Origin: a virus
Taxonomy: Duplodnaviria > Caudoviricetes
IMG/VR virus record: IMGVR_UViG_3300033463_000095
Coordinates: 8,017 to 72,016 of that record
Length of the DNA: 64,000 nt
Reading direction: 5' to 3' (one strand)
The notes under the pieces were generated by a model. It had not been told where the DNA came from. It saw nothing but the letters and a program-made list of their open reading frames with translations, and made no database searches. Shown piece by piece: positions 1 to 64,000 of this stretch. The translations under genes and the position numbers were made by a program. Positions within the stretch are counted from its first letter, which is position 1, and every line of letters starts with the position of its first letter.

Positions 1-1
1 T

Positions 2-1288
2 ATATTTAAAAATGGTTCTGTTATAGATATACTTGCGGCGACCGAAAGATCACGTGGTCAACGTCGTACTGGTGGTGTAATGGAAGAGTGTGTTTCTATT
101 GATCAAACTATGCTTAATGAAGTTATTATTCCAACTACCAACGTCGATAGACGACTTCCAGATGGAAGTAGAGATCCTAATGAGGTTGTTAACAAATCAC
201 AAGTTTATATTACTACAGCAGGTTGAAAAAATTCATTTGCTTTTTCTAAATTAATTGAACTTTTAATACGTTCAATACTAGATCCAAATGAAGTAATGAT
301 TATGGGTGGTACTTATGAAACACCTGTAAAAGAAGGATTATTAAATGAAGATTTTGTAGATGAATTAAAACTAAGTGGCACCTATCAAGAAGATTCATTT
401 GATAGAGAATATCGAAGTAAATGAAGTGGAGATGTAGAAAATGCTTTTTATTCATCTGAAGAATTTGATAAGCATAGAGTTTTACTTCAACCCGAATATG
501 AATTTAGTGGCAGAAGTTCAAAAAATGCATATTATGTTCTTGGAGTGGATGTTGGACGTACAGGATGTACTACTGAAGTGTGTGTTTTTAAAGTAACACC
601 TCAACCACAAGGAACTGCTTTAAAAAGTTTAGTTAATGTATATACTTATGATGCAGAACATTTTGAAAAACAAGCTATTAATATAAAGAAACTTTATTAT
701 AAATATAAAGCAAGAATAGTATCAATCGATGCTAATGGTCTTGGTGTGGGTCTTGTAGATTTTATGACTGTTGCACAGACAGATCCTGAATCTGGAGATG
801 TATTACCTGCATTTGGAGTTGAAGGCGGAACCGCAGAAGATGTTATGGATCAGTATAAAAAGGTTAAAGGTCCAGATGTTGAAGAAAATGCTTTATATTT
901 AATCAAAGCAAATGCACCTATTAACACAGAAGCATATGCTTATACAAGAAATCAAATGTCTAGTGGTAAGGTTAAATTTTTAATAGATGAACAACAAGCA
1001 AAAATAAAATTAATGGATACAAAAGTTGGTCAAAATATGAGTCCAGATAAAAGAAATGAATATTTACAACCTTTCCAATTAACTTCAATACTAAAGGCGC
1101 AAATGCTTAATTTAGTTGAAGAGACTCAAGGTGTTAATATTATTTTAAAACAATCTAATAAAGGAATTAAGAAAGATAAATTTTCTGCTTTTATCTATGG
1201 TTTATATTATATAAAACAAGAAGAAGATAAAAAGAAAAAAAGAAAAGGAAGAAGTATTGCTGATATGTTATTTTACAGTGGTAATTAA
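2..1288 (+). CDS. Terminase large subunit (5' partial, two in-frame TGA=Trp)
   Basis: Frame open from base 2: FKNGSVIDILAATERSRGQRRTGGVMEEC (Walker B region), TTAG[TGA]KNSF (motif III), EYRSK[TGA]SGD, then a nuclease domain GVDVGR...SIDANGLG...KDKFSAF. Ends TAA. Lies upstream of the portal. Confidence 0.93.
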
Positions 1289-1292
1289 TTTT

Positions 1293-1334
1293 GGGCAAAG
1301 TTAAAATATTTTATTTAATTAATATTAATATAAA
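1293..1334 (+). promoter_or_regulatory. Phage-specific promoter motif GGGCAAA-N29-TATAAA
   Basis: GGGCAAA 1293-1299, exactly 29 nt, then TATAAA 1329-1334. Same spacing at six other sites. Confidence 0.65.
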
Positions 1335-1376
1335 TATAGAAATATTTTAATGATATACAATTTATAAGGAGGAAAA

Positions 1377-1745
1377 ATGAGAGCTAGTAGAGGAGAAATA
1401 AAGATTGAAGAAGTTCTTCGAAATGCCGGAATGATTTTTGAACAAGAATATTCTTTTCCAGACTTGGTTAGCTCAAGTGGACACCCTTTAAGATTTGATT
1501 TTGCAGTATTTGACGATGAATATCATTTAATGTTTTTAATTGAATATCAAGGAATACAACATTATGAACCTAAAAGTAAATTTGGTGGTTATACTGGTTT
1601 GCGCAAGCAACAATTTCATGATATGCAAAAAAGAGAATATTGTCAAAAACATAATATTATTTTAATTGAAATACCTTATACTGTTGAGGGTAGAATTGAT
1701 TATGATTTTATTATGAATTTGTATTATTCAAAAGGCGGATACTAA
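1377..1745 (+). CDS. PD-(D/E)xK (Vsr/DUF559-like) endonuclease
   Basis: EQEYSF...LRFDFAV...LIEYQGIQHY pattern; AGGAGG RBS. Confidence 0.7.
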   Translation: MRASRGEIKIEEVLRNAGMIFEQEYSFPDLVSSSGHPLRFDFAVFDDEYHLMFLIEYQGIQHYEPKSKFGGYTGLRKQQFHDMQKREYCQKHNIILIEIPYTVEGRIDYDFIMNLYYSKGGY

Positions 1746-1779
1746 TTCATTAAAATAAAAGAAAAGCGAGGTGTCTATC

Positions 1780-3411
1780 TTGATTAATAGAAAAGAAGAA
1801 ATTAAGAAAAAAGGTTTTCATATATCTTTTAAAGATAGTACTCCAGAGGTTGAAGAATCTCAAAATAATTTTGTTCCAGTTGATTTTACAAAAATTAAAG
1901 TTGGAGCAAAAACATTAGAAGATGCTACTTTAGATTTAGGTGACTATAAAAAAATAGATAAAAGATTAGCAAGAAAAGAAGCAGTTTTAAAATCAATATA
2001 TGATAAAAACTGTACAGAAATGCGTGCTATATCTAATTTTTATTTCGAAACAAGTGGAATTTATTCAAGATTATGTAAATATATGGCTTATATGTATAGA
2101 TATGATTGAATGGTAACTCCTTATATAAATGAACAAAAAGATAAGGATAAAGAAAATACAAAAGCTAAAAAAGTTGAAGATAATGTTTTACAAGATTTTT
2201 ATAAGGTATTATTTTATTTAGATAATTCTGATTTAAAAAGATTATTTGGAAAAATTGCATTAAAAGTTGTTAGAGATGGATGCTTTTATGGTTATACTAT
2301 TCAAGGAAATAAAAGAATTGCAATTCAAGAACTTCCACTTCTTTATTGTCGTTCTAGATTTGAAGTAAACAATCGTCCAGTAGTAGAATTTAACATGAAA
2401 TATTTTGATATAATGTTTAAAGATGCTGGTCAAAAACAAAAGATATTAAAGGTTTTTGGTTCTGATTTTGAAAAAGGATATAAATTATATAAACAAGGTA
2501 AATTACCACCTTTATTTGTTGGAGATACTGAAGGATGATATGTATTAGACCCTGGTCGTGCTATAAAATTTAATGTAAATGGAGAAGATACTCCAATGTT
2601 TATGGCGGTAATACCTGCTATAATTGATTTAGATGAAGCTAAAGATTTGGACAAGAGAAAAATGGCTCAAGAGCTATTAAAAATTATTATTCAAAAGATG
2701 CCATTAGATAAAAATGGTGATTTAGTATTTGATGTTGATGAAGCTAGAGAATTACATAATAATGCAGTTAATATGTTAAGAAAAGCAATTGGTATTGATG
2801 TGTTAACTACATTTGCGGACGTCGATGTTGCCGATATGAGTGATAACCGCACAACTGCAGCTTCAGATGATCTCCAAAGAGTTGAGAGATCTGTATATAA
2901 TGAAGCAGGAGTTTCTCAAATGCAATTCAATACAGATGGTAATATTGCTCTTGAAAAATCAATTTTAAATGATGTTGCTTCATTCTATGATTTAATTTTA
3001 CAATTTCAAGCATTTATGAATGATATTATTGAAAAATATAATAAAAAACCTAAAAAATATTATTATAGAGCTCAAATCTTGACAACAACAATTTACAATT
3101 ATCAAGATATGGCTAAATTATATAAAGAACAAATGCAAGTTGGTTTCAGTAAAATGTTGCCGCAAATTGCACTTGGTCAAACTCAAAGTACAATATTAGC
3201 AAATGCTTACTTTGAAAATGAAATCTTAGATTTAGTTAATGTATTTATACCTCCTATGATGTCTAGTACAATGAATAGTGATGTATTAAATAGATTAAAT
3301 AATCAAAATAAACAAGAAAAAGAACAATCTGACAGTACAGGTGGTAGACCTGAAAAAGCAGATGATGAAAAGTCTGAAAAAACAATAATGAATGAAGAGA
3401 GTCAATCTTAA
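1780..3411 (+). CDS. Portal protein (TGA=Trp at 2107 and 2536)
   Basis: ORFs 1771-2109, 2110-2538 and 2596-3411 share a frame and are separated only by TGA (YRYD-W-MVTP, TEG-W-YVLD). Probable TTG start at 1780 after GAGGTG. Position between terminase and prohead protease. Confidence 0.85.
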
Positions 3412-3420
3412 TAAAAAATC

Positions 3421-3462
3421 GGACAAAATAAGAAAAATGATTAAACACTTTATTTATATAAT
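3421..3462 (+). promoter_or_regulatory. Phage-specific promoter motif GGACAAA-N29-TATAAT
   Basis: GGACAAA 3421-3427, 29 nt, TATAAT 3457-3462, upstream of the head genes. Confidence 0.7.
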
Positions 3463-3497
3463 AATAAGTGGAATATTAAGAAAGGATAGGTAGTTAT

Positions 3498-4868
3498 ATG
3501 ATGCATCAATCAATTGCAACTATAGACTCTCCTGAGTTTATCAATCTACAACCTTTAGAGATTAACCCACTAATGAGCAGCTGTGAAATAAAAGTTTTAT
3601 ATCTAGGTGAAAATAGAAACCATAGTTATATAACTAAAGAAGTTGCGACAGAAATGGCAAAAACTCTACGTGGAGCGCCTATTGTTGGATATTACAAAGA
3701 TGAAAAAGAAGATTTTAGAGACCATGGTGAAAAATTAATTATTGATGATGAAGGTATTAAATTTGAGTGTTTAACTAAACCTTATGGTTTCGTAGCTCCA
3801 GATGCCAAAGTATGGTTTCAAAAATTTGAAGATACCGATGAGTTTGGTAACAAGATAAATAGAGAATATCTTATGACCACTGGGTATCTATGGACAGGTC
3901 AATTTGAAGAAGCTAAATTAGCTATTGATGAAGGTCGTCCTCAATCAATGGAGTTAGATGAGCAAACTTTAGATGGACATTGGTCAACAAATAATAATAC
4001 AGGTATGGACTTTTTCATAATAAATGATGCTATCTTTTCAAAATTATGCATTCTTGGAGAAGATGTTGAACCTTGCTTCGAAGGAGCTCGCATTACCGCA
4101 CCAGAAGTAAGTAAAACATTTACAAAAATGGATGATAATTTTAAAAGAACATTATTTACTATGATGCAAGATTTACAATCTGTATTAAAAGGAGGATACA
4201 AAATGGAACTAGAAGATCAAAATGTTGAAACTGAAGTTACTACTGCTATTGAAGAAGAAGTAACTAATGTAGAAGAAGAATCTGTTGAAACTCCTGAAAA
4301 TGAAACTGAAGCTCCTGAGGAAGAAGCTAAAGAAGAACAAGAAGAAGTTGCTGCAGAAGAAACTGATATTTCCATTGAAGCTACTCAAGAAGAAAAAGCA
4401 GAAAATGAAGAAGAATTAATTGACACTGAAGACACAGAAGAAAACGCTAGTGAAGAAAATGTAGAAGAAGATTATGCTTTAATAAAGAGTGAAAATGAAG
4501 AATTAAAAACAAAATTTGCGGAAATGGAAGCAAAATATCAAGAGTTAGTAGCATTTAAAGAAGCTGTAGATAATAAAGAAAAAGACGCTTTAATCGATAG
4601 TTTCTATATGTTATCTGACGAAGATAAAAAGGACGTTATTGAAAATAAATCAAACTATTCTCTAGATGAGATTGAAGCAAAATTATCAGTAATTTGTGTT
4701 AGAAAAAAGGTTAATTTTGATTTAGATAATTCATCAAAAAGTGAAGATAAAGTAGAAACAGAAGATAAAGAAGAAGTTGCTACAACTTATACTTTAGAAG
4801 AAACTGATTCTACTATTGTTCCTGAGTTTATACAAGCTTTAAGAAATAATAGAGATAGTAAAGAATAA
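3498..4868 (+). CDS. Prohead protease/scaffold protein
   Basis: N-terminal domain (GAPIVGYY, GYLWTGQ, SMEL, LCILGEDVEPCFEGA) plus a long acidic coiled-coil C-terminus. Lies between portal and capsid. Confidence 0.75.
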   Translation: MMHQSIATIDSPEFINLQPLEINPLMSSCEIKVLYLGENRNHSYITKEVATEMAKTLRGAPIVGYYKDEKEDFRDHGEKLIIDDEGIKFECLTKPYGFVAPDAKVWFQKFEDTDEFGNKINREYLMTTGYLWTGQFEEAKLAIDEGRPQSMELDEQTLDGHWSTNNNTGMDFFIINDAIFSKLCILGEDVEPCFEGARITAPEVSKTFTKMDDNFKRTLFTMMQDLQSVLKGGYKMELEDQNVETEVTTAIEEEVTNVEEESVETPENETEAPEEEAKEEQEEVAAEETDISIEATQEEKAENEEELIDTEDTEENASEENVEEDYALIKSENEELKTKFAEMEAKYQELVAFKEAVDNKEKDALIDSFYMLSDEDKKDVIENKSNYSLDEIEAKLSVICVRKKVNFDLDNSSKSEDKVETEDKEEVATTYTLEETDSTIVPEFIQALRNNRDSKE

Positions 4869-4892
4869 TTTTAATAAGGAGGATATAAAACC

Positions 4893-5423
4893 ATGAAAAT
4901 TACAAGAAAAGGTTTTGGTCAAGTTGAACCTAATCATTTATCTGCACAAAGAAATGGACAAATTTATGCTCAATTACCATTAGATAGTGAATACACAGGT
5001 GTTCTTGAAAATGGTCAATTCATGAAATATGATTATGAAAATGGTAAGGTTGGTTTAACTGGAGACATTGATGAATATTTCTTAGTTTATAACGAAGTTA
5101 AAGTTTATGATGAAAGAGATTCTTATAAAGATTTCGCTATGAAAAAAGAAAATTATGTTGGTGGAGAAATTTATCCAAGATTATTCAAAACTAATATTGG
5201 AGATATCTACACAACAAACTGTGTTGGTTTAGCTAACACTGATAAAAATGCTAGTGTTACTTATAATACTGAATTATCTCTTGGAGATAAATTAGAAGTA
5301 GATACTAGTACAGGATATTTAGTAAAAAATAATGGAAGTACTGCAAATATGATTTGGCAAGTTGTAAAAACTTATACTATGCCAGATGGACAAGATGCTG
5401 TAAAAATTCAAAGAATAAAATAG
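4893..5423 (+). CDS. Capsid decoration/minor head protein (putative)
   Basis: 176 aa, strong RBS, directly before the major capsid gene. Confidence 0.55.
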   Translation: MKITRKGFGQVEPNHLSAQRNGQIYAQLPLDSEYTGVLENGQFMKYDYENGKVGLTGDIDEYFLVYNEVKVYDERDSYKDFAMKKENYVGGEIYPRLFKTNIGDIYTTNCVGLANTDKNASVTYNTELSLGDKLEVDTSTGYLVKNNGSTANMIWQVVKTYTMPDGQDAVKIQRIK

Positions 5424-5443
5424 TTTAAGGAGGATTTATAATT

Positions 5444-6490
5444 ATGGAATTTAAAGATTTATCTAAATTAGCAAAACTTGCTAGTACTGTAAAACCTTCT
5501 TCTACTTATTCTTTCGGTGAAGAAACTTACACTGCTAAAGAAATTAATGAAACATTAAGAAAAGAATTAAACAGTATTGCTGGAGCTAATTATCATTTAT
5601 ATGAACAAAACAAACATACAATCTTCGCTTTAATCGAAGAAACAATCGACGATGTTCTTCCTCAAAGAGTTTTAGAAGAATATGGTCAATTTGCTGAAAT
5701 TAAACAAGTTGCTCAAGGTGACAAAGCTATTTTCAGACAAAAAGTAACTGCTGCTTCAAGAAGAAGAGCAAAACAATTCATTACAAAAGTTGGTTTAGCA
5801 GGCGTTTATGAAGTATTTAAATTAGATGGTAAAAGTTATGAATTACCAGTAACTGCATTCGGTGGCGCTGCTCAAATCTCTATCGAAGAATTCTTAGATG
5901 GTAGATTAGATTGGAATGAATTAGTAGAAATCGTTATGGAAGGTTTAGATGAAGCTATTTATTTAGAAATAGAAAAAGCTTTAATCGGAGCTGTTGATGA
6001 ATTAGGAGAATATAATAAATATGCAGGTATCGGATTTAATGAACAAGCTATGGATAGCTTAATTGCTGTAGCTGATAGTTATGGAAGATCTACTATTTAT
6101 TGTACATTCGAATTCGCAGCTACTATGATTCCTAGTGATAGTAGAATGTCTGATGCTATGAAAGATAGAATTTGGAACAATGGTCTTTTAGGAACTTATA
6201 AAGGACATAATGTTATCGTATTAAATCAATCATTAGTAGATGAAACTAATTCTAGAAAAGTTATTGATCCAGCTTATGCATGGATTATCCCAGCTGGAGC
6301 AAATGAAAAACCAGTTAAAATTGCTTTCGAAGGTCAAACATTAGTTGATGATAGAAAGAATGATGATTGGTCTAAAGAAATTCAAGTTTACAAAAAACTT
6401 GGAGTTGGTGCTTTAATTACTAATAATATCTGTGTTTATAGAAATGCAGCATTAACAAAAGATGTAGTAATCCCAGCTAGTTCAATTTAA
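5444..6490 (+). CDS. Major capsid protein
   Basis: 348 aa with strongly biased codons and a strong RBS. Followed by a terminator. Typical position in the head module. Confidence 0.85.
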   Translation: MEFKDLSKLAKLASTVKPSSTYSFGEETYTAKEINETLRKELNSIAGANYHLYEQNKHTIFALIEETIDDVLPQRVLEEYGQFAEIKQVAQGDKAIFRQKVTAASRRRAKQFITKVGLAGVYEVFKLDGKSYELPVTAFGGAAQISIEEFLDGRLDWNELVEIVMEGLDEAIYLEIEKALIGAVDELGEYNKYAGIGFNEQAMDSLIAVADSYGRSTIYCTFEFAATMIPSDSRMSDAMKDRIWNNGLLGTYKGHNVIVLNQSLVDETNSRKVIDPAYAWIIPAGANEKPVKIAFEGQTLVDDRKNDDWSKEIQVYKKLGVGALITNNICVYRNAALTKDVVIPASSI

Positions 6491-6506
6491 TTTTAAAAAT
6501 ATAACT

Positions 6507-6560
6507 TGGGAAGGTTAAAAATTTCTTATAATAGAGATATTTTTACCTTCCCATTTTTTT
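6507..6560 (+). terminator. Intrinsic terminator after the major capsid gene
   Basis: TGGGAAGGT...ACCTTCCCA long hairpin followed by a T run. Confidence 0.75.
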
Positions 6561-6586
6561 ATTAGGAGAGAAAAGGAGTTTTATAT

Positions 6587-7177
6587 ATGAGAGAAATAGA
6601 CAATAAAGAAATTATTAAAGTTACTAACAGATTTAATGGTTCTGTTGGTTATACAATTAGAGATTTAAATAATCTATCTAGAGTGTTTAGTCCAAATGAA
6701 ACAAAAGAAATTACAATGGAAGAGTTAAGAAAATTATCTTGGGAAACAGGCGGCCGCACTTTAATTAACGATTATTTAATTATTCAAGATGAAGACGCTT
6801 TAAAAGAAATTTTAGGTAGTCCTGAACCTGAATATTATTATACAGAAGAAGATGTAAAAGATTTATTATTAAATAAATCATTAGATGCTTTAAAAGATTG
6901 TTTAGATTTTGCCCCAAGAGGAACAATTGATTTAGTTAAAAAATTAGCAGTTGAATTACCTTTAAATGATGTGGCTAAAAGACAAGCTATTTTAGAAATG
7001 ACTGGATTTAATGTTACTTCTGCAATTGAAATCAATGAAGCAACAAAAGAAGAGCAACCTGTAAATAATACAGGATTTAGAAGAATAGATAGTAAGCCTG
7101 AAAAAGAACCAGAAAAACCTACTGGAAGAAGAGTAGCTGTTGTTAACGATAATAAATATAAAGTTGTTAATAAATAA
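6587..7177 (+). CDS. Hypothetical virion-associated protein
   Basis: Intact 196-aa ORF with RBS in the head-neck region. Confidence 0.7.
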   Translation: MREIDNKEIIKVTNRFNGSVGYTIRDLNNLSRVFSPNETKEITMEELRKLSWETGGRTLINDYLIIQDEDALKEILGSPEPEYYYTEEDVKDLLLNKSLDALKDCLDFAPRGTIDLVKKLAVELPLNDVAKRQAILEMTGFNVTSAIEINEATKEEQPVNNTGFRRIDSKPEKEPEKPTGRRVAVVNDNKYKVVNK

Positions 7178-7195
7178 AAAATAGGAGGTGTGAAT

Positions 7196-7732
7196 ATGGA
7201 AAATACAACACCTTTTTCTGTTGTTTATGATAGTTTTTTATCTAAAATCACTGAAGATATGTATATGGAATTAAATGAAAAAGATACATTTAACTTATTA
7301 GAAGAATTACTTATGTCTGCTATACATAAATTTGAATTTCCTAGAATTAATATTTTTGATTATGTAGCTAAAAAAGATTTAGATAAAAAAGCTGCTAAAA
7401 AACTTGATATAGGATATTTTAATTGTGAATTAAATGATGAAGAAGTTAATATTTTAGCTACTTATATGGTAGTAGAATGATTAGGACAACAACTTGCAAC
7501 AGTTGAAAATACTAGAATGAAATATAGCGGAAGTGATTTTAAATTTACTTCACAAGCAAATCATATGAGTAAAATACTATCATTAAAGAAAGATTATGAA
7601 AGAGAAGGTTTTCATCTTCAAAGATTATATAAAAGAAGATTAAAAGATGAAGATGGAATTATGCGCTCAACTTTTGGAAGTATAATGGAAGAATCTCCTG
7701 AGGGAAGAGAGGTTCAAACAATATGGAAATAA
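7196..7732 (+). CDS. Head-tail connector (putative), TGA=Trp at 7478
   Basis: ORFs 7190-7480 and 7517-7732 are in frame through YMVVE-W-LGQQ. ATG at 7196 after GGAGG. Confidence 0.65.
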
Positions 7733-8058
7733 GTACTGGAGCAAATATAAAAAATGAAGCTATTATTGAAAATCTTAAAAAATTAACTAATCAAATATTT
7801 AAATTATTACCTGATTGAGAAGAGGCTCTAGATTGACAAACCCCATTAGGAACTATTATAGAAGAATTATCTGGAATGGATGAATTGTTAACAAATTATC
7901 ATGAAAAATTATTTTCTTTATTATGCAAACTAAAAGGTCTTTATGATTATAAAGAAAATAATGAAAGAGATGATTTTTCTGATTATCGAAGAACTATATT
8001 TGAATGTCTAAATATTTTATCTAGTATCAAAAATGAGGTTGAACAATGTCAGGATTAG
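7723..8058 (+). CDS. Hypothetical neck protein (two TGA=Trp)
   Basis: MEISTG...KLLPD-W-EEALD-W-QTPL continues in frame into ORF 7876-8058. Ends TAG. Confidence 0.7.
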
Positions 8059-9014
8059 ATAATTTAGGGCTTAGATTACAATATACTGGCGGCAACCGTC
8101 AAATAGATAGAATGAATGAAGATAAATTAAAAAGTTTGAAAAAAGCTCTTCTATATTCTTATCAAAGTGCAACTGCAATTTTAGCAGATGGTAGAGAATT
8201 TAGATGTTTAATTAATCCAGATAAGTTGAAAAATGTTTATGATGATAAAATTATTTCAATTCCTTTTAAAGATATCTGTTTAAATAAAGATAGAATTGGT
8301 AAAACAACAAATGGAATTGAAGATATAGGTATGAAGCCAGGTGATATATTTACATGGAAAGAAAATGAAACAGATTGATTAGTTTTTTTACAAAGATTTG
8401 AAGAAACTGCATATTTTAGGGCGGAAATCCGTAGATGTAAATATACAGTTACAATAGATGACACTGAATACAAGTGTTATGCGGCAAGACCTTCACTTAA
8501 TGAAATTGATTGAAGAGAACAAAAAGAGAAAGCTTGAAATGATATAGATTATACATTACAAATGTATATAACAAAAGATGAAAAAACTGAAGCATTTTTT
8601 CATAGGTTCGCAATTATAAAAGTAAATGGTCAACCTTGAGAGGTACAAAGTGTAGATAGTATGAGTTCAGATGGTATCATTCTTGTATATTTAAAAGAAT
8701 GATATAATAATAGTATCCAAGAGGCTAAAGATGCAGAAGATGCGAAAATCGCACCTGAGGATGATATAGACGCAAATGATCCTGTAATAATCGGCCCTGC
8801 CGCAGTTTATCCATATGATAAAAAATCTTATACTATTGAAAATGCTGAAGGTGGACAATGGGTTATAGGTAGTCAAAAAGCAAAAATAATAGACCAAGAT
8901 GAAACAATGGTTAAGATTGAAATAGTTTCAGGTCGTAGTGGTAATTTTGAGTTAAAATATGTAAGAGATGGTGAAGACGATATCATTTTGCCTATTGAAA
9001 TAAAATCATTATAG
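8046..9014 (+). CDS. Head closure/adaptor protein (putative, several TGA=Trp)
   Basis: Frame continues past TGA 8376 (TD-W-LVFL) and further TGAs (GQP-W-EVQ, LKE-W-YNN) to TAG at 9012-9014. C-terminal Ig-like segment. Confidence 0.65.
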
Positions 9015-9033
9015 GAGTTAAAGGAGAGTAAAT

Positions 9034-9621
9034 ATGAGAAGAGATGTTATTAGCACAGTTCCATTAAAATCATCTTTCTTATCTTTTGAAAAAGATGTAG
9101 AAACTATATTAAAAGCATTGTTTGTTCAAAGCCAACCTCACAGTGATGGATTAAAAAGATTGCTAGTATTAAATACAAGAGACTGTTTAGATAGTACAAC
9201 AAGTCAAGTATATAAAAACATCCTTGATAATATAACATTAGCAACATTAATTCAAGATGGATATATTAGATTAAATCCTAAAATGAGAATGCCTGAGCAT
9301 GAAGAGGTCAAGTCTTATATAATTATTTCTATGGATAATTTTGTTCCTACTACAAATCCTCAATATAGAGATTGTACTTTAACTTTTGATATTATTTGTC
9401 ATATTGATTATTGAGATATTGGAAATTATAGACAAAGACCAATTAAAATTGCAGGATATTTAGATGGCTTATTAAATAATGCTAAATTAAGTGGAATTGG
9501 TGAATTACAATTTTTAGGAATGAATGAGCTTATTCTTAATGAAGATTTAGCTGGTTATACTCTTATGTATAGAGCTACCCATGGAAATGATGATCGTTTA
9601 CCTCCATCAGATTTAAATTAG
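9034..9621 (+). CDS. Tail terminator/completion protein (putative)
   Basis: Reads through TGA 9412 (CHIDY-W-DIGNYRQRP) to TAG 9619-9621. Position before the tail tube gene. Confidence 0.6.
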
Positions 9622-10353
9622 ATGGATAATGAGTTGTTATATCTATCAGGTAATGATATTCCTTTTACAGAAGCTCAAGTTACTATACATCAACCTACAA
9701 TAAAAGAGATCGCATATATTGGGGAGGAAGCATTCTTTATTGGATGTGAATTAATTAATTTTTCTAAAAATAATTTAACAGAAGAGGACAAATTAAATTT
9801 AGAAGATAAGACAGATTTTGATATATTAATAGCAATACTAAGAGAGCGTAATGCGGTAATGCAAAGAAATAGGAATTGCGTAGAAATGGTTCTAGCATTG
9901 GTTTTTCCTGAATATTCTTTTGATTTTACAAACAAAGAAATTTTATTAAAGAAAAATGATGAAGCTTATTCTATAAATAATAAGAATTTTGAACAATTCA
10001 AAAGTATATTTAATAAAATGTTTGATTATAAAAAGAGTATAGAAGATAGTTATAATCCTGCGGGAGATATGGCGAAAAGAATTGCTAATAAATTGAAAGA
10101 ACGTCATCAAAGATTAGCACAAGAAAAACATGAACAAAAGAAAATTGATGTTTTTGGTAGATACATTTCTATTTTAACTGTAGGAGAGCGTAAAGATATG
10201 AATTCTTTAATGCAATATACAGTATATCAATTAAATGATGAGTTTACTCGTTATGAATTGAAAAATAGTTATGATATTCATTTAAAAGCTCAATTAGCTG
10301 GAGCCAAGGATTTAAAGGAAGCTGAAGACTGAATGAAAGATATTCATTCATAG
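9622..10353 (+). CDS. Hypothetical tail-region protein
   Basis: ORF 9622-10332 extends through TGA (AED-W-MKDIHS) to TAG 10351-10353. Confidence 0.7.
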
Positions 10354-10385
10354 TTTATTAAAATTTTTTAAGGAGGATTATAGAT

Positions 10386-11312
10386 ATGAAGTTCGGAGTT
10401 CGTGAGATTACAGACGTAGTTTTTAAAGCTAAAGCTGATACTAAAATCGGATCAACTACATTTAAAGCTGGACAACCAGTATTATATATCGATACAGCTA
10501 AAACTTCTACAGTTGAAGGTGCTGCTACTACTGTATATGCTACAGGTGGTAAAGGTAATACAAGATTAATCGCTTGGGAAGGTGAAAGAACTTTAACATT
10601 TACAGTTGAAGATGCTTTATTATCTCCAATTGGTTTCTCTATTTTATCTGGAGCTGGATTATTTAAAGCTAATGATAAAAATGTTCATGTTCACATGACT
10701 GCTAATGCATATGTAAGTACTAATGGTACTATTGATCTAACTGATTCTTTAGCAGCTAGTGAAAATATTGATGGTACTGCACCAGTATTTGTTATGACAA
10801 CTGAAGCAGATGGTTCATTAAAAGGTGAATTATTAACTGGTTTAACAGTTAATGGAAAAACTATTACAGGAGCTACTAGTGCAGCAGGTAAAACTGTATT
10901 TGTAGATTTCTATGTTGTTAAGAGTGCTGCTAATGTATCTGAATTAACAATTGATGCAGGACATTTTGCAGGAAATTATTATGTTGAAGCTAGTACATTA
11001 GTTAGAAGAGAAGCTGATGGTGTTGATATGCCAACTGAAATTACATTACCAAATGTTAAAATCCAATCTAACTTTACATTCAATATGGCTGCAACAGGAG
11101 ATCCAAGTACATTCTCATTCACAATGGATGCATTCCCTGGATTCACTACTTTCGATAGAACACGTAAAGTATTAATGGTTATGCAAATTGTTGAAGATGC
11201 TACTGCAGGTGCTGAAACTGTAAATTCAGTAATGGGACATCCAGCAGGATTTGAAATTGAAATAACTGAAAACGATTCAACAAATGAATCTGGAGAACCA
11301 GCAAGTATTTAA
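10386..11312 (+). CDS. Major tail tube protein
   Basis: 308 aa, Thr/Ala/Gly-rich beta protein with biased codons and a strong RBS. Followed by a terminator. Confidence 0.75.
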   Translation: MKFGVREITDVVFKAKADTKIGSTTFKAGQPVLYIDTAKTSTVEGAATTVYATGGKGNTRLIAWEGERTLTFTVEDALLSPIGFSILSGAGLFKANDKNVHVHMTANAYVSTNGTIDLTDSLAASENIDGTAPVFVMTTEADGSLKGELLTGLTVNGKTITGATSAAGKTVFVDFYVVKSAANVSELTIDAGHFAGNYYVEASTLVRREADGVDMPTEITLPNVKIQSNFTFNMAATGDPSTFSFTMDAFPGFTTFDRTRKVLMVMQIVEDATAGAETVNSVMGHPAGFEIEITENDSTNESGEPASI

Positions 11313-11319
11313 TATTAAT

Positions 11320-11351
11320 AAAAGAGAGGGCGGCAACGGCCTCTCTTTTTT
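11320..11351 (+). terminator. Intrinsic terminator after the tail tube gene
   Basis: AAGAGAGG...CCTCTCTT stem followed by a T run; the loop contains GCGGCAA. Confidence 0.8.
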
Positions 11352-11372
11352 GTTTATTAGGAGTTGATAATT

Positions 11373-12821
11373 ATGGGTAGTGCAATTGGAAATTATGTGC
11401 ATTTACTTGGAAAAAATTATGAAAAATCTGGAACTTCTATGTATGGTACTGAAGGTGGAATGAGCCTTTCAACAGCGATTGCCGCACAACATGAATTAAT
11501 ACAAAATAAAATTCAAGAATATGAACAAATCAACAATCTTTCTTTATATAGACTACAAAATAAGATAAATAAATTGATTAAATTAATGGGTTCTAATGAA
11601 TCTAGTAATAATAAAGGTTTAAGTGGAGAGCAAGTTAGACAATTTTTAGAGCAAGTTATGAATGAAGAATTTGATAATTTACAAACATTAGATTTTAAAA
11701 CTGGTTCTGTTAAAGAAACTGGTGGTAAAGGAAGTAAAGATAGAGGAATATTTAAAGATCCTAGCAAATATAAAAATTGAAGAAAAGCACTTGTAGCAAG
11801 AGTTAATCAATTAAATAAAATATTACATGATTTAGAACAGCAGGCTAATGAAAATAACGATGGGGTTAAAATGGAAGAATATGGTGTAGCTATTGATAAA
11901 TTATCAACACTTTTAAATGATACTTATCAAAAAACTTGAGAAAGCATATCTCAAACAGGTTTTAGAGTTAGCCAAAAGAAAACTCAAAATCTAATAAAAG
12001 AATTAAATGAATTAATTAAAACCTATGCAGCAATGCCTGCTATTAGTTTGCAAAATGGAACTTTTTTTGAAAATATACTTCAATTAATTCCTCAAATGGC
12101 AAATGATGAGGTTGATAAAGCTATATTTGAAGCTGCAGGAAAAGGACAGGATCAATTAAAAGTAAGTTATAATCAATCTGCTTTTGCTTCACAATTAAAT
12201 GGTCAAAAAAAATTTGATGAAATGATTCAAACAGTTAAAACTTCTCAAGGTAAAATAGATGTAAGTTTTAAATGAGAAGAAAAAGATTTAAATATTTCTG
12301 CAAAAAATTTAGATATTAGTACAAAAGGATATAAGTATATATCTACAGTTACTGATAGTCCTTTAATTTATTTATTGCAAGATGCTAATCCAAGTTTTGT
12401 TAATCATTATTTAAATATATATAGTAATCATATCGATAAAAAAAGTATGAATTCTAATTTAGCAAGTCAAAAAAGTGCTATACAAGATGTCATGAGATTA
12501 ACTCTTGCTTATAAAGGATTAACTGGAGATACTTATGGAAGACATGATTTTAAAACTAATGTATTTATAGTTAATGATTATACGGGTAAAAAAAGTAATA
12601 ATATAAGAGTTATTTCTATTTATACCTTATTAAATAGAATGAATAAAACTAATTCTAGTGATTTGTTTGTAACTAATAATGTTTGAAATATGTATGCTAA
12701 TAAAAAAGTTACTGGTTATCCAAGCACAGCAAAATGAGAAAGAATTGGAAAGATTATCCAAGAAATGCATGATAGAAAAATAAGAACATCTTTCCATAGT
12801 AAATTACTTGACATTCAATAA
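11373..12821 (+). CDS. Hypothetical protein (~482 aa, five TGA=Trp)
   Basis: ORFs 11364-11780, 12033-12275 and 12375-12686 are one frame joined by TGA. Ends TAA 12819-12821. Confidence 0.7.
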
Positions 12822-12836
12822 AAATTTTGATATAAT
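12808..12836 (+). promoter_or_regulatory. Perfect sigma70/sigmaA consensus promoter
   Basis: TTGACA 12808-12813, 17 nt, TATAAT 12831-12836. Confidence 0.85.
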
Positions 12837-12869
12837 ATTATAAAGAAAGAGAAAAAAGGAGATGTAACA

Positions 12870-13403
12870 ATGGAAAAGGTTACTTACGCAAGTTTAAAAT
12901 TAAAAAATAAAATTGAAACTGAAAAATTTGATTTTAATGGTCATCAAATTGAAGTACTACAATATTTGCCTATTGAAGATAAATATAGTTTAATAAATAT
13001 TACTTTACAAAAAGCAAAAGAAGGTAGTATTTACAATCCAGTTAAAATTGACCATTTTTTTCATTTAAATTTAATTTATATGTATAGTAATATTACTTTT
13101 ACAGATAAGCAAAGAGAAGATGAAGCTAAATTATATGATATATTGGTTACTAATGGATTAAGAGATGCTATTATTAGTAAAATACCTGAAAGTGAATATG
13201 AAACATTATTTAGTTTTATGAACGATTTAATGGCAGATACTTTAAATTATAAAAATGGTATTAGTGGAGTTATTTCTGAGTTAGTTAATTCGTTACCAGA
13301 AAGAGCTGAAGAAATGCAAAAAATAGTTGATAATTTTGATAAGAACAAATTTCAAGAAGTAATTAATTTTGCTAAGGCGGCAAATGGTGGAAGAGATATT
13401 TAA
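12870..13403 (+). CDS. Hypothetical protein (tail-chaperone position, own sigmaA promoter)
   Basis: Intact 177-aa ORF with an AAGGAG RBS, directly before the tape measure gene. Confidence 0.7.
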   Translation: MEKVTYASLKLKNKIETEKFDFNGHQIEVLQYLPIEDKYSLINITLQKAKEGSIYNPVKIDHFFHLNLIYMYSNITFTDKQREDEAKLYDILVTNGLRDAIISKIPESEYETLFSFMNDLMADTLNYKNGISGVISELVNSLPERAEEMQKIVDNFDKNKFQEVINFAKAANGGRDI

Positions 13404-13411
13404 TTTAGCAA

Positions 13412-13453
13412 GGTCAAATTAAATTAATTTAAATCCCTTTTTATTGATATATC
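13412..13453 (+). promoter_or_regulatory. Phage-specific promoter motif GGTCAAA-N29-TATATC (weaker -10)
   Basis: GGTCAAA 13412-13418, 29 nt, TATATC. Upstream of the tape measure gene; overlaps a hairpin. Confidence 0.5.
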
Positions 13454-13470
13454 AATAATAAAAGGGATTT
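13431..13470. terminator. Long AT-rich hairpin/possible bidirectional terminator
   Basis: AAATCCCTTTTTATTGATA...ATCAATAATAAAAGGGATTT inverted repeat. Confidence 0.55.
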
Positions 13471-13512
13471 TTTATTTTGTAATAAAAATAAAAAAGGAGG
13501 AAAAGGATTATT

Positions 13513-16500
13513 ATGGCTGATAGACAAATTAAATATGAAATTGATGTCGAGTTAAAAAGAGACTCTTTCGAAAAAATTAAAAAAAGTTTATTAGATTTAA
13601 ATAAAACTTTAACAGGAAATATAAATAAAGCAAGTCCTATTCGAGATATGTATAATTTATTAGACAAGTCTTGAAATAAAAAATTGGATCAATTAGATTT
13701 AAGTAAAATTTACGGAGAAATAAATAAAAGTGGACAATCTTTATTAGATTTTAAAAAATCTTTAGAATCTATGGGACCTGCAGGGGCTCAAGCTTATAAT
13801 GATTTTAGTCGAGCTGTTTTAAATACAAATTTACATCTTTCTGAAGGTAGTAAATTATTAGATAATATGGCAGATACTATGGCTAAGACTGTTAAGTGGG
13901 GTATTGCTTCTCGTATAATGAATAACATGGTTGGTTCAATAGAGAAAGCATGAAGTTTTAGTGTTAAATTAGATTCGTCATTAAATGATATTAGAATAGT
14001 TACTGGTAAAAGCGCAGATGAAATGGAGCGTTTTGCGGTAACAGCTAATAAAGCTGCAAAAGCATTAGGTGCTAGTACAAGAGATTATACAGAAGCATCT
14101 TTAATTTATTATCAACAAGGTTTAACAGATCAAGAGGCTCAAAGAAGGGCGGAAATCACTCTTAAAGCAGCTAATGTTACAGGTCAATCTGCACAAGAGG
14201 TATCTGAACAATTAACTGCAGTATGGAATGGTTATAATGTCGCTCTTGGAGAAACAGAAGAATATGTAGATAAATTAGCGGCAGTTGCTGCAAGTACAGC
14301 TGCTGATCTAGAAGAGTTATCTACTGGTATGAGCAAAGTAGCATCTGCTGCCGCAACTATGGGTGTAGACATTGACCAATTAAATGCTCAATTAGCTACT
14401 ATTGTTTCTGTTACTAGACAAGCTCCTGAATCTGTTGGTACTGCTTTAAGAACAATTTATGCTCGTATGGGTGATATTAAAGCAGGACTTGATGAAGAAA
14501 CCACTCTTGGTAATTATACATCTAAGATGGCTCAATTAGGAGTTAATGTTTTAGATGCGAATGGTAATTTAAGAGAAATGGGAGATGTTGTTGAAGAAAT
14601 TGGTAATAAATGAAATGATTTAACTAATGAACAACAAGTCGCTCTTGCTCAAACAATGGCTGGTACTAGACAATATAATAATTTGTTAGCATTATTTAAT
14701 AATTGAGATATGTACACAAAAGCTTTAAATACTTCTGCAAATGCTGCAGGTACTTTACAAAAACAACAAGATATTTATATGGAAAGTACTGAAGCTCATT
14801 TACAACAAATGAGAACCGAAGCAGAAAAAACATATGATATATTATTTGATACAAAAACAGTAAATAGTTTTATTGATGCTTTTACAGGACTTAATAGCGT
14901 ATTTAATACGTTTTTAAAAGGTCTTGGCGGAGGAATGAATGATTTTGTTTATTTTGGTTCACTTTTAACCAATATCTTTAATAAACAAATTGCAGGTGGA
15001 ATTGAAAATTCAATTCAAAAATTAAGAAACTTTAATGATAATAAAAAAACTATAGAGTTATTTGAGAACATAGTTAAAGAAGGTAAGGCTGGATATACAG
15101 ATGAGAATGGCCAAATGATATATGATATTACTGAGGCTGAAGCTGCAGATTTTGAACGTGCCAGTCAACTATTAAAATTACAAAGAAGTATAAAAAACGA
15201 AGATTTTAATAGACTAAATACTTTAAGACAACAAATTTTTGCGTATGATGAAATTCTTGAAAAAAGAGCTCTTGAAGATGGTATTGGTAGTGACATTACT
15301 AAAAAATTAGCTGATGAACTTGCTTCTTTAACGAACAAAAGAGAATTAATAACAGACGTTACTCAAAAAGAATTGTTAAATACAGAAGCTGCAAAAGAAC
15401 GAATTGCTATTTTGTTAGAAAGTAAAGCCAGTGAATTACAAAAAGTACAATTAAAAACTTTAAATGAAAAACTTGATAAGGGAGAAATTTTAACTGAAGA
15501 AGAAATACAAAAATTATTAAAAATTCAAGAAGAAATAAAAATTAAATTATTACATTTAGAAGAACAAAAATCAAAAGCATTAGAAATATCTAAGGAACAT
15601 GAAGAAGATGAAACCGCTGCAATTCAATATCGAAGAGATGCGCTTCAAAAGGAATATGAAGATGAAACAAAAATTAAATTTGAGGCTCAAGAAATAGGAG
15701 ATATTGTTAAAGGAATTTCTATAGCAACTCAATTGTGAGTTTCAGGAACTGGGATAGTAAAAACACTTTTTGATGATACTTTAACAGCAGGAGAAAAGCT
15801 TTCTCAAATATTTAGTGTACTTTCTTCAAGTTTAATAACAATAGCATTACATGCAAAAGATTTTAAAGAGATTGGAGCTTCTTTTGTAAAAGTATTTGCT
15901 AAAATAGGAATAGAAGGAATGGTTGCGGTTGCAGCTATTACTGCAATGGTAGGAATTTTTGTTTTAGTTACTGATGCTATAAAAGAAAGTCAAAGAGAAA
16001 TTGAAAAACTTGAACAAGCCACAAAATCTTTTGCTGACCAAGCAGAAAAGTTAAAAAATGAAGCTAAAGAAATAAAAGACACTTTTGATAAATATACTTC
16101 TATAGAAAAAACTTTAGAATCTTGTGCTGAGGGCTCTGAAGCTTGAAATAAAGCTATTGAAGAGCTTAATAAAAATATTTTAGAATTAACTCAAAAATAT
16201 CCTGATTTATTAAAAGTGCAAAATTTGTTTACTAGAGATAGTTCTACAAATGCTTTATTGGTAAATAAAGATACTCTAAATAATTATCTTGCTGAGTTGA
16301 ATAATCAGGAAAGAATTTCTCAAATTGCAAGTTTATCTAGTGGAGCAAAAGCAAAACAACTAAAAACTGAAAGTTCTAGAGAAAATTTATTAGATAGAAT
16401 AATAAATAGTATAGCTTCAACAGAAATAAGTTCGAATATACTTTTTGGAGGGAAAAAATTTACTCAAGAAGAATTTAATGACACTAGAGAAAATTTAAAT

Positions 16501-19500
16501 AAAAATTTATCTAGTTTATCTAATTTAACTCAAGAAGAATATAAGCAACAATTAGAAAAAATAGGTATTGATAAAAAATATATAGATAATTTAATAAAAT
16601 ATCAATCTCAAATAGATTTATTAATACAAAGTACAAATGATGTTTCGAACTCTTTAAAAAATACAGCTACTTTAATAGCTGAAACAGATCTTGGAGCTTG
16701 AACATCAGAAACAGAAAAACAAATTTATTCAAGTAAATATTTACAAAATTATAATGAAATAAGAGAAAACACTATAAAAGAAATAAATTCATTAAATAGA
16801 GTTTTTACTGATACAAATAAGGTTGCGGATTTAATAAAAAGATATAATGCAGCTATGGGAACAAATTATGAAATGGCTCAAGGTGGAAATTTTGTAAAAT
16901 ATGGGGGAGCTAATAGACAAATTTTAGTTCAAAATGGTGAACAGACTCAATATTTTACAAGAGAAGAACTTGCTTCTGGAATTGCTGCGGGCGAAGCTAG
17001 AAGTGGTATTGGTAAATTAAAAATAGATGAAATAGCACAAGAATTTAATCAAAAAATATCTAATAATATAGAAGGAATTTCAGAATTATTAGCAGATCAA
17101 ATTCTTTCAAGAACTTTTACATCAAAATCTTTAAATGAAAGTACTTATAATTTAATAAAAGATAATATAGATAATATTGATAATCTTTTTTCAGATTCAG
17201 ATTGAGAACAAATGGGATATTTAGGTCAAGAATGGGCAAATAATATTCGAGAACAATTTAAAAATAATTGAAATCAAGAAGAATATCAAAATTTCATTAA
17301 AGAACAATTTGAAAGTTCTTTATCTGCTGCAAGCGCATTAGCAAAAGAAAAATATAATTTTGATGAAAAAGATTTTGAAAACTATGGTCGATATATTGCA
17401 GAAATAGCAGATGAGTCTGAAGAATTGGCAGATGCCTTAGAAAAAGATGGTCAAGCTACAGGAATTGTCGTTCAAAGTATAATGAGAATGAATAAAGGTA
17501 TCGAAGATCTTGCTAAAGGAATTGAAAATTGGTTAGATATTTTAAAAAATAGTACCAAAGAATCTTATGAATATTGAGAAGCTTTAGATGGAATAAGAAA
17601 AAGTTTAGCAAATATATTAGATATTGAAGAAGATTTAATTGATTATAAATTTATTGTTGGCGATGAAAATACTGAAGGACATCTTGATGATATTACATTA
17701 GCTGCAGAGGGTAATGCAGAAGCAATAGAAAGATTAAGAGATGCTTATGCAGATCAAGTAATATTAGATATTGCAGCAAATATGGATTTTACAGATGAAA
17801 GTATTAAAACAACAAAAGAAAAAATGGTTGAAGCAATAAATGATATTCAAGCACAAATTCCTAATATAGATATTGGACCAGTAAATGATGAAGACTTCAT
17901 TAATTCTTTGCAAGCAATTATCGACAATGCTAATATGACAGTTGAAGATGCTAACACAATGTTTTCTGCGTTAGGTTTTCAAGCTGAATATCAAGAGGAT
18001 AACCAACAAACCACTTCTACAGTTCCTGTTTATACAACATATGAAAAAATCAATGAAACCCCAAAAGATGATAAGGGAGAAGAAATTCCTGGATATAGAG
18101 CTAAAAAAAGTACTTTTACAGTTCAAACAGATACTGTCACTTTACCTGGATCTATAGCTAGTTATTCAATGGGAGTTACTACTAATGATGGTAAAAATGT
18201 TAGAAAGCCTCAAATTAAAAAATTAATTAAAAAAGGTACTGGAGCTTCTAATAATTATTCTTCTAGAAATGCTGGAGGCGGTAGCCCAGGAAAATCAAGT
18301 GGTGGTAGCGGTGGAGGCGGAGGTTCTTCTAAACAGCCTAACACAATTGATCCAATTGAAAAAGAAAAAGATAGATATCATGATGTAAATATTCAATTAA
18401 AACAAATAAGTAATGAATTAAATAAATTAGATAAACAAAAAGATAAATTGTTTGGTGATGATTTAATTGAGAATTTAAATAAACAGCTAGAATATTTAAA
18501 TCAACAAATAGATACCACTAATGAAAAAATGAAAATTGCGGAAGGTGAAGCTCAAGAATTACAAGGTAAGCTTGCTGCAAGTGGTGTTACATTTAATCCA
18601 GATGGAACTATAAGTAATTATGCCCAAGCATATCAAGCTCAATTAAATTATGTAAATGGAATTATTAATCAATATAATTCAATGGGAGCTGAAGCTCAAG
18701 AAGGCTTTAAAGATACTGTTGAAAATGCAAAAGAAAATTTTGAAAAATTTATTGATAATATTAATAGATATGATGAAGTTATTACTGATTTAATACCAGG
18801 TCTTGCCGCAGATATCCAAGATGCTGTTGATAAACAAATTGATATTCAAATTGAAGAATTTGATATGGAAATTGAAATTCGTTTAGACATGGCTGAGGCG
18901 GAAAGAGATTGAAATGAATTTAAAAAGAAAATAATTGATGGTATAAAAGATGATGATATATTAGGCAATGCAATGGCTAAATTAGTAGATTTCTCTTCTT
19001 ATTATAAAGAAGATGATACTGGTGCAGCTCAAGCATTAAGAAAACAAATTGATAATACATTAAAAGAATTATCTCAAATGGATGAAACTGGAACATCTAG
19101 AGTTTATGGTGATAATAGAACTGCTGCTCTTGAAGATTTAAAGAAATATTATGATGAATTAAGAAAACAAATGCAAGATATTTTAAAACTTCAAGAAGAA
19201 ATTCATAAATCTTATATTGACATGATGAATGAAGCGCAAGAAAAATTTGATGAACAAGTTAAATCATATGAAATGATTAGTAAATTAGTTGAACATGATA
19301 AAAAAGTTATTTCAATGGTTTATGGCGAAGATGCTTATCGCCAATTAAGTGCTTTTTATGATAAGCAAGAATTAAATTATAAAGCTCAATTAGATTTCCA
19401 AAAACAACAAGTTGAATTCTGAAAAGAACAAATGGAAGCTGCGGAAGCCGGTTCTGAAGCGTGGGACGAAGCCAAGGAGAAATGGGCGGCCGCAACAGAA

Positions 19501-21378
19501 GAATTAAACAGTTTAATTGAAACTTCTATTGAAAATCTAGAAGATAAATATTTAAATGCAATAAATGCTATATTCCAAGATTTAAATAATAAAGTTACTA
19601 GTGGAGCTGGACTTGATTATGTAGAAGAAGAGTGAAATTTAATAAATAAAAATGCAGAACAATACTTAGATAATATTAATAGATTATATGGTATTCAAGC
19701 ATTAGAAAATAAATATTTAGATGCAATTAATGATAATGATAATATTGCCGCACAAAGACAACTTAAGAGAATAATGGATGAAGAACTTAAAGCCCTTCGT
19801 GAAAGAGATAAATTAACAGAATATGATATTGAAAGAGCAAATAAGAAATATGAAATTGCATTAAAACAAATTGCCTTAGAAGAAGCTCAACAAAATAAAA
19901 CACAATTAAGATTAAGAAGAGATACTCAAGGTAATTATAGATATGAATTTATAAGTGACATTGATCAAGTTAATCAATTACAAAACGATTTAGATGATTT
20001 GTATAATTCATTATATAATTTTGATAAAGAAAATTATGCAGATAATTTAAATCAATTATATGATGTATGAAAAGAATTCCAAGATAAAATGGCGGAAGCC
20101 GCACAAATTAATGATCCTCAAGCAAGAGCTGAAAGAGAGTTATTAATACAACAACAATATAGTGATTTAATAAATGGATTAGTTGAACAAAATGAAACTA
20201 TTCGTAGTAATTTATATGATTCTGCTTTTGAAGATTTAGCTAGATTATATGATAAAGATAAAAACAACTTCCTACAAATGACTCAAGCTGAACAAGATGC
20301 AATAATGAATGATTTAATTCCTTATTGAGACGCGGGAGTTCAACATATGGCTGATGTATTTGCAGGCGAAGGTGGATTTATTCCAACTTGTGAAGATGCT
20401 ATTGATGAACTTCATGAGGCTACTAAAGAGTATGAAGATGGATTAAAAGAAGTTGAAAATACTGCTGATATTAGTTTTGATAATATTGGTAATGGTATTG
20501 ATGATGTAATTGATAAAACTCAAGAACTATTAAAAGATAATAATGATTTAATTGATAGTTATAAAGAAGAAATGGATGCTATTGGTGGAGTTGTTAATGA
20601 ATTAGATAATTTAGTTAATAAGTACCAAGAAAGCGCGGACGCCGCTAAGGCAGCGGAGAAGGCAGCTTATGATTATTGAAGTGAACAACAACGTCAAGCA
20701 GCAGAGGCCGCCGCAAGAGATCAAGCTGAAAAAGAACGTAAAGCCGCAGAAGAAGCAGCTAAGAAAGCAGCAGAACAACCTGCTCCAGCACCGGTTGCCG
20801 CAGCTCCAAGTTATAGTAGTGGCGGAGATGGTCAATTAAATATTGGTGATACTGTTACATTTAGTGGAACTTATTATGCTACTTCGTATGGTGAAGGTTC
20901 AAGTGGTTCATTATATTCAGGTGTAGCTCAAGGAGTTATAGTTGATAGAATTAATGGAAATCCATTTGGTGTACATATTCACAGTGCTGATGGTAGATAT
21001 CCTGCATTAGGTTGGGTTAGACGTTCTCAACTATCTGGATATGATACTGGAGGTTATACTGGTGAATGAGGTAATTCTGGTCGTCTAGCTTTATTACATC
21101 AAAAAGAATTAGTATTAAATCAACAAGATACTAGAAATTTATTAAATGCAGTTAATATAATGAGAACAATTACTAATACTATTGGTAGCAAAGTATTAGA
21201 TAGATTAGCTACTATAAGTGCAAATAATGGATTTAATGGTGGAGTTGGTGGAGTATTAGATCAAAATGTTAATATTCAAGCAACATTCCCTAATGTAAGA
21301 GACCATAATGAAATAGAAGAAGCCTTAAATAATTTAGTTAATCGTGCTTCACAATTTGTACAAAACAAAGAGAGATAA
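13513..21378 (+). CDS. Tail tape measure protein (2621 aa, at least 17 in-frame TGA=Trp)
   Basis: Thirteen track ORFs from 13684 to 21378 share one frame separated by TGA. N-terminal TP901-like tape-measure region (LDSSLNDIRIVTG...EQLTAVWNGY...LRTIYARM), long coiled coils, C-terminal GYDTGGYTGE-W...LLHQKELVLN. Confidence 0.9.
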
Positions 21379-21400
21379 ATTTAATTATCTCTCTCTTTTT
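21369..21400 (+). terminator. Intrinsic terminator after the tape measure gene
   Basis: AGAGAGATAA...TTATCTCTCT stem followed by a T run. Confidence 0.75.
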
Positions 21401-21404
21401 ATTT

Positions 21405-21446
21405 GGTCTAATTTAAATAAGATAGAATAATAAAAATTCATATAAA
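21405..21446 (+). promoter_or_regulatory. Phage-specific promoter motif GGTCTAA-N29-TATAAA
   Basis: GGTCTAA 21405-21411, 29 nt, TATAAA 21441-21446, directly after a terminator. Confidence 0.6.
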
Positions 21447-21470
21447 TTAAGAAAATTGGAGAAAAAGGAG

Positions 21471-24400
21471 ATGGAAGAAAATATGTATGAAAATAAAATA
21501 TTAGACGCCATTCAAATGCTAGTAGATAATGCTATTGATAAAGCAAGTTTCGATAAAACTATTAGAGGTGTTATTTCTAAATGCGTAGATGAAAAGAATG
21601 GTAAATATGTAGTTATTTATCAAGATAGTTCTTTTTATGCGTATAGTACAGATACTAGCCAAATTTATAGTGCGGGAACTCCTGTATATGTTTTAGTACC
21701 TCGAAACGATATGAAACAAACTAAAACTATTATTGGTTCAGTTAATAAACTTGGTTCTGATTACATTAATACTATTGAAAGTACTGATAGATATGAAGTT
21801 ATTGGTAATTCAGTAGCTACTTTAGATTCAGAACAAGGGGTTTGTTCTTATAAAGTTGATGGAGATGCTTTAATTCTATATGATAAAACTGCAGTTAGTT
21901 CAATAGTAGATATTGATACAGTTGCGGCAACCACTTATATAAAACAAGCTAAATACTTAACTTTAGGTGGAGAATTTAGAACAGCTTTAGCAAAAGAGCA
22001 AAGATATAAAGGTAATTATGGATTAGGTTTTGATATTAATTTTACAGATAATATGACTAATGAAACTGTTAAAAGAACATATTTAGTTGATGTAAATAAT
22101 ATGTTAGGTAATCCTTATGAATATACAAAAGCAAGTAATCAAAAAGTAGTATTTGACATTGATGGTGCTAATTTTGTTGATATAGATAAAATTTATTTAT
22201 TTTGTTATGACTTCCCTGTTACAACTGCGGAAACGAAACCAGACGATATATTCGTGGTTAATCTTACTTTAGAGGCAGCCGCCGCGCTTACAGATGATGA
22301 ATTAGCAGGAAATAAATTAACTTTAATAACTCCTCAAGGAATCTATTTTAGTAATAATGACAGTATCACATCTAGCAGAAAAATTGACACAGAGGTTAAA
22401 ATAGATAACAAAGTGGTTAACAAAGATTCGAGTCTTTTAAAATATTTTTGATTTAAAGAGAATTATAGTATAAATACATCTAGTCTATTGTATAATAGAT
22501 ATGGTGGTAATGGTTGGGAATGTTTAAATGAATATAATATAGTTGAAACTGATGGTAATAATAATCCAACTTTAATAGATTGAATAACTAATCAATCTAG
22601 TTATCTCATAAGAAAAAGTAATACAATAGCGAGAGAGACTGATTACAAGTGTGTAGTTTCTTACAATAATGAAATTGTATTAACTAAAAAATTTACTGTT
22701 TATAATTATAGTTCTAATTATATTGTAACCATTGATTCAGATAGTGGAACTTATTTTTCTTATGATAATGGACGTCCTACATTAACATGTACAGTTAATC
22801 AAATTGGTAGTTATGAGTATGTTTGAGGTATGATGAATGGCGGAGGCGCTTTTACTCCAATTCAAGAAACTACAACTACAAATACGGCATATCATACTGC
22901 CGCAGATAGATATACTGAGTTAGAAACTGGTTTAAGAAATGGAACTATTGTATTAACTTCAGCAATTCAACAAGAGTTTAGTGATTTAAAATATACTTTA
23001 GAACAATATAATAATGATATTATGAGAGTAGAAGATAATGTTATTTATAATTTAAAATTAAATATGATAACTAATTTTGCTACTTTTGTATGTTCAGTTT
23101 ATAATAATGGAGCTTATATTGGTAAAGGCTCTATTAAAATAGAAAACGATTTAAATACTAGTGATAATAGTTATACTTTAATAATTAATAATGGAGACCA
23201 AGTATTTAAATATAATGGAGATGGAATTTCTCCAACTAGTAGATCATTAGATAAGCCTCAAGAATTATATCCATTATCTTTTACTTTATATGATGAAAAA
23301 GGTAATGAGATTAGTAATGATGTAATAAACGCAGATAAGGTATATTGGACAGTACCTACTTCTGATACTATGATTAAAGTATCTGCAGTTCATGGTAATC
23401 CAAGTGAAGTTGATGAGTATGCGGAAACTGCTACTTATACAGGCTATAAATCATTTAATTTTGAAATACCTGTATTATACACTGCTAATAAAACAAGAAA
23501 CACAATTCAATTAAAAGTTAAATATAAAAATAAAATAGTAGTTGCTAATACTGAATTAATGTTCTTAAAAGAAGGTGAGTCAGGTTCTAATGGTACTGAT
23601 TTTATATGTAGAATTGTACCTAATACAATAGATGGAGCTATACCTCCTTTATATCCAATAGTAACTTGAAATAATAATGCGGCAGCTGGTGCTACTAACC
23701 CAGTAATTAACTTTACACCTCGAACTAGTGGAGTATGGTTTAAGGCTCAATTATATCATAATGGTAGTGAAATATTCGATAGTCCTGTTTCTGGACCTAC
23801 AACTGAAGATAAAAATGTCATACTTAAATGGGAAATGATAAAAAACAAATATGATACAACTCATTCAGATGTATCTAATTTTAATGTTAATAGTTCTACT
23901 GGAGTTTTTAGTTATGATAATTTAGATAATATTACAAATGAAACTTTAAAATCTAATCCTGTAAATATAGTTAAATGTACTTTGACTTATGATGAAATTG
24001 ATTATGTTGCGACAATACCTATTATACTAGTTAAAGTTAATAATAGTGGAAGTGCACAATATAAGGTTGAATTAATTGAAAATACAGGATTTAGATATGC
24101 GATGTATACAACCGACGGCCGCACTCCTATTTATGATAATTCTAATCCATTTGCATTAAAGGTTATACAAACAGTTGAAAATACTGACCAAGATATTAGT
24201 ATAAATACATTAACTGATTATGCTGTTGATTATAATTGAAGTGTAAAAGGTTTAATTTATGCTAATGATTGAGAAACTCAATCAAATTTAATTTTAGATA
24301 CTTTACGTTCTAGAAATTTACAAAGAAATGAAAAATATTATAAACCTGTTGATAATTTTAATGGTTTATGTTTAAGTAATGCATTATTTTGTGATATTAA

Positions 24401-27400
24401 AAGAAATAATGTAACTTTAGCAACTATTCACTTACCAATTCATATGTATTTAAATAGATATGGAAATGCGGCAATGAATAGTTGAGATGGAAATTCCATT
24501 GCTATTGATAATGATGGTGGTTTCATTTTAGCACCTCAAGTTGGAGCAGGTAAAAAAGAACAAGATAATTCATTTACAGGTGTATTTATGGGTTCAGTTA
24601 AAGAAGCTGGATCTAGTGAAGAAGAAGTCGGCCTATTTGGATATAATAGCGGTGCCCGCACACTTGAATTGAATTCAAAAGATGGTTCTGCTAAATTTGG
24701 TAAGGTTGGAAAAGGTCAAATTATAATTGAACCAGGTGAAGATAAAGCAGTTATTCAATCTGGTGATTATGAAATGATATTATCTCAAGCCTCAGGTAAA
24801 TATATTGCTGGTAATGTATATTTTAGAAGAGCTGATAATGTATATACTGAGCTTGATGAAGGTACTGATTATCACAATGGAGATAATATTACAGGTGGTA
24901 ACATTTATGTATGAACTGATGGTTCTGGTATGGAAATTGACTTAAATGATCCGCATATTAGATTCGGTAGTGGCAATTTTAGAATTGATTCAGATGGTAA
25001 CGTGTATGCTAAGGGTTATGCTACTATTGCTGAATTGGAAGCTGGAGATGTTAATATCCCTGGTATTGAAAACTGGAAAGCTGAGTACGCTACTGATAGA
25101 GTTCAATTTGAAACAGATTCAACATTAACACCTGTTGACACTAATTTAACAAAAACAATTACAGGTAAATGTTTATATAAAGATAGTTATGTATCTGGTT
25201 ATACAGTTCAATTAGTTGATGCAGGCGGAAATCCAATTACACATGATCAAACTACTGATGGTATTGGAATTTCAACTAATACAACTGGACAAGTATTTAC
25301 AATTAGTTTTAATGCACAATCCCAATATACATGAACTAATGCAGTAAATAATTATAATTTTAAATTTAGTTATACACCTATTGGTAGTACAACTCAAAGT
25401 ATAATTAAACAATTTAGTGCTAATGCAGTTATAATGGCAGAGGATGGAAGAGGTATTACTTCTGTTGAAGTAAGATATCAAAGTGGAATATCTGGAACCA
25501 CTCCTCCTAGTGATGAATCTGGATGGGTAGTAAATCCTCCTAGTGTTGCTCAGGGAAATTATTTATGAACAAGAACTAAAATAAACTATTCAACTGGAAA
25601 TCCTGACATTAGTTATTCAGTTGCCTATATGGGTACTGATGGTCAACAAGGTCAAGCAGGAGCGTCTTCTTATACTTATGTAAGATATTCAATTAATTCA
25701 ACAGGTAATCCAATGGTTGATACTCCAACTAGTGAAACTAAATATGTTGGTATTTATAGTGGAAATAGCTCTACAGTTCCAGCTTATACTGCATTTACTT
25801 GATCTAAGTATGTAGGTGAAAATGGAGCTCCTGGAGTTGGAGTTTCTAACACAGAGGTAAAATATCAAGGAAGCTCTTCTGGAACTACTCCACCTAGTAG
25901 TGAAGCAGGATGGGTAGATGCACCACCTACTGTAACACAAGGAAATTATTTATGAACAAGGGTAAAAATAACTTATACTAATAATACTACTTCAACAAGT
26001 TATTCTGTTTCTTATATTGCAGAAGATGGAACTGCAGGAACTTCTTATTATACATATATAAGATATTCTGCTAATAGTGATGGAAGTAATATGGTTACAA
26101 ATCCAACTAGTTCAACAAAATATATTGGAGTTTATTCAGGAACTAGTTCAACAGTTCCAGCTTACACATCTTTTATTTGGTCTAAATATATGGGAGATAA
26201 TGGTGATAATGGTAGAGGCATTACATCTGTTGTTATTACTTATCAAGAAGGTACTTCTGGAACCACTCCACCAAGTAATGTTAGTGGTTGAGTAAACAAC
26301 CCTCCGAGTGTAACCCCTGGTAACTATTTATGAACAAGAGCTATAACAAATTATACTGATTCAAGTTCTCCTTCTATAAGTTATTCAGTTGCGAGAATGG
26401 GATTAGATGGACAAACTGGAGCTCAAGGGCCTGCGGGACCAGCTGGAAAAGACGGAACTTCAGTTACAGTTAAAGGTTCTTATAATACTTTATCAGATTT
26501 GATTACTGCACATCCAAGTGGCAATACCTTAGGTGATGGATATGTTGTTGGAAACGATTTATATGTATATACAAATGCGGCTGGCGGTGGAGGATCTCAA
26601 ACTGGCGACTGGAATGATGTAGGTCAGTTTAAGGGATTAGATGCAAAGAGATGCTTTATAGTAGCTTCTACTGAGGTATTTAAATCTACAAATGGAGGAA
26701 GTACATTTACTCCAACATCAACAACTATAACTCCTTATTTCCAAGCTGTAAGTTATACAAGTTGAGCTTATAGTACAAATGGAGGAAGTTCATTTACTAC
26801 TATAACAGGAACTGTTAGTGGTATTTCAATTGATAATACTTCAAAAGTTTTAACATTACAAAATTCAAGTACATTATTTAATACAAACTCAACATTAGTA
26901 TTTAAATGTTCTACTGATGATGCTGATGTTTTTGATACTATTACAATTACTAAGATTCAAGATGGTGTAAATGGACGTGGAGTTACTTCTACTTCAGTTA
27001 CATATCAAGCTGGTACAAGTGGCACTGTAGAGCCTTCAGGAACATGGTCTAGTTCAGTCCCATCTGTAAGTACTGGTCAATTTTTATGAACTAAAACAGT
27101 ATTAACCTATACTGATAATACATCTACAACTAGTTATGCAGTTGCATATAGAGGAACAAATGGAACTTCTATTACTATATCAAGTCAAAGTATTCAATAT
27201 GCTCAAGGAGATAGTGGAACTACTGCTCCTAGTAGCGGATGGCAAAGTTCAATACCTTCAGTTGCAGATGGTAAATATTTATGGACTAAAACTACTGTTA
27301 ACTACTCTGATAATACTACAACGACTAGCTATTCAGTATCATATCAAAGTATTGATGGTGTTAATGGAATTAGTGCTACAAATATAGTATGCGGAAATGA

Positions 27401-29828
27401 AGCTCAAGCAATAGTATGTAATGCTAGCGGAAATGTAAGTGCAGCAACAACTATAACAATTCCTTTTGCAGGATATATTGGAAGTAGTAGAGCTGCATGT
27501 TCAGTTACTTATAGTACATTGCCTAGTGGTATCACTTTAACATCTAATACTGCAGCAACAACTAGTGCAGATGGTAGCTTAGTATTAATGGTTGCCGCAA
27601 ATTCGAATCTTGGTGGAACAACTAATGGAGTAATTACATTAACATTTAGTTGTAATTCACAGACTTTTGTTAAAAAATTTAACTGAGCAAAATCTATTGC
27701 AGGAGTAAATGGAACTAATGGAACAAGTCCTTATAATGTTATTTTGACTAACGAATCACAAAGTATTGCTGGTAGTACGACTGCGGCAATAGCTACTACA
27801 ATTACAACTAATGTTCTTGGATATATGGGAACTTCTCAACAAAACACAACTGTTGGAACTATAACTGGACTTCCTACAGGAATGACTGCCGCAATAAGTA
27901 ATAATGGTTCAACAAATACTTCTATTACTTTTACAGTTACTACAAGTATGACAACTAAATCTGGTCAAGTTACAATTCCAGTTACTATGGGATCAACAAC
28001 CATAAATAAAATTTTTAGTTATTCATTAAGTTTAACAGGTGCGACTGGATCTGCAGGAACCGCCGCCAAGGTTGTAAATATTAGTCCTAGTTCACAAATA
28101 TTTAAATCAACAACCGGAGCAAGTGGAACATTTACTCCACAATATATATATTTATATCCTAATTTTCAAGGGTGTAGTTATTCTAAATGGCAATACTCAA
28201 CGGACGGAACTACTTGAACTGATGTAACAAGTGGTTCTAATAGTCTAACTATCGGAACTTATAATTCAATAGCTAATAGTTTGAGAATTGAAAGAAATAG
28301 TAATTTATATACAAGTTCAATTACTTCAGTTTCATTTAAATGCATTTCAAACACTGCAAGTGTTTATGATATTGTTAGTATTGCTAAAATATATGATGTA
28401 ACTGAAATTGAAATAGGTGGAAGGAATTTGATTTTAGGTACAAGTAAAGATGAATGAAGTTTTACTGCTAATATGTCTGATTATTATAAATTTTCTAGTT
28501 ATGCAAAAGAATATATTAAATCAACAGATACATTAACTTTAACATTAGAAGCTAAAGGTAGTGTAGCTATGTGATTTGATATGTATTATAGATCAAGTTC
28601 AACTTCTTACACTAGTGGTTTTTATCCAACATTTCAAGTTACAACAGATTATCAAAAATTTACTTACACTCATTTATCAGCTCAAGATTTAGCAGATATG
28701 ACTTCATTAAGAATTAGACAAAATGCAAGTTCTCACGGTAGCAGTTCTCAACAAGGTACATTATATATTAAAAATTTAAAACTTGAAAAAGGTAATGTAA
28801 ATACAGATTGAACCGCTGCTCCTGAAGATTTAAAAAATAATCAATTATTACAATACGCAACTACAGAAAATGCGGCGGCCCCTGCTAGTGGAGCGTCATG
28901 GTCGCCTTCAGTTCCAATATCTACAGAATATTATATTTGACAAAGAATGCAAACAACTTATGACAATGGAACTATTGAATATAGTACTCCAGTATGTATT
29001 TATACGCCACCAATTCAAATAAGTAGTATTGAAGAGCAATATTTTATTCATACTAGCGATACGACACCGCCATCAGAAAGTTCTACAGAGTGATTAAATA
29101 AAAAACCTGAATGAAAAGATGAATATTATCAACCTTCTACAAGAAGATATTTATGAGTTAGAACTAAATATACTTATACAGGCAATATATCAAAAGTAGA
29201 ATATTCAATACCTTATTATGATCCAACTTGAGAAACCATTTCCGCACTTAATGCATCTATAATTGAAAATGCAGATAAGGTTAATGCGGCAATTAATAAT
29301 GGTTATGTTACAATTAAAGATGGTTATATTGAAATTAAAGACACATCAGATCCAAATAAAGGTATTTTGTTAAGTAAAGAAGGTATTTCATTTAAAATAA
29401 ATAATAATACTTATACTTCTGTATGAGCTCTTGATGGTACATTTAATGCTCAAAGTATTTTAGTTCAAAATTTAAATGCAAGTAATATTTTAAGTGGTAC
29501 GCTAACATTGCAAGAAGCAAATGATTCAACTAATGGAGTATTTGTATTACTAAATGATGGCGGAAATCAAGTTGCAAAAATAGATGTTAATGGTTTAAAG
29601 GTAACTGCTGTTGATGGTAGTTATGTTTATTTAAGAACAGGTGAAGATGATAATACTAAAAAAGGTATTTATTTAGTAGATGCTACTGGAAATACATTTG
29701 TTAGTAGTAATACTACAAATGGAATATTTACAGTAACTAAAGAAGTTATTACTGATTATCAAGAGTTTAGTGGTAATATTAGAATTATTCAACTTGGTAA
29801 TCGTGGAATTGGATTTATTGGAATCTAA
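21471..29828 (+). CDS. Giant tail/host-specificity protein (~2790 aa, many TGA=Trp)
   Basis: Ten track ORFs from 21456 to 29828 lie in one frame. Contains repeated YQ.G.SGT.PPS..W....P.V..G.YLWT modules, collagen-like G-X-X linkers and a GGRNL...KLEKG...DWTAAPED carbohydrate-binding-like domain. Not every gap between track ORFs was checked codon by codon. Confidence 0.8.
25440..27360 (+). repeat. Five imperfect ~60-65-aa repeats within the giant tail protein
   Basis: YLWT motif at 25560, 25947, 26325, 27081 and 27276; two copies of a Y..RYS...PTS.TKY.G.YSG.SSTVPAYT.F.WSKY spacer. Confidence 0.8.
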
Positions 29829-29849
29829 TAAAAGGAGGAAAAAGGATTT

Positions 29850-32249
29850 ATGGCAACATTTTTACAAGAAGTTAATTTAGATGGATGAGCTGGTGGGAAT
29901 TTTTATTTAAAATTAACTTATGATTTATTATCTCAAAGCGTTGAAAATAATAAGTCTACAGTTCGTTATTATGAATATGTTGGCTCAAGAAATGGATGAT
30001 CTGGTTGGGGAGCTGATGCGAGCGGTTATATTAACGATGCTTGAGTTGGTTCCACAACTTCTATTGGTACAAACTCTGAAGTTTATTTAGGTTATAAAGA
30101 TATTGAATATACTCATAATACTGATGGTACTAAAACTGCAAATTATAAAGCGGGTTTTTATACTTCTTGGGATGGTGTAGGTGGAGCTACTTTTGAAGGT
30201 ACCTTCACTTTACCAACTATTCCTAGATATTTTAGTTCGGATCCAGTATTTACATTGAGTAAAAACAATGAAACTAGTTTTTCAGTTAGTTGAACAACAC
30301 CTGAAAATTGTAGTAAAGTTAGATATAGTTTAAATAATGGGGCATCATGAACAACAGCTCAAAGTAGTATAAATACTACATCAGGAACTTTTACTATTTC
30401 TGGATTAACTGCGGGAACCCTATATAATATAGTTGGAGAATTCACAAGAAAAGATAGTAGTTTAACTAGTAATGTTACTTCACAACAAACTACTTATAGT
30501 TATCCTTATATTAGTGCAATTACGCCTACAGCAGGGTCGGTATGGAATATGAGTGGAAGTTCACAAAATGTATCTGCAACAATTTATAATCCATTAAGTA
30601 GAAGTATAAAAGCTTATATTTCAGTTAATACTACTTCTGGAACGAAAGTAGTAACTTTTACTACCGGAACTGGAACAAGCTTTTCTAGCTCAATGACTAA
30701 ATCGACTGTTAATAATGCTATTACAACAGCTCAATCAGCTACTCTAATTTATTGATGTGAATATTCAACTGATGGAACTAATTATACAACTAGTGGAACA
30801 ACAGTTACTAATACTTACCAGTTAAGAGAAGCAGATTGCAAACCTACAATAAGTAATTTCACTTATGATGATGGAAATTCAACTACTAAAAGTGTTATTG
30901 GTAATAGTGGACAGACATTAGTTCAAAATTATAGTATTTTAAAAGCGAAAGTTGGAACAGCTACTTATCAATATGGTGCTACTTTTAAATCTATGACTAT
31001 TACATTAGGTAGTAAAACAGTTGCGGCAACCATTAATACTGCGGCAGAACTTGGTAAATTTAATTATTCATCTGCTCAAACTATGAGTGCAACAATTACA
31101 GATTCTCGTGGATGAACCCATACAATAACTAAATCTGTTACATTTGTTGGTTACTCTCCTCCGCAAGTTAGTGTTTCAGCGCAGCGTACAGGTGGATATG
31201 GTACTGCGGCAACATTTACAGTTAATGCAAGTTATACAAATATTACTATTGGCGAAACTCAAAAAAATGCTTGATCAAATAGCAGTACTGCATATGTAAG
31301 ATACGCGATATCACCTGCGCCATCGACTCCCGCCGCAACTGGTAATGTAAGTAATGCAAATCCAGTTAATGATGTTGTTACTAATATAACTGGTGCAGAT
31401 AATGATACTACTTATACAATTACTATTTATGCTAATGATAAAATTACTAGTGCAACAGCAACTGCTACTTTTGGTAAAGGTCAACCTATTTTAGGCGTAT
31501 TTAAAGATAATCAAACAGTTGGTGTAAATAGAATTCCTGAAACAACTGATGCTTCTGGTTTATATGTTACAGGAGTTACTAATTTAAATGGTGCGACTAC
31601 TATTACAGGTGCTACAGGTATAACTGGAAATACAACTATCACAGGAAATTTAAGTAATGTAACAGGAACTGCTAAAATAACTGGTGCGACTACAACTGCG
31701 GCAATCACTGCCAGTGGAAAAATTACTGCAAATAATACAACTGCAAGTACTTCTACCACTACTGGTTCTATAATATGTAAAGGTGGAGTTGGAATTGCTA
31801 AAAATAGCTATTTTGGTGGTAATATAAATGTTACTAGTAATGCAACTATAGGAGGAACATTAACAGTAAATTCTAAAACATTGTTAGATTGAACTCATCC
31901 TGTAGGTAGTATTTATATTTCTACTGTTTCAACCAGTCCCGCAACATTATTTGGTGGAACTTGAACACAAATAAAAGATACTTTCTTACTTACCGCAGGT
32001 GATACATATACAGCTGGAGATACTGGTGGAGAAGCTACACATCTATTAACAATAGATGAAATGCCTAGTCATAATCATAATAATTTGAAACCTAGATGAA
32101 ATACTAATCCTGGAGCCAATGCCGTTTACGGTTCTACTGGTGAAGGTTCTGGTGCTCAATATGATTATTTATTTTATTCAGGCGGCGATCAACCTCACAA
32201 TAATATGCCACCTTATCAAGTAGTATATGCATGAGAAAGAACAGCTTAA
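29850..32249 (+). CDS. Tail fibre/baseplate protein (DUF859-like N-terminus, FN3-like domain, beta-helix repeats, collar-like C-terminus)
   Basis: 799 aa via TGA=Trp. C-terminus HPVGSIYISTVSTSPATLFGGT-W...DEMPSHNH...HNNMPPYQVVYA-W-ERTA is typical of phage tail proteins. Confidence 0.7.
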
Positions 32250-32259
32250 TTTATAATTG

Positions 32260-32293
32260 GGTAATTTAGGTTAATCTAAGTTACCTTTTTTTT
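32260..32293 (+). terminator. Intrinsic terminator
   Basis: GGTAATTTAG...CTAAGTTACC stem followed by a T run. Confidence 0.7.
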
Positions 32294-32318
32294 ATATTAT
32301 TAAAAAGGAGGAAATATT

Positions 32319-32681
32319 ATGTTTATAATAGATGGAGATACTTTTCATGTTACATGAGGAGATAAAGGTTCATTTGATTTAACATTTGAAGATTATACTT
32401 TTCAACCTGATGATGAGGTTTATTTAAGAGTATATGAAGAAGATGCTATGGATGAAGAACCTGTCTTAGATAAAAAATTAGTGGTAGATGCGGCAACTGA
32501 TACTGTTACTATGAATTTATTAAAAGCAGATACTAAACTAGGCGAACCAAGCAATGAAAGACAAACTTATTGATATGAAATTACATTAGGTCACGATGGT
32601 TCAATTCCAGATCAAACACCATTTTGTTTTAATGATAAGGGACCTAAGTTATTCTACATATATCCAGGAGGTGTTGAATAA
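32319..32681 (+). CDS. BppU-like Ig-fold baseplate adaptor (putative)
   Basis: 120 aa, two TGA=Trp (HVT-W-GDKG, QTY-W-YEI), strong RBS. Missing from the track. Confidence 0.6.
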
Positions 32682-35299
32682 TGGCAGGAAGTGCTAATTC
32701 AATAGTTGCACGTAATGTATTAAAAGGTACTCTTAATGCAAATAATTTAATGGAAGGACATGTAGATACCGCTTTTAATCCTACTTATGCTCTTGTAGAT
32801 GAAGCAGGCAATCAAATTGCTTTATATATTGATAGTTCTAATTATCAATTTTATGCAGAATTAAAAGATAAAAATGGTAATCATATAAATAGTTCCAATA
32901 TTATTGATTTACCTCTTGAATCAATGGTTGTAAATGGAAGTTATGATGCTGAAACTAAAGAAGTTGTACTTACACTTAACAATGGTAATGAAGTAAGATT
33001 TAGTGTAGCAGATTTAGTTGAAGGTTTAGTTAGTACTGAACAATTAACTACTATATTAGGAGACTATGTTAAATTTACTAATTATGCTGGTAATAGTATA
33101 AGTGGAGTATTTAAAACATCTAATGACTATGCAACAGAAACAAATAATGGTATATTAACCTCACAAACTAAAACTTATTCAGAGTACAATAATTTAAACA
33201 ATAATGCTTTTATTTCAAAAAGTACTCTTGAAAATGTAATAACAGGTAAGGAATTAACTAATAAAACATATGTTGATAATGCAGATGCAGTATTTGAAGA
33301 AGATTTATTTGGTAATGAAACTGTTAGTGGTAGTGGAGAAACTATTACCTTAAATAATACTACTGATAAAACACCACTAAAAATAGACTTAAAAGGTAAT
33401 ACTTATCAAAATGGAGAGCCAACACCAGATACACCAATAGGCATACACGTAGTAAGTGGAGATAACTCTATTAAGGTAGAGGGGAAGAATTTTGCTTACT
33501 TTCCTAATGGAACTGACACAAAAAACGGAATAGATTTAACAGCACAAAATGGAATTGTAACATTAAACAATACTGCTACAGCAAATGCAATTTTTAATTT
33601 TGCATTACCACATTATATTGAAAGTAATACTGTATGTACTATATCATTAAATAACTCAACAATTAATACAGGAGTAAGTGTAAGACTATATGGAGAAACA
33701 ACAGGAGATACTGAAACATCTTCAAATACGGAAGCAGATACTATAAATAAAACCAATACATTTACAACTACAAAAATATGTAAAGGTATAGGAGTTAGAG
33801 TAGGAAACGGAAAAACGGTAAATAATTTTGAATTAAAAATACAATTAGAAAAAAAAGATAGTGCAACCTCATACACCCCTTATGTATCACAAAGCTATCC
33901 TATAAATATTGGTTATGATTTACCAAGTGATTATCAGCAAGTGGAATATATTGAAACTGATGGAAATCAATATATAGATACAGGTTATTACTTAAATTCC
34001 AACAATCTTAATATAAAAACAAAAATATATACTCCAAATATACCAAGTGCAGAACAAGATATCTTGTCAAATCAAGATGAAACAACAGGAAGATTTGTAT
34101 TAGGATTATTTTCTAAAAGAGTATTTGGTTATAGTAAATATGGTTCAAGTAGTCCAGAAACTAATGTTTTCTCACCTTTTTATAATGGAGAAGCGACATT
34201 AGATATTGAAATGGATTATAATAGTGCAACACAAATAAAAACATTGATAGTTAATGGAGAAACTAATACAGAATCTTTTAAAAATAGTATTTCTAATTCA
34301 AATCAAAATATAAGATTATTTTGGAATACGTCAGTAAGCTCAACAACTGCACATTTCATAGGTAAAATATATTCAATGCAAATAAAAATTGATAATAGCT
34401 TGAAATTTAAATTTATTCCTTGTTATAGAAAAAGTAATAATGAAATAGGTCTATATGATTTAGTAAGCAATACTTTCTTTATAAATCAAGGTACTGGAAC
34501 ATTCACAAAAGGAAATGATATACCCAATGGAATGGAACTATGTAAAATAGGAACATACCAAGATTATATAGTAAAAGATAATGGTAAATGGTACTTAAAA
34601 AAGGAAATAGGTAAAGTTGTATTGGATGGTAGTGAGGATTGGAATGTTTCTTCTTATTGGGGAAAAATTAATACTAATGTATATTATGCTACTACTAAAA
34701 ATGATATATATTTTCCTGATTGGACTAGCAATTATTGTCTATCTAATTATTTTACAACGTATGCAAGAAGTGCTTTATATTTTCTTGATGAAGATGGTTT
34801 TGGTTTTAGTGGAACAGGTGGAATAACAAACCCAAGTTTTACTATAAGAATTGATAAAACATTAGCAAGTGACACTCAAAACTTTCAAACTTGGTTATCA
34901 ACACATAACACAATAGTCTATTATGTACTAGCAACACCAACTTATGAAGAAATAACCGATAGTACACTTATTAATCAATTAAATGCTTTAGAAAAAGCAA
35001 ATTCTTACGATAATCAAACTAACATTTCACAAGTGAATAACGATATGCCATTTGAACTTGCGGTAACCGCCTTTATAGATAGTACTGCGGGTAAGTTAGC
35101 AGCAGCTGCCGCACAAATTAACACTCTTAATGAGGTAGATGATAATTTATCAGCTAACAAAGAAGATAAATCAAATAAAGTAGCAACCATTTCCGCATCA
35201 AGTACAGATACAGAATATCCTACAGCAAAATGTGTATATGATATAATTGGAGATATAGAAACCCTATTAACAACTCTTGATATTGGAAGCGGGGTGTAA
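32681..35299 (+). CDS. Tail fibre/receptor-binding protein 1 with a ConA/LamG-like lectin domain
   Basis: 872 aa. Module QQVEYIETDGNQYIDTG...FIPCYRKSNNEIGLYDLVSNTFF. No TGA. Confidence 0.7.
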   Translation: MAGSANSIVARNVLKGTLNANNLMEGHVDTAFNPTYALVDEAGNQIALYIDSSNYQFYAELKDKNGNHINSSNIIDLPLESMVVNGSYDAETKEVVLTLNNGNEVRFSVADLVEGLVSTEQLTTILGDYVKFTNYAGNSISGVFKTSNDYATETNNGILTSQTKTYSEYNNLNNNAFISKSTLENVITGKELTNKTYVDNADAVFEEDLFGNETVSGSGETITLNNTTDKTPLKIDLKGNTYQNGEPTPDTPIGIHVVSGDNSIKVEGKNFAYFPNGTDTKNGIDLTAQNGIVTLNNTATANAIFNFALPHYIESNTVCTISLNNSTINTGVSVRLYGETTGDTETSSNTEADTINKTNTFTTTKICKGIGVRVGNGKTVNNFELKIQLEKKDSATSYTPYVSQSYPINIGYDLPSDYQQVEYIETDGNQYIDTGYYLNSNNLNIKTKIYTPNIPSAEQDILSNQDETTGRFVLGLFSKRVFGYSKYGSSSPETNVFSPFYNGEATLDIEMDYNSATQIKTLIVNGETNTESFKNSISNSNQNIRLFWNTSVSSTTAHFIGKIYSMQIKIDNSLKFKFIPCYRKSNNEIGLYDLVSNTFFINQGTGTFTKGNDIPNGMELCKIGTYQDYIVKDNGKWYLKKEIGKVVLDGSEDWNVSSYWGKINTNVYYATTKNDIYFPDWTSNYCLSNYFTTYARSALYFLDEDGFGFSGTGGITNPSFTIRIDKTLASDTQNFQTWLSTHNTIVYYVLATPTYEEITDSTLINQLNALEKANSYDNQTNISQVNNDMPFELAVTAFIDSTAGKLAAAAAQINTLNEVDDNLSANKEDKSNKVATISASSTDTEYPTAKCVYDIIGDIETLLTTLDIGSGV

Positions 35300-35301
35300 T
35301 A

Positions 35302-37722
35302 ATGAGTATAGCAAGTAGAATTGAGACCATAGAAGAACATATTAGTAATATCTATGACACACTGGAATTAGGCGGTGCAGATTTAACTAATGTAGATAAA
35401 AATATAATTAATATTGATGCTGAATGGAAAAATAGATTAAAAGATTATTTAGCTAATGGTATTGAAGTAATATGAGATAATTGAGAAAAAGTAGTAGGAG
35501 AAGGAACTCAATTAAATTTAACCCCAACAATAAAAGGCAAAATGAAAATAGATTTAAAAGGAAATACAAAACAATCAATTCTTCCTAGCGGTTATACACA
35601 AGTAGAATATATTGAAACAAGTGGAACACAATATATAGATACAGGTTATTATCTAAATTCTAACAATATTAATATAAAAACAAAAATATATACTCCAAGT
35701 ATGCCAAATGAAGAACAAGATATTTTATCAAATCAAGATTATACAACAGGTAGATTTACTCTAGGTTTATATAATTATCATGTATTTGGTTATTCAAGAA
35801 ATGCAAACAACGGTGAAGCTAATGTTGATTCTTCAACATTTAGTGGAGGTCAAACATTAGATATTGAATTAGATTATAATTGGACAACTAATAAAAAAAC
35901 ATTAATAGTAAATGGAAATACAACAACAGCAAATTATGTTTGGAGTATTATAAATTCAAATAGAACCATTAAAGTATTAAGAAATGGTGCAGAAGATAAC
36001 CCCGTTGTAAATGCTTTCATAGGTAAAATGTACTCAATGCAAATAAAAGTAGATAATCAATTAAAGTTTGATTTTATTCCTTGTTATAGAAATAGTGATA
36101 ATGAAATAGGACTATATGACCTAGTAGGAAATCAATTTTACACAAATGCAGGGACAGGAACATTTACAAAAGGAAGCAATGCACCAACACCAGAAACACC
36201 AGTAGACATACAAGTAGTAAGTGGAGATAACTCTATTAATGTATTTGGTTTACAACAATGCGTTCCTTATACACACACAAGAACTGCTGGAAGTTTTACA
36301 TTTACAACAAATGAAGACGGAACAATAACTGCAAATGGAACTTCAAGTTCAAGTTTTGCATCAATAACGGTTGCAAATGCACAAAGTTATTTGTTCACAT
36401 TACAAGCAGGAACATATACTTTAAGTGGCGGATATAATAGTAATCTATTTGTTCAAATTGCAAATAATAGTGGTACTGCATTAGCTTATTCAGGAACAAC
36501 AAATGAAACTTTTACATTAACAGAAGCAACACAAGTTTATTATCGTGCTTATGTAAATAGTGGAACAAGTGTAAGCAATATTACATTAAAACCAATGCTA
36601 GTAAAAGGAAGTGTAGCAAAACCATTTGAAGCATATCAAAGTCAAACTTATCCTGTTAATTTAGGAAATATAGAACTATGTAAAATAGGAACATATCAAG
36701 ACTATATAAGTAAATATAAAGATATGATAAAAGTACCAAGTGGATATACACAAGTAGAATATATACAAAGTAGTGGAACTCAATATATTGATACTGGACA
36801 TAAAGCAACAAATAAAACACAAGTAGAAGCAAAATTATACACTACTGAAACAGGAAATAAAAACTGGTTTGGTGGGAGTGCTAGTTTACCAAGTTATTTT
36901 ATATTTGATTCTTTTTCTTCAAATCAAATTGAATATAGATATGACAATATGAATAATTGGAGTACATTAACAATTCAAAATAATGTCGTTAATAGAGATT
37001 TTATAGTTAAATTTGGTAATGGAATATTAGATATAGATAATGTTAATTATGCACAATTATCAACAGACACATTTCAAGATACATTAAATTTATGCTTATT
37101 TGTTAGAAATGGTGGAAGTTCATATATAAGTGGTAGAATTTATTATTTTAAAATATATGAAGATAATACATTAGTAAGAGATTTCATACCATGTAAAAGA
37201 AACAACGATAACGCAGTAGGACTATATGATTTAGTAAGTAATACTTTCTATGAAAATAGTGGAACAGGTTCATTTACTTATGGTAGAGAAGTAGGTAGTT
37301 GGTACAAGTATGGTGCTATTGGTAAAGTAATATTTACAGGTGCAAGTTCAGAGGGTTGGAGTACACAAACAAATTATCATCAATCTCCTCTTTCTAATCG
37401 TGGAATAGCAAATAACGCATTAACTACTCATTTTTCTTTAACAAGTACAAATGGTTTTACTACAACATCAGGTTATATAAGAATATGGGATAAAACAAAA
37501 TTCCCTACTGAAAGTGATTTAACAACTTGGTTAGGAACTAATAATACGACACTTTACTATGCGTTAGAAACACCAACATATACACAAATAACAGATAATA
37601 CTTTAATAGGACAGTTAAACGATTTAGAAAAAGCAAAATCTTACGATAATCAAACTAATGTTAGTCAAGTAAACAATGATAAACCTTTTATTATTGATGC
37701 AATAGCTTTAAAAAATATATAA
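35302..37722 (+). CDS. Tail fibre/receptor-binding protein 2 with two lectin-like domains
   Basis: ATG 35302 is in frame with ORF 35542-37722 through two TGA (EVI-W-DN-W-EK). Paralogous to 32681-35299. Confidence 0.7.
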
Positions 37723-37813
37723 TAGGGTAATAATAATTAATTATATTAATTAAAAAATAAAATACATTAAGAGAAAGAGAATTGAATAAAAATATATAAA
37801 AGGAGGAAAATTT

Positions 37814-37885
37814 ATGAGTAAGTCAGGAATTGAAAATGTTGAAATAACTGGTCAAGTTTCTGGAGAAGAAGGAGGGGAAGAATAG
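37814..37885 (+). CDS. 23-aa acidic leader ORF
   Basis: AAGGAGG RBS, MSKSGIENVEITGQVSGEEGGEE; its TAG overlaps the endolysin GTG. Confidence 0.4.
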   Translation: MSKSGIENVEITGQVSGEEGGEE

Positions 37886-38901
37886 TGTACGCAGGACAAA
37901 GATCTATTAGAGATGGTATAGAAGATTTTATGTGTCCTTTTACAGATTTCTATATGACTTGTGGACCTAATGAATCTCAATTTCATATGGGAACAATGGC
38001 AATAGATGTAAGAGGAGCTGAACCTGGAGTATGTTATGCTTATTATGCTCCCGCTACTGTTAGATGTATCACTACATATCCACAATCAGGTCAAGCAATG
38101 TGGCAAACTGTTAATAATGTAAGATGTTCTAATGGATACATTGGAAAAGTAACATTTATGACAGTACACGATGATACTTTAAATGCTTATCCAGGTATGG
38201 TAGTTAATCAAGGTGATCAATTAGGTAATATGGGAACTAAAGGTTATGCTACTGGAGTTCATTGTCATATTGAATGTAGTCAATCAGATAATACTTCTTG
38301 GTGGCAAAATAGTTATGGTAATTGAAATTTTAATTATGAGGTAGATCCTGAAGATGTGTTCTTTATGGATAATACTAATATTTTAAATGGAATGGGAAAT
38401 TGGAAATATTTAAGTGATGTACCTGTAAAAGATAAAGTAACACCAAATGTAGATAGAGATGAATATAAAAATCAAATTGAAGTTATAGTACCTGAATTAA
38501 GAGTTAGAACAGATGCTAGTTTAAGTGCGGAAATCCTTAGTTATGCAGGACAAGGTTATTTTGATTATTATGAAACAAGAGATAATGATGACTATACTTG
38601 GTATAGAATTGCAGACAATCAATGGATAGCTTATTCAGATGAATGGGAAAGAGTATACCCTGCTAAACCTAGAGAAGAATTTGTTAATATTCCACCTACA
38701 ATAGAAGCAAGAAATATCTATATGTTAGATGATAAATTACAATTTGCTGCTTTAAATCCAGGTAATACAGATGGTTTAAGTTATAAAATATTATCTAAAG
38801 ATGGAGAATATGCGGAAATTGCAATTGGAAATGTTTGAATTAAGGTTACAGATAGTACACCAGTAACTAACGAACCACAATATAGTAGAGGAAATAAATA
38901 G
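37885..38901 (+). CDS. Endolysin: M23-like peptidase plus SH3b cell-wall-binding domain (two TGA=Trp)
   Basis: H...D motif (QFHMGTMAID) and HxH motif (GNMGTKGYATGVHCHIE); SH3b-like LRVRTDASLSAEI...YTWYRIADNQWIA. Reads through TGA 38323 and 38836 to TAG. Confidence 0.8.
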
Positions 38902-38960
38902 CGGGAAGGCGGTCTGTCCGAACATGGGTAGATACCCTAGGACAGAGCGTGGCTTCCGCA
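38901..38960 (+). other. GC-rich nested stem-loop between endolysin and holin
   Basis: GCGGGAAG pairs with CTTCCGC, TCTGTCC with GGACAGA, GGGT with ACCC. Confidence 0.5.
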
Positions 38961-38975
38961 TTGGGAGGTTTTGTT

Positions 38976-39218
38976 GTGAAAAAGAAATGGACATTAGCTG
39001 ATAAACTTTATAAAATTTTAAAATGGGTTTTAGCAACTGCTGTTGCACCAACAGTAGCACTTATTACAGGATTAGGAGAGTTATATCATTTTGATACAAC
39101 TTTAATAGTTGGAACAATTACATTAGTTGCAACTTTCTTAGGTGCATTGATTGGTTATTCTAGTCATAATTATAAAGTTAATCAAGCAAACGAATCAGGT
39201 AGCGAAGCAGCTGAATAG
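38976..39218 (+). CDS. Holin (Dp-1-like)
   Basis: GTG start after GGGAGG; LADKLYKILKWVLA followed by two hydrophobic helices. Adjacent to the endolysin. Confidence 0.75.
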   Translation: MKKKWTLADKLYKILKWVLATAVAPTVALITGLGELYHFDTTLIVGTITLVATFLGALIGYSSHNYKVNQANESGSEAAE

Positions 39219-39237
39219 TTGCCGCTATCTTTTTTTG
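39198..39237 (+). terminator. Terminator after the holin
   Basis: TAGCG-GCAGCT...AGTTGC-CGCTA stem followed by a T run. Confidence 0.65.
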
Positions 39238-39240
39238 TTT

Positions 39241-39282
39241 GGTCAAATATTTTTAATCTTCAATCCCTTTTTTTAATATTAT
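39241..39282 (+). promoter_or_regulatory. Phage-specific promoter motif GGTCAAA-N29-TATTAT
   Basis: GGTCAAA 39241-39247, 29 nt, TATTAT (a TATAAT lies 3 nt further on). Confidence 0.55.
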
Positions 39283-39322
39283 AATAAGGTAATAATACTT
39301 GAAGAAAGGAAGGTTTGTAAAG

Positions 39323-39796
39323 ATGCCAGAACTATTTAAAACATATACATTAGATGAAATCGTTGTTTTTATTATTCTTTTGGCTCTTGCAATAAAAAGT
39401 ATAATTGATTTATATGATTGGTTTATTGCTCGTTTTAAAAAACCAATAGATAAAGCAAATAATGAGAAACAAAAGGAATTAGATATGCTAGATACATTAA
39501 ATTCTCATGAAGAACAAATACTTGGATGCAAAGAGTGTTTAAATAAAATATTAACTACAACAAGTATTTTAATGGAATCTGATAAAGATGATATAAAAGC
39601 ATGAATAACAGAAAAACATCATTATTTTTGTTATGAATTAGGTTATATTGATGATTATAATTTACAATGTATTGAAGCTAGATATAAACATTACAAAGAA
39701 GAGGATGGTAATACTTTTATCGATGGTTTTATGATTGATATTAGAAAACTACCAATTGTTTCAGTTCTTAATAAAAAAGAAAAAGAGAATGAGTAA
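39323..39796 (+). CDS. Membrane protein, possible second holin-like protein
   Basis: N-terminal TM segment (IVVFIILLALAI), coiled coil, then DIKA-W-ITEKHHYFC...GNTFI; TAA 39794-39796. Confidence 0.6.
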
Positions 39797-39827
39797 TTCA
39801 AATAAGAGATTAAAAGGAGTGATATAA

Positions 39828-41477
39828 ATGAGTATTGTAACAAACTTATATCCACCAGTAATATATAATAGTTATATGCCTGCATTTGTATATAATACAA
39901 CTGCTAGAGTTTATTTTAGTTTATCTGAATTTAATAGTTTAAGTGAGATGAAAAGTTATGCACAAGTAACTGTTAGTAATCAAAATACTAATTTAAGTGT
40001 TCTTGATACCAGTAAATATCCAAGTGAAATAATGCTTACTACTATTAAAACTGATAGTACTAGAACAACAGATGATAAATATTATATTGAAATTGCTAAT
40101 AGTGATATTAATGGCGGATTTCAAATAGATGAATATTATAATGTTCAAATTAGATTTATTGATGGTGCGGCAACCGATATGGCTTTAACCACACCTCAAG
40201 CACTTGATGCATGACTTGCCGCAAATTTAGATTACTTTTCTGAATGATCTAGATTAATCATCATTCGCGCCATAAGTCAACCTACTATGTCAGTAGCTGG
40301 ATATGAAATTGTAGATGGTCATATCACATGGTCAATGGCTAATAATAATTTAATTGGAACATTAACATTTGCCGCAGATGATGAAACTGAATATTTAAAA
40401 GATTATAGAATTAAATTATATAATTCAGATGATGAATTATTAACTGATAGTGAAACATTATATACAGATAATTATAATAACCCAAACTCATTTATTTATA
40501 GTTTTAAATATAATTTTGAAATAGGTGAATCATATTCATTTACTATTGATTATGAAACTAATAATTTATATAGTAATTCAACTACTATTGAATTTGATGT
40601 AGTTCAAGATAGTCCAGATGAAGTAGATTTTTCATTCGGTGCTAAGTTAGATGAGAATAATGCAAGAGTAGATATTGATATTAAACGTAGTGAAGATAAA
40701 CCTAGTTACACTGGTAAGTTAGTTATTAGAAGAACTTCTAGTGAAAGCAATTTTACTATATGGGAAGATATGCATGTTATTAATTTAACTGCGGTAACTA
40801 GATATAAATATGAATGATTTGATGAAACTATTAAAAGTGGAGTATGATATAATTATGCTTTACAAGAAGTTAGTACAGGCAATATAAGGCAAGGTATTAG
40901 AATTGGTAAAAAACCTTTAATGGCTATATTTGATGATGTATTCTTAACTACAAAAGATAAACAATTAAAAATTAAATTTAATCCTACTGTTAATTCATTT
41001 AAACAAAATATTAGTGAAATGAAAATTGAAACAATAGGAAATAAATATCCATTTATAAGAAGAAATGGTTCTATTAACTATGCGGAATTCCCTATTTCAG
41101 GATTAATCTCATTCCAAATGGATGAAGACCAAATTTTTATAACCAAAGAAGAATTATATTTAAATAAAACTATTATGAAGAAATATGATAGATACAATGA
41201 TGAAATATCTGAAGACTTACCTATTACTGAAGCAAATGATTTTGTTTATGAAAAATTATTTAGAGATAAGGTAATGGAATTTTTATATGATGGGGAAACT
41301 AAATTATTTAGGTCTCCAACTGAAGGAAATTATTTAGTTAGATTGTTAGATGTTTCTTTTGCTCCTAACCAATCTTTAGGTCGAATGATTTGAAGTTTTT
41401 CTGCGACTGCAACCGAAATAGATGAAGATACTGTTGATAATTATGAAAAATATGGTATAATTGCGGCAAGGGGGTAA
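39828..41477 (+). CDS. Baseplate/distal-tail-like structural protein (putative)
   Basis: ORFs 39828, 40287 and 40920 join through TGA into 549 aa; beta-rich, with KYPFIRRNGS and FRSPTEGNYLVRL motifs. Confidence 0.55.
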
Positions 41478-41483
41478 TTGATT

Positions 41484-43523
41484 ATGAAAGTTAATTATCC
41501 TTATTTAAGTGATAGTAATTTTTTAGATACTATTGACACAATGCATTATCTAGAACAATATGTTAAGATTACTGCTCTTGATTGAGATGAAAGACCAATT
41601 AAAGATATTCAAGGCATTATTAACAATGGTAGCATTAGTATTGATGGTAAATCTGCTGTAAGAAGAACTATTAGTTTAAATTCTTCTTTTGGTAGTAATG
41701 TTACTGATGTAAATAACATTTTTTCTATTAATAGAAAAATTAATGTTGAAATTGGTTTTAAAAATAATACTAACAAATATGTTGATTATCCTATTATATG
41801 ATTTCCACAAGGTGTTTTTATTGTTATTTCCGCAAATGTGAGTCATAGTTTAGGTGGAGTAACAGTTAATCTACAAGCAAGAGATAAAATGAGCTTATTA
41901 AATGGAGATTGCGGCGGTGTGATCCCCGCGTCAACACGATTAGATACATATGAAACTGTGGATAGTGAAGGTAATTGAGTAGTTGAAAAACCTTGTATTG
42001 ACCAGATTATTAGAGAAGTAGTTAATCACTTTGGAGAAGAACAATTAAGTAGAATTATTATAAGTGATGTAGACAAGAGAATTAAGACTGTTATGAAGTG
42101 AATTGGTAATACACCTATTTATTTAATTACAGAAGGTGGAAATAATTGGTATACTACTGATTTTAGTAGAGCGGTTGCCGCAGGTTCTTATACTCAATAT
42201 GATTATAATGCAGATGTTGGTTATATTTATTCAGATTTTACTTACGTAGGTGAATTTATTGCAGATGCTGGAAATACAGTTTGCAATGTGTTAGATAAAA
42301 TAGTTTCTTATCTAGGTGGTAATTATGAATATTTTTATGATGTGTATGGTAATTTTATTTTTCAAGAAGTAAAAAATTATATGAATATATCTCATCAAAC
42401 AGTTGAAATAGATAAAATAAAAAATAGCGACTATCTTGTAGATATGAGTAGAGGTAGAATAGCTTATGATTTTAGTAATAAAAATATAATTACTTCTTAT
42501 TCTAATTCGCCTCAATATAATAATGTAAAAAATGATTTTATTGTATGAGGAATTAGAGAAACTTCTGAAGGACTTACTTTACCTATTAGATATCATATGG
42601 CTATTGATACAAAACCTAAAACAGGAAATATATATAAAGTATTTTTCTATATAGATCCGGATGATGGATTAGAGAAAGCGAAAATACCTATTAAATATGG
42701 TAGTTATGCGGCAATTACTGCTACACCAGGTAAGGCTGGAGTATTCTATGAGGATACCAGTACTGGCAATATATATATTTGAAATGGCAGTGAGTATGAA
42801 CAAGTAAGCGATAGTGAATTTGTAAGAATTATGACTAATGATTGGAGAAGTGAGCTATATTTACAAGGGGTTGCCGCTGAACCATTGGGTATAGCATCTA
42901 ATTATTATTATACTGAATTAGCTGCTGAATGACCTAAATTATACAATTTAAAAGCAGATAGTCATACCGATAGTGAAGGTACTTATTATACAGGTGCTTT
43001 TTATCAAGATGTGTTAGATAATCCTTCTGGTATTGATTATTTCTTAGATTTTATTGATTCAGAAGCTGCTATATCTAAATTTAGTATTAAAAATATTGGT
43101 AGAAGAACTATTGTTGAGAACAGTAATGATTTTAATTGTGTATTTGAACCTACCATTCCTAATTTTGTTATTATAAATACTGCTAATCCTGAAGAGGCCG
43201 CAGAAAAACGTGCTGAATGTGAGGCTAGAGGACAAGCGTATATTCAAGTGGATGGAAACATATTTGATTCACTTGCGGTTGGTGGTAATTTTAATAGTTG
43301 CTATTGAGAAATAAAAAATTTATTATATACAAAAACTGGATATAATGAGACTATTCAAATACAAGCATTACCTATTTATCATATTGAACCTAATATTAGA
43401 GTTAAGGCTTTTGATAGTAATAGCGATATATATGGTGATTATATGATTAATAGTATATCATTACCTTTAGGTATAGATGGACAAATGTCGATTAGCGCTA
43501 TTAGAGCTAATGAAAAAATATAA
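41484..43523 (+). CDS. Baseplate hub/DUF5048-like tail protein (putative)
   Basis: 679 aa via TGA: ITALD-W-DERPIKDIQG...SIDGKSAVRRT, LGGNYEYFYDVYGNFIFQE, ALPIYHIEPNIRV. Confidence 0.6.
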
Positions 43524-43526
43524 AAT

Positions 43527-43567
43527 AAAAAAGAGATGAACTTTTTATGGTTCATCTCTTTTTTTTT
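43527..43567. terminator. Bidirectional intrinsic terminator
   Basis: AAAAAAGAGATGAAC...GTTCATCTCTTTTTT. Confidence 0.8.
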
Positions 43568-43688
43568 GCTTTAAATTTGAGGAGATTTTATTATTTAAAC
43601 TGTTAGTTTATTAATATGATGATAGTTTGATTATAAGTTTTAAAAATTTTTATTTTAGTGCCAAATTTATAAGTTTTTATAAAAATTT

Positions 43689-43730
43689 TGACAAAGTAAG
43701 GAAATGAGTTTTTATAAAAACTTATATAAT
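43689..43730 (+). promoter_or_regulatory. Phage-specific promoter motif TGACAAA-N29-TATAAT with a palindromic operator in the spacer
   Basis: TGACAAA 43689-43695, 29 nt, TATAAT 43725-43730; perfect palindrome AGTTTTTATAAAAACT at 43707-43722. Confidence 0.65.
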
Positions 43731-43769
43731 AATGTAAGGAAATAACAATAGAAAGGAGTATTTAAAATT

Positions 43770-44195
43770 ATGAACTATTATCCTAACAATAATTTTTATC
43801 AAGGCTATTCAAGTTATAATAATACTTATCAACCTGCGGCGACGGCGATTAACGCTCTTCAAGGTAAGATTGTTGATAGCATAGACATGGTTAGAGCTAA
43901 TGAGGTTCCATTTGGTGGATTTGGTATCTTTCCTAAAGGAGATTTAAGTGAAGTATATATTAAATCATGGAATAGCAATGGAACTACTCAAATTAATACT
44001 TACAAACCTGTACCTAATGAAGAATCAATAGAGGTTAAAGAAAATAATTTAAGAAATGAATTACTTGAAAAGATTGATGATTTAAATAAAAAATTAGATA
44101 TGCTAATGAGCGGCAATGGCGCTAAAGTAGAACAGACTTCAGTACCAGCTACACAACTAGCCGCCGCAAAGGATGTGAGAGTAAATGCTTATTAA
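43770..44195 (+). CDS. Hypothetical protein (cassette gene 1)
   Basis: Intact 141-aa ORF with an Asn/Tyr-rich N-terminus and RBS. Confidence 0.75.
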   Translation: MNYYPNNNFYQGYSSYNNTYQPAATAINALQGKIVDSIDMVRANEVPFGGFGIFPKGDLSEVYIKSWNSNGTTQINTYKPVPNEESIEVKENNLRNELLEKIDDLNKKLDMLMSGNGAKVEQTSVPATQLAAAKDVRVNAY

Positions 44196-44436
44196 AAGTC
44201 CTCAAGATATGTTTAAATTAATTTCTAATTTTAAAAATCAAGATCCTTCAACTATTGTAGCTAACATGGTAAATGAAGCTGCAGAACAGGGTAATCCAGT
44301 CATGCAAAACTTATCAAACTTGATTAAAGAAGGAAAAACTGATGAAATAGAACAAGTTGTTCGTAATATTGCTAAAGAGCGTGGAATGGATTATGATAAA
44401 GAATTTAAAGCCTTTAAAAAAACTTTTAGGCTTTAA
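44185..44436 (+). CDS. Hypothetical protein (cassette gene 2)
   Basis: 83 aa, overlaps the previous stop; NPVMQNL...NIAKERG motif. Confidence 0.7.
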   Translation: MLIKSPQDMFKLISNFKNQDPSTIVANMVNEAAEQGNPVMQNLSNLIKEGKTDEIEQVVRNIAKERGMDYDKEFKAFKKTFRL

Positions 44437-44472
44437 AGATATATAAAAATATTTTAGGAAAGGAGAGTTTAT

Positions 44473-45300
44473 ATGTTTAGTTCAAACAATGGTTACAGCT
44501 TAGCTGATATAGCTGCAGCAACTGGCAATAACAACGGAGGTTTCTTTGGAAATGGCTTCGGTGGAGACGGCTGGTGGATTATTATTTTATTCTTATTCGC
44601 ATTTGGTGGATGGGGATTCGGAGGAAACGGTTTCTGAGGAGGAAATGGTGGAATTAACAGCGCTGCCGCACAAGGTGCTTTAACTAGATCTGATTTAAGT
44701 CAAGAATTAGGTTTCTCAGATTTATCTCATACAATGAGAAATGCTAGAGAAGATTTAAGTAGTGATTATCACGATTTAAGCACAAATATTTTACAAGGTG
44801 TTTGTGATTTAAATGGTGTAATTAATGCAGGATTTAATACAACTAATAGTAATTTAAATAACTTAGGTTATCAATTACAATCAGGTATTAATGATGTAAA
44901 TGTTAATGGTATGAGAAATACTTTTGATATTGGTACACAAATTACTGCATTAGGAAATCAAATGGCTAGTTGCTGCTGCGATTCTAGATTCCAAATTGAA
45001 AAAGGTTTTGCAGATACTAATTATAATTTAGCAACTCAAGTAAATGCTATTAGAAATGATATTTGCACTCAAACAAGAGATATTACAGATAATGCAAATG
45101 CTAATACTAGAGCTATTTTAGATTTCTTAACTAATAGTAAATTAGAAGACTTAAGAGATGAAAATCAAGCATTAAAATTTGCTGCATCTCAAGTTGCACA
45201 AAATAATTATTTAGTTGACCAACTTAGACCAAGTCCAATTCCAGCTTATATGGTACAAAATCCATATTGTTGTAATGGATATTATAACACAATGATGTAA
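44473..45300 (+). CDS. Gly-rich membrane-anchored, Cys-rich coiled-coil protein (cassette gene 3)
   Basis: MFSSNNGYSLADIAAATG...GGDGWWIIILFLFAFGGWG...GF-W(TGA)-GG, in frame with ORF 44734-45300 (CCCD, NPYCC). Confidence 0.75.
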
Positions 45301-45328
45301 TTAAAATTTTAAATGGAGGTAATAAAAA

Positions 45329-45754
45329 ATGGCAGAATTTACAGCTGTGGCTCAACAAACTGTTGAACCAAATCAAGTAGTTTTATTTACAGATACCCCA
45401 GTGCGTGGTAGTAACTCCATAATGCATAGAGATGGTAGCGGGTTAGTTAGTTTACGTGGATTAACTTGCTGCCAACCTCGTGCAAGATTTAAAGTATCTT
45501 TTGGAGGAAATATTGCAGTGCCAACTGGTGGAACTGTAGGTCCTATTTCAGTTGCTATTGCAATTGATGGAGAACCTGTTACTAGTACAAAAATGATAGT
45601 AACACCTGCGGCAGTAGAAGAATTTTTCAATGTAAATAGAGATGTTAATATTGATGTTCCTGCAGGATGTTGTGCTCAAATAAGTGTTGAAAACACTAGC
45701 ACAGGAGATATATTAGTAGAAAATGCAAATTTAATTGCAGAAAGGGTGGCATAG
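45329..45754 (+). CDS. BclA-C/C1q-like beta-sandwich protein (cassette gene 4)
   Basis: 141 aa, beta-rich; HRDGSGLVSLRG, FGGNIAVP, DVPAGCC. Fold assignment is by recall only. Confidence 0.55.
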   Translation: MAEFTAVAQQTVEPNQVVLFTDTPVRGSNSIMHRDGSGLVSLRGLTCCQPRARFKVSFGGNIAVPTGGTVGPISVAIAIDGEPVTSTKMIVTPAAVEEFFNVNRDVNIDVPAGCCAQISVENTSTGDILVENANLIAERVA

Positions 45755-45755
45755 T

Positions 45756-46280
45756 ATGGAAAGATTAAAAGCAATGAAAGATAGGTTAATGAGTTGCGTT
45801 GAAAGTCAAATGAATGATTTGTCTAAAACAAATACTCAAGAATTAGGTGAAGTAGTTGACATGATTAAAGACTTAGAAGAAACTATTTATTATTGCACTG
45901 TCGTTGAGGCTATGGAAAATAAGGATAAAGATAAAAATGTTATGTATTATCCTGTTATGTATACTGATGGCGGCAATAGATATTATCCATCTACTAGCCG
46001 TATGTATTATAACGCCTATGACAAAGGTATGCGTGATTATGACAATATTTACCCTAGAAATGTAATGAAAGATTTCCGCGAAGGCAGAAGTGGTGAATAT
46101 AGAAGAACCTATATGGAAACAAAAGAAATGCATCAAGGTAAAGAAAAACAAATGCATGATTTAGAAAAATATCTTCATGAATTAAGTGAAGATGTTATGG
46201 ATATGATTAATGACGCTTCTCAAGAAGAAAAAGAAATTCTTTCTCAAAAATTAAATACTTTAGCAGAAAAAGTTAAATAA
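45756..46280 (+). CDS. Hypothetical protein (cassette gene 5)
   Basis: ELGEVVDMIKDL...GRSGEYRRTYMETKE...LEKYLHELSEDV. Confidence 0.7.
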   Translation: MERLKAMKDRLMSCVESQMNDLSKTNTQELGEVVDMIKDLEETIYYCTVVEAMENKDKDKNVMYYPVMYTDGGNRYYPSTSRMYYNAYDKGMRDYDNIYPRNVMKDFREGRSGEYRRTYMETKEMHQGKEKQMHDLEKYLHELSEDVMDMINDASQEEKEILSQKLNTLAEKVK

Positions 46281-46594
46281 TGTTTGATATAAATGGAATA
46301 TGATGGAAAATAGAGTTTACTAATATGCGAAATCCCGCATTAAGACGCACAGATGGCACTTACGCTCTCGGAGTTTGCGATAATAAAACTAAAACCATAT
46401 ATTTAGCAAGTTGATTAGAAGGAAGTATGCTAAAGAAAGTTCTTACCCATGAGATAGTGCATGCCGCAATGTTCTCCTATAATGTCTATCTTTCTCTTGA
46501 ACAGGAAGAAGTAATTGCGGATATAATCGCTACTTATGGAGAAGAAATAATTAATATTACTAATAAAGTATTTAAAAAGCTACAACATATTTAG
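46280..46594 (+). CDS. Small zincin-like metalloprotease (HExxH), two TGA=Trp
   Basis: MFDINGI-W-WKI...LGVCD...KVLTHEIVHA...EQEE; ends TAG. Missing from the track. Confidence 0.65.
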
Positions 46595-46610
46595 TTGTAG
46601 CTCTTTTTTT
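46574..46610. terminator. Bidirectional terminator at the strand switch
   Basis: AAAAAGCTACAAC...GTTGTAGCTCTTTTTTT between converging genes. Confidence 0.8.
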
Positions 46611-47121
46611 ATTCTCCTCAATTGAATCCTTCAGTTGTTGCTTTAGTAAACTGTGCTAATCCAATACATATTGCATCAGCTTCGTCATCATTTACATCTA
46701 TGTTATATTTATTTTTAACAAAAGCAATATCTGCTTCTTTTAAAGTTGTTCTTTTAATACCACGTCCATTTTTAATACCAAGAGTTGCTCTTCATGAGCT
46801 TGGATATATATACTCAATGCCAATTTTTGGATAGTTATCGTGAATTAAGAATTCAACTGCAGCTTGTAAAAACATAAGTGCTTTATGTGTTTTTTGATTA
46901 CCAACACCATAGCCGCCTTCAGGTCTAACCTCTTCTATTATTAGTTTAGTTATATCTGGATTATTTTGTAATATAGTATTTATATTATCGGTCATAACAT
47001 GAATTCTTTTTATTAAATCTGTAGATGCGGAAGTTATACATCCATGAGTTGTAAGTTCACCATTGTTAAAGCAAGCCCAGCCGCTTGATTTAGTTGAAAG
47101 GTCTAACGCTAAGATTGCCAT
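46609..47121 (-). CDS. RuvC-like Holliday junction resolvase
   Basis: ILALDLST, LIIEE, IYPSS-W-R and NDDEADAICIG catalytic pattern. Needs TGA=Trp to include the C-terminal Asp motif. Confidence 0.8.
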
Positions 47122-48218
47122 TCTGGATCACCTTCCTTAATTACTTTTATTAATTTAACATATTGTTGATTAAATGGATTATCACCTGTTAATATATCTA
47201 ATCTATCTCTTGATACTATCCACTGCTCTCCCTCTTCAGGAACATAACCTAATTGATTATCTATTCTATTTTCATTTTTATATGCTTTAGTTGCAGTAAC
47301 CAGATATTTATTTTTTAATTCTTCTTGATAAATAGATTTGCTTTTTGTTATAAATTGATTTCAAATATCTTCTTTTGGTATATATTTAAAATTAAATTCT
47401 TTTTCATAAATTTCTTTAGCAGGGATTTCCGCCATATCAAAAGGAAGAATAAAACCATATTTTTCATCTACACCTAATTCTTTTAAACATTTTCAAGGAG
47501 TAATTATAACAGGAGTACCTAGTAAGAGACTTTCTATCATAGTATAACAATAGGCTTCTGTATCACTTAATTGAATTACATAATCTGCTTTTGCTATATA
47601 ATCTCTTATATCTAACTGAGGTTTCATAAATATTATTCTAGGGTGTTGAATTGCCTGTGTATCATTCGTAAATACGAACCAAATGTAGGGTATTCCTTCC
47701 TTATCAAGTGCTTCCGCTAGTTTTATTATTCTATCTTTACCCTTTTCTCTTGTTAATCTTGTAGCAGATACTAGCATTAATACCCTTTTAGGTTTTTCTA
47801 TTGTTATTGGATTATAACATAATGTACAAGGTAATCCAGTTAATTCTGTAAAGCTATCACAAACAGCTTGACTTACGCCAATATATTCATCTATTTTAGG
47901 ATGAACTTTTGGCATAACTCCCATATCTTTGTAATCAGCATGAATAATAGAATAATATTTATTAGCATGAACTTTTTCAATAGGTCTTAAATTATAATTA
48001 AAAAAGGCTTTATCACACTTAATATCTTGACCTGTATATTTTTCTACTCTAATATATTTTTTTAATCTTTTTAATTGTTCTTGGTCTCCTCAATTATAAA
48101 ATATTGTAATATCATTTTCACAATATTTTTTTGCTATTTCGAAGAACATTGTTTCTACTCCACCTATTGAGTTAATTCTATCAAAATAAAATATATTAGT
48201 ATAATAATCCTGTTTCAT
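47109..48218 (-). CDS. Glycosyltransferase, GT-B/GT4-like
   Basis: INSIGGVET N-terminus; SATRL...KG; ADYVIQLSDTEAYCYTMIESLLLGTPVIITP (E-x7-E). Three TGA=Trp. Confidence 0.8.
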
Positions 48219-48237
48219 TATTAACCCTCTCCATTTT

Positions 48238-48840
48238 TTAATTATTACCGCCTGTTACAGTTAAACTTCCAGGTCTACCATCATTATAATAATAAAGTAT
48301 TTTATTTATTATTTCTTTTTTACCATTTTTAGCTTTCATTACTTGTTGCCAAGAAATATCTTCACAAAATCTTATATTATCATCAAACAACTCTACATAT
48401 TCTCTTTTATATATTGCATTTCATACAGCATAATTCCATTCTGGCGGATTGTCTTCTATTATTACAGTTAAATCTGAATTCATTGCTTTTCAACTAAAAT
48501 AACAATAATCAAATTTACTTGTGTTTATTTTATTTAATATGGTTTTTATATAATCTAAAGCTATGCTATCATCACTATCTATAAATACTAGATAACTACC
48601 TTTTGCTCTTTGTATTCCTTGATTTCTTGCATAACTTAGTCCATGATTTTCTTCTAAATGTATTATATTTATATTATATCTATCTAATCTCTCTTCATGA
48701 CAACCGTCATCTATTAAAAACACTTCTACTTCATCAGTTAATTGTGGTATTAGTGTATCTAATAATTTAACTGTTTCTTCAAATGTTTTATAATATGGAA
48801 TAATAATTGAAAGCTTAATCAACAAATCCTCTTTTTTCAT
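48238..48840 (-). CDS. Glycosyltransferase family 2
   Basis: LSIIIPYY, LIDDG, GLSYARNQGI, FIDSDD; extends past TGA 48490 to TAA. Confidence 0.85.
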
Positions 48841-49474
48841 AATCTACTTTTATACCCTCACTTTCGAAAAATGGAACTACCTCTCTACATCATTTACCTT
48901 TACACACTCCTGCATATATTCATGTTTTATATCCTCAATCTATTATATATTCTCCTGAGTTTATATAGAAGTCATATCCTTTATTATCTTGATTTAATTC
49001 TACATCTCAAGGATCGCTATCTTTTGAAATAATATCTAACAATTTATCTTTTTGTCATATTCCACAGTTTATACACACTTCATAGCTAGAACCATGTTTT
49101 CTTTTTTTCATACCTATAATATTAGTTTCTTCATCATTTTTATCAAATGATTTTTCAAAATAAAATGCTGCCATATTATCTTTTATTTGGTCTTTTAGAT
49201 ATTCTATTCTTTCTACGTCTACTGGTTTTCTTATAAAATCATCATCTATTATTGTTAAAATTATATTATCATCTATTTCATTCAAAGTTTCTCTTATGCG
49301 CTTAGTTCATATTTTTAATGGATAATTTTTACATATAGTTTTATAATAGGGGTTTATTTTTGTTTCAGTTGCATATATTATTTCCGGGTGATTAGGATAA
49401 TATTTTTCTATACAATGATTAAATGGTTGCCATAAATCTTCATTTTTATCACAACTTAAAACTAATATTTTCAT
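48815..49474 (-). CDS. GT-A-like glycosyltransferase (putative)
   Basis: MKILVLSCDKNEDLW...W...ILTIIDDDFI...CGI-W-QK...SDP-W-DVE; joined through TGA. Confidence 0.55.
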
Positions 49475-49496
49475 AAACACTTCTCCTTATAGTTTA

Positions 49497-49525
49497 ATTA
49501 TATCAAAAAATTCGCACTCAGTCAA
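49497..49525 (-). promoter_or_regulatory. sigmaA-type promoter for the glycosyltransferase/resolvase operon
   Basis: Minus strand TTGACT-17-TATAAT. Confidence 0.75.
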
Positions 49526-49551
49526 ATTTTAAACAAAATAAAAAAAGTGAT

Positions 49552-49710
49552 TTACATCACTTTTATACTATCTTCATAAACTCTTTTTATTTGAACTTGC
49601 TTTTTAGATTTTTCTTTTTTATCTTTTGCAACAAATTGTTCTATTTTTTCTTCTTTTATTGTTTCTTTTTCTTCTTCATTAAAAAAATTTTTTCTTTTCT
49701 TGTTACCCAT
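49552..49710 (-). CDS. Small Lys/Glu-rich protein (52 aa)
   Basis: GGAGG RBS, MGNKKRKNFFNEEEKE...; TAA. Confidence 0.5.
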   Translation of the reverse strand: MGNKKRKNFFNEEEKETIKEEKIEQFVAKDKKEKSKKQVQIKRVYEDSIKVM

Positions 49711-49786
49711 ATAAAAATAACCTCCTTAATGTATTTAAAAATTTTTTATTTTATATTAAATAATTCTTCCCTTAGAGAATATTATT

Positions 49787-50395
49787 TTATTTGTTTTTTC
49801 TAATTTGGTTATACTCATCATATCTTAATTTTAATGTTTTTTGTTCTTCTAGAGTAGCATCTTCCATAAGCTTATCATAAAAACCACAATTTTTAAATTC
49901 TACACAGCCACCACATCTTACACATTGAGGAACACAAGCTCAATATATATCTTCATCATATTCTTTAATAGCTTCTAATAAAGCTTTTCAATATTTTCTA
50001 GTTGTTGGATCTGCTGTAGAACATAATCTTCTTGCAGATATATTTATTAAAGCTTGAATATTTGCATCCATCTCCATAGGAACACAATCCATTTGTGAAC
50101 GTTGAGTTCTATCTATACCAGTCCTATCTTCTCTTGATGTGCCTATAAATTTTTCACATCCTTCGTGATGTCTAGCGAAATGAGTTGAAATAGCATAAGG
50201 TATTTCAGGTCATTTTCAACTAATTACACCCCTACGGATAGGGCTGTGTTCACACAATAGTAACTTACGTTTTCACGCTTGAGTTGGTTCCCCTTCACCT
50301 GCTTCTTTTCTAATAGTTGTCATACAAGCACTTTTAATAGCTTGTCAATTAATATTAAAATTAGTAATAATTGTTTTTGTATTATATTTATCCAT
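49787..50395 (-). CDS. thyX: Flavin-dependent thymidylate synthase (ThyX-like), six TGA=Trp
   Basis: EHSPIR, STHFARHH, SREDR, ALINISARRLC, ACVPQCVRCGGC. Invisible in the code-11 track. Alternative in-frame ATG at 50458. Confidence 0.75.
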
Positions 50396-50441
50396 TGTTC
50401 CTCCAGATTGTTTTATTCCAGGATAATAGAAACTACATCTA

Positions 50442-51035
50442 TTATCATAAAATTCCATTATTTTTTTCTCCTTTAGATTTTAAATAGCATTTTCCACAAA
50501 CACTTTTATAAGTAATTGCAGAAGTTCCATCTATTGCAACTTGATCGCCTTCAAATATTGGAACTCCATTTATTAAACGAATATTTTGAGTTGCTTTTTT
50601 CCCACAAGAGCAAATAGTTTTTAATTCAGATATATCATCTGCAATTTCTAATAGGCGGCTTGCACCTGGAAAACCTTGCATTTGAAAATCACAACGTAAT
50701 CCATATGTTAAAACTGGAATATCAAATACTTTTGTTATTTCATATAATTCATCTACTTGAGTTGGGGTTAAAAATTGAGCCTCATCAACAATAATTGCAT
50801 TAGGTTTAAATGGTTTTTTAACACATTCCATAACTGTTTTATCGGATGGAAGAATTATATCTACTTGTCTATCTACTCCTAGTCGACTAACTACTTTATC
50901 TGCACCTTTAGTATCTGTTTGAGGTTTTATTAATAAAACATGCATACCTCTTTCTTCATAATTATGTGCTGTTTGTAAAAGCATTGTGGTTTTACCACTA
51001 TTCATAGCTCCATATCTAAAATATAATTTTGCCAT
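50442..51035 (-). CDS. tdk: Thymidine kinase
   Basis: YGAMNSGKT, IIVDEAQF, YGLRCDF, KTICSCG...CGKC. Ends TGA-TAA. Confidence 0.93.
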
Positions 51036-51037
51036 TA

Positions 51038-51514
51038 TTAAACTCCTGTTGAACCGAAGCTTCCTGTGCCACGGTCTGTTTCTGATAAATTTTCAACTTC
51101 TTCAAATATCATTGGTATATAGGGTAATAATATCATTTGAGCTATGCGGTCGCCGGGTTGTACTACCTGTTCGGCATCTGTATCATTATGTAACGCTACT
51201 ACTACTGAACCTCGATAATCTGAATCTACAACCCCAGTACAGTTTGCAGGTCTAAGTCCTTGTTTAGTAGCAAGACCAGAACGTGCAAAGATTGCAGCAA
51301 AAGTATTATCTGGTAATTCAAAAGCTAATCCAGTTTCAATTTTAACAGTTGTATGTGCGGGAATGGCGATTGAAGAATCTGTAGCAGCATAAAGATCATA
51401 ACCAGCAGCTTCCGCACTTCCTCGAGTTGGTTCATGGGCTAATTCATTTAACTTTTGATATTTAATTAATTTTGGTGTATAATTATCAAGGATATCTTGT
51501 CCAATTCCAAACAC
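51038..51514 (-). CDS. dut: Trimeric dUTPase
   Basis: AAGYDLYA, ARSGLA, GVVDSDYRG, GDRIAQ, RGTGSFGSTG. Confidence 0.95.
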   Translation of the reverse strand: MFGIGQDILDNYTPKLIKYQKLNELAHEPTRGSAEAAGYDLYAATDSSIAIPAHTTVKIETGLAFELPDNTFAAIFARSGLATKQGLRPANCTGVVDSDYRGSVVVALHNDTDAEQVVQPGDRIAQMILLPYIPMIFEEVENLSETDRGTGSFGSTGV

Positions 51515-51765
51515 TAGAAAGCACTTCCTTCTTTATATGTTATTTCAACATCTCTTTCAGGCTCTTTTTCGTTATTAAATTCTTTAATTAAAGTTACTTT
51601 CCACCAATAATCAATAACTTCACCTTTTTGTTTTCTTTCTTTATATTGAGTGCTATATTTTGATAAAGTATATCCACTTTCTTCTTTTGCTTTTTGAATA
51701 AGAGCTGCCGCCTCTTCTTCACTACTAACTCTATATATTTCTGTTGTATTTATTAAATATTTCAT
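51514..51765 (-). CDS. Hypothetical protein
   Basis: 83-aa ORF with RBS, packed between its neighbours. Confidence 0.7.
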   Translation of the reverse strand: MKYLINTTEIYRVSSEEEAAALIQKAKEESGYTLSKYSTQYKERKQKGEVIDYWWKVTLIKEFNNEKEPERDVEITYKEGSAF

Positions 51766-51777
51766 ATTGCCTCCTAG

Positions 51778-52038
51778 TTACATTAAGTTTATATTTAATT
51801 TATTTTCATTATATTTAGTCATTTCTGCAACTTCTATTTTTTCTTTAACACCTTTTAGAAATTTTAAATTTCCAAGTAATTCAATATCATTAGTTTCATA
51901 TTTATCAACTAATTCAAATAAAGTATTAGATAAATTATCTAAATCAGTAGATACAACATCTATTTTATTTCCATTTTCATATATAAAAATATTTTGTGTG
52001 TATGTAAATGGTTTAATAAAACTAATTATTTTTTTCAT
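51778..52038 (-). CDS. Hypothetical protein
   Basis: 86-aa ORF with a GAGGA RBS. Confidence 0.7.
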   Translation of the reverse strand: MKKIISFIKPFTYTQNIFIYENGNKIDVVSTDLDNLSNTLFELVDKYETNDIELLGNLKFLKGVKEKIEVAEMTKYNENKLNINLM

Positions 52039-52053
52039 TATTAAAATCCTCCT

Positions 52054-52479
52054 TTAAAAATCTGTAATAACGCCATTATCATATGGGAAAAAATAATAAA
52101 CATAAGCTTCATCATCTATAATCATCCATATTTCAATAGCAGATTTATCTTTTGTTAAATCGATACCTCTTATTTCTCCTCTTGGGATTAAACATTCATC
52201 GACCAAGCATTTTGCGCAATCCATACAAATTGGGGTGTCTCAATCATAATTATCTCTATCTCTTTTAAAATCAAAAACTGTATAATCTTTTCTTTCATTA
52301 CATAATAACATATAATAATTATTATTTGTTTTATATATAAAATTTTTAATTATTTCTTTTTTACTATTAAGAATTCCTTCAGTTAATTTAATTTCTGCTT
52401 GTTTTACCATAGCTTTATTCATATCATAAAGAGTTCCCATCACAACTTCTTGTTCTTTTTTATTTTCTTTTTCTTCCAT
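52054..52479 (-). CDS. Hypothetical protein (141 aa, one TGA=Trp)
   Basis: Continues past TGA 52240 (NYD-W-DTP...AIEIW...YYFFPYDNGV) to TAA. Confidence 0.7.
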
Positions 52480-53332
52480 TATTTTCCTCCTTATCTTTTA
52501 ATATATTATAAAGCACATGTTCTAAAAAAGCACGTTCTCTATCACATAATATAATTTTATTTTTATTTTGTTCATAATATTCATAAGCCTTATTTTTAAA
52601 TTGATATCCCATTGCCATTCAATCAATAATATTTTCTAACACATCAACTACTTCATCATCATTATGAATATCAAAATATTGTTTATTTTGTCTATATTCT
52701 CAATGATGTGGATTATTTTTCCAATGATGTTCTCAAGCTAATTTAAAAGATTCTACATTTTCTTCCTTTTCTCTTGATGATATAGGATAAAAATTTTTTC
52801 TATAAGCATCAAATTCTTCAGGAGAGTATTTACTTTTATCGTGTATTAAAATTCTATTATATAATTTATCTAATATTTCTTTATCTATTATTAAATAAAT
52901 ATTTGGGTTATGAATTAATTCTTTATATGCTTTTTTTATATTATTACTATGTTGAATTAAATATTTTTTATATTGTTTTACTTTCTTTTTTGTTTTATAT
53001 GAATAGTATATTTTTTTATAACCATATTTAATTTTGCTAAATATACTTAACAAAAAATATAATACTGCATATCTTTTTTTTGTTTTATTTTTAAATGATA
53101 TACTAGTAGTATGTTTTCTAAACAAATGTAATTTATATAAAATATTTTTAGATATTCATTCATTCATTAAAGAATCTAAAGAACGTTTCGTTTTAAATTC
53201 TATGGTTTTAGATAAGCTTTCTTTTAATATAGATTTCATTTTATTTAAATCTGATAATTGATAACTATTTTCAATAGTTAAGGTAGAATTATTAAAAGTT
53301 ATTTTAAAACCTTTTATTTTTGTTTCTTCCAT
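52460..53332 (-). CDS. DUF5662-like (HD-related) protein with a basic N-terminal extension
   Basis: HDKSKYSPEEFDAY...A-W-EHHWKNNPHH-W-EY...ENIID-W-MAMG; 290 aa via four TGA. Confidence 0.65.
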
Positions 53333-53333
53333 T

Positions 53334-53786
53334 TTAAGACTCCTTATATAATTTACATATACCTTTAAAATGGTCTAATTCATGTTGTATAATATTTGAC
53401 ATGCGGCCGCCTTCAGCTATTTCTTTAGTAACACCATTTTCATCTGTGTATGTACACCATACTTTTTGAGCACGTTCTATTTCTTCATATTTTCCAGGGA
53501 CACTTAAACATCCTTCTAAATATTTTTGACATCCGCGGCTACGGGTTATTACAGGATTAATCATAACTACAGTTTGATTAGCCCACGAACAAACACATAC
53601 ACACACAGGCGTACCAATTTGTATTGCAGATAATCCTTTTCCAGCAGGGGCTGCCGCCAATGTATCTTTTAAATCTTGTATTATTTGTTTTATTTCTTCT
53701 GTTGCTATATCTTCAACAGGTTGACTGATAGAAGATAATACTTTTCTATCTTCTTCATTATTATAATTTAAAATTGGTTTAATCAT
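53334..53786 (-). CDS. def: Peptide deformylase
   Basis: All three PDF motifs are present: GKGLSAIQIG, EGCLS, QHELDH. Confidence 0.92.
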   Translation of the reverse strand: MIKPILNYNNEEDRKVLSSISQPVEDIATEEIKQIIQDLKDTLAAAPAGKGLSAIQIGTPVCVCVCSWANQTVVMINPVITRSRGCQKYLEGCLSVPGKYEEIERAQKVWCTYTDENGVTKEIAEGGRMSNIIQHELDHFKGICKLYKES

Positions 53787-53816
53787 TTATATACATTCCT
53801 TTCATTATATATAAAT

Positions 53817-53845
53817 ATTATACCATTATTTTTAAAATAAGTCAA
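53817..53845 (-). promoter_or_regulatory. sigmaA-type promoter with extended -10, upstream of def
   Basis: Minus strand TTGACT-17-TATAAT with TG at -15/-14. Confidence 0.75.
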
Positions 53846-54254
53846 TTCTATCTGTTATATAAGATTTTTTTATTAATTTTTTACCATTTCTATCAGTTTC
53901 TTTAGCGTAATACTCTTCAAAAATAAGCAATATTTCTCTAATTCTTTTTAGGTTATCTATATCAATTTTTTTATTCTGATTCTCTTCTATCATATATTTT
54001 GTAATTCTTAAAAATAATTCTCTATTTATTCTTTCAATTAAATGAAGATAATCATGCGAGGTATCTTGTTTTAAAATAGCTCCATTTCATAAGAGATATC
54101 CAGTTCCAAGCTTTTCTTTTTTACATTCTCTTTTAGGAATTATCAAATGATGAAAACTTAACTCTTCTGGTTTTTTAAAAGTATATCCCATAAAATCATA
54201 ACCTAAATTTTTTATGTCATAGAGTTTTATCATTTCTTTTGTTATTTCTCTCAT
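53832..54254 (-). CDS. HNH-like His-motif protein (putative)
   Basis: YDFMGY...LSFHHLI...YLL-W-NGAIL...SHDYLH; 140 aa. Missing from the track. Confidence 0.55.
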
Positions 54255-54259
54255 AATGT

Positions 54260-55195
54260 TTATCTCCTATGAGATAATTTTTTATTTTCAAAAGTTTCTA
54301 GTTCTGGAGTTATTTTATATACATGACCTTTATCATCAAAATCTACATCAACTCATCAACATGATTTATCATTAGCTAAACCCATGCTGCGGCAATATGG
54401 TGTTTGGTCTTCTAAACAGCTAGTTTGAAAACAATGTGTTTTATCTTGTTTCATAAAAAAACTTTGATGAATATGACCTGTCTGTAAAATATCAGGTTTT
54501 TCATTAGATGGAATTGAGTCTAAATACTTTTGTAGTTTATATGACTTAGCATATGCACTTCCACCACTTCCATGAAATAATCTTATTTTTAATTTTCCTA
54601 TTTTTAAATCTGTTACATCAGGACCTAAATAAACGATATCATCTCTTTCTTTAGCTATTGATTTTAAAATTTCGCTACCTGCAGACTTATACCATCAATC
54701 ATCATGATTTCCTTGAATGGCATAGGTTTTTCCACTAAATTTAGGATATTTATCTATACAATATTGAACTTGTCCTTCATAAGAAGGTTCGCGCAATTCA
54801 TATACTTGCTCTGGTCTATTACTTCTGCCATCTGTAAAATCTCCAGAATGAAGTATATGCTTAATTCCTTTATCTTCTGCTTTTGAATATAAATATTTTA
54901 ATATGTCTACTCTATCATATTTACTTCCTAAATGAGTATCGCTAATCAATAATAATTTTAAATGTTCTAAATTATTAGGTAATTCATATATATCATTATT
55001 TTTTTGTGGACTTTTTCTAATAATAATTTCTTCGTTTGTAAAATCAATATTATATCCTTGTTGATTCATTAGAGTAATTAATCCTATAACTTCATAATCT
55101 TTTAATTCTAATTCCTCACATATTTTTAAAAATGATTTTTTCTTTTTAGCCATAGAATAAATTTTATCACATAATTCTTTTCTTTTTTCTTCCAT
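54260..55195 (-). CDS. Calcineurin-like metallophosphoesterase with an N-terminal HTH-like region
   Basis: ISDTHLG, HSGDFTDG, QGNHD, LFHG, TGHIH. The last two motifs lie beyond TGA 54695. Confidence 0.85.
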
Positions 55196-55229
55196 ATAAA
55201 ATTTCCTCCTATTATAAAAATTTTATAAC

Positions 55230-55268
55230 AAAAAAGAGATTAAGTAAAAAATACTTAACCTCCTTTTT
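55230..55268 (-). terminator. Intrinsic terminator (minus strand)
   Basis: Minus strand GAGGTTAAGTA...TACTTAATCTC followed by a T run. Confidence 0.65.
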
Positions 55269-55428
55269 ATTTTATATTTCTACCTAATAAGCCTGTATAA
55301 AGAAAAGTAGCTCCAAACCATTGTAAAGATGTTGCTATATCTCCTTTAGTTATTATATTAACTATTAAACTTCCAAAAGCACCTGTAATCATAAGCGCTG
55401 GGAAAAATACTTTTAAAAAATTAGTCAT
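55267..55428 (-). CDS. Small two-helix membrane protein (53 aa)
   Basis: MTNFLKVFFPALMITGAFGSLIVNII...WFGATFLYTGLL; start overlaps the nrdG stop. Confidence 0.55.
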   Translation of the reverse strand: MTNFLKVFFPALMITGAFGSLIVNIITKGDIATSLQWFGATFLYTGLLGRNIK

Positions 55429-55918
55429 TCTCTACCTCTCCTGTTTTCATATTATATACATTTTGATTACGACTTCCGCGCCATTTTAGTGTAATATCAC
55501 GCTCTTCAAGAATAAAAGGACCTTCAATTAAATAATCTATATTTTTTAATATATAATCTGTATTATTTTCTTTTTGTAAATTTTCAAGAGTATATCCTGT
55601 TCAAATAACAATTTTAATATCAGGATATTTATCTTTTGCTTTGTATATAAGTTGTTTACAAAATTCTCTTTTATTATCAGTATCTAATGGTTCTCCACCA
55701 AGAATACTTAAATTCCTTTGTATCCCATTTGCGGCAATGGCATTTATAATAGTCTGAATTAATTCATCCTCATACCAAACATCTCCGCCTTCAAAATCTC
55801 ATGCTTCTGGATTATGACATCCTTTACAGTGAAAATGACAACCTTGAAGGAATAAACTAACGCTCACTCCTTCTCCATTGACGAAATCATTGCCATTAAT
55901 ACCTGCGACCCTAATCAT
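55421..55918 (-). CDS. nrdG: Anaerobic ribonucleotide reductase activase (radical SAM)
   Basis: DFVNGEG...FLQGCHFHCKGCHNPEA-W, ILGGEP, VI-W-TGY, WRGSRNQ; two TGA=Trp. Confidence 0.92.
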
Positions 55919-58900
55919 TCCAACTCTCCAATTTTTTAGAATGTTTGTATCTTTGTTCAGTCTCTTGTTGTTTTCCTTTATTAAAAGCAGTTTTATAATC
56001 ACCAGTTAAATATCCTGTAACGCGTCTAAGTTGTTGAATATGCGTACTTCCGCATATTGGACACTTATTATTAAATTCATCAGTATAACCGCAATCTAAG
56101 CAAGTGTCATTAGGTACATTAATTGCAAAATAAGGAATATCTTTATCCATAGCATAATTAACTATTTTTTCAAGAGCATCTAAATTATTTTTAACTCCAC
56201 CATCTAATTCAACATAAGTAATACATCCTGCATTACTATATCCAGTTAATTGACTTTCTATATCTATTTTATCAAATGGACTCATTTCTTTTCATACAGG
56301 AACATGAATACTATTTGTAAAATAATCTCTATCACTTACATTAGGAATAATTCCATATGCTTTTTTAAATTTCTTCATTGAAGTGTAACACATTGTTTCA
56401 GCTGGAGTATAATAAACACCAATATTTAAATGTAAATCTTTTTTAAATTGTGCGCATCTATCTTTAAATAATTGCTCAATTCTTTTAGCGAGCTCCATAC
56501 CTTCAGGTGTAGTATGGTCTGTACCAATTAATATTTGAAGCGTTTCCGCCAAACCAATTTGACCTATAACAAGAGTTCCATGTTTCATGGCAGATTCAAC
56601 TGTTTTTCCATCATAGCCTAACATTATGTTATTTTCATACATAAATTTAGCACTTTCAGGTGATTGACTTATAATTCAATTATATCTTTCTACCAACATA
56701 TCTTTTGCTTCATGAATTTTAGTATCTAATAACTTTATAAATGTTTCAACTACTTGTTCTCTATTATTTTTTCCGGCTGTTAATAATCCAGTCCCAGGAA
56801 TTAATTCAAGTGGTCCTGGGTGTTTTTCAACTGCTTTCATAGCAAGAGTAGGCATTACAATAGTAACAGGACATATATTTCCGCGGCCATCTTTAGTTTG
56901 AGGATTTGTTCCAGGCTCAGCATTAATATCGCTTCCATTATAAGTGCGACATCCCATCGTACTAACGTAGGTCTTAGGATCGTTTATATCGAATCCCGCA
57001 TTAACAGACCAATCTACATTAACATAGTTAGGATATAACCTTTGAGCTGTTGATTTAAGTGCTAATTTAAATAAATCATAGTTAGGGTCTCCAGGTTTAC
57101 GGTTAATGCCTTTCATACATTGGAATATTCCACATGGGAAGATTGGAGTTTTCCTAACTTTGCCAACACCTTCAATAGAACCTTCTAATAATGCCTTTGT
57201 AACCATTCTACCTTCGGGTAAAGTACAAGTTCCATAATTAATAGAAGTAAAAGGTAACTGATTTCCGCTTCTGCTTTGTAATGTATTTCCAAATATTCTA
57301 TAAAGTTCGCTACACTTTATACGTTCTCTTATGAACTGCTATATATTACTATATAGAGTAGACTATATCTTCATCCTTTTTAAGGATGCTCGCCATTTCA
57401 GCTACCAATAGCTTGTAGCTTACGTCTTTCGACTAGTCGTTAGGCTTTTATATATCATCATTTTCATATTTAAAATGAAAACCACCAGTAGTTTTTATCT
57501 TTCCTTTTAAAACTTTACAAATATTTGTTGCATATAAATTTAATTGTCTTGCACATTCTTGTATAGATTCATATTTAATTCCTGTTTCTATACAAATAAT
57601 AGCTTTTTTATCTTTCTTATTAGCAATAATTTTTTGTCTAGTTTCTTCAGAACAAGGATGAGTTATTGACTTAGGTTTTCTTAATTTAGCTTTATGCTCA
57701 TCTGTTAATTTTCTTCCTTTTTGAGCTAAACTAATTTTTCTTTTCTTTTCTTCTGAACATTTCTTTCCTAATCCATTTTTATTACCCTTTAAAGCTTTAG
57801 CAATTTTATCTCTTACTTCTTGGGGTAACTGAGGTGAAGTTCCGCCCTCCATAATATTATATCCAAAATTTCTATTTTGAGTATTATATTTTTTAATTAA
57901 ATTTTTTTCCATTTGACAAGCTTGCTCTTGAGTCAATTGTTTTGCCAATATTAAATGTTCAAAATTATTTCATCCATATTTTTGAATAGCTTGATAAAAA
58001 TGTGGACTAGATTTATAATTATTTCCATTTCTACCCCATCTATTTTCTGGATTTTGTTTTGTAATTCCAACATATTTTTTATTATTGATTTTATTTATAT
58101 GTATATAAACATAATATATGTTTTCTATATTAACACCTCCTTAAAAGATGTTAATGATGATATAATTTAGCACGGTAAGTTGTCCTATAGGGAGTTCCTC
58201 CGTTTAAGCGAGATTCATAATAATATTACTATTATTATGCCCAAATTTCTAGGTTGTGATACATTCCTTGAACAGCTTGCATCAATTCTTTTTCTGTCAT
58301 ATCCATTGCATATTTGTATGCTTTTGAATATTTTTTATATCTTTCATCTTCAATAGACCAATCTAATTGAGGTAAATCATCATCAAATAAATCTAATTCT
58401 TTTCCTTCAATATATTTTAATCCATCTTTAAAATGTTTACAAAAACTCATACGAACATATGGAACCATAGTCCAGTCTAAATGACTTGCACTAACTCCAC
58501 CAAATTGTTGTAAAGATTGTAATTGGAATAATACTGCAACTAATTGAAATGCTGTATTAATAGAACGAGCTGGTCTTACATCTGTTTGTCTTGTATTAAA
58601 ACCTTCTGCTAATAATTTATCAAAAGGAACAGTTAAACAGTTATGCATACCAACTGCATATGCATCTAAATCATGAATATATATTTCATTATTTAAATGA
58701 TTTTCTCTTGCCATTGGTGATACAATATAATTAAGAGCATAATCTTTCATAAGCTCGCTTCTTGCTTCACCCATGCGGCCGCCAAATGAATATTCATCAA
58801 CATTAGCATTTTGATTTTGAACATCACTCGCTTCAATTTTTTCTTTAATATTTTGCATTAATTTACTATTAGCATTTCTTATTTTAGTTCTTTGCTCTCT

Positions 58901-59161
58901 ATAAAGAATATATTCTTTAGCCACATCTTTTCTTTTGGTTGACATTAAACCTTTTTCAACTAAATCTTGAATTTCTTCTATTTCAGGAGTTTCATTTACA
59001 TCTAAATAATACCCCTCAATATAATCTGCAATATTTTCTGCTTTTTCATTTGCATAATCTGTAATTTCGCCATCTACATTTTTAAATGCTGCTAAAATAG
59101 CATTTTTAATTTTAGAAGAATCAAATGGCACAATTCTTCCATCACGTTTTTTTACGTTCAT
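55911..59161 (-). CDS. nrdD: Class III anaerobic ribonucleotide reductase, spliced (exons 59161-58251 and 57288-55911)
   Basis: ATP cone; HDLD, QFGG; spliced junction MYHNL|NTLQSRSGNQLPFTS; MGCRT, GNIC, YFTNSIHVPV-W, C-terminal RRVTGY glycyl-radical loop. Confidence 0.93.
57289..58250 (-). ncRNA. Group I intron in nrdD (962 nt)
   Basis: 5' exon ends in U (CACAACCT); intron ends in G (ATATTTGG); removal restores the frame. R-like AACGACTA and S-like AAGATATAGTCT elements are present. Confidence 0.88.
57448..58128 (-). CDS. Intron-encoded GIY-YIG homing endonuclease with NUMOD3-like repeats (ATA start)
   Basis: YYVYIHINKINNKKYVGIT...AIQKYG-W-NNFEH...E...GYN; GGAGGTG RBS 6 nt before ATA 58128; TGA=Trp. 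Confidence 0.85.
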
Positions 59162-59265
59162 AATTCCTCCTTAATTATTTAAATTATTTTAAAGGATTTT
59201 TAACCTTTATATAAATATAAAAATTTAAATTAATAGATTAATCAGTTTTGTTAAAGGTTAGATTA

Positions 59266-62200
59266 TTAATTATCTAGCCCTTCTCTTTCATGAGTTATTT
59301 TTATATCTCCATTATTAAAAATTTCTTCTATTTTATATAATTGATGAAAACTAGTTTTACTATAAGTTTTTGCTACAAAAGTATCATCTCTGCGGAAACC
59401 AGCAACTAATAATTTTACACCACGAGTAAACCATCCTTTTTCTACAACATGTTTTACATTATCTTCACCTAATTCACTAATTTGTCTATTAAACATAGCA
59501 TAATATTCTTTTGTGAACTTAACATTTACTACTTCTGTTGGAGTTAATAATGTTACGGATGAACGCGTATCATTTTTACCAATTACAGTTCCAGCAATTC
59601 TATATATTTTATAAATAGGAATATCTCTACCATTTCTTTTAAAGAAGCAATCTATTGTTGGGTTAGATGTTAATTCATTAAAATCCACAATTCCATATTT
59701 ATTATTATTTACATGTGCCAATTCATGTTCATGATAATAGAAACATAATGCTTCCATTTCATATGAACTAATATTACCTTGAGCATATTTATCCCAACAC
59801 TCTTTAAATAATATTTTATTAAAATTATTAAGGATTTCCGCTTGATTATTTTTTATCCAATCTCTTGCTTTATCCATAACATCTTGATATATTTTATCCC
59901 ATCTTGTTTGAAGAATACAAGTCAATCCATTGATAACTTCTAACTGGTCTAAATCAAAATGTTTATTATAAAATTCTTCACAAACATTATCAAACACATA
60001 ATATTTGCCAACTTTTTTATTTGCTTTTAAATATTTTGTAAATAAAAATGTATGTTTTTGTAAATCTAATTCTTTAGGAATTAAATCGTGTTGAATTAAA
60101 CCATTAAAGTTTTGTAAAGTTATTCTTTTTTTTGCTTCACATACTTTAGATATATAATATATCATAACTACTTTACGTGCGGAAATGCCTAATTCATCTG
60201 CCCATGATTGCTCTAATTTATCAAATGCTCCCGCTTTAATAAGGCTAAACATTGCACTTTTATTTAATGGACATTTATTCATAAAATCAACTATTCCCGC
60301 ATAAGGTCTATGTTCTATTATTTGTTCTATTGTTGCTCCATTAATATTACTTAATGCTTTCATACCAAATAATATTTCATTATTTTCTTTATCAGGTTTA
60401 AAACTATAACTAGATTTATTAATATCTACTAAACTAACTTTAATACCTCTTAAAGTAATATCACCAATAGCCTTTGCCACTTTACCATAATCAGTCCCAC
60501 GTTCTTTGCGTTCAACATTTCCTTCTTCATCTTCTTCAAATTCATCATCTTCTTCAAGACTTCCACTATTAACAACTAAACATGCAGTATTTCAATAAAT
60601 TGGATTCCAATTAGTTGCAATATACATTGTTTGAAAACCAATAAATGAATATGCTAACGCATGAATTGTAGAGAATGAATACCCCATTTGAGGACCTACA
60701 CCACAAGCCCATACATATTTACCAAGATTTTTACTTGCCGCCTGATCTAATATCTGTTGATGAAGTGCAGGTATTTTACTCATTTGCTTTTTACCTACAA
60801 TTTTACGTGCAGCATTTGCTTCTGCAAGAGTAAAATTACATATATCTTTATCCATTAACATTTTCATTAATTGCTCTTGACTTGGCGGAACTCCATAAGA
60901 ACTTTTAAAATATGGTTCTAATGTTTTTTGTTCTGCTTGAGTTAATCCATATTCACGCATTTCTTTATACCATAATGATATATCATTTTTAAATCTAATA
61001 TATTTTTCCATAGGAGTTTCTTGACCTTTTTCTGCAGTCATAAGTCTCATTAATCCATTTGCATCTGACATTTCTAAAATTGAGGTTGGACGAATTTTCT
61101 TTGCGGCTTGTGAACCTACTTCACTATCAAATTGAAAAATATTTAATACACTATTTTCTTGAAGTGTTTTCCATATTTCTTGATTATCAATAGGTAATAC
61201 ATTAGGATGAAAATATTTATTATAAACTTCTCTTAATGTTAATGTGTTATCTATTTCATTATATTCTTGTAATAATCTAATTGCTTCGCACAATTTATCT
61301 TGAACTTCTGTTACTAAAAAGTCATATTTTGTCATACCGCATGCTTCTGCCATATGTAAATCATATGCTGTGATAATTTCACCTTTTGGGGTTCTCATAA
61401 ATGTACCAAATTCATATGGATCTTCATCGAATAATATTACTCCTGAGGCGTGGCTACTACGTTTATTAACTAATCCTTCAATTCCTCGCATAATATCTAA
61501 TAAACCTGGATAGGTATTAACTTCATTGATAAACATTTTTATAGGTTTTCTACCTTTATCTTCATTTCCATTGACAACATCATCAAGAGGCCATAGAAAT
61601 CCACGTTCACTTGGAATTAATGATGATAAATATTGTGCTGTATCAACATCTATTCCATCTGGATAATCTTCACTACGATAACCGCGGCAAGCGGTTAAGA
61701 TTGTTGATCGAGTTCCTTCTGTACCAAATGTTGCTATTAATGTACAACCTAAATTTTTTCTTGATAAATCATCTATATCTTTATTAAAATTTTGACCACG
61801 TTCTTTTTTTATTTCATTTAATATCTTAGGACGTTTACTCGGACATAGATCTAGATCGATATCCTTTAATGGACTATATCTTTCACAATAGATTACTGAG
61901 AGTATTTTACTTCATCTATTGCTAGAATGCGCTACGGAATAGTGCTTATCTCTACTCCTCTATATTTTAGTCTCTACACTTATATAATTTTTTCAATAAT
62001 ATCCTTTATAAAGAGTTCCTTCTTTGATAGCTCTATCTAATTGAGTATGACCTTTTAAACCAAGAAAAGATAAAACTGCAGTTTTTGCATTGAATATTCT
62101 TATTAAATTATATTTTTCATCATACATTGCAATTTTTTTACCATTAATAGCTTTATCTCCCTTTTTGCCATACATTCCATTTTTTTCTCCAGCTACTTTC

Positions 62201-64000
62201 CCAATGCTATTAATTGACATCTTTAATTTAGATTCTTGGGTATGATGTTTTCCATACATTCCATTCTTTTCTCCTGATACTGCCAGAGACATTTTTTCAC
62301 GATATTCTTTTGTTTTCATGTAAGAAACATCTCTATTTTTTCTTATTTTTTCTTTTGTTTCTTCTGACAAGTGAATTCCATATCTAGGATTTTTTTCTCC
62401 AGCATATTTTTCACTTATTTTTTTAGAATAGGCTATTTTTTGTTCTTCTGTTCAACCTGCGATAGTATTTCCACCATCTCCGCCTTCATGAATATTATAA
62501 AAATCTTCTCTATTAACAGCATTATATTTTTTTATAAACTCTTTTTCTTTTATACTATTTTCTTTTTCATCTTTTGAAATATATAAAATTTCTTTTTTAA
62601 AATTTTCTTTTCCATATTTTTTTATGGCTCTTAATAATAATGTGCCACTTCCCAAATATGAATCATTAAGTTCTCCCTTATGTTTTCCTATATATTTCTT
62701 TCCATTTATTAAATTGGTTGTCATATAAATATAATTCATATTATTTATCTCCTTTCAATATTATATGAAAAATATAACATTGACATGGATCGACTTTGAC
62801 CAAGATTTTTAATTATTTTTAATTATATAAGCACGGTATCACATGCCTTACCATGTATGGTAGCTTGCTCTCTTAGTCAGCTGATTCGTGCATAAAGCCT
62901 TATTTTGCTGATACCGTTAGCCGCTTTTAACGACACCCTTTAGCAAGGTTCACATTCTTTTTTTACAACTAGGCAATATCAACTATAGACTACCTAGTTC
63001 GACTCTCTCTTTGTTAAGGTACCTTCAGAACGGTAGCTCCCATTTAATCGGATCAAGTTGAGTTATTCCTAACAAATAATGATTTAATCCAGAACAACTT
63101 GAACCACGTCCTGCGCCAACGATACTTCCGCACTCCCAAAATAAATCTACATAATGTTGAAGTGTTACTGGATAAGCAAACATATTTGTTCCCAGTTTTT
63201 CACTAATTGTTTTTTTAATATCTGCCTCTTCTTCAAGTCTATCTAAATATTGATGATTTAATTTTCCAATTTCTTCTAATTTATTAGAGCATTCATTTAC
63301 CCAATATCTTTCTATTTTATCATCTGATTCAAACATACTAGATAATATAGGCCATGTATCTCGCGCAAATGCACCTTTATCAATTTTAGGATATTCCTTT
63401 ACTTCTACATGAGGAATAGTTTGTGCGTGTGCTAAACTAAATTTTTCTATTTTATTATATATTTCATAACTATTGCCAAACATTTCATTTATAAAATCAT
63501 CACTAAATTCAGATGCGTATAAATTTTCTTTAATTTCTTCATTATCTTGAAGATATGCAAATTCATAGAATTCATCTACTTCACGTTCTCCAAACTTACT
63601 ATTTAAATATGCTTTATGAACATACCTATCTTCTTTTTTAAGATAGTGAGCATCTGAACCTATAACCATTTTTAATCCAAATGCTTTTGCAATAGCAGGA
63701 AATCTTTTATTAACTAAAACTTGGTCACGACTGCTACCTGGCGCACATTCTATATAAAAATTACCTTCACCAAATACTTGTTTGCACCATAACAAGAAAT
63801 TTACTATATTATTATGTGCGGCTGCCGCTCCTTCTGTATCACCAGTTTTTTCTGCTTTAATTAAATTTAAAGTATTAACACTTAATTCTCCACCTAAGCA
63901 AGCTGTAGTTCCAATTAAACTATTAGGATATTTTTTTAATATTTCTTCTAAATCACTCTTTAAAGTAGGAACTCTTTCAAGACCTCTATCCCAATAACTA
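59266..64000 (-). CDS. dnaE: DNA polymerase III alpha subunit (family C), 5' partial, spliced (exons >64000-62992 and 61863-59266)
   Basis: PHP-domain TACLGGE and SDAHY; GAGRGS; F-W-RYLNKERVELG|DIDLDL; RSSHASG; KYDFL; HALAY; PIY-W-NTACL; C-terminal OB fold. Confidence 0.93.
61960..62739 (-). CDS. Intron-encoded GIY-YIG homing endonuclease with NUMOD3 repeats
   Basis: YIYMTTNLINGKKYIG...YLGSG...KKYGKENF...FYNI; repeated GEKNGMYGK; two TGA=Trp; TAG 61960 lies inside the intron core. Confidence 0.88.
62760..62801 (-). promoter_or_regulatory. Phage-specific promoter motif GGTCAAA-N29-TATAAT inside the dnaE intron
   Basis: Minus strand GGTCAAA 62801-62795, 29 nt, TATAAT 62765-62760, then AAAGGAG RBS and ATG 62739. 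Confidence 0.7.

Follow-up and report, generated by a model that had tools for sequence, protein, structure and literature searches.

Gene content of the window

The window analysed here is a stretch of 64,000 nucleotides, corresponding to bases 8017-72016 of a linear 72,016-bp IMG/VR virus record. It represents about half of an AT-rich tailed-phage genome of roughly 130-150 kb from the cattle gut: GC content is 28.6%, and the same sequence recurs in bovine-gut metagenome runs from several studies. We treat the record as a fragment because CheckV rates it 49% complete, its topology is linear, and it is collinear with the inner part of a relative, G005 (127 kb), from 94.7 to 31.6 kb of that genome. 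The tRNA arrays of G005 lie beyond both ends of the collinear span, at 0.4-2.1 kb and 121-126 kb. The terminase of the phage is of the SPbeta type and its polymerase of the DnaE type; its features are as follows.

1..1288, plus strand: terminase large subunit, SPbeta YonF type (PHROG terminase families); 2 in-frame TGA, one at 224
1377..1745, plus strand: HNH homing endonuclease between terminase and portal (phrog_9084, phrog_559, E 3e-28); no Trp codons
1771..3411, plus strand: portal protein (phrog_2739, E 5e-73); 2 TGA, 0 TGG
3498..7177, plus strand: head-module genes of 456, 176, 348 and 196 aa (phrog_3313, phrog_4088); 0 TGA, 9 TGG
7190..12821, plus strand: neck, tail and other virion structural genes; mostly 1-5 TGA each
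10386..11312, plus strand: virion structural protein (phrog_2729); TGA-free
13513..21378, plus strand: tape measure protein, 2,621 aa (PF10145 PhageMin_Tail, E 6e-29); 17 TGA, 7 TGG
21456..29828, plus strand: giant tail-fibre/host-specificity protein, 2,790 aa (phrog_38044, phrog_6468); 27 TGA, 14 TGG
29850..32249, plus strand: tail or baseplate protein, 799 aa (PF21939, PF05895, PF00041, phrog_372); 12 TGA
32681..35299, plus strand: 872-aa protein without family match; TGA-free (0 TGA, 6 TGG), with recoded neighbours
37885..39218, plus strand: lysis genes, M23-peptidase endolysin-like (PF01551, phrog_9066 endolysin) and holin (phrog_881)
46609..55195, minus strand: accessory and nucleotide-metabolism module; 30 TGA, 13 TGG
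55421..56002, minus strand: NrdG activase (PF13353, E 2.5e-40); TGA at HNPEA-W and VI-W-TGY
55911..59161, minus strand: nrdD in two coding pieces (PF03477, PF13597, PF22083)
59266..64000, minus strand: DnaE-type DNA polymerase in two coding pieces (PF02811, PF07733, PF17657, PF14579, PF01541)

The terminase gene begins 466 nt before the window. Its product is 43-45% identical to the terminases of Enterococcus phage H1, Geobacillus E3 and phAss-1, and 78.5% identical to that of a human-faecal contig. Judged from its position, the 348-aa head gene probably encodes the major capsid protein. The minus-strand module encodes a RuvC-like resolvase, GT1 and GT2 glycosyltransferases, a thymidine kinase, a dUTPase, a DUF5662 protein, a peptide deformylase and a metallophosphoesterase.

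TGA is a sense codon across the window

A sequence-only reading of this DNA had proposed that TGA is a sense codon throughout, and coding density, which rises sharply under code 4, bears this out. We measured coverage greedily over the whole 72-kb record with ORFs of at least 100 aa: it increases from 55% under code 11 to 88% with TGA as sense, compared with 57% with TAG as sense and 71% with TAA as sense, the latter value being inflated by AT-richness. Read with code 11, the window yields 34 ORFs that reach 150 aa, none of them longer than 872 aa; of the portal, just the final 271 aa are recovered, and the tape measure falls into many pieces. Code 4 fuses frames to 2,621, 2,790, 830, 799, 756 and 681 aa. 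The resulting set of 72 TGA-sense ORFs takes in 93% of the record and contains 157 in-frame TGA and 123 TGG codons (141 and 109 when only the window is counted), and in-frame TGA occurs in 40 of the 72 ORFs, in structural and replication modules alike.

That all gene ends traced are TAA or TAG, as had been stated, is true of this set (57 TAA, 15 TAG) but follows automatically from treating TGA as sense; a genuine test is offered by the 11 ORFs with a TGA within their last 25 codons. For three of these, the Gp10_C tail protein, the RuvC-like resolvase and a 243-aa virion protein, a homologue alignment or domain match reaches the ORF end; in the first, the 799-aa tail or baseplate protein, one TGA lies four codons from the end, inside the Gp10_C domain. 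The end of the thymidine kinase gene, ...W-TAA (TGA TAA), is ambiguous and readable either way.

The companion claim, that gene fragments are separated by TGA only, does not hold for nrdD and dnaE, each of which is also broken by about 1 kb with a homing-endonuclease gene. In nrdD, piece 1 (about 59161-58250, the ATP-cone and N-terminal part) and piece 2 (about 57287-55911) lie about 960 nt apart, and the gap carries an HNH/NUMOD homing endonuclease at 57948-57448; mapped onto the G005 NrdD pieces, the junction corresponds to G005 residue 317/318. In dnaE, piece 1 (64000 to about 62932) runs off the window and is separated by about 1.06 kb from piece 2 (about 61869-59266), with a GIY-YIG/NUMOD homing endonuclease at 62739-61960 (2 TGA, 0 TGG) in the gap. 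The G005 dnaE orthologue is a single unbroken frame of 1,323 codons, and G005 nrdD bears its own insertion at a different site. Comparison with these orthologues, unbroken or broken elsewhere, shows that both insertions are real. For a group I ribozyme core at the two insertions, Rfam gave no match, whether judged by the gathering score or by E values as high as 1.

Since most large genes look broken under code 11, one could read the in-frame TGAs as damage, either in a pseudogenised element or through sequencing or assembly error. However, the frames are broken by TGA alone and never by TAA or TAG, the sites fall at Trp positions that are common, as TGA or TGG, to many independent contigs from other samples, and the identical sequence occurs in bovine-gut runs of several studies. 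We rejected damage on the grounds of codon specificity and conservation, and regard its probability as negligible.

TGA is read as tryptophan

To read off residue identity, TGA was masked as X in the query before alignment. TGA codons of the window face TGG in standard-code relatives in 28 of 39 cases and in TAG-recoded relatives in 210 of 330, a rate equal to that of the control, in which TGG codons of the window face TGG in 12 of 18 and 147 of 201 cases, respectively. After Trp, the commonest partners of TGA are Tyr and Phe. The Trp pattern was repeated in alignments over whole relative genomes. At least one relative covers 80 of the 157 TGA sites, and W or TGA forms the majority at 57 of these 80, compared with 50 of 65 for the TGG control. 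TGA and TGG also swap freely among the TGA-recoded relatives and within internal repeats. The repeat coordinates in the sequence-only reading proved exact, with the G-x-Y/F-L-W-T motif carrying TGA at 25566, 25953, 26331 and 27087 and TGG at 27282; an extra copy, YLWV, has TGA at 29154, and all of these TGA/TGG-synonymous repeats (25566-29154) lie inside the giant tail-fibre protein.

The six motifs cited in that reading are all present with TGA at W: TTAGW in the terminase (224), PSSWR in RuvC (46794), HVPVW in NrdD (56294), PIYWNTACL in DnaE (60594), and HNPEAW and VIWTGY in NrdG. Their counterparts in relatives are TGG or TGA, sometimes Tyr; at the terminase site, the relatives show 19 TGG, 14 TGA and 4 TAT. 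The first W of NrdG (HNPEAW) matches the W of CHNRDTW in the solved structure of PflA. The description of such sites as conserved Trp positions was overstated at the NrdD site, where one solved structure has Tyr and the T4 enzyme has Glu; two of five relatives have Gly at NrdD 305.

These alignments bear directly on whether TGA might instead stand for a different amino acid (Gly, as under code 25, or selenocysteine or Cys) or reflect low-level natural readthrough by the host tRNA-Trp(CCA), without any dedicated suppressor. Gly faces TGA only once in the 39 + 330 comparisons, which excludes code 25, and Trp is dominant at the rate seen for TGG codons. Weak natural UGA readthrough with insertion of Trp does occur in Bacillus subtilis, but proteins with 17 and 27 TGA codons would be impossible at a few percent per site. 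The alignments largely refute both variants. Judged by its homologues, which show Trp at these sites and not Gly, Sec or a C-terminus, TGA means Trp in structural and replication genes, as had been claimed.

TGA use is uneven and points to a standard-code host

TGA makes up 56% of Trp codons, whereas A-ending codons account for 90% in five other two-fold A/G pairs (binomial p = 1e-19). The high-copy head genes, including 10386-11312, contain 0 TGA versus 10 TGG (Fisher p = 0.0002 versus the rest). For the leftward early block the TGA share is 27%, and for the Nrd/DnaE block it is 28% (p = 0.0014). The early block (record positions 591-5103) has 4 TGA and 11 TGG, with three of the four TGA in a doubtful ORF, and the three genes next to it have 14 TGA and 3 TGG. 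Early genes compatible with the standard code and recoded later genes are thus found as a gradient, not as an absolute split. In G005, the replication region (10-35 kb) contains 6 TGA versus 89 TGG. In the phage studied here, the presence of TGA in DnaE, NrdD, NrdG and RuvC blurs the separation of early and late genes. The lysis genes show no TGA enrichment (endolysin-like gene, 2 TGA and 7 TGG; holin, 0 TGA and 2 TGG), a poor fit to recoding as a lysis timer.

The relatives have terminases 58-85% identical to the one described here and comprise TGA-recoded, TAG-recoded and standard-code members; their records, from animal guts, reach about 127 kb, and those of 98-127 kb are rated 66-84% complete. 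We know of no bacterial host in which TAG is reassigned. One TGA-recoded relative (68% terminase identity) was binned with a Bacilli MAG of 1.1 Mb in which prfA and prfB are both present and ORFs do not lengthen under TGA-sense; this host link is composition-based metagenomic binning and does not itself show infection.

The host probably uses the standard code and not code 4, because TGA is under-used (56% versus 90%) and accounts for none of the 10 Trp codons in the high-copy head genes. Were the host itself a code-4 organism (Mycoplasmatales-like Bacilli), the phage would simply share its code, with no switch; the spread of TGA over 40 of 72 ORFs in structural and replication modules, the lack of a suppressor tRNA on the record and a GC content as low as that of code-4 Mollicutes would all suit such a host. 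We nevertheless judge this improbable, given that mutational bias alone takes comparable codons to 90% A-ending, that the high-copy head genes lack TGA, that the early block, DnaE and the G005 replication region have little of it, and that relatives at 58-79% terminase identity are TAG-recoded or standard-code. The sole MAG association found, moreover, is a Bacilli genome with RF2, and Borges et al. (bioRxiv 10.1101/2021.08.26.457843, published 2022) predict standard-code Firmicutes or Bacteroidetes as hosts for all clades except code-25 phages. As in this phage, UGA is reassigned to Trp in code 4 of Mycoplasmatales and Entomoplasmatales, where it is read by a tRNA-Trp with anticodon UCA. In those bacteria, however, the whole cell is recoded and RF2 is lost, whereas here TGA is under-used and avoided in some gene classes, as expected if RF2 were still active in the infected cell.

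Relatives carry a tRNA with anticodon UCA

The whole 72-kb record yielded no genes for tRNAs, release factors or TrpRS, but because the record is half a genome, the absence of tRNA(UCA), RF1 or TrpRS is uninformative. An intact tRNA-Trp-like gene with anticodon UCA is present in two of the five TGA-recoded relatives searched (G002 and G005), all five records being incomplete; in a third, G003, the copy present has a replaced 5' half. The gene, with A1-U72 and G73, also occurs in 13 further IMG/VR contigs. Its structure is 98.4% paired, with double changes at 12 pairs. The UCA arm occupies its normal place, and a second conserved stem-loop stands at the variable-arm position; the loop of the latter is the CCA anticodon loop of tRNA-Trp (CUCCAAA). 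ARAGORN labels this tRNA 'SeC' and its extra arm is long, which would favour selenocysteine, yet its acceptor features are those of tRNA-Trp, and it matches the general tRNA model and not the one for tRNA-Sec. Together with the alignments, this leaves readings of TGA as another residue or as readthrough very improbable.

Relation to known phages and a proposed mechanism

Recoding of TGA as Trp has already been described for such phages, and the phenomenon itself is not new. The earlier link to the recoded Bacillota gut phages (Borges et al.) agrees with the codes, size and habitat of the relatives. Compared by described properties, the phage fits the 'Agate' clade of that study: TGA is Trp, its close relatives are about 127 kb (Agate, about 127-154 kb), one clade combines TGA-recoded, TAG-recoded and standard-code members, and the habitats are cattle and other animal guts. 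Further likenesses are a suppressor tRNA(UCA) in some genomes only, a TGA-bearing homing endonuclease inserted in an early (replication) gene, and a higher frequency of TGA in structural genes than in those for replication. Unlike Agate, whose replication genes are described as standard-code (bioRxiv 10.1101/2021.08.26.457843), the phage studied here has TGA in DnaE, NrdD, NrdG and RuvC, and its lysis genes are not TGA-enriched.

More distant likenesses exist to phAss-1 of the proposed Phassvirus group (Babkin et al. 2023, PMC10607447), a 136-kb human-gut phage that belongs to the same broad terminase lineage, with 44.6% terminase identity, stop-codon recoding, suppressor tRNAs and predicted Bacillota hosts. 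That phage, however, recodes TAG and not TGA, its identity is far below same-genus level, and it differs in GC and habitat. The SPbeta-like and related large Bacillota siphoviruses (Enterococcus phage H1, Geobacillus virus E3, Lactococcus phage 949) share a YonF-type terminase (33-44% identity), a DnaE-type polymerase, mobile insertions in ribonucleotide reductase genes and a very long tape measure, but these cultured phages use the standard code.

We consider it likely that a standard-code Bacillota host, a phage-borne UCA suppressor and conditional decoding of TGA as Trp together underlie the recoding. The phage would infect a low-GC Bacillota host and bring its own tRNA array, including an opal suppressor derived from tRNA-Trp with anticodon UCA, which would be encoded in the missing half of the genome. 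Host TrpRS would charge the suppressor, which would compete with host RF2 at TGA, making TGA decoding conditional and imperfect. Genes needed before the suppressor builds up, or at very high copy, would retain TGG, while the tape measure, tail fibre, portal and accessory genes could use TGA freely; the timing and efficiency of suppression may thus lie behind the uneven pattern.

More tentatively, and in our view rather doubtfully, the lineage may decode TGA by a five-arm tRNA-Trp derivative whose retained CCA arm is functional. In a limited literature search, only partly aimed at the arm, we found no description of a five-arm tRNA, and its novelty is unproven. TrpRS normally reads the CCA anticodon. 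If the CCA arm is functional, it could preserve recognition by host TrpRS, such that the UCA suppressor is still charged with Trp, and the five-arm tRNA would be a visible duplication intermediate in the phage evolution of a new code.

Coding density and gene layout

The record is linear (72,016 bp, GC 28.6%; the window spans its bases 8017-72016), with no terminal repeats or circularity found on it. Its sequence recurs in bovine-gut metagenomes of several studies, and one bovine-gut sample (run X1/X2) contains 84% of the sampled words. Under the standard code (table 11) the window yields 34 ORFs with a length of 150 aa or more, the longest of 872 aa; under table 4, in which TGA is sense, the pieces fuse into giant frames. 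Across the record, greedy ORF coverage rises from 55% to 88% when TGA is read as sense, as the earlier sequence-only reading had anticipated, and reaches only 57% in a control in which TAG is read as sense. The resulting set of 72 ORFs covers 93% of the record and contains 157 in-frame TGA versus 123 TGG codons (141 and 109 within the window alone). Table 11 breaks up about 40 genes besides those of the portal, tape measure, tail fibre and polymerase. The layout comprises a plus-strand module for packaging, head, tail and lysis and, beyond it, a set of minus-strand genes (window coordinates where exact).

Gene layout and insertions
up to about 46.6 kb, plus strand: packaging and head genes (YonF-type terminase, HNH endonuclease, portal, head genes)
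up to about 46.6 kb, plus strand: tail giants (tape measure, 2,621 aa; tail-fibre or host-specificity protein, 2,790 aa)
up to about 46.6 kb, plus strand: tail and lysis genes (Gp10_C tail protein, M23 endolysin-like protein, holin)
from 46.6 kb, minus strand: RuvC-like resolvase, two glycosyltransferases, thymidine kinase, dUTPase, peptide deformylase, metallophosphoesterase
from 46.6 kb, minus strand: NrdG, NrdD and a DnaE-type polymerase cut off by the window end
57288-58249: insertion of about 1 kb in nrdD, with an HNH/NUMOD endonuclease at 57448-57948
61870-62931: insertion of about 1 kb in dnaE, with a GIY-YIG/NUMOD endonuclease at 61960-62739

The peptide deformylase (53334-53786, minus strand; PF01327, E 5e-35) lies within the nucleotide-metabolism module and has no TGA and two TGG codons. 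Rfam gave no match to a group I intron core around either homing endonuclease. In G005, a 127-kb TGA-recoded relative, dnaE is uninterrupted, and nrdD is split at another codon by a different endonuclease.

Masked alignments indicate tryptophan at TGA

We masked every TGA as X before tblastn against 33 related loci, and later against three whole relatives, so that tryptophan could not drive the alignments. By coding density, these relatives fall into three classes: TGA-recoded, TAG-recoded and standard-code. In standard-code and TAG-recoded relatives, neither of which reads TGA, TGG stands opposite the window's TGA sites in 28/39 and 210/330 comparisons, respectively, with Tyr and Phe the next most frequent partners and Gly occurring once; the window's own TGG codons, taken as a control, face TGG in 12/18 and 147/201. 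Counted per site, at least one relative covers 80 of the 157 TGA positions; Trp or TGA forms the majority at 57 of these, as it does at 50 of 65 TGG control sites. Among the TGA-recoded relatives, TGA and TGG replace one another about equally. Taken together, the masked partners and the TGG control show that TGA is read as tryptophan. A glycine reading (code 25) is excluded by the single Gly partner, and selenocysteine and gene decay or damage are excluded by the alignments.

Alignment and coverage thus bear out both what the sequence-only reading observed and its interpretation of TGA as Trp. Its repeat-motif coordinates are each exact, and TGA occupies the W position in all six motifs that it cited. 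Its description of these positions as conserved tryptophans does not extend to the NrdD site, where solved structures have Tyr or Glu. That genes end in TAA or TAG is true, but by construction; the useful evidence comes from ORFs with a late TGA, where an alignment to a homologue or a domain match reaches the ORF end in 3 of 11. The thymidine kinase (50442-51035, minus strand) ends in TGA followed directly by TAA; this TGA would either encode a final Trp or still terminate translation, backed up by the TAA.

TGA use is uneven and points to a standard-code host

TGA makes up 56% of Trp codons, whereas A-ending codons account for 88-95% of five other A/G two-fold pairs in each module, a disparity that argues against a host that itself uses code 4. 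Use of TGA also differs among gene classes. The high-copy head and virion genes (3498-7177 and 10386-11312) have TGA at 0 of 10 Trp codons (p = 0.0002), consistent with avoidance of inefficient suppression; its share is 82% in the three genes immediately beyond the divergent point, 28% among the Nrd/DnaE genes (p = 0.0014) and 27% in the early block that runs leftward. The replication region of G005 (10-35 kb) has 6 TGA versus 89 TGG. This gradient across head genes, early genes and polymerase supports suppression that competes with host termination and, like the overall share, runs against a code-4 host. So do the close relatives, which use TAG recoding or the standard code, and a TGA-recoded relative binned with a 1.1-Mb Bacilli MAG that carries both prfA and prfB and shows no gain under TGA-sense. 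In favour of a code-4 host, TGA does reach DnaE, NrdD, NrdG and RuvC. We consider such a host improbable: the TGA share, the gene-class gradient, the relatives' codes and the MAG bin, of which binning is weak evidence, point to a host with the standard code. Transferring a host from cultured relatives was rejected, as the best terminase identity (only 45%) is too distant.

An 872-aa protein without a family match (32681-35299) has 0 TGA and 6 TGG codons among recoded neighbours, and might be a recent acquisition.

Decoding genes in the record and its relatives

The sequence-only reading had proposed a search for a tRNA(UCA), release factor or TrpRS gene; none lies on the record, whose CheckV completeness is 49%. 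No tRNA was detected on it by ARAGORN, run in both bacterial and code-4 mode, by Rfam at its gathering score or by a tRNA model at E up to 1, and searches for the RF-1 domain and class-Ib synthetases gave no match there or in five TGA-recoded relatives (G001-G005). Because all searched records are fragments, the absence of code-change genes means little. The record is collinear with a stretch of G005 that descends from 94.7 to 31.6 kb, and the 25 tRNAs of G005 lie outside both ends of this span (0.4-2.1 kb and 121-126 kb), so we read the missing tRNAs as a truncated record. An RF-1 domain match does occur in a 402-kb record of the TAG class.

Of the five TGA-recoded relatives searched, two have a tRNA(UCA) gene, a putative TGA suppressor of 97 nt with the tRNA-Trp features A1-U72, G73 and an encoded CCA end; it matches the general Rfam tRNA model and not tRNA-Sec. 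We also compared this gene with contigs from the likely source sample and from three further bovine runs; a few contigs span nearly the whole 97 nt at ≥85% likeness, most matches are generic tRNA halves, and none is linked to this phage, so the comparison favours neither view. Across IMG/VR, 15 contigs carry the gene in a predicted five-arm form.

Five-arm tRNA(UCA) genes in relatives
L045:918-1014, minus strand: five-arm tRNA(UCA)
L049:1371-1467, minus strand: five-arm tRNA(UCA)
13 further loci among L094-L108: five-arm tRNA(UCA)

The UCA arm sits in its canonical place, and an extra stem-loop lies between anticodon arm and T arm, in the place of the variable arm; its loop reads CUCCAAA, which is the anticodon loop of tRNA-Trp(CCA). 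A normal tRNA-Trp(CCA) usually neighbours the gene. The five-helix fold is 98.4% paired, with double changes in 12 pairs; in the extra arm, four pair types occur at each of the two outer pairs. Covariation supports all five predicted helices, with the inner three pairs and loop of the extra arm fixed by the search pattern. Coding density is uninformative about code class at several of the 15 loci because tRNA arrays are ORF-poor. We found no description of a tRNA with two anticodon-like arms in the literature checked, in which full-text search was limited.

In the relative G003 (L043:398-467, minus strand), the 3' two-thirds of the gene are present and identical, and unrelated sequence takes the place of the 5' acceptor strand, D arm and 5' side of the UCA arm; judged on this pattern, it is a disrupted or rearranged copy. 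Directly 3' of tRNA(UCA), three relatives carry a weak tRNA-like gene (L045:844-914, L049:1297-1367 and L043:321-391, all minus strand; about 40 bits, ARAGORN anticodon AUU, G at position 33). A phage-encoded tmRNA (RF00023, 74-77 bits versus a 47-bit cut-off) lies inside the array close to tRNA(UCA) at L045:277-700 and L049:714-1153 (both minus strand), and also in L096, L098 and L106. On two related contigs (L103:138-214, minus strand; L105:3898-3974, plus strand), tRNA(UCA) and tRNA(CUA) share one array, which would give one phage suppressors for two different stop codons.

Relation to known phages and implications

Agate phages have genomes of about 127 kb, come from cattle, pig and tortoise, include codes 4, 11 and 15 at >80% ANI, have suppressor tRNAs detected in only 35% of code-4 genomes and carry an intron endonuclease with TGA bias in an early gene (Borges et al., bioRxiv 10.1101/2021.08.26.457843). 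These described properties match our phage, including the GIY-YIG endonuclease inside dnaE (2 TGA, 0 TGG), and on them, rather than on a terminase tree, membership of Agate is probable. Unlike in that description, some TGA occurs in its replication-side genes, and its lysis genes are not enriched in TGA (endolysin 2 TGA, 7 TGG; holin 0 and 2), so the lysis-timing idea is unsupported for this phage. More distantly related is phAss-1, which recodes TAG (PMC10607447); among cultured phages, the closest are the SPbeta-like and related large siphoviruses of Bacillota (33-45% terminase identity).

TGA recoding itself is already established, so the finding opens no new question. Annotation of the record and its relatives requires translation table 4, and the gene-by-gene TGA gradient is modestly informative on codon-level selection. 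With this phage, a clade whose genetic code flips between close relatives gains a further rumen member; the five-arm tRNA(UCA) of its relatives is the sole lead that could open a new question.

Follow-up and report, generated by a model that had tools for sequence, protein, structure and literature searches.

In the late promoters of phages Mu (factors C and Mor) and P2/P4 (factors Ogr and Delta), a good -10 element is accompanied not by a functional -35 element, but by a factor-binding site that lies further upstream and in fixed phase, and the factors themselves, of which Ogr and Delta are zinc-finger proteins, are encoded by the phage and made earlier from a host-type promoter. The middle promoters of T4, which depend on MotA and AsiA, retain a host-type sigma-70 -10 element and carry a MotA box in place of the -35. 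At class II promoters of MarA, SoxS and Rob, a monomeric helix-turn-helix (HTH) protein binds an asymmetric box that has a single orientation and keeps a rigid distance from the -10, and the -35 is weak or absent. Finally, the late promoters of temperate phages of Gram-positive bacteria are served by activators of the Ltr superfamily, namely RinA, ArpU and LtrC (PMC3152322).

The signal described here has two parts, an upstream 7-bp box without symmetry (GGNCAAA or, at times, GGTCTAA) and a -10-like hexamer, with 29 nt between the end of the box and the hexamer. Like the Mu and P2 sites, the box is a conserved upstream element present in several copies at a fixed distance from the -10, and it would be centred near -45 if the hexamer is indeed a -10 element. 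The Mu and P2 sites have dyad symmetry and bind dimers, whereas the box is asymmetric and lacks a conserved inverted partner in the alignment of the sites. The proteins differ as well: those of Mu and P2 are small, unrelated and at work in Proteobacteria, whereas the candidate factor considered below, P0001, is a 364-aa protein from a phage of Bacillota-like hosts and combines a predicted HTH with a zinc ribbon. As in the T4 middle promoters, a phage box appears to replace the -35 next to a host-type -10; however, MotA boxes have their centre at -30, about 12 bp (11-13) from the -10, and no homologues of MotA, AsiA or gp55 were found among the approximately 45 proteins scanned against Pfam or PHROGs. 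The class II promoters share the asymmetry, the single orientation, the rigid distance and the poor -35, but the marbox is 20 bp long, overlaps the -35 and lies about 18-19 bp from the -10. The Ltr systems are similar in that a phage activator encoded just upstream of the packaging genes switches the late genes on in low-GC Gram-positive hosts. That said, Ltr phages have a single late operon promoter upstream of terS, whereas in the present phages 8-17 copies are scattered over each genome, and, since P0001 matches no Pfam family, it does not match an ArpU/Ltr-type model either. Our search of the literature found no description of the two-part motif or of the P0001 family.

The window, that is, the whole 64,000-nt stretch of DNA analysed, comes from a phage of the gut or rumen that has not been cultured and in which TGA codes for tryptophan. 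Namely, the tape-measure gene and the gene for a 2785-aa tail protein are open only under this reading and not under table 11, and reading TAG as glutamine brought no improvement. A crAss-like identity, first suspected from the giant ORFs and the low GC content, was abandoned, as the genes (terminase, portal, tape measure) are siphovirus-like and have strong Shine-Dalgarno sites. The genome record is 49% complete, and the closest relatives found among cultured phages have genomes of 134-142 kb and infect Enterococcus, Mammaliicoccus, Geobacillus and Brevibacillus. The features discussed are collected in Table 1.

Table 1. Box-N29-hexamer sites, weaker candidates, canonical promoters and the candidate factor gene (window coordinates unless stated otherwise; scores from the relatives-only weight matrix or as matches to the sigma-A consensus).
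Feature	Position	Strand	Context	Score
Box-N29-hexamer site	1293..1334	+	upstream of HNH endonuclease gene (1377-1745) and portal gene	36.5 bits
Site after portal gene	3421..3462	+	upstream of 3498-4868 and capsid genes	26.9 bits
Eighth site, intragenic	9786..9827	+	within conserved 243-aa gene 9622-10353	21.4 bits
Site	13412..13453	+	upstream of tape-measure gene	21.8 bits
Site	21405..21446	+	upstream of 2785-aa tail protein gene	23.9 bits
Site, hexamer TATTAT	39241..39282	+	upstream of gene starting at about 39299, past weak terminator	21.0 bits
Weakest listed site, box starts with T	43689..43730	+	upstream of 43770-46594 cassette	17.5 bits
Site in insertion splitting Pol III alpha	62760..62801	-	upstream of GIY-YIG gene 61960-62739	22.7 bits
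Weaker candidate, intergenic	37725..37766	+	upstream of M23-peptidase-like gene	14.3 bits
Weaker candidate, variant box	32259..32300	+	spacer is a terminator hairpin (32259-32286)	11.7 bits
Weaker candidate, intergenic	59212..59253	-	upstream of first NrdD fragment	12.2 bits
Canonical sigma-A promoter	12808..12836	+	with TG	12/12 matches
Canonical sigma-A promoter	49497..49525	-	with TG	11/12 matches
Canonical sigma-A promoter	53817..53845	-	with TG	11/12 matches
P0001, 364-aa HTH + zinc-ribbon protein	5242-6336 of genome record		1.7 kb upstream of window	

The earlier note on this DNA had listed seven intergenic sites at which box and hexamer are separated by exactly 29 nt. All seven are present where it placed them and stay intergenic when TGA is read as tryptophan, and the spacing of 29 nt holds in the window; the list was incomplete, with at least eight sites of which one (9786) is intragenic, and across the clade the spacing is 29-31 nt. 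In the window, the literal pattern, box-N29-TATA(A/T), has 7 matches versus 1.31 expected, and the comparison with shuffled sequence that the earlier note had proposed gave 7 or more in 0 of 100 shuffles. Six of these matches are sites of the earlier list and the remaining one is 9786, while 39241 has no literal match because of its variant hexamer, its spacing being retained. As the pattern was picked post hoc, separate independent tests were run. Namely, the histogram of distances from GGNCWAA to TATAW in the window has a spike at 29 (n = 6) above a background of about 0.3, and the spike is identical in 22 related loci, with 21 occurrences at 29. In 50 related loci, -10-like hexamers following 108 non-redundant intergenic boxes peak at distances of 29 (20 cases) and 31 (19 cases), as against about 4-5 at each of the others; for 382 boxes within genes the profile is flat, with no spike. 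The true register yields 12 matches, compared with 1 in reversed sequence and 0-3 when the second block is slid.

A weight matrix built from relatives only, with no site of this genome in its training set but with orthologues of five of the eight sites in the window, ranks these eight at the top of the 72-kb record (17.5-36.5 bits), followed by a ninth match at 14.3 bits, and shuffles never reach 12 bits. The sites 21405 and 62801(-) have no orthologue in the training set. What is more, the 37 non-redundant sites all share the orientation of the gene that follows about 35 nt further on, and 35 of them are located 9-62 nt 5' of a called gene start. The hexamers of the eight sites match TATAAT at 4-6 of six positions and, in this putative late class, are preceded by a short T-tract and TTNA, with no TG. 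As a side observation, the box may extend to an ATTAA element that lies 4 nt downstream of it.

The motif is conserved, with diverged spacers, at orthologous intergenic places, namely those that follow the portal gene and those that precede the HNH and portal genes, the tape-measure gene and the homologue of the gene at 39299. In particular, the orthologue of 1293 is retained in about 20 related loci even as their spacers have diverged, box and hexamer at 3421 are kept in L003-L007, L009, L011, L012, L019 and others, and at least 10 relatives have, at the place of 39241, a terminator, a T-run, a box and, after about 29-31 nt, a -10-like element. The conservation of orthologous sites may in part reflect plain descent rather than selection, notably for 13412 and 9786. 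The gene that contains 9786 is full length in 17 relatives, and in L022 the motif is retained despite different encoded residues; the site is a possible internal promoter for 10386-11312. The site at 43689 has a copy of a palindromic repeat of 18-20 nt on either side, and its presumed orthologue at position 6566 of L030, recognised by shared downstream sequence only, has a standard box at N29.

Several sites are closely associated with terminators, which, as the earlier note claimed, precede 21405 (directly, at 21369-21394), 39241 and 43689. At 13412, a conserved terminator hairpin (13431-13476; energy z = -5.0) holds the hexamer in its loop; its stem covaries in seven relatives, in which 29 nt are kept between box and loop. 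A general rule placing the hexamer in a hairpin loop was rejected, the hairpins being significant only at 13412, 39241 and 62801.

Five of the listed sites had been noted as opening structural units. The virion genes are indeed marked in this way, but the putative regulon also includes homing-endonuclease genes inside the replication block. Namely, the gene following 62801(-) encodes GIY-YIG and NUMOD3 domains, and the same arrangement is seen three times in a complete 131.6-kb relative (G001). The genome of the latter has 17 matches of at least 12 bits, versus 0-2 in shuffles; every one of them follows the local gene direction, and all three sites in its minus-strand replication block precede GIY-YIG genes (Pfam E 2.6e-8 to 2.5e-11). 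Rfam yielded no group I intron model around 57000-63200, and therefore the interpretation of the split genes for Pol III alpha and NrdD as intron-bearing comes from the gene fragments and the endonuclease ORFs only. In T4, intron-borne and free-standing endonuclease genes embedded in early genes likewise use late or middle promoters of their own, and hairpins silence the read-through transcripts; the arrangement in this phage is the same.

The sites stand apart from the canonical promoters of the same genome. In the early genes of the clade, a consensus -35 is followed, after a 17-nt spacer, by a TG-extended (TGN) -10, and the sigma-A promoters that the earlier note had seen at 12808, 49525(-) and 53845(-) are of this kind. 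They serve other genes, none of the eight box sites is among the sigma-70-type matches listed, and the box-N29 sites would therefore form a separate promoter class, as that note proposed. We estimate, at a probability of roughly two in three, that they are phage-specific and probably late promoters, at which a phage protein bound to the box helps RNA polymerase at the -10. It is initiation just downstream of the hexamer, at a probably late time, that we infer here: the polymerase would read the hexamer through a sigma-A-type region 2, be it of host sigma-A or of the RpoD-like sigma (281-311 aa) that the complete relatives encode, and the protein on the box would recruit or stabilise it, with the rigid spacing reflecting a fixed protein-protein contact. 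At 13412, 39241 and 62801, where the promoter would be embedded in a hairpin, read-through transcripts may terminate or hide the ribosome site, while transcripts started at the promoter itself would escape.

Which protein could bind the box? The earlier note had suggested looking for a phage sigma factor or activator, and the search returned a predicted DNA-binding protein, P0001, which is our best candidate. Its gene, at the head of the virion block and just outside the window, has its own consensus sigma-A promoter. The predicted fold is confident (pLDDT 88.9); it ends in a zinc ribbon at the C-terminus and has a probable HTH of the sigma-4/LuxR kind. The leader of this gene carries, in 10 of 15 relatives with the gene start on the locus, a box and an ATTAA-like element 12-15 nt after the -10, which suggests that a box-binding protein regulates its own gene; the leader in this phage has no box. 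By sequence, P0001 could not be linked to any characterised regulator, a search of BFVD brought up nothing beyond unnamed homologues and zinc-ribbon matches, and more than 6000 metagenomic relatives were collected at E up to 0.001. The Enterococcus phage EF1 was searched for the two-part motif, which is absent there despite a P0001 homologue of 39% identity; the late leaders of EF1 share a CCAAGAG-like element instead. As the record is 49% complete, the true factor could also be encoded in the missing half.

Could a single alternative sigma, P0001 or another phage sigma with a long reach, read both blocks, with the box as a displaced -35 and no activator at all? PHROGs assigns P0001 to phrog_5767, labelled 'sigma factor' (E 1.7e-43), residues 212-312 in its HTH region weakly match sigma-H (3mzy; Z 6.6, rmsd 3.2, 76 aligned), the complete relatives do have their RpoD-like sigma, and the box resembles the early -35 with two following A's, differing mainly at two positions. 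However, none of the 68 family members matches a Pfam sigma domain, including Sigma70_r2, even at E 1, NCBIfam gives no match to P0001, and hhalign against the RpoD-like sigma returns a probability of 0.1. The nearest Pfam-bearing Atlas clusters are of the GerE/LuxR HTH kind, with a Sigma70_r4 cluster at only 0.80; residues 1-210 match only generic helical hairpins (Z about 7), among which a sigma-2-like fold may have escaped recognition, and a six-frame search of the genome record found no sigma region 2. Neither sequence nor fold comparisons support the label. The geometry argues against a single sigma. There is no usable -35 at these sites, the sole conserved upstream block being the box, and if the box is counted as its equivalent, the spacer becomes 31 nt. 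In the established holoenzyme, regions 2 and 4 of sigma-70 bridge a spacer of 16-19 bp, not 31 bp, and the box is indeed, as had been claimed, too distant to serve as a -35. We regard a single sigma as improbable.

More improbable still is that the box, while real, is not a promoter element but another protein's site or an RNA-level signal next to an incidental AT-rich hexamer. Several boxes abut terminator T-runs and 9786 lies inside a gene, as such a signal might; yet the rigid spacing to a -10-like hexamer across unconserved spacers, the strict co-orientation with genes, the closeness of nearly all sites to gene starts and their placement ahead of self-contained endonuclease genes within other genes are all predicted for promoters and hard to explain otherwise. 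Least probable is a borrowed host regulator, Spo0A-like or another monomeric one from Bacillota, with P0001 in a different role: the box is a short asymmetric 7-mer that presumably resembles the 0A box at 5 of 7 positions, and this phage's P0001 leader lacks it, but position 5, a G in the 0A box, is A or T in each of the window sites, the box in the leaders of the relatives fits a phage autoregulator better, and the motif seems to go with the phage clade, being absent from EF1.

Under the reading that we prefer, of phage-specific promoters with an activator on the box, one can go a step further, albeit tentatively. P0001-type proteins may be a new class of phage transcription factor with an undescribed geometry (a monomer-type box 29-31 bp from the -10), through which the switch in the genetic code would be coupled to the late programme; we consider this possible, though on balance doubtful. 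Namely, the P0001 gene is transcribed by host sigma-A and has six in-frame TGA codons, and therefore its full-length product is possible only where TGA is read as tryptophan. If true, the entire late programme, down to when the homing endonucleases are expressed, would be tied to the code switch.

To our knowledge, the late promoters of large phages of Gram-positive bacteria are poorly understood, and the present clade is abundant in gut and rumen metagenomes. With a defined promoter grammar and a named candidate factor, one could annotate the transcription units of thousands of uncultured contigs, and the two may provide a compact orthogonal promoter/activator pair for Bacillota. Finally, the grammar would offer a handle on the timing of late genes in phages with recoded stop codons.

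The earlier note had described a box, (G/T)GNC(A/T)AA, followed after exactly 29 nt by a -10-like TATA(A/T) element, at seven intergenic sites, and this arrangement proves commoner than chance: namely, the literal pattern has 7 matches against 1.31 expected. Six of the seven listed sites fit that pattern; the one at 39241 has the same spacing, with its hexamer TATTAT outside the pattern, and the seventh literal match, at 9786, was absent from the list. All seven listed sites remain intergenic after re-reading with the correct code (TGA=Trp), whereas the site at 9786 falls within a gene found at full length in 17 relatives. The named terminators are present, as are the three sigma-A promoters. 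Since the pattern had been fitted to the data, independent evidence was sought. The histogram of box-to-TATAW distances has one spike only, at 29. Three proteins, the portal protein among them, served to retrieve 50 related loci from IMG/VR; in the 22 portal loci the spike at 29 recurs, flanked by shoulders at 27 and 31. With near-duplicates removed, -10-like hexamers are most frequent, among 108 intergenic boxes, at 29 nt (20) and 31 nt (19), vs approximately 4-5 at other distances, and the profile of 382 intragenic boxes is flat. What is more, when a weight matrix is trained solely on 32 sites of relatives, its eight best matches in the whole 72-kb record are the eight window sites, at 17.5-36.5 bits; the next match has 14.3, no composition-matched shuffle attains 12, and 21405, 43689 and 62801 rank there without an orthologue among the training loci. 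With local composition kept, the reversed sequence gives 1 match and sliding the second block 0-3, vs 12 at the true register. In a complete relative, G001 (131.6 kb, with terminal repeats, joined from the retrieved pieces L057-L063), a matrix without G001's own sites finds 17 matches of at least 12 bits vs 0-2 in shuffles, and all 17 follow the local direction of transcription.

The motif is also directed at the next gene in 37 of 37 non-redundant sites, 35 of which end 9-62 nt before that gene's called start, while at orthologous places both blocks and their distance are kept and the spacer has diverged. Judged from the sequences, this is a genuine, conserved, promoter-like motif; that it has a non-promoter role is a remaining but less probable option. 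In the aligned sites, a T-run precedes the box, which reads GGNC(A/T)AA; 4 nt beyond it, many relatives have an ATTAA-like element, and a T-tract with TTNA stands directly before the hexamer, which is of the TANAAT type, often with TAG or TAAG 2-3 nt beyond it. With the hexamer taken as a -10, the centre of the box falls near -45.

Sites of the motif and other features (window positions unless another record is named)
Feature	Position	Strand	Remarks
Motif sites	1293, 3421, 9786, 13412, 21405, 39241, 43689		
Motif site	62801	minus	
Orthologous places with conserved motif			after portal gene; before HNH/portal genes; before tape-measure gene; before homologue of 39299 gene
NrdD / Pol III alpha insertions	57207-58234 and 61537-62982	minus	endonuclease ORFs: NUMOD/I-HmuI-like and GIY-YIG
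Gene of P0001, on locus L025	record 5242-6336	plus	record's first plus-strand gene; 1.7 kb upstream of window
Perfect sigma-A promoter with TG extension	12808-12836		mid virion block; upstream of gene 12870-13403, which precedes the tape-measure gene
Terminator after major capsid gene	6491-6586		
Tandem duplication, ~36 nt	43669-43743		holds 43689 site
RpoD-like sigma gene of G001	L055 1901-2746 (G001 122400-123245)		281 aa; RpoD C-terminal model, E 4e-83
tRNA genes of G001	100.7-112.2 kb		26 in a single block, Trp-CCA among them

The window covers 64 kb of a 72,016-bp record, which is 49% complete (CheckV), and its GC content is 29%. Under table 11 the 13.5-32 kb region is broken up; once TGA is taken as Trp, a 2621-aa tape-measure protein and a 2785-aa tail protein emerge there, beside ordinary neighbours. 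Up to approximately 46.6 kb the plus strand carries terminase, HNH endonuclease, portal, capsid and tail genes, and beyond that point the minus strand carries replication and nucleotide-metabolism genes, including thymidine kinase, dUTPase, deformylase, Pol III alpha and NrdD. The last two are each interrupted by an endonuclease-bearing insertion, at which Rfam found no group I intron. Ribosome sites are of a strong GGAGG type, and the host probably belongs to the Bacillota, because one marker protein has its nearest cultured relatives in phages of 134-142 kb from Enterococcus, Mammaliicoccus, Geobacillus and Brevibacillus. The 72-kb record holds no tRNA genes, and none of the 26 in G001 has the anticodon UCA, though the clade reads TGA as Trp; the host itself may use code 4.

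Significant hairpins occur at three sites. At 13412 the hexamer is part of a terminator loop, and the stem of this terminator covaries among relatives; at 39241 and 62801 a predicted stem pairs the downstream ribosome site with sequence upstream of the hexamer. A transcript whose start lies immediately downstream of the hexamer would not contain the 5' arm and would pass the terminator or expose the ribosome site, and read-through transcripts would do neither. Such embedding does not extend to the sites in general, and a hexamer in a hairpin loop is alone no mark of this promoter class, because the terminator that follows the major capsid gene carries TATAAT in its loop with no box at 29 nt. 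At 43689, the box stands between two copies of a palindrome of 18-20 nt, and an element of 13 nt occurs after the box and again after the hexamer; these repeats may be a pair of operators through which a further regulator controls the 43770-46594 cassette.

What would read the box? A phage sigma factor or activator was looked for, and a candidate was found in P0001, a 364-aa protein of a family very large in metagenomes, which matches phrog_5767, labelled 'sigma factor' (E 1.7e-43). This label is unsupported here: none of 68 family members has a Pfam sigma domain even at E 1, P0001 has no NCBIfam match and no PDB sequence match, its hhalign probability against a true RpoD-like sigma is 0.1, and its N-terminal half has no sigma-2-like fold match. 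The fold, predicted with confidence (pLDDT 88.9), combines an N-terminal half of helices, including a long hairpin, with an HTH region at approximately 250-312 and a CxxC...CxxC ribbon; residues 212-312 weakly match a sigma-H fragment (Z 6.6). Since the label is unsupported and the nearest Pfam-carrying Atlas clusters hold GerE/LuxR HTH domains, we describe P0001 as a predicted DNA-binding protein with HTH and zinc ribbon. Its gene has its own consensus sigma-A, host-type promoter and six in-frame TGA codons, and the full-length protein therefore needs TGA=Trp. In 10 of 15 relatives with the gene start on the retrieved locus, the leader carries the box and ATTAA-like element 12-15 nt after the sigma-A -10, the usual signature of autoregulation, which would link P0001 to the box circumstantially; the window genome's own leader lacks them.

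Complete relatives (G001, G002 and G003) encode an RpoD-like sigma of 281-311 aa elsewhere in the genome, and the G001 gene has no TGA codon. It is absent from the window record and, as this is half a genome, a copy may lie in the missing part. Sigma factors of the RpoD type read 16-19 bp spacers, so that this one alone cannot account for a box at 31 nt, but it could read the hexamer. The earlier proposal, in which a factor bound near -45 acts together with a -10, is the best-supported mechanism, with a probability of about two in three. A true sigma of long reach, reading both blocks, and a borrowed host activator binding the box are the less probable remaining options.

The box-type sites had also been read as a late regulon distinct from the sigma-A promoters. 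The separate class stands, as the clade's early genes have a clearly different signal, namely a consensus -35, a 17-nt spacer and the TG-extended -10 whose extension the box-type sites lack. The sigma-A promoter at 12808 is unexpected, since box-type sites serve the rest of the virion block. In Enterococcus phage EF1 (L053, L054) the motif is absent, and a CCAAGAG-like element recurs a short way upstream of the ribosome site in several of its late-gene leaders.

Literature searches found no published description of the motif. It is the same in kind as the known activator-dependent phage promoters of Mu, P2 and the T4 middle genes, but differs by its asymmetric box and uncharacterised candidate factor, and its box-to-hexamer distance is 29-31 nt vs approximately 12-22 nt in the marbox, the MotA box and the other fixed-spacing cases compared. 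In G001, the minus-strand replication block has three matches, each directly upstream of a GIY-YIG endonuclease gene; the 62801 site has the same arrangement, ahead of the GIY-YIG gene in the insertion splitting Pol III alpha, and the 1293 site precedes the HNH endonuclease gene. In T4, intron-borne and free-standing endonucleases are expressed from later-class promoters embedded in early genes. The sites before endonuclease genes here resemble that way of expressing them, and it is by this analogy, together with gene content, that the class is taken as probably 'late'.

Follow-up and report, generated by a model that had tools for sequence, protein, structure and literature searches.

A GCGG/CCGC word with an 11-bp dyad form is over-represented and written by rare codons in an AT-rich phage genome

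Why a seven-base word, GCGGCAA or its complement TTGCCGC, should recur throughout the DNA of a phage in which G and C are scarce is the question raised by a 64-kb window (the whole stretch of DNA analysed) of a 72,016-bp virus record with a G+C content of 29%. The source is an AT-rich gut or rumen phage, and TGA is read as a sense codon in the record (code 4 was used). By CheckV, the record is about 49% complete. The window contains 32 copies of the heptamer, 20 on the plus and 12 on the minus strand, and the whole 72-kb record contains 37. The 31 positions listed in an initial annotation made from the letters alone are all correct, with one additional plus-strand copy at 13377 having been missed, and its estimate of about one copy or fewer by chance agrees with dinucleotide shuffles of the window, which gave 0.99 ± 1.12 copies (maximum 5, against 32 observed). 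The excess also survives the synonymous-codon shuffling that this annotation had put forward as a check, performed within genes under code 4 such that every protein and the per-gene codon usage were preserved, with 37 copies observed against 8.3 ± 2.2 (maximum 14, z = 12.9). The coding contexts that it named (Ala-Ala, Gly-Gly-Asn, Ser-Gly-Asn, Cys-Arg and Leu-Pro-Gln, the last noted as Pro-Gln) were read correctly, as were two copies in terminators: the heptamer at 11330 lies in the loop of a plus-strand hairpin of the intrinsic-terminator type (11320–11351, −18.7 kcal/mol, z −4.6), and that at 39219 lies within a second plus-strand, terminator-type hairpin (39197–39236, −16.9 kcal/mol, z −3.7), each followed by a T-run.

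The heptamer itself is not the unit of this signal, which is carried by the tetramer GCGG/CCGC; the remark in the initial annotation that this core is also common proved to be its more important part. Across the whole record, GCGG/CCGC occurs 219 times against 106 expected (z 13.7–14.4) and TGCGG/CCGCA 116 times against 36. The enrichment spans the window (1–64000), the 32 heptamers being a subset of it, with the GCGG ratio lying between 1.5 and 2.6 in all 8-kb bins, and it is uniform across all gene classes. The preferred flanks are K-GCGG-M-A, with KGCGGMA found 83 times at a ratio of 3–9 in every bin; on the 5′ side, TGCGG is enriched 3.2-fold and GGCGG 2.9-fold, and AGCGG (0.84-fold) is not enriched. 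Among the 10 NCGN contexts, GCGG/CCGC alone is enriched. An origin in GC clamps of a general kind or in local clustering of G and C was rejected, since it is also the sole enriched GC-only tetramer, the others falling to between 0.55 and 1.26 once GCGG is masked.

Whichever usable reading frame or sense-strand orientation is considered, the word is in excess, as had been noted for the heptamer in several frames: GCG Gxx (79 against 43 expected), xGC GGx (44 against 23), CCG Cxx (8 against 2.4), xCC GCx (56 against 20) and xxC CGC (16 against 2.1). Intergenic DNA contains 13 copies against 2.3 expected from composition. A signal that outlasts protein-preserving shuffles and is present whatever the usable frame or orientation, and between genes too, resides at the level of DNA and not of protein or translation; to this extent the earlier proposal of a DNA-level selected site stands, with its selective part entering through the readings weighed below. 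The effect is visible in codon choice: among alanine codons the share of GCG is 18% before G and 6% elsewhere, and that of GCC rises from about 4% to 24% where GC follows. Rare codons are thus positively chosen to write the GCGG word.

The heptamer might also have arisen incidentally, either because a restriction site, GCWGC (or GCAGC), is avoided, as the initial annotation had raised for sites like GCWGC, or through a translational preference for certain Ala-Ala codon pairs. GCWGC is indeed depleted (79 against 117, z −8.4), and 26 of the 32 heptamers in the window encode Ala-Ala, 16 as GCG GCA and 10 as xTT GCC GCx. However, a null in which GCWGC was forced to its observed count yielded 12.9 ± 2.4 heptamers against the 34 observed in coding sequence, 124 GCGG against 204, and 0.9 of the dyads described below against 13. 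Avoidance also fails to distinguish GCS GCA (47 pairs) from GCS GCT (only 6), both of which are free of GCWGC, and the GCGG enrichment extends to frames without Ala-Ala, to intergenic DNA and, equally, to the antisense strand, where it is invisible to translation. The GCWGC depletion is confined to the Ala-Ala frame, in which any gain of GCS GCN is a loss of GCW GCN. Avoidance is therefore refuted as a full explanation, accounting for at most about 5 of the 37 copies, and we consider this origin of the heptamer highly improbable.

The full form of the word is an 11-bp dyad, GCGG-N3-CCGC, and GCGGCAA is the GCGG half-site followed by the commonest spacer of that dyad. The record contains 13 CGG-N3-CCG dyads against 0.35 expected (37-fold, z about 22), with no occurrence of CGG-N6-CCG or of the reverse arrangement CCG-N3-CGG; neither any other spacing of the dyad nor any other stem of 3 or 4 bp is enriched. 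GCGG has CC at positions +7/+8 on 37 occasions against 2.0. The bases consistent with the dyad are above shuffles by 4 standard deviations at +7 and by 10 at +8, and no such excess is seen at the upstream mirror positions. Perfect 11-mers lie at 20092–20102 (GCGG-AAG-CCGC, within a 2621-aa ORF), 20635–20645 (GCGG-ACG-CCGC), 24649–24659 (GCGG-TGC-CCGC, within a 2790-aa ORF), 35060–35070 (GCGG-TAA-CCGC), 42171–42181 (GCGG-TTG-CCGC, including the heptamer at 42175) and 63818–63828 (GCGG-CTG-CCGC). Further CGG-N3-CCG dyads are found at 36–44 (spacer CGA, within the gene ending at 1288), 8090–8098 (CAA, overlapping the heptamer at 8089), 19442–19450 (AAG, within the 2621-aa ORF), 20792–20800 (TTG, overlapping the heptamer at 20795), 40168–40176 (CAA, overlapping the heptamer at 40167) and 51147–51155 (TCG, within the minus-strand dUTPase gene). 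Two half-sites also abut directly, with spacer 0, in four pairs against 0.22 expected, one of them GCGGCCGC at 6750–6757 and the others at 19486–19493, 53403–53410 and 58775–58782. A general enrichment of palindromes or hairpins was rejected, as was quasi-palindrome correction, because no stem apart from CGG/GCGG with N3 is in excess and the reverse arrangement, which is just as stable, does not occur. A pair of inverted half-sites with a single preferred spacing is the arrangement expected of a site for a dimeric DNA-binding protein. Since complete or nearly complete dyads account for only about 10% of GCGG sites, it may be that the half-site functions by itself and the dyad is secondary.

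The same architecture recurs in related phages, as the initial annotation had suggested examining. A 73-kb phage contig (G001:C1) shows 1.95-fold GCGG enrichment with 21 dyads, 14 of them perfect 11-mers, and a complete 131.6-kb genome (G007) contains 512 GCGG against 242 (z 24) with 17 dyads, the word being enriched in each of its 10-kb bins. For the three genomes, CGG-N3-CCG counts are 13, 21 and 17, with 0–11 for other spacings and 0–2 for the reverse arrangement. All 22 loci related by portal protein are enriched in GCGG (z 2.3–10.3). Further afield, five cultured distant relatives (Enterococcus EF5, Brevibacillus Sundance, C. difficile LIBA2945, Lactococcus 949 and Staphylococcus SPbeta-like) are at control count, and phAss-1 has only a weak GCGG excess (1.26-fold), with TGCGG not in excess. 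In a gene-content contrast between enriched phages and a non-enriched phage sharing NrdD (G002:C9), only 22 of 170 ORFs were shared, too few for the contrast to be informative. A search of the literature found nothing relevant on the word.

The positions of individual sites are not retained among relatives. Aligned GCGG sites are kept in 19–33% of comparisons with relatives, no better than similar words, and 3 of the 13 dyads are kept; per-strand spacing is Poisson-like (CV about 1, 0.8–1.25 across three genomes), with no shortening of the maximum gaps between sites in the three genomes. The word is therefore maintained as a density and not at fixed places. Turnover and Poisson-like spacing are explained equally well by biased mutation or repair and by selection on density, and together with the uniform effect over gene classes they speak for a neutral by-product, in which a context-specific bias resembling very-short-patch repair turns near-cognate words into GCGG. 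The specific depletion of one neighbour, GCTG/CAGC (0.72-fold, z −8.2), and not of GCAG, points the same way. Yet a deamination-repair model predicts depletion of the transition neighbours GCAG and GTGG, neither of which is depleted; the enrichment in xGC GGx and xxC CGC requires changes elsewhere in the word; a 37-fold, N3-specific dyad excess would require a dyad-aware process; and a cytosine methyltransferase was found neither in the record nor in five relatives. We judge such a bias an improbable source of the word.

The likeness to the Chi words of Firmicute AddAB (AGCGG in B. subtilis, GAAGCGG in S. aureus), which are short, GC-rich, end in GCGG and likewise occur in an AT-rich setting, suggests instead that (K)GCGG is a Chi-like word of a host AddAB/RecBCD-type helicase-nuclease, built up in either orientation, which would allow every double-strand end of phage DNA to be protected or channelled into recombination before long. 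Here, however, it is AGCGG that is unenriched, the preferred flanks being T or G at the 5′ end of the word and M-A at its 3′ end, and a dyad so strictly tied to N3 (13 against 0 for N6) plays no part in how Chi is recognised. Phages accumulate host Chi by turnover of sites, Chi then being the most frequent octamer (PMC12315714), and a dense word with unconserved positions fits this pattern. In Chi-rich phages (E. coli LLS class, P1 and Pseudomonas MD8; Zheng et al. 2025, PMC12315714), as here, a short, host-independent-looking word is the top over-represented oligomer within coding sequence and its sites come and go, but Chi is asymmetric, strongly polar, clustered near ends and abundant in the host (in phage LLS, 20 of 23 Chi share one orientation and cluster near an end), whereas the GCGG word is non-polar, strictly dyadic, evenly spread and not enriched in any bacterium examined. 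Its orientation ratio follows G/C skew only, which bears out the earlier statement that the heptamer is not strand-polar as Chi is; a primase or lagging-strand signal was rejected because polarity is no greater than base skew. Chi-rich lambdoid phages are typically without a Rec module (PMC12315714), while the present lineage has recombination genes of its own, a RuvC-like resolvase in the window and a RecJ-like protein and an AAA_24 (Sak4-type) protein in the complete relative. Bacterial contigs co-binned with a relative show GCGG ratios of 0.3–1.3 and 0–0.5 KGCGGMA per 10 kb against 12, and 80 genomes of the same bacterial order show no enrichment of the word, with the limit that co-binning with a MAG does not prove a host. 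A Chi-like role is, on this evidence, unlikely.

An odd-spaced interrupted palindrome is also typical of Type II enzymes, and the word could be the target of a sequence-specific modification or restriction–modification-type enzyme, dimeric and hence preferring the interrupted palindrome, in which case carrying many sites would benefit the phage. Depletion of GATC (72 against 148), and of CATG and GCGC as well, reflects strong restriction pressure on the phage, and its nucleotide-metabolism block contains two glycosyltransferases. Restriction targets are normally avoided, however, and this word is over-represented; methylated cytosines would tend to decay and not to build up. Searches of the record found no C5 or N4/N6 methyltransferase domain (PF00145, PF01555), and no C5 methyltransferase (PF00145) was found in five relatives, the complete one included. 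An enzyme of this kind seems to us a poor candidate.

We tentatively prefer, as a realistic reading if one short of probable, that the word is a site under selection for density, recognised by a two-fold symmetric DNA-binding factor that belongs to the phage lineage. GCGGCAA would then be the commonest form of a DNA word kept dense by synonymous codon choice and read on duplex DNA by a putative dimeric, sequence-specific protein, probably encoded by the phage lineage and tolerant of one good half-site paired with a weak one; the reader may also be host-encoded. Selection would act on the number of sites per genome. With such a word, phage DNA could be set apart from that of the host so as to be protected, compacted, replicated, recombined or packaged. 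A phage-encoded gyrase was considered an unlikely reader, since type IIA enzymes make a 4-base staggered cut and their symmetry is thus even-centred, while the dyad is odd-centred. It is possible, though rather doubtful, that GCGG and GCGG-N3-CCGC together form a self tag of a clade of large, AT-rich, stop-codon-recoded gut and rumen phages, written through the use of rare codons and hundreds of times denser than in the surrounding bacteria, by which a putative phage dimeric factor tells phage from host DNA, for example by sparing it from a phage nuclease or by recruiting replication, recombination or packaging machinery.

Dispersed sites within genes have precedents in the Noc binding sites (NBS), the SlmA sites (SBS), the centromere sites of phage N15 and the stoperators of mycobacteriophages, all of them many scattered copies of one protein's site, often in coding sequence, with NBS, SBS and N15 sites dyad-symmetric. 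Those sites, 12–16 bp long and counted in tens, mostly keep their positions and are bound by a known protein, whereas the GCGG word comprises hundreds of half-sites with turnover and has a putative reader only. Uptake sequences (the USS of Pasteurellaceae, with a GCGG core, and the DUS of Neisseria) also occur in both orientations, all reading frames and some terminators, but they mark bacterial chromosomes and not virulent phage genomes; among the genomes sampled, no bacterium bore the word at the hundreds to thousands of copies characteristic of uptake sequences.

Chi, uptake sequences and KOPS were each a genome-wide selected word that revealed a DNA-scanning machine. Here a word with a strict dyad shifts codon choice genome-wide in an abundant, uncultivated group of phages; its reader, if found, would reveal the way in which they process or label their DNA. 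As a clade signature, the word could help to recognise members, including phage contigs mis-binned into bacterial MAGs: in MAG G001, all 14 perfect 11-mers lie on its phage contig, and the 80 other genomes of that bacterial order contain about 21, a density hundreds of times sparser.

The window has 32 copies of the heptamer GCGGCAA/TTGCCGC, and the whole virus record has 37. The initial annotation had listed at least 31 copies, without that at 13377, and had put the expectation from base composition at about one or fewer, in line with the 0.99 ± 1.12 copies of dinucleotide shuffles of the window. It had also considered that a protein-preserving synonymous shuffle could reproduce the count, which it does not: when synonymous codons were permuted inside each of the 74 genes called under code 4, the record carried 8.3 ± 2.2 copies (maximum 14) versus 37 observed. 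Ala-Ala is encoded by 26 of the 32 window copies, as GCG GCA or, when the site lies in the opposite orientation, as xTT GCC GCx, and both pairs surpass the prediction from independent codon choice (GCC GCA, 24 versus 3.5; GCG GCA, 23 versus 5.8). Rare-codon usage here is a genuine gain and no remnant, since GCG accounts for 18% of the Ala codons that precede G, compared with 1–5% for G-ending codons in other four-fold families.

The window covers 64 kb of one virus record of 72,016 bp and has a G+C content of 29% and a strong G/C skew that tracks the direction of the genes; completeness of the record is approximately 49% (CheckV). TGA is a sense codon here, because coverage of the record by ORFs of at least 100 amino acids is 72% under code 11 but 93% once TGA is read through; readthrough also opens two adjoining giant ORFs of 2621 aa (13513–21378, 17 in-frame TGA codons) and 2790 aa (21456–29828, 27 in-frame TGA codons). 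Where NrdD has TGA, bacterial standard-code homologues have Trp (7 codons) or Tyr (5), so TGA is decoded as Trp, not Gly; ARAGORN found no tRNA genes in the 72-kb record. The gene set is that of a tailed phage, with portal, virion and tail proteins alongside NrdD, NrdG, a DnaE-type polymerase, thymidine kinase, dUTPase, peptide deformylase, two glycosyltransferases, a sigma-like factor and a RuvC-like resolvase. Both the NrdD gene (55911–59161) and the DnaE-type polymerase gene (59266–63795) are split, each into two ORFs that flank a NUMOD3/HNH-type homing endonuclease gene (57448–57948 and 61960–62739, respectively).

Against the codon-shuffle null, the most enriched tetramer of the record is GCGG/CCGC (219 versus 106, z about 14), a core already noticed as common, and the most enriched pentamer is TGCGG/CCGCA (116 versus 36); the unit of the signal is both smaller and larger than the heptamer. 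The excess appears in all frames where the word can arise through codon choice, on the sense strand for both GCGG (GCG Gxx, 79 observed versus 43 expected; xGC GGx, 44 versus 23) and CCGC (CCG Cxx, 8 versus 2.4; xCC GCx, 56 versus 20; xxC CGC, 16 versus 2.1), and the GCGG word is in excess in intergenic DNA as well. Because the antisense strand is invisible to translation and both orientations are in excess, the cause acts on DNA, as the initial annotation had proposed. GCGG/CCGC is the sole enriched member of the ten NCGN contexts (remainder 0.66–0.99) and, after masking of overlaps with it, the sole enriched GC-only tetramer. Its flanks are selective on the 5′ side (TGCGG 3.2-fold, GGCGG 2.9-fold, AGCGG merely 0.84-fold) and on the 3′ side (GCGGCA 3.5-fold, GCGGAA 3.0-fold, GCGGCT and GCGGAT approximately 1.0-fold). 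That the word is a product of repair or mutation bias seems unlikely, given that the depleted neighbour, GCTG, is a transversion away and the transition neighbours are not depleted.

Avoidance of the restriction site GCWGC had been suggested as the source of the heptamers. GCWGC is depleted (79 versus 117 expected), with the depletion confined to the Ala-Ala frame; there, each avoided GCW GCN (Ala codon ending in A/T) turns into GCS GCN (ending in G/C), so that this frame alone cannot separate avoidance from GCGG gain. Avoidance as the cause is ruled out by three observations: the excess is present too in frames without any Ala-Ala pair; GCS GCA pairs number 47 versus 6 for GCS GCT; and a codon shuffle with GCWGC pushed to its observed count per gene yields 12.9 ± 2.4 heptamers versus 34 observed, 124 GCGG versus 204, 21 KGCGGMA (the core with preferred flanks; K = T/G, M = A/C) versus 81, and 0.9 CGG-N3-CCG dyads versus 13. 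Other words are also scarce in the record: GATC occurs 72 times, half of the 148 expected from codon shuffles, and CATG and GCGC fall below Markov expectation, a pattern suggestive of restriction pressure. Under the codon-shuffle null, only GATC is more depleted among tetramers than GCTG/CAGC (245 versus 343), whose transition relative GCAG/CTGC is at expectation; the GCTG/CAGC depletion may be independent avoidance or the flip side of GCGG gain.

Positions +7 to +10 on the 3′ side of GCGG are biased towards CCGC, and a distinct excess remains at +7 and +8 (4 and 10 s.d.) with codon phase allowed for; the upstream mirror positions show no such excess. The record holds 13 CGG-N3-CCG sites versus 0.35 expected and 37 GCGG-N3-CC versus 2.0, including six perfect GCGG-N3-CCGC 11-mers; four sites are GCGGCCGC, and GCGGCAACC occurs 10 times versus 0.49 expected. 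Spacings of N1, N2, N4 and N6 give zero to one site, the reverse arrangement CCG-N3-CGG gives none and, of all stems of 3 or 4 bp around a 3-base spacer, the CGG/GCGG stem alone departs from the null. With one stem and spacing enriched and the reverse arrangement absent, the preference is for a sequence and not for a hairpin of given stability; GCGGCAA is the left half-site plus the commonest spacer, CAA. Four of the 12 window dyads lie inside the last 2 kb of the 2621-aa ORF (13513–21378).

We tentatively favour, at somewhat less than even odds, a putative dimeric factor of the phage lineage that would bind DNA sequence-specifically, with the word as a genome-wide mark. A two-fold symmetric reader, which would recognise GCGG-N3-CCGC on duplex DNA, is indicated by the specificity of the word, by the single odd spacing of the dyad and by the lack of reverse arrangements. 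The GCGG ratio is 1.5–2.6 in each of nine bins, across early, structural and replication genes, and per-strand spacing is Poisson-like (CV about 1, maximum gaps not shortened; three genomes). In alignments at approximately 72% identity no positional conservation was found, GCGG being kept in 19–33% of comparisons, as often as comparable words are, and 3 of 13 dyads being kept. Since the excess is in every bin while positions are not conserved, density is upheld as single sites turn over, and selection would act on site density rather than on fixed places. A Chi-like word for a host AddAB has its closest published parallel in Chi-rich phages (PMC12315714), yet it is rather unlikely here: their Chi sites are polar and clustered near the ends, whereas GCGG orientation is explained by G/C skew and nothing beyond, as the initial annotation's remark on absent Chi-like polarity had it; and those phages typically lack Rec genes (PMC12315714), whereas the present ones carry RecJ-like, Sak4-type and RuvC-like genes.

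The excess extends to relatives. A portal-protein search of IMG/VR returned 22 loci (54–77% identity), all with GCGG excess (z 2.3–10.3) and accompanying GATC depletion. G007, a complete 131.6-kb relative with terminal repeats, has 512 GCGG versus 242 (z 24), in excess in every 10-kb bin, and 17 dyads; in G001:C1, a TGA-recoded phage contig of 73 kb that binning placed in a ‘Bacilli’ MAG, GCGG is 1.95-fold enriched, CGG-N3-CCG dyads number 21 and perfect 11-mers 14. TAG-recoded neighbours show a 1.5–2.1-fold excess. The excess is weak in phAss-1 and absent from five cultured phages linked distantly through the portal protein and from G002:C9, a 129-kb phage contig sharing NrdD at 80% identity and little else. 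We consider a DNA-modification target improbable, as no C5 or N4/N6 methyltransferase was found in the record and no C5 enzyme in five relatives.

Four bacterial contigs sampled from the MAG of G001:C1 use the standard code, with a GCGG ratio of 0.3–1.3 and almost no KGCGGMA. In this 1.1-Mb MAG, 12 of 16 TGCGGCAA octamers and all 14 perfect 11-mers are on the phage contig, and 80 other genomes of the same order hold approximately 21 perfect 11-mers altogether, not above the reversed control. These data weaken a host-derived word, though binning of the contig is no proof of host.

Several further features accompany these genomes. G007 has its own genes for gyrase A and B, NAD-dependent ligase, DnaB-type helicase, RecJ-like exonuclease and an AAA_24 (Sak4-type) protein at 80–97 kb, and none of its 26 tRNA genes has an anticodon for TGA. 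GATC and CATG are both missing entirely from G002:C9 (129,311 bp, 28.5% G+C; sheep-colon ‘Bacilli’ MAG), against roughly 320 and 380 sites expected under a maximal-order Markov model. TAG, not TGA, is apparently sense in eight relatives with GCGG excess (loci L019, L020, L031, L043, L047, L061, L062 and L066), because their ORF coverage rises only with TAG read through. Among species-representative MAGs, many best NrdD matches lie on 60–165-kb contigs whose ORFs open only with TGA or TAG readthrough; they represent recoded phage genomes that binning had placed in bacterial MAGs and, in one case, in an archaeal MAG.

Follow-up and report, generated by a model that had tools for sequence, protein, structure and literature searches.

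TGA, which stands for Trp in the late genes of the phage studied here, has been purged from the genes of what are probably its most heavily made virion proteins. As the initial annotation had proposed, this depletion is real; it persists in relatives, is repeated in other lineages and tracks codon bias. We attribute it, with a probability of about 0.7, to translational selection against one costly codon that acts most strongly where translation is heaviest, without any device that sets protein ratios. The analysis covered a stretch of 64,000 nt (positions 8,017 to 72,016 of the 72-kb contig IMGVR_UViG_3300033463_000095), called the window below.

Genome and genetic code

The phage is an SPbeta/Phassvirus-like siphophage with a genome of ~130 kb, of which the window covers about half, and in its late genes TGA means Trp. 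In alignments of homologues, in-frame TGA stands opposite TGG at conserved Trp columns of relatives, including the TGA-free relative L015, and both codons alternate at 36 conserved Trp columns of late genes. The whole contig contains 156 TGA and 120 TGG. Code 25 (TGA as Gly) was rejected because TGA aligns with Trp (TGG) and otherwise mostly with Tyr or Phe, not with Gly. A phage of a native code-4 host (Mycoplasmatota) was also rejected, since TGA makes up 56.5% of the Trp codons compared to ~90% A-ending codons elsewhere; TGA-free early genes and the tRNA(UCA) encoded by relatives themselves contradict such a host as well.

The early and replication genes can be read in the standard code, which is a feature of TGA-recoded phages of standard-code hosts. 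Replication genes are almost free of TGA, with 2 TGA/14 TGG in DnaE of the contig (pieces with 1/9 and 1/5) and 0 TGA/3 TGG in the N-terminal part of NrdD. In each of two relatives DnaE has 0 TGA/18 TGG, and long TGA-free runs of replication genes are present there.

A Trp-like tRNA(UCA) is encoded by all three large relatives. In the 72-kb contig, which stops short of the tRNA array, no suppressor tRNA(UCA) was found, and we infer from the relatives that the phage would have its own. The host probably reads TGA as stop, because the relatives encode this tRNA and the replication genes are almost TGA-free; decoding of TGA would then probably proceed via a phage suppressor tRNA(UCA).

TGA and TGG in the late genes

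The following features of the window, with counts of in-frame TGA and TGG, were compared. The five genes with TGG only between 3498 and 11312 are called bulk genes.

1771..3411, + strand: portal, 2 TGA/0 TGG, match to phrog_2739, low-copy contrast
3421..3461, + strand: promoter-like motif KGNCWAA-N29-TATAW, 77 nt upstream of the protease-scaffold gene
3498..4868, + strand: prohead protease with a coiled-coil (scaffold-like) C-terminal half, 0 TGA/3 TGG, match to phrog_3313
4893..5423, + strand: small head protein, possibly cement or decoration, 0 TGA/1 TGG
5444..6490, + strand: major capsid protein, YonB family of SPbeta-like phages, 0 TGA/4 TGG
6587..7177, + strand: head-module protein, function not assigned, 0 TGA/1 TGG, sole match phrog_30998 (function unknown)
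7190..10353, + strand: five neck or connector genes, together 10 TGA/3 TGG, low-copy contrasts
9786..9826, + strand: copy of KGNCWAA-N29-TATAW inside the gene 9622-10353, ~600 nt before the tube gene
10386..11312, + strand: major tail (tube) protein, 0 TGA/1 TGG, match to phrog_2729 (virion structural protein)
11364..12821, + strand: gene lying between tube and tape measure, 5 TGA/0 TGG, no family match
13513..21378, + strand: tape measure, 17 TGA/7 TGG, match to PF10145
38949-39218: holin, PF16938, 0 TGA/2 TGG

The bulk genes (3498-7177 and 10386-11312) thus contain 0 TGA/10 TGG, compared to 77 TGA/28 TGG in the remaining late genes of this module (Fisher p=6e-6). These counts agree with what the initial annotation had listed, namely TGG alone in the five bulk genes and the holin, and TGA in the portal, the neck genes and the tape measure. 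The per-gene spread of TGA over the whole contig was larger than expected from binomial sampling after allowing for GC3 (chi-square-like value 111.5 on 56 df, permutation p<5e-5). GC3 is ~0.10-0.14 in all genes. It was rejected as cause of the lack of TGA because the remaining NNR pairs of the five bulk genes are 92-100% A-ending (CAA 39:CAG 0, TTA 89:TTG 0, AGA 41:AGG 0). These pairs are more extreme than elsewhere, and therefore composition predicts more TGA in the bulk genes, not less.

The earlier view that low-copy genes use TGA freely went too far: TGA is common in the other late genes, where it forms 73% of the Trp codons, but this is below the ~90% A-ending codons of the other two-fold NNR pairs. 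Many TGA occur in long low-copy genes, with 17 in the tape measure, 27 in the gene of a 2790-aa fibre and 12 in that of a 799-aa tail protein. Some late genes that are not obviously high-copy are TGA-poor, such as 32681-35299 (0/6) and the endolysin (2/7). A ThyX gene with TGA at 6 of 6 Trp codons had also been reported. Two genes show the count of 6 TGA/0 TGG (49787-50458 of the window, and 6336-7550 of the contig, outside the window), but neither matches ThyX in Pfam or PHROGs, and a motif search found the ThyX motif in no protein of the contig. Within genes, TGA was not consistently shifted towards either end in three genomes (means 0.54 vs 0.51, 0.49 vs 0.59, and 0.50 vs 0.52).

Identity of the bulk genes

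Copy numbers of the virion proteins were deduced from the functions of annotated or clustered homologues at 24-41% identity. In Bacillus Tsamsa-like phages, the genes matched by residues 21-240 of the 3498-4868 product carry the annotation prohead protease; in some records the orthologue is named 'myosin II heavy chain'. For 4893-5423, the nearest Atlas cluster (Phage_cement in 19% of members, XM1_gp53 minor capsid in 12%) gives a lead only. The product of 5444-6490 is linked to Atlas clusters carrying PF27364 YonB with a score of 0.99, and its homologue in Bacillus phage Kirov is annotated as major capsid protein. Bacillus phage homologues of 10386-11312 are annotated as major tail protein or tail tube protein. 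No head or tube gene was assigned to a family by the Pfam search, and profile searches against PDB sequences yielded nothing meaningful. AlphaFold2 models of capsid and tube protein, built with 10-11 close relatives, were too poor for use (pLDDT 47 and 40).

Conservation in relatives and other recoded lineages

In the window and 14 TGA-recoded relatives, TGA is found at just 3 of the 158 Trp codons of bulk genes (3 TGA/155 TGG), and parsimony needs 2 changes for their 14 Trp columns. In eleven neighbouring families of the module there are 218 TGA/215 TGG and 76 parsimony changes over 36 columns; due to common ancestry the counts of the relatives are not independent, which the parsimony change counts correct only partly. 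Among relatives, the prohead protease has 1 TGA/62 TGG over 5 Trp columns and the major capsid gene 2 TGA/64 TGG, with both TGA in the sister pair L007/L012. The cement-like family (0 TGA/15 TGG) and the tube gene (0 TGA/10 TGG) give one column each, Trp being rare. The single Trp of 6587-7177 is replaced by Tyr in most relatives, and this gene is nearly weightless as evidence because its Trp is not conserved.

In the low-copy genes, TGA and TGG interchange. Both Trp columns of the portal flip between the codons (6 inferred changes), and the same exchange is seen at conserved Trp columns of the neck genes. The number of TGA per gene varies among close relatives from 0 to 2 in the portal, 0 to 4 in TerL and 1 to 5 in the 8046 gene. 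For the whole module the TGA share ranges from ~19% to 68%, while the bulk genes stay near zero.

The same contrast recurs in a deeper TGA lineage, where the bulk genes have 1/9 (L077) and 0/10 (L078) TGA/TGG compared to 19/14 and 21/16 in the other late genes. It also recurs with another codon. In phAss-1, which reads TAG as Gln, the bulk orthologues have 0 TAG in 63 Gln codons and the other late genes 32 TAG in 173 (p=2.5e-5). The phAss-1 tube orthologue has 0 TAG among 11 Gln codons (CAG 10 : CAA 1), and its capsid gene uses CAG 15 : CAA 0. Ten Phassvirus contigs carry 0-1 TAG in bulk genes vs 9-12 in others. This distribution argues for maintenance of the avoidance by purifying selection across relatives and independent lineages.

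Codon bias as expression proxy

The avoidance of TGA agrees with an independent codon-bias index. By their Nc values of 28.8-29.8 the capsid, cement-like and tube genes rank among the most codon-biased genes. The cement-like gene (Nc 28.8) uses G-ending codons in 2% and the capsid gene (Nc 29.3) in 1% of the other NNR codons; the codon bias of the protease-scaffold gene is not strong (Nc 34.3). Late genes of the phage with more G-ending codons among the other NNR codons also have a higher TGA share (rho 0.58, p=0.002). The correlation is positive but not significant in two relatives (rho 0.29 and 0.31).

Promoter-like motifs and a putative late transcription unit

The motif KGNCWAA-N29-TATAW has 7 matches in the window compared to 1.3 expected, and the copy at 3421 is found in the same place in 6 relatives. 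The next intergenic copy does not occur before 13412, and therefore bulk and TGA-bearing genes would lie in one putative transcription unit. A scan of 1200-13700 for sigma-70 promoters and terminators performed no better than on shuffled sequence and gave no intergenic terminator. The copy at 9786 is an exact match at the same offset in 10 of 10 distinct TGA-recoded relatives covering the site; it is possibly an internal promoter raising expression of the tube gene. A promoter-proximal position was rejected as cause of the TGA lack, since the tape measure and the 2790-aa gene, with their 17 and 27 TGA, directly follow the motif.

Decoding of TGA

Decoding of TGA would be inefficient. T is the next base after 17% of TGA and 25.5% of TGG codons (pooled p=5e-4, with sites that are not independent); this T deficit is an indirect hint of such inefficiency. 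The suppressor tRNA of the relatives is predicted to be five-armed, having an arm with the UCA anticodon and an extra arm that copies the anticodon loop of the Trp CCA tRNA. In two of the three relatives, an intron-like insert interrupts its gene within the anticodon. On the insert of one relative the model of group I introns scored only 15.7 bits (E=0.15), and in the other relative it had no match. In the latter, a weak HDV-like match adjoins the suppressor tRNA gene. It is improbable that read-through is deliberately limited by the supply of this unusual five-arm tRNA, with the number of TGA as a dial for timing and dose of late proteins from which bulk genes are exempt.

Explanations of the avoidance

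According to the explanation we prefer, each TGA would be slightly costly, since RF2 would cause some termination, decoding would be slower, and truncated products would be a waste or do harm. A+T mutation pressure would steadily convert TGG to TGA, and counter-selection would scale with the translation volume of the gene. TGA would be nearly erased from the genes whose products number hundreds per virion (capsid, protease-scaffold, cement-like and tube genes), and in low-copy genes selection would merely keep it near 50%. The initial annotation went further and regarded TGA dosage as a possible tuner of virion stoichiometry, i.e., the number of TGA per gene as an evolved dial that throttles low-copy proteins and sets virion ratios. 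The many TGA in the tape measure, the fibre and the 799-aa tail protein would suit such a dial, as would the few Agate gene families preferring TGA (Borges et al., bioRxiv 10.1101/2021.08.26.457843). We consider it quite unlikely, because the low-copy counts drift freely among close relatives, as in the portal, TerL and the 8046 gene, together with the share of the whole module. TGA is disfavoured in low-copy genes, too (73% here and 50% across relatives, vs ~90% A-ending codons). Drifting counts and a TGA share below the A-ending expectation thus point to mutation pressure against weak selection and not to a set point. Also, proteins with 17-27 TGA need high read-through per codon, and therefore one or two TGA would barely alter the yield of portal or TerL.

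Published accounts of standard-code regions in recoded phages invoke timing. Head and tube genes would then be translated before the suppressor tRNA is active and keep the standard code like early genes, and the nearly TGA-free replication and early genes fit this. The bulk genes, however, are interleaved with TGA-bearing neck genes, with gaps of 1-52 nt or overlaps, and both sets lie between the motifs at 3421 and 13412, where no intergenic terminator was found. Since portal and TerL are needed at the same stage and carry TGA, an explanation by timing is unlikely. A recent import of head and tube genes from a standard-code relative, with TGA not yet accumulated, is extremely unlikely. Standard-code relatives do exist in the family (L015), and exchange would fit the strong divergence of some TGA-poor genes of fibre-like or lysis type, for example 32681-35299 (0/6), from their homologues in relatives (35-41% identity). 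However, bulk genes (55-83%) and neighbours (42-85%) show much the same identity to relatives, the bulk genes follow the codon usage of their own genome in a more extreme form, and the avoidance is present in every lineage examined while neighbouring Trp sites switched 76 times. Finally, truncated capsid or tube subunits from termination at TGA could spoil the lattice, so that protection would extend only to proteins that assemble themselves into lattices. The set without TGA (capsid, scaffold, cement-like and tube proteins) does consist of lattice formers, and sequence data do not separate such poisoning from a cost in yield. The general link to codon bias favours expression level, however, and TGA has no consistent position along genes, which makes poisoning very improbable.

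Comparison with known systems

In its described features, this gut phage resembles the TGA-recoded Agate phages, whose genomes have ~127 kb (Borges et al., bioRxiv 10.1101/2021.08.26.457843). Shared are a low GC content, TGA as Trp in structural and lysis genes, standard-code replication genes, close relatives whose code is standard or has TGA or TAG reassigned, a suppressor tRNA (here in relatives), and a TGA-rich homing endonuclease inside an early gene (here 61960-62739, 2/0; 5/0 in a relative). Borges et al. looked only for gene families with a preference for TGA and interpreted recoding as a timer of lysis; depletion within the late module (capsid, scaffold, tube) is not described for Agate, and the word 'capsid' is absent from the preprint (bioRxiv 10.1101/2021.08.26.457843). 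The Phassvirus group (phAss-1, OQ749652; PMC10607447) belongs to the same family, has a capsid protein with 47% identity and a syntenic head and tail module, and lacks the recoded codon in the same five genes. It differs in the reassignment of TAG to Gln with a tRNA-Sup(CUA) (OQ749652; PMC10607447). In PMC10607447, ORFs broken by TAG are listed without remark on the spared bulk genes. The avoidance is not a universal rule, because recoded stops do occur in the capsid genes of crAss-like phages (PMC7886860, PMC9523058).

The principle itself is already published for variant-code eukaryotes and for codon bias in phage structural genes. In Blastocrithidia (PMC12153298) and a ciliate (PMC10553269), reassigned in-frame stops are fewer in highly expressed genes, which was read as translational burden. 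The non-random depletion is alike here, where expression is deduced from gene function and codon bias. In those cellular genomes the code is fixed, expression was measured and the release factors are altered, whereas here a virus probably imposes its code on a standard-code host for part of the cycle. Lucks et al. 2008 (PMC2266997) found phage head and tail genes to be biased more to preferred codons than non-structural genes, in contrast to our case in standard-code phages, for ordinary synonymous codons and without stop reassignment.

Capsid and tube genes remain intact under standard-code gene calling, which eases annotation and can mask recoding. The contrast between bulk and low-copy genes provides a sequence-only gauge of the cost of a reassigned codon in each lineage, and much of the remaining TGA pattern may reflect mutation pressure against weak selection and not design. 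The literature on recoded phages emphasizes the places where recoded stops build up, which it interprets as a timer of lysis or late genes. The present result is the reverse side: inside one putative late transcription unit, the recoded codon is kept from what are probably the most translated genes, in TGA and TAG lineages alike, and therefore read-through would be costly.

Genome context and gene map

The window covers bases 8017-72016 of one virus contig of 72,016 bp (GC content 28.6%, GC3 about 0.11). Relatives with the same head module have contigs of 125-144 kb, so this contig represents about half a genome. With TGA read as a sense codon, the gene map shows a syntenic siphophage layout:

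Left part: small leftward genes in a block, followed by a sigma-factor-like gene
Next: TerL, HNH gene, portal, head genes, neck genes and tube gene
After the tube gene: tape measure (2621 aa), fibre or adhesin (2790 aa) and tail proteins
After the tail proteins: endolysin and holin
Opposite strand: nucleotide-metabolism genes, with split NrdD and split DnaE

The capsid protein was assigned to the YonB family, named from SPbeta. The TAG-recoded gut phage phAss-1 (PMC10607447) belongs to the same family (capsid protein 47% identical), and more distant members are Enterococcus EF1-like, Bacillus Tsamsa-like, Lactococcus 949-like and Clostridioides phiCD211-like phages. NrdD (55911-59161) and DnaE (59266-63795), both on the minus strand, are each divided into two ORFs, with further ORFs between the pieces at 57448-57948 and 61960-62739. 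The latter encodes a homing endonuclease (phrog_314) with two TGA and no TGG codons (5/0 in the counterpart of one relative) and resembles the TGA-rich intron endonuclease of the Agate phages (Borges et al., bioRxiv 10.1101/2021.08.26.457843).

TGA usage in the virion genes

The initial annotation had claimed that genes for abundant virion proteins avoid TGA, and its counts for the five genes concerned, here called bulk genes, proved exact.

Trp codons in late genes of the window (TGA/TGG)
3498-4868, protease-scaffold gene: 0/3
4893-5423, cement-like gene: 0/1
5444-6490, capsid gene: 0/4
6587-7177, 6587 gene: 0/1
10386-11312, tube gene: 0/1
Holin: 0/2
Portal: 2/0
Five neck genes, summed: 10/3
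11364-12821: 5/0
Tape measure: 17/7

Identities of the bulk genes are at annotation level; the structure models of the capsid and tube proteins were too poor to use. Gene 5444-6490 is assigned as the major capsid gene from its YonB family match and a homologue so annotated in Bacillus phage Kirov, and homologues of 10386-11312 are annotated as major tail or tail tube proteins. The N-terminal half of the 3498-4868 product matches annotated prohead proteases, and the label 'myosin II heavy chain' of its orthologue in some records points to a coiled-coil, scaffold-like part. For 4893-5423, a cement or minor capsid protein is a tentative lead. In siphophages a tape measure of 2621 aa implies a very long tail, and the tube protein is therefore expected in hundreds of copies. 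A further label, ThyX, could not be upheld for any gene with six TGA codons.

The whole contig contains 156 TGA and 120 TGG Trp codons, and their spread between genes far exceeds binomial sampling (permutation p<5e-5). The bulk genes (0/10) differ from the module's remaining late genes (77/28) with p=6e-6 (Fisher). Base composition was rejected as the cause, because the other codon pairs ending in A or G (NNR pairs) are even more A-ending in the bulk genes, at 92-100% for each pair (CAA 39 vs CAG 0; TTA 89 vs TTG 0; AGA 41 vs AGG 0), compared with about 90% for two-fold pairs in other late genes. Trp is the sole amino acid with a reversed preference.

With a codon-bias index Nc of 28.8-29.8, the cement-like, capsid and tube genes rank with the most strongly biased genes of the genome, and their share of G-ending NNR codons is the lowest; the protease-scaffold gene is an exception (Nc 34.3). 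Within the late genes, a higher G-ending share of the other NNR pairs goes with a higher TGA share (rho 0.58, p=0.002), and the correlation is positive and non-significant in two relatives (rho 0.29 and 0.31).

Some TGA-poor late genes lie outside the bulk set, namely 32681-35299 (0/6), the endolysin gene (2/7) and comparable fibre or lysis genes in relatives; module exchange or high expression may account for them. Gene 32681-35299 sits beside TGA-rich tail genes; its 872-aa product shares only 35-41% identity with homologues in relatives and had no family match. It is possibly a recently exchanged receptor-binding module.

Conservation in relatives

The head module recurs in fifteen IMG/VR loci (capsid protein identity 61-83%). 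In-frame TGA occurs in 14 of them, with none among the 43 Trp codons of L015 (IMGVR_UViG_3300035520_001188). In codon alignments, conserved Trp columns switch between TGA and TGG, and L015 has TGG in these columns; TGA is therefore read as Trp. In the capsid tree L015 lies between two TGA-recoded lineages, so within the family the TGA code was either lost once or gained twice.

Trp columns in the window and its recoded relatives, with changes counted by parsimony on the concatenated tree
Five bulk genes: 14 columns; 3 TGA, 155 TGG; 2 changes
Eleven other module families: 36 columns; 218 TGA, 215 TGG; 76 changes

This corresponds to about 0.14 changes per Trp column in bulk genes versus 2.1 in the other families. 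TGA at the bulk-gene sites of relatives would have contradicted the claimed avoidance; it is confined to 3 of 158 codons, all in L007 and L012, two sister loci whose lineage has the largest TGA share overall. The TGA-recoded contigs L077 (1/9 bulk, 19/14 other) and L078 (0/10 bulk, 21/16 other) branch outside the clade formed by the window's group and standard-code L015.

In phAss-1, where TAG encodes Gln, orthologues of the five genes use TAG at 0 of 63 Gln codons versus 32 of 173 in eleven other late genes (p=2.5e-5); ten more Phassvirus contigs have 0-1 versus 9-12 TAG codons in these gene sets. CAG is extremely preferred over CAA in the phAss-1 capsid (15:0), cement-like (4:0) and tube (10:1) genes. 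Such extreme use of preferred codons typically marks heavily translated genes.

Decoding of TGA

No tRNA gene was found in the 72,016-bp contig, which stops at DnaE; the tRNA array of relatives is located some 25 kb past this point. A Trp-like tRNA with anticodon UCA is encoded by all three large relatives, and such a tRNA probably decodes TGA in the phage studied here as well:

L048, 8093-8188: suppressor tRNA(UCA)
L049, 4487-4789: suppressor tRNA(UCA)
L047, 10450-11146, minus strand: suppressor tRNA(UCA)

These tRNAs have five arms, including the UCA anticodon arm and an additional one within the variable region, and pairing of both is kept by compensatory changes. In the loop of this additional arm, CUCCAA(A/C), the anticodon loop of the adjacent tRNA-Trp(CCA) is repeated; a speculative role for the arm would be that of a decoy anticodon for TrpRS. 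Two of the three phages carry inserts of 207 nt and ~604 nt that interrupt the gene between U34 and C35. U is the last base of the 5' exon and G that of the insert, with only a weak match to the group I intron model. ARAGORN detects the two split copies only with introns allowed, and split genes could account for suppressors going undetected in many recoded phages. The arrays also contain a strong, partial OLE RNA match (109 bits), skipping-rope RNA and tmRNA genes (L049 8989-9188; L047 2301-2415; L047 12189-12545; L048 2821-3229; L049 2126-2566).

In E. coli, RF2 terminates most strongly at UGA followed by U. Each of the three genomes has T directly after TGA less often than after TGG (pooled 17% vs 25.5%, p=5e-4, the sites not being independent), which hints weakly at competition with RF2. 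Replication genes are almost without TGA in this phage and its relatives, a published pattern of recoded phages of standard-code hosts (Borges et al.).

Explanations for the avoidance

We conclude that each TGA probably carries a small cost and that selection against it grows with how heavily a gene is translated. In a rough mutation-selection estimate with the other NNR pairs as neutral expectation, scaled selection against TGA would be about 2 in low-copy and about 7 in bulk genes; any favouring of A-ending codons themselves would make this an upper bound. Read-through per codon must be high, since synthesis of proteins with 17-27 TGA evidently succeeds. A loss of a few per cent per codon would matter for the capsid protein (4-6 Trp, hundreds of copies) and hardly for the portal protein with two Trp. 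That the cost is instead poisoning of assembly by truncated lattice proteins seems improbable to us; in sequence data it looks the same as a cost in yield.

Translation of the bulk genes before the suppressor tRNA is active would also favour the standard code. Such a timing effect is unlikely, as bulk and TGA-bearing genes are interleaved between the same promoter-like motifs (3421 and 13412), with no intergenic terminator found in a scan of 1200-13700. Recent import from a standard-code relative is likewise unlikely: identity to relatives is similar in bulk genes and neighbours, codon usage matches, and the avoidance is present in every lineage examined. Promoter-proximal position was rejected as a cause, as it predicts no avoidance; the genes following the motifs at 13412 and 21405 carry 17 and 27 TGA. 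The proposal that TGA dosage tunes virion stoichiometry is not supported: between close relatives, TGA counts of low-copy genes vary without constraint and the share across the module spans ~19% to 68%, with bulk genes staying near zero.

A further motif copy (KGNCWAA-N29-TATAW) lies at 9786-9826, inside gene 9622-10353 and ~600 nt upstream of the tube gene. It is matched exactly at the same offset in all 10 distinct TGA-recoded relatives covering the site (within L002-L014), is absent from L015, and may be an internal promoter raising tube expression. The sigma-factor-like gene (phrog_5767, E=2e-43) has 6 TGA and 2 TGG codons; it is found at contig coordinates 5242-6336, shortly before the start of the window, and precedes TerL by two genes. 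Transcription of the late genes would itself depend on TGA suppression if this gene acts on the late motif.

Comparison with known recoded systems

The ~127-kb TGA-recoded Agate lineage of Borges et al., who asked only which gene families prefer TGA, resembles the present family in size, code pattern and intron endonuclease. In phages, translational selection acts on head and tail genes (PMC2266997). Capsid genes of crAss-like phages do contain recoded stops (PMC7886860, PMC9523058), so bulk-gene avoidance is limited to certain families. The general principle is already published: in Blastocrithidia (PMC12153298) and a ciliate (PMC10553269), highly expressed genes have fewer reassigned stops.
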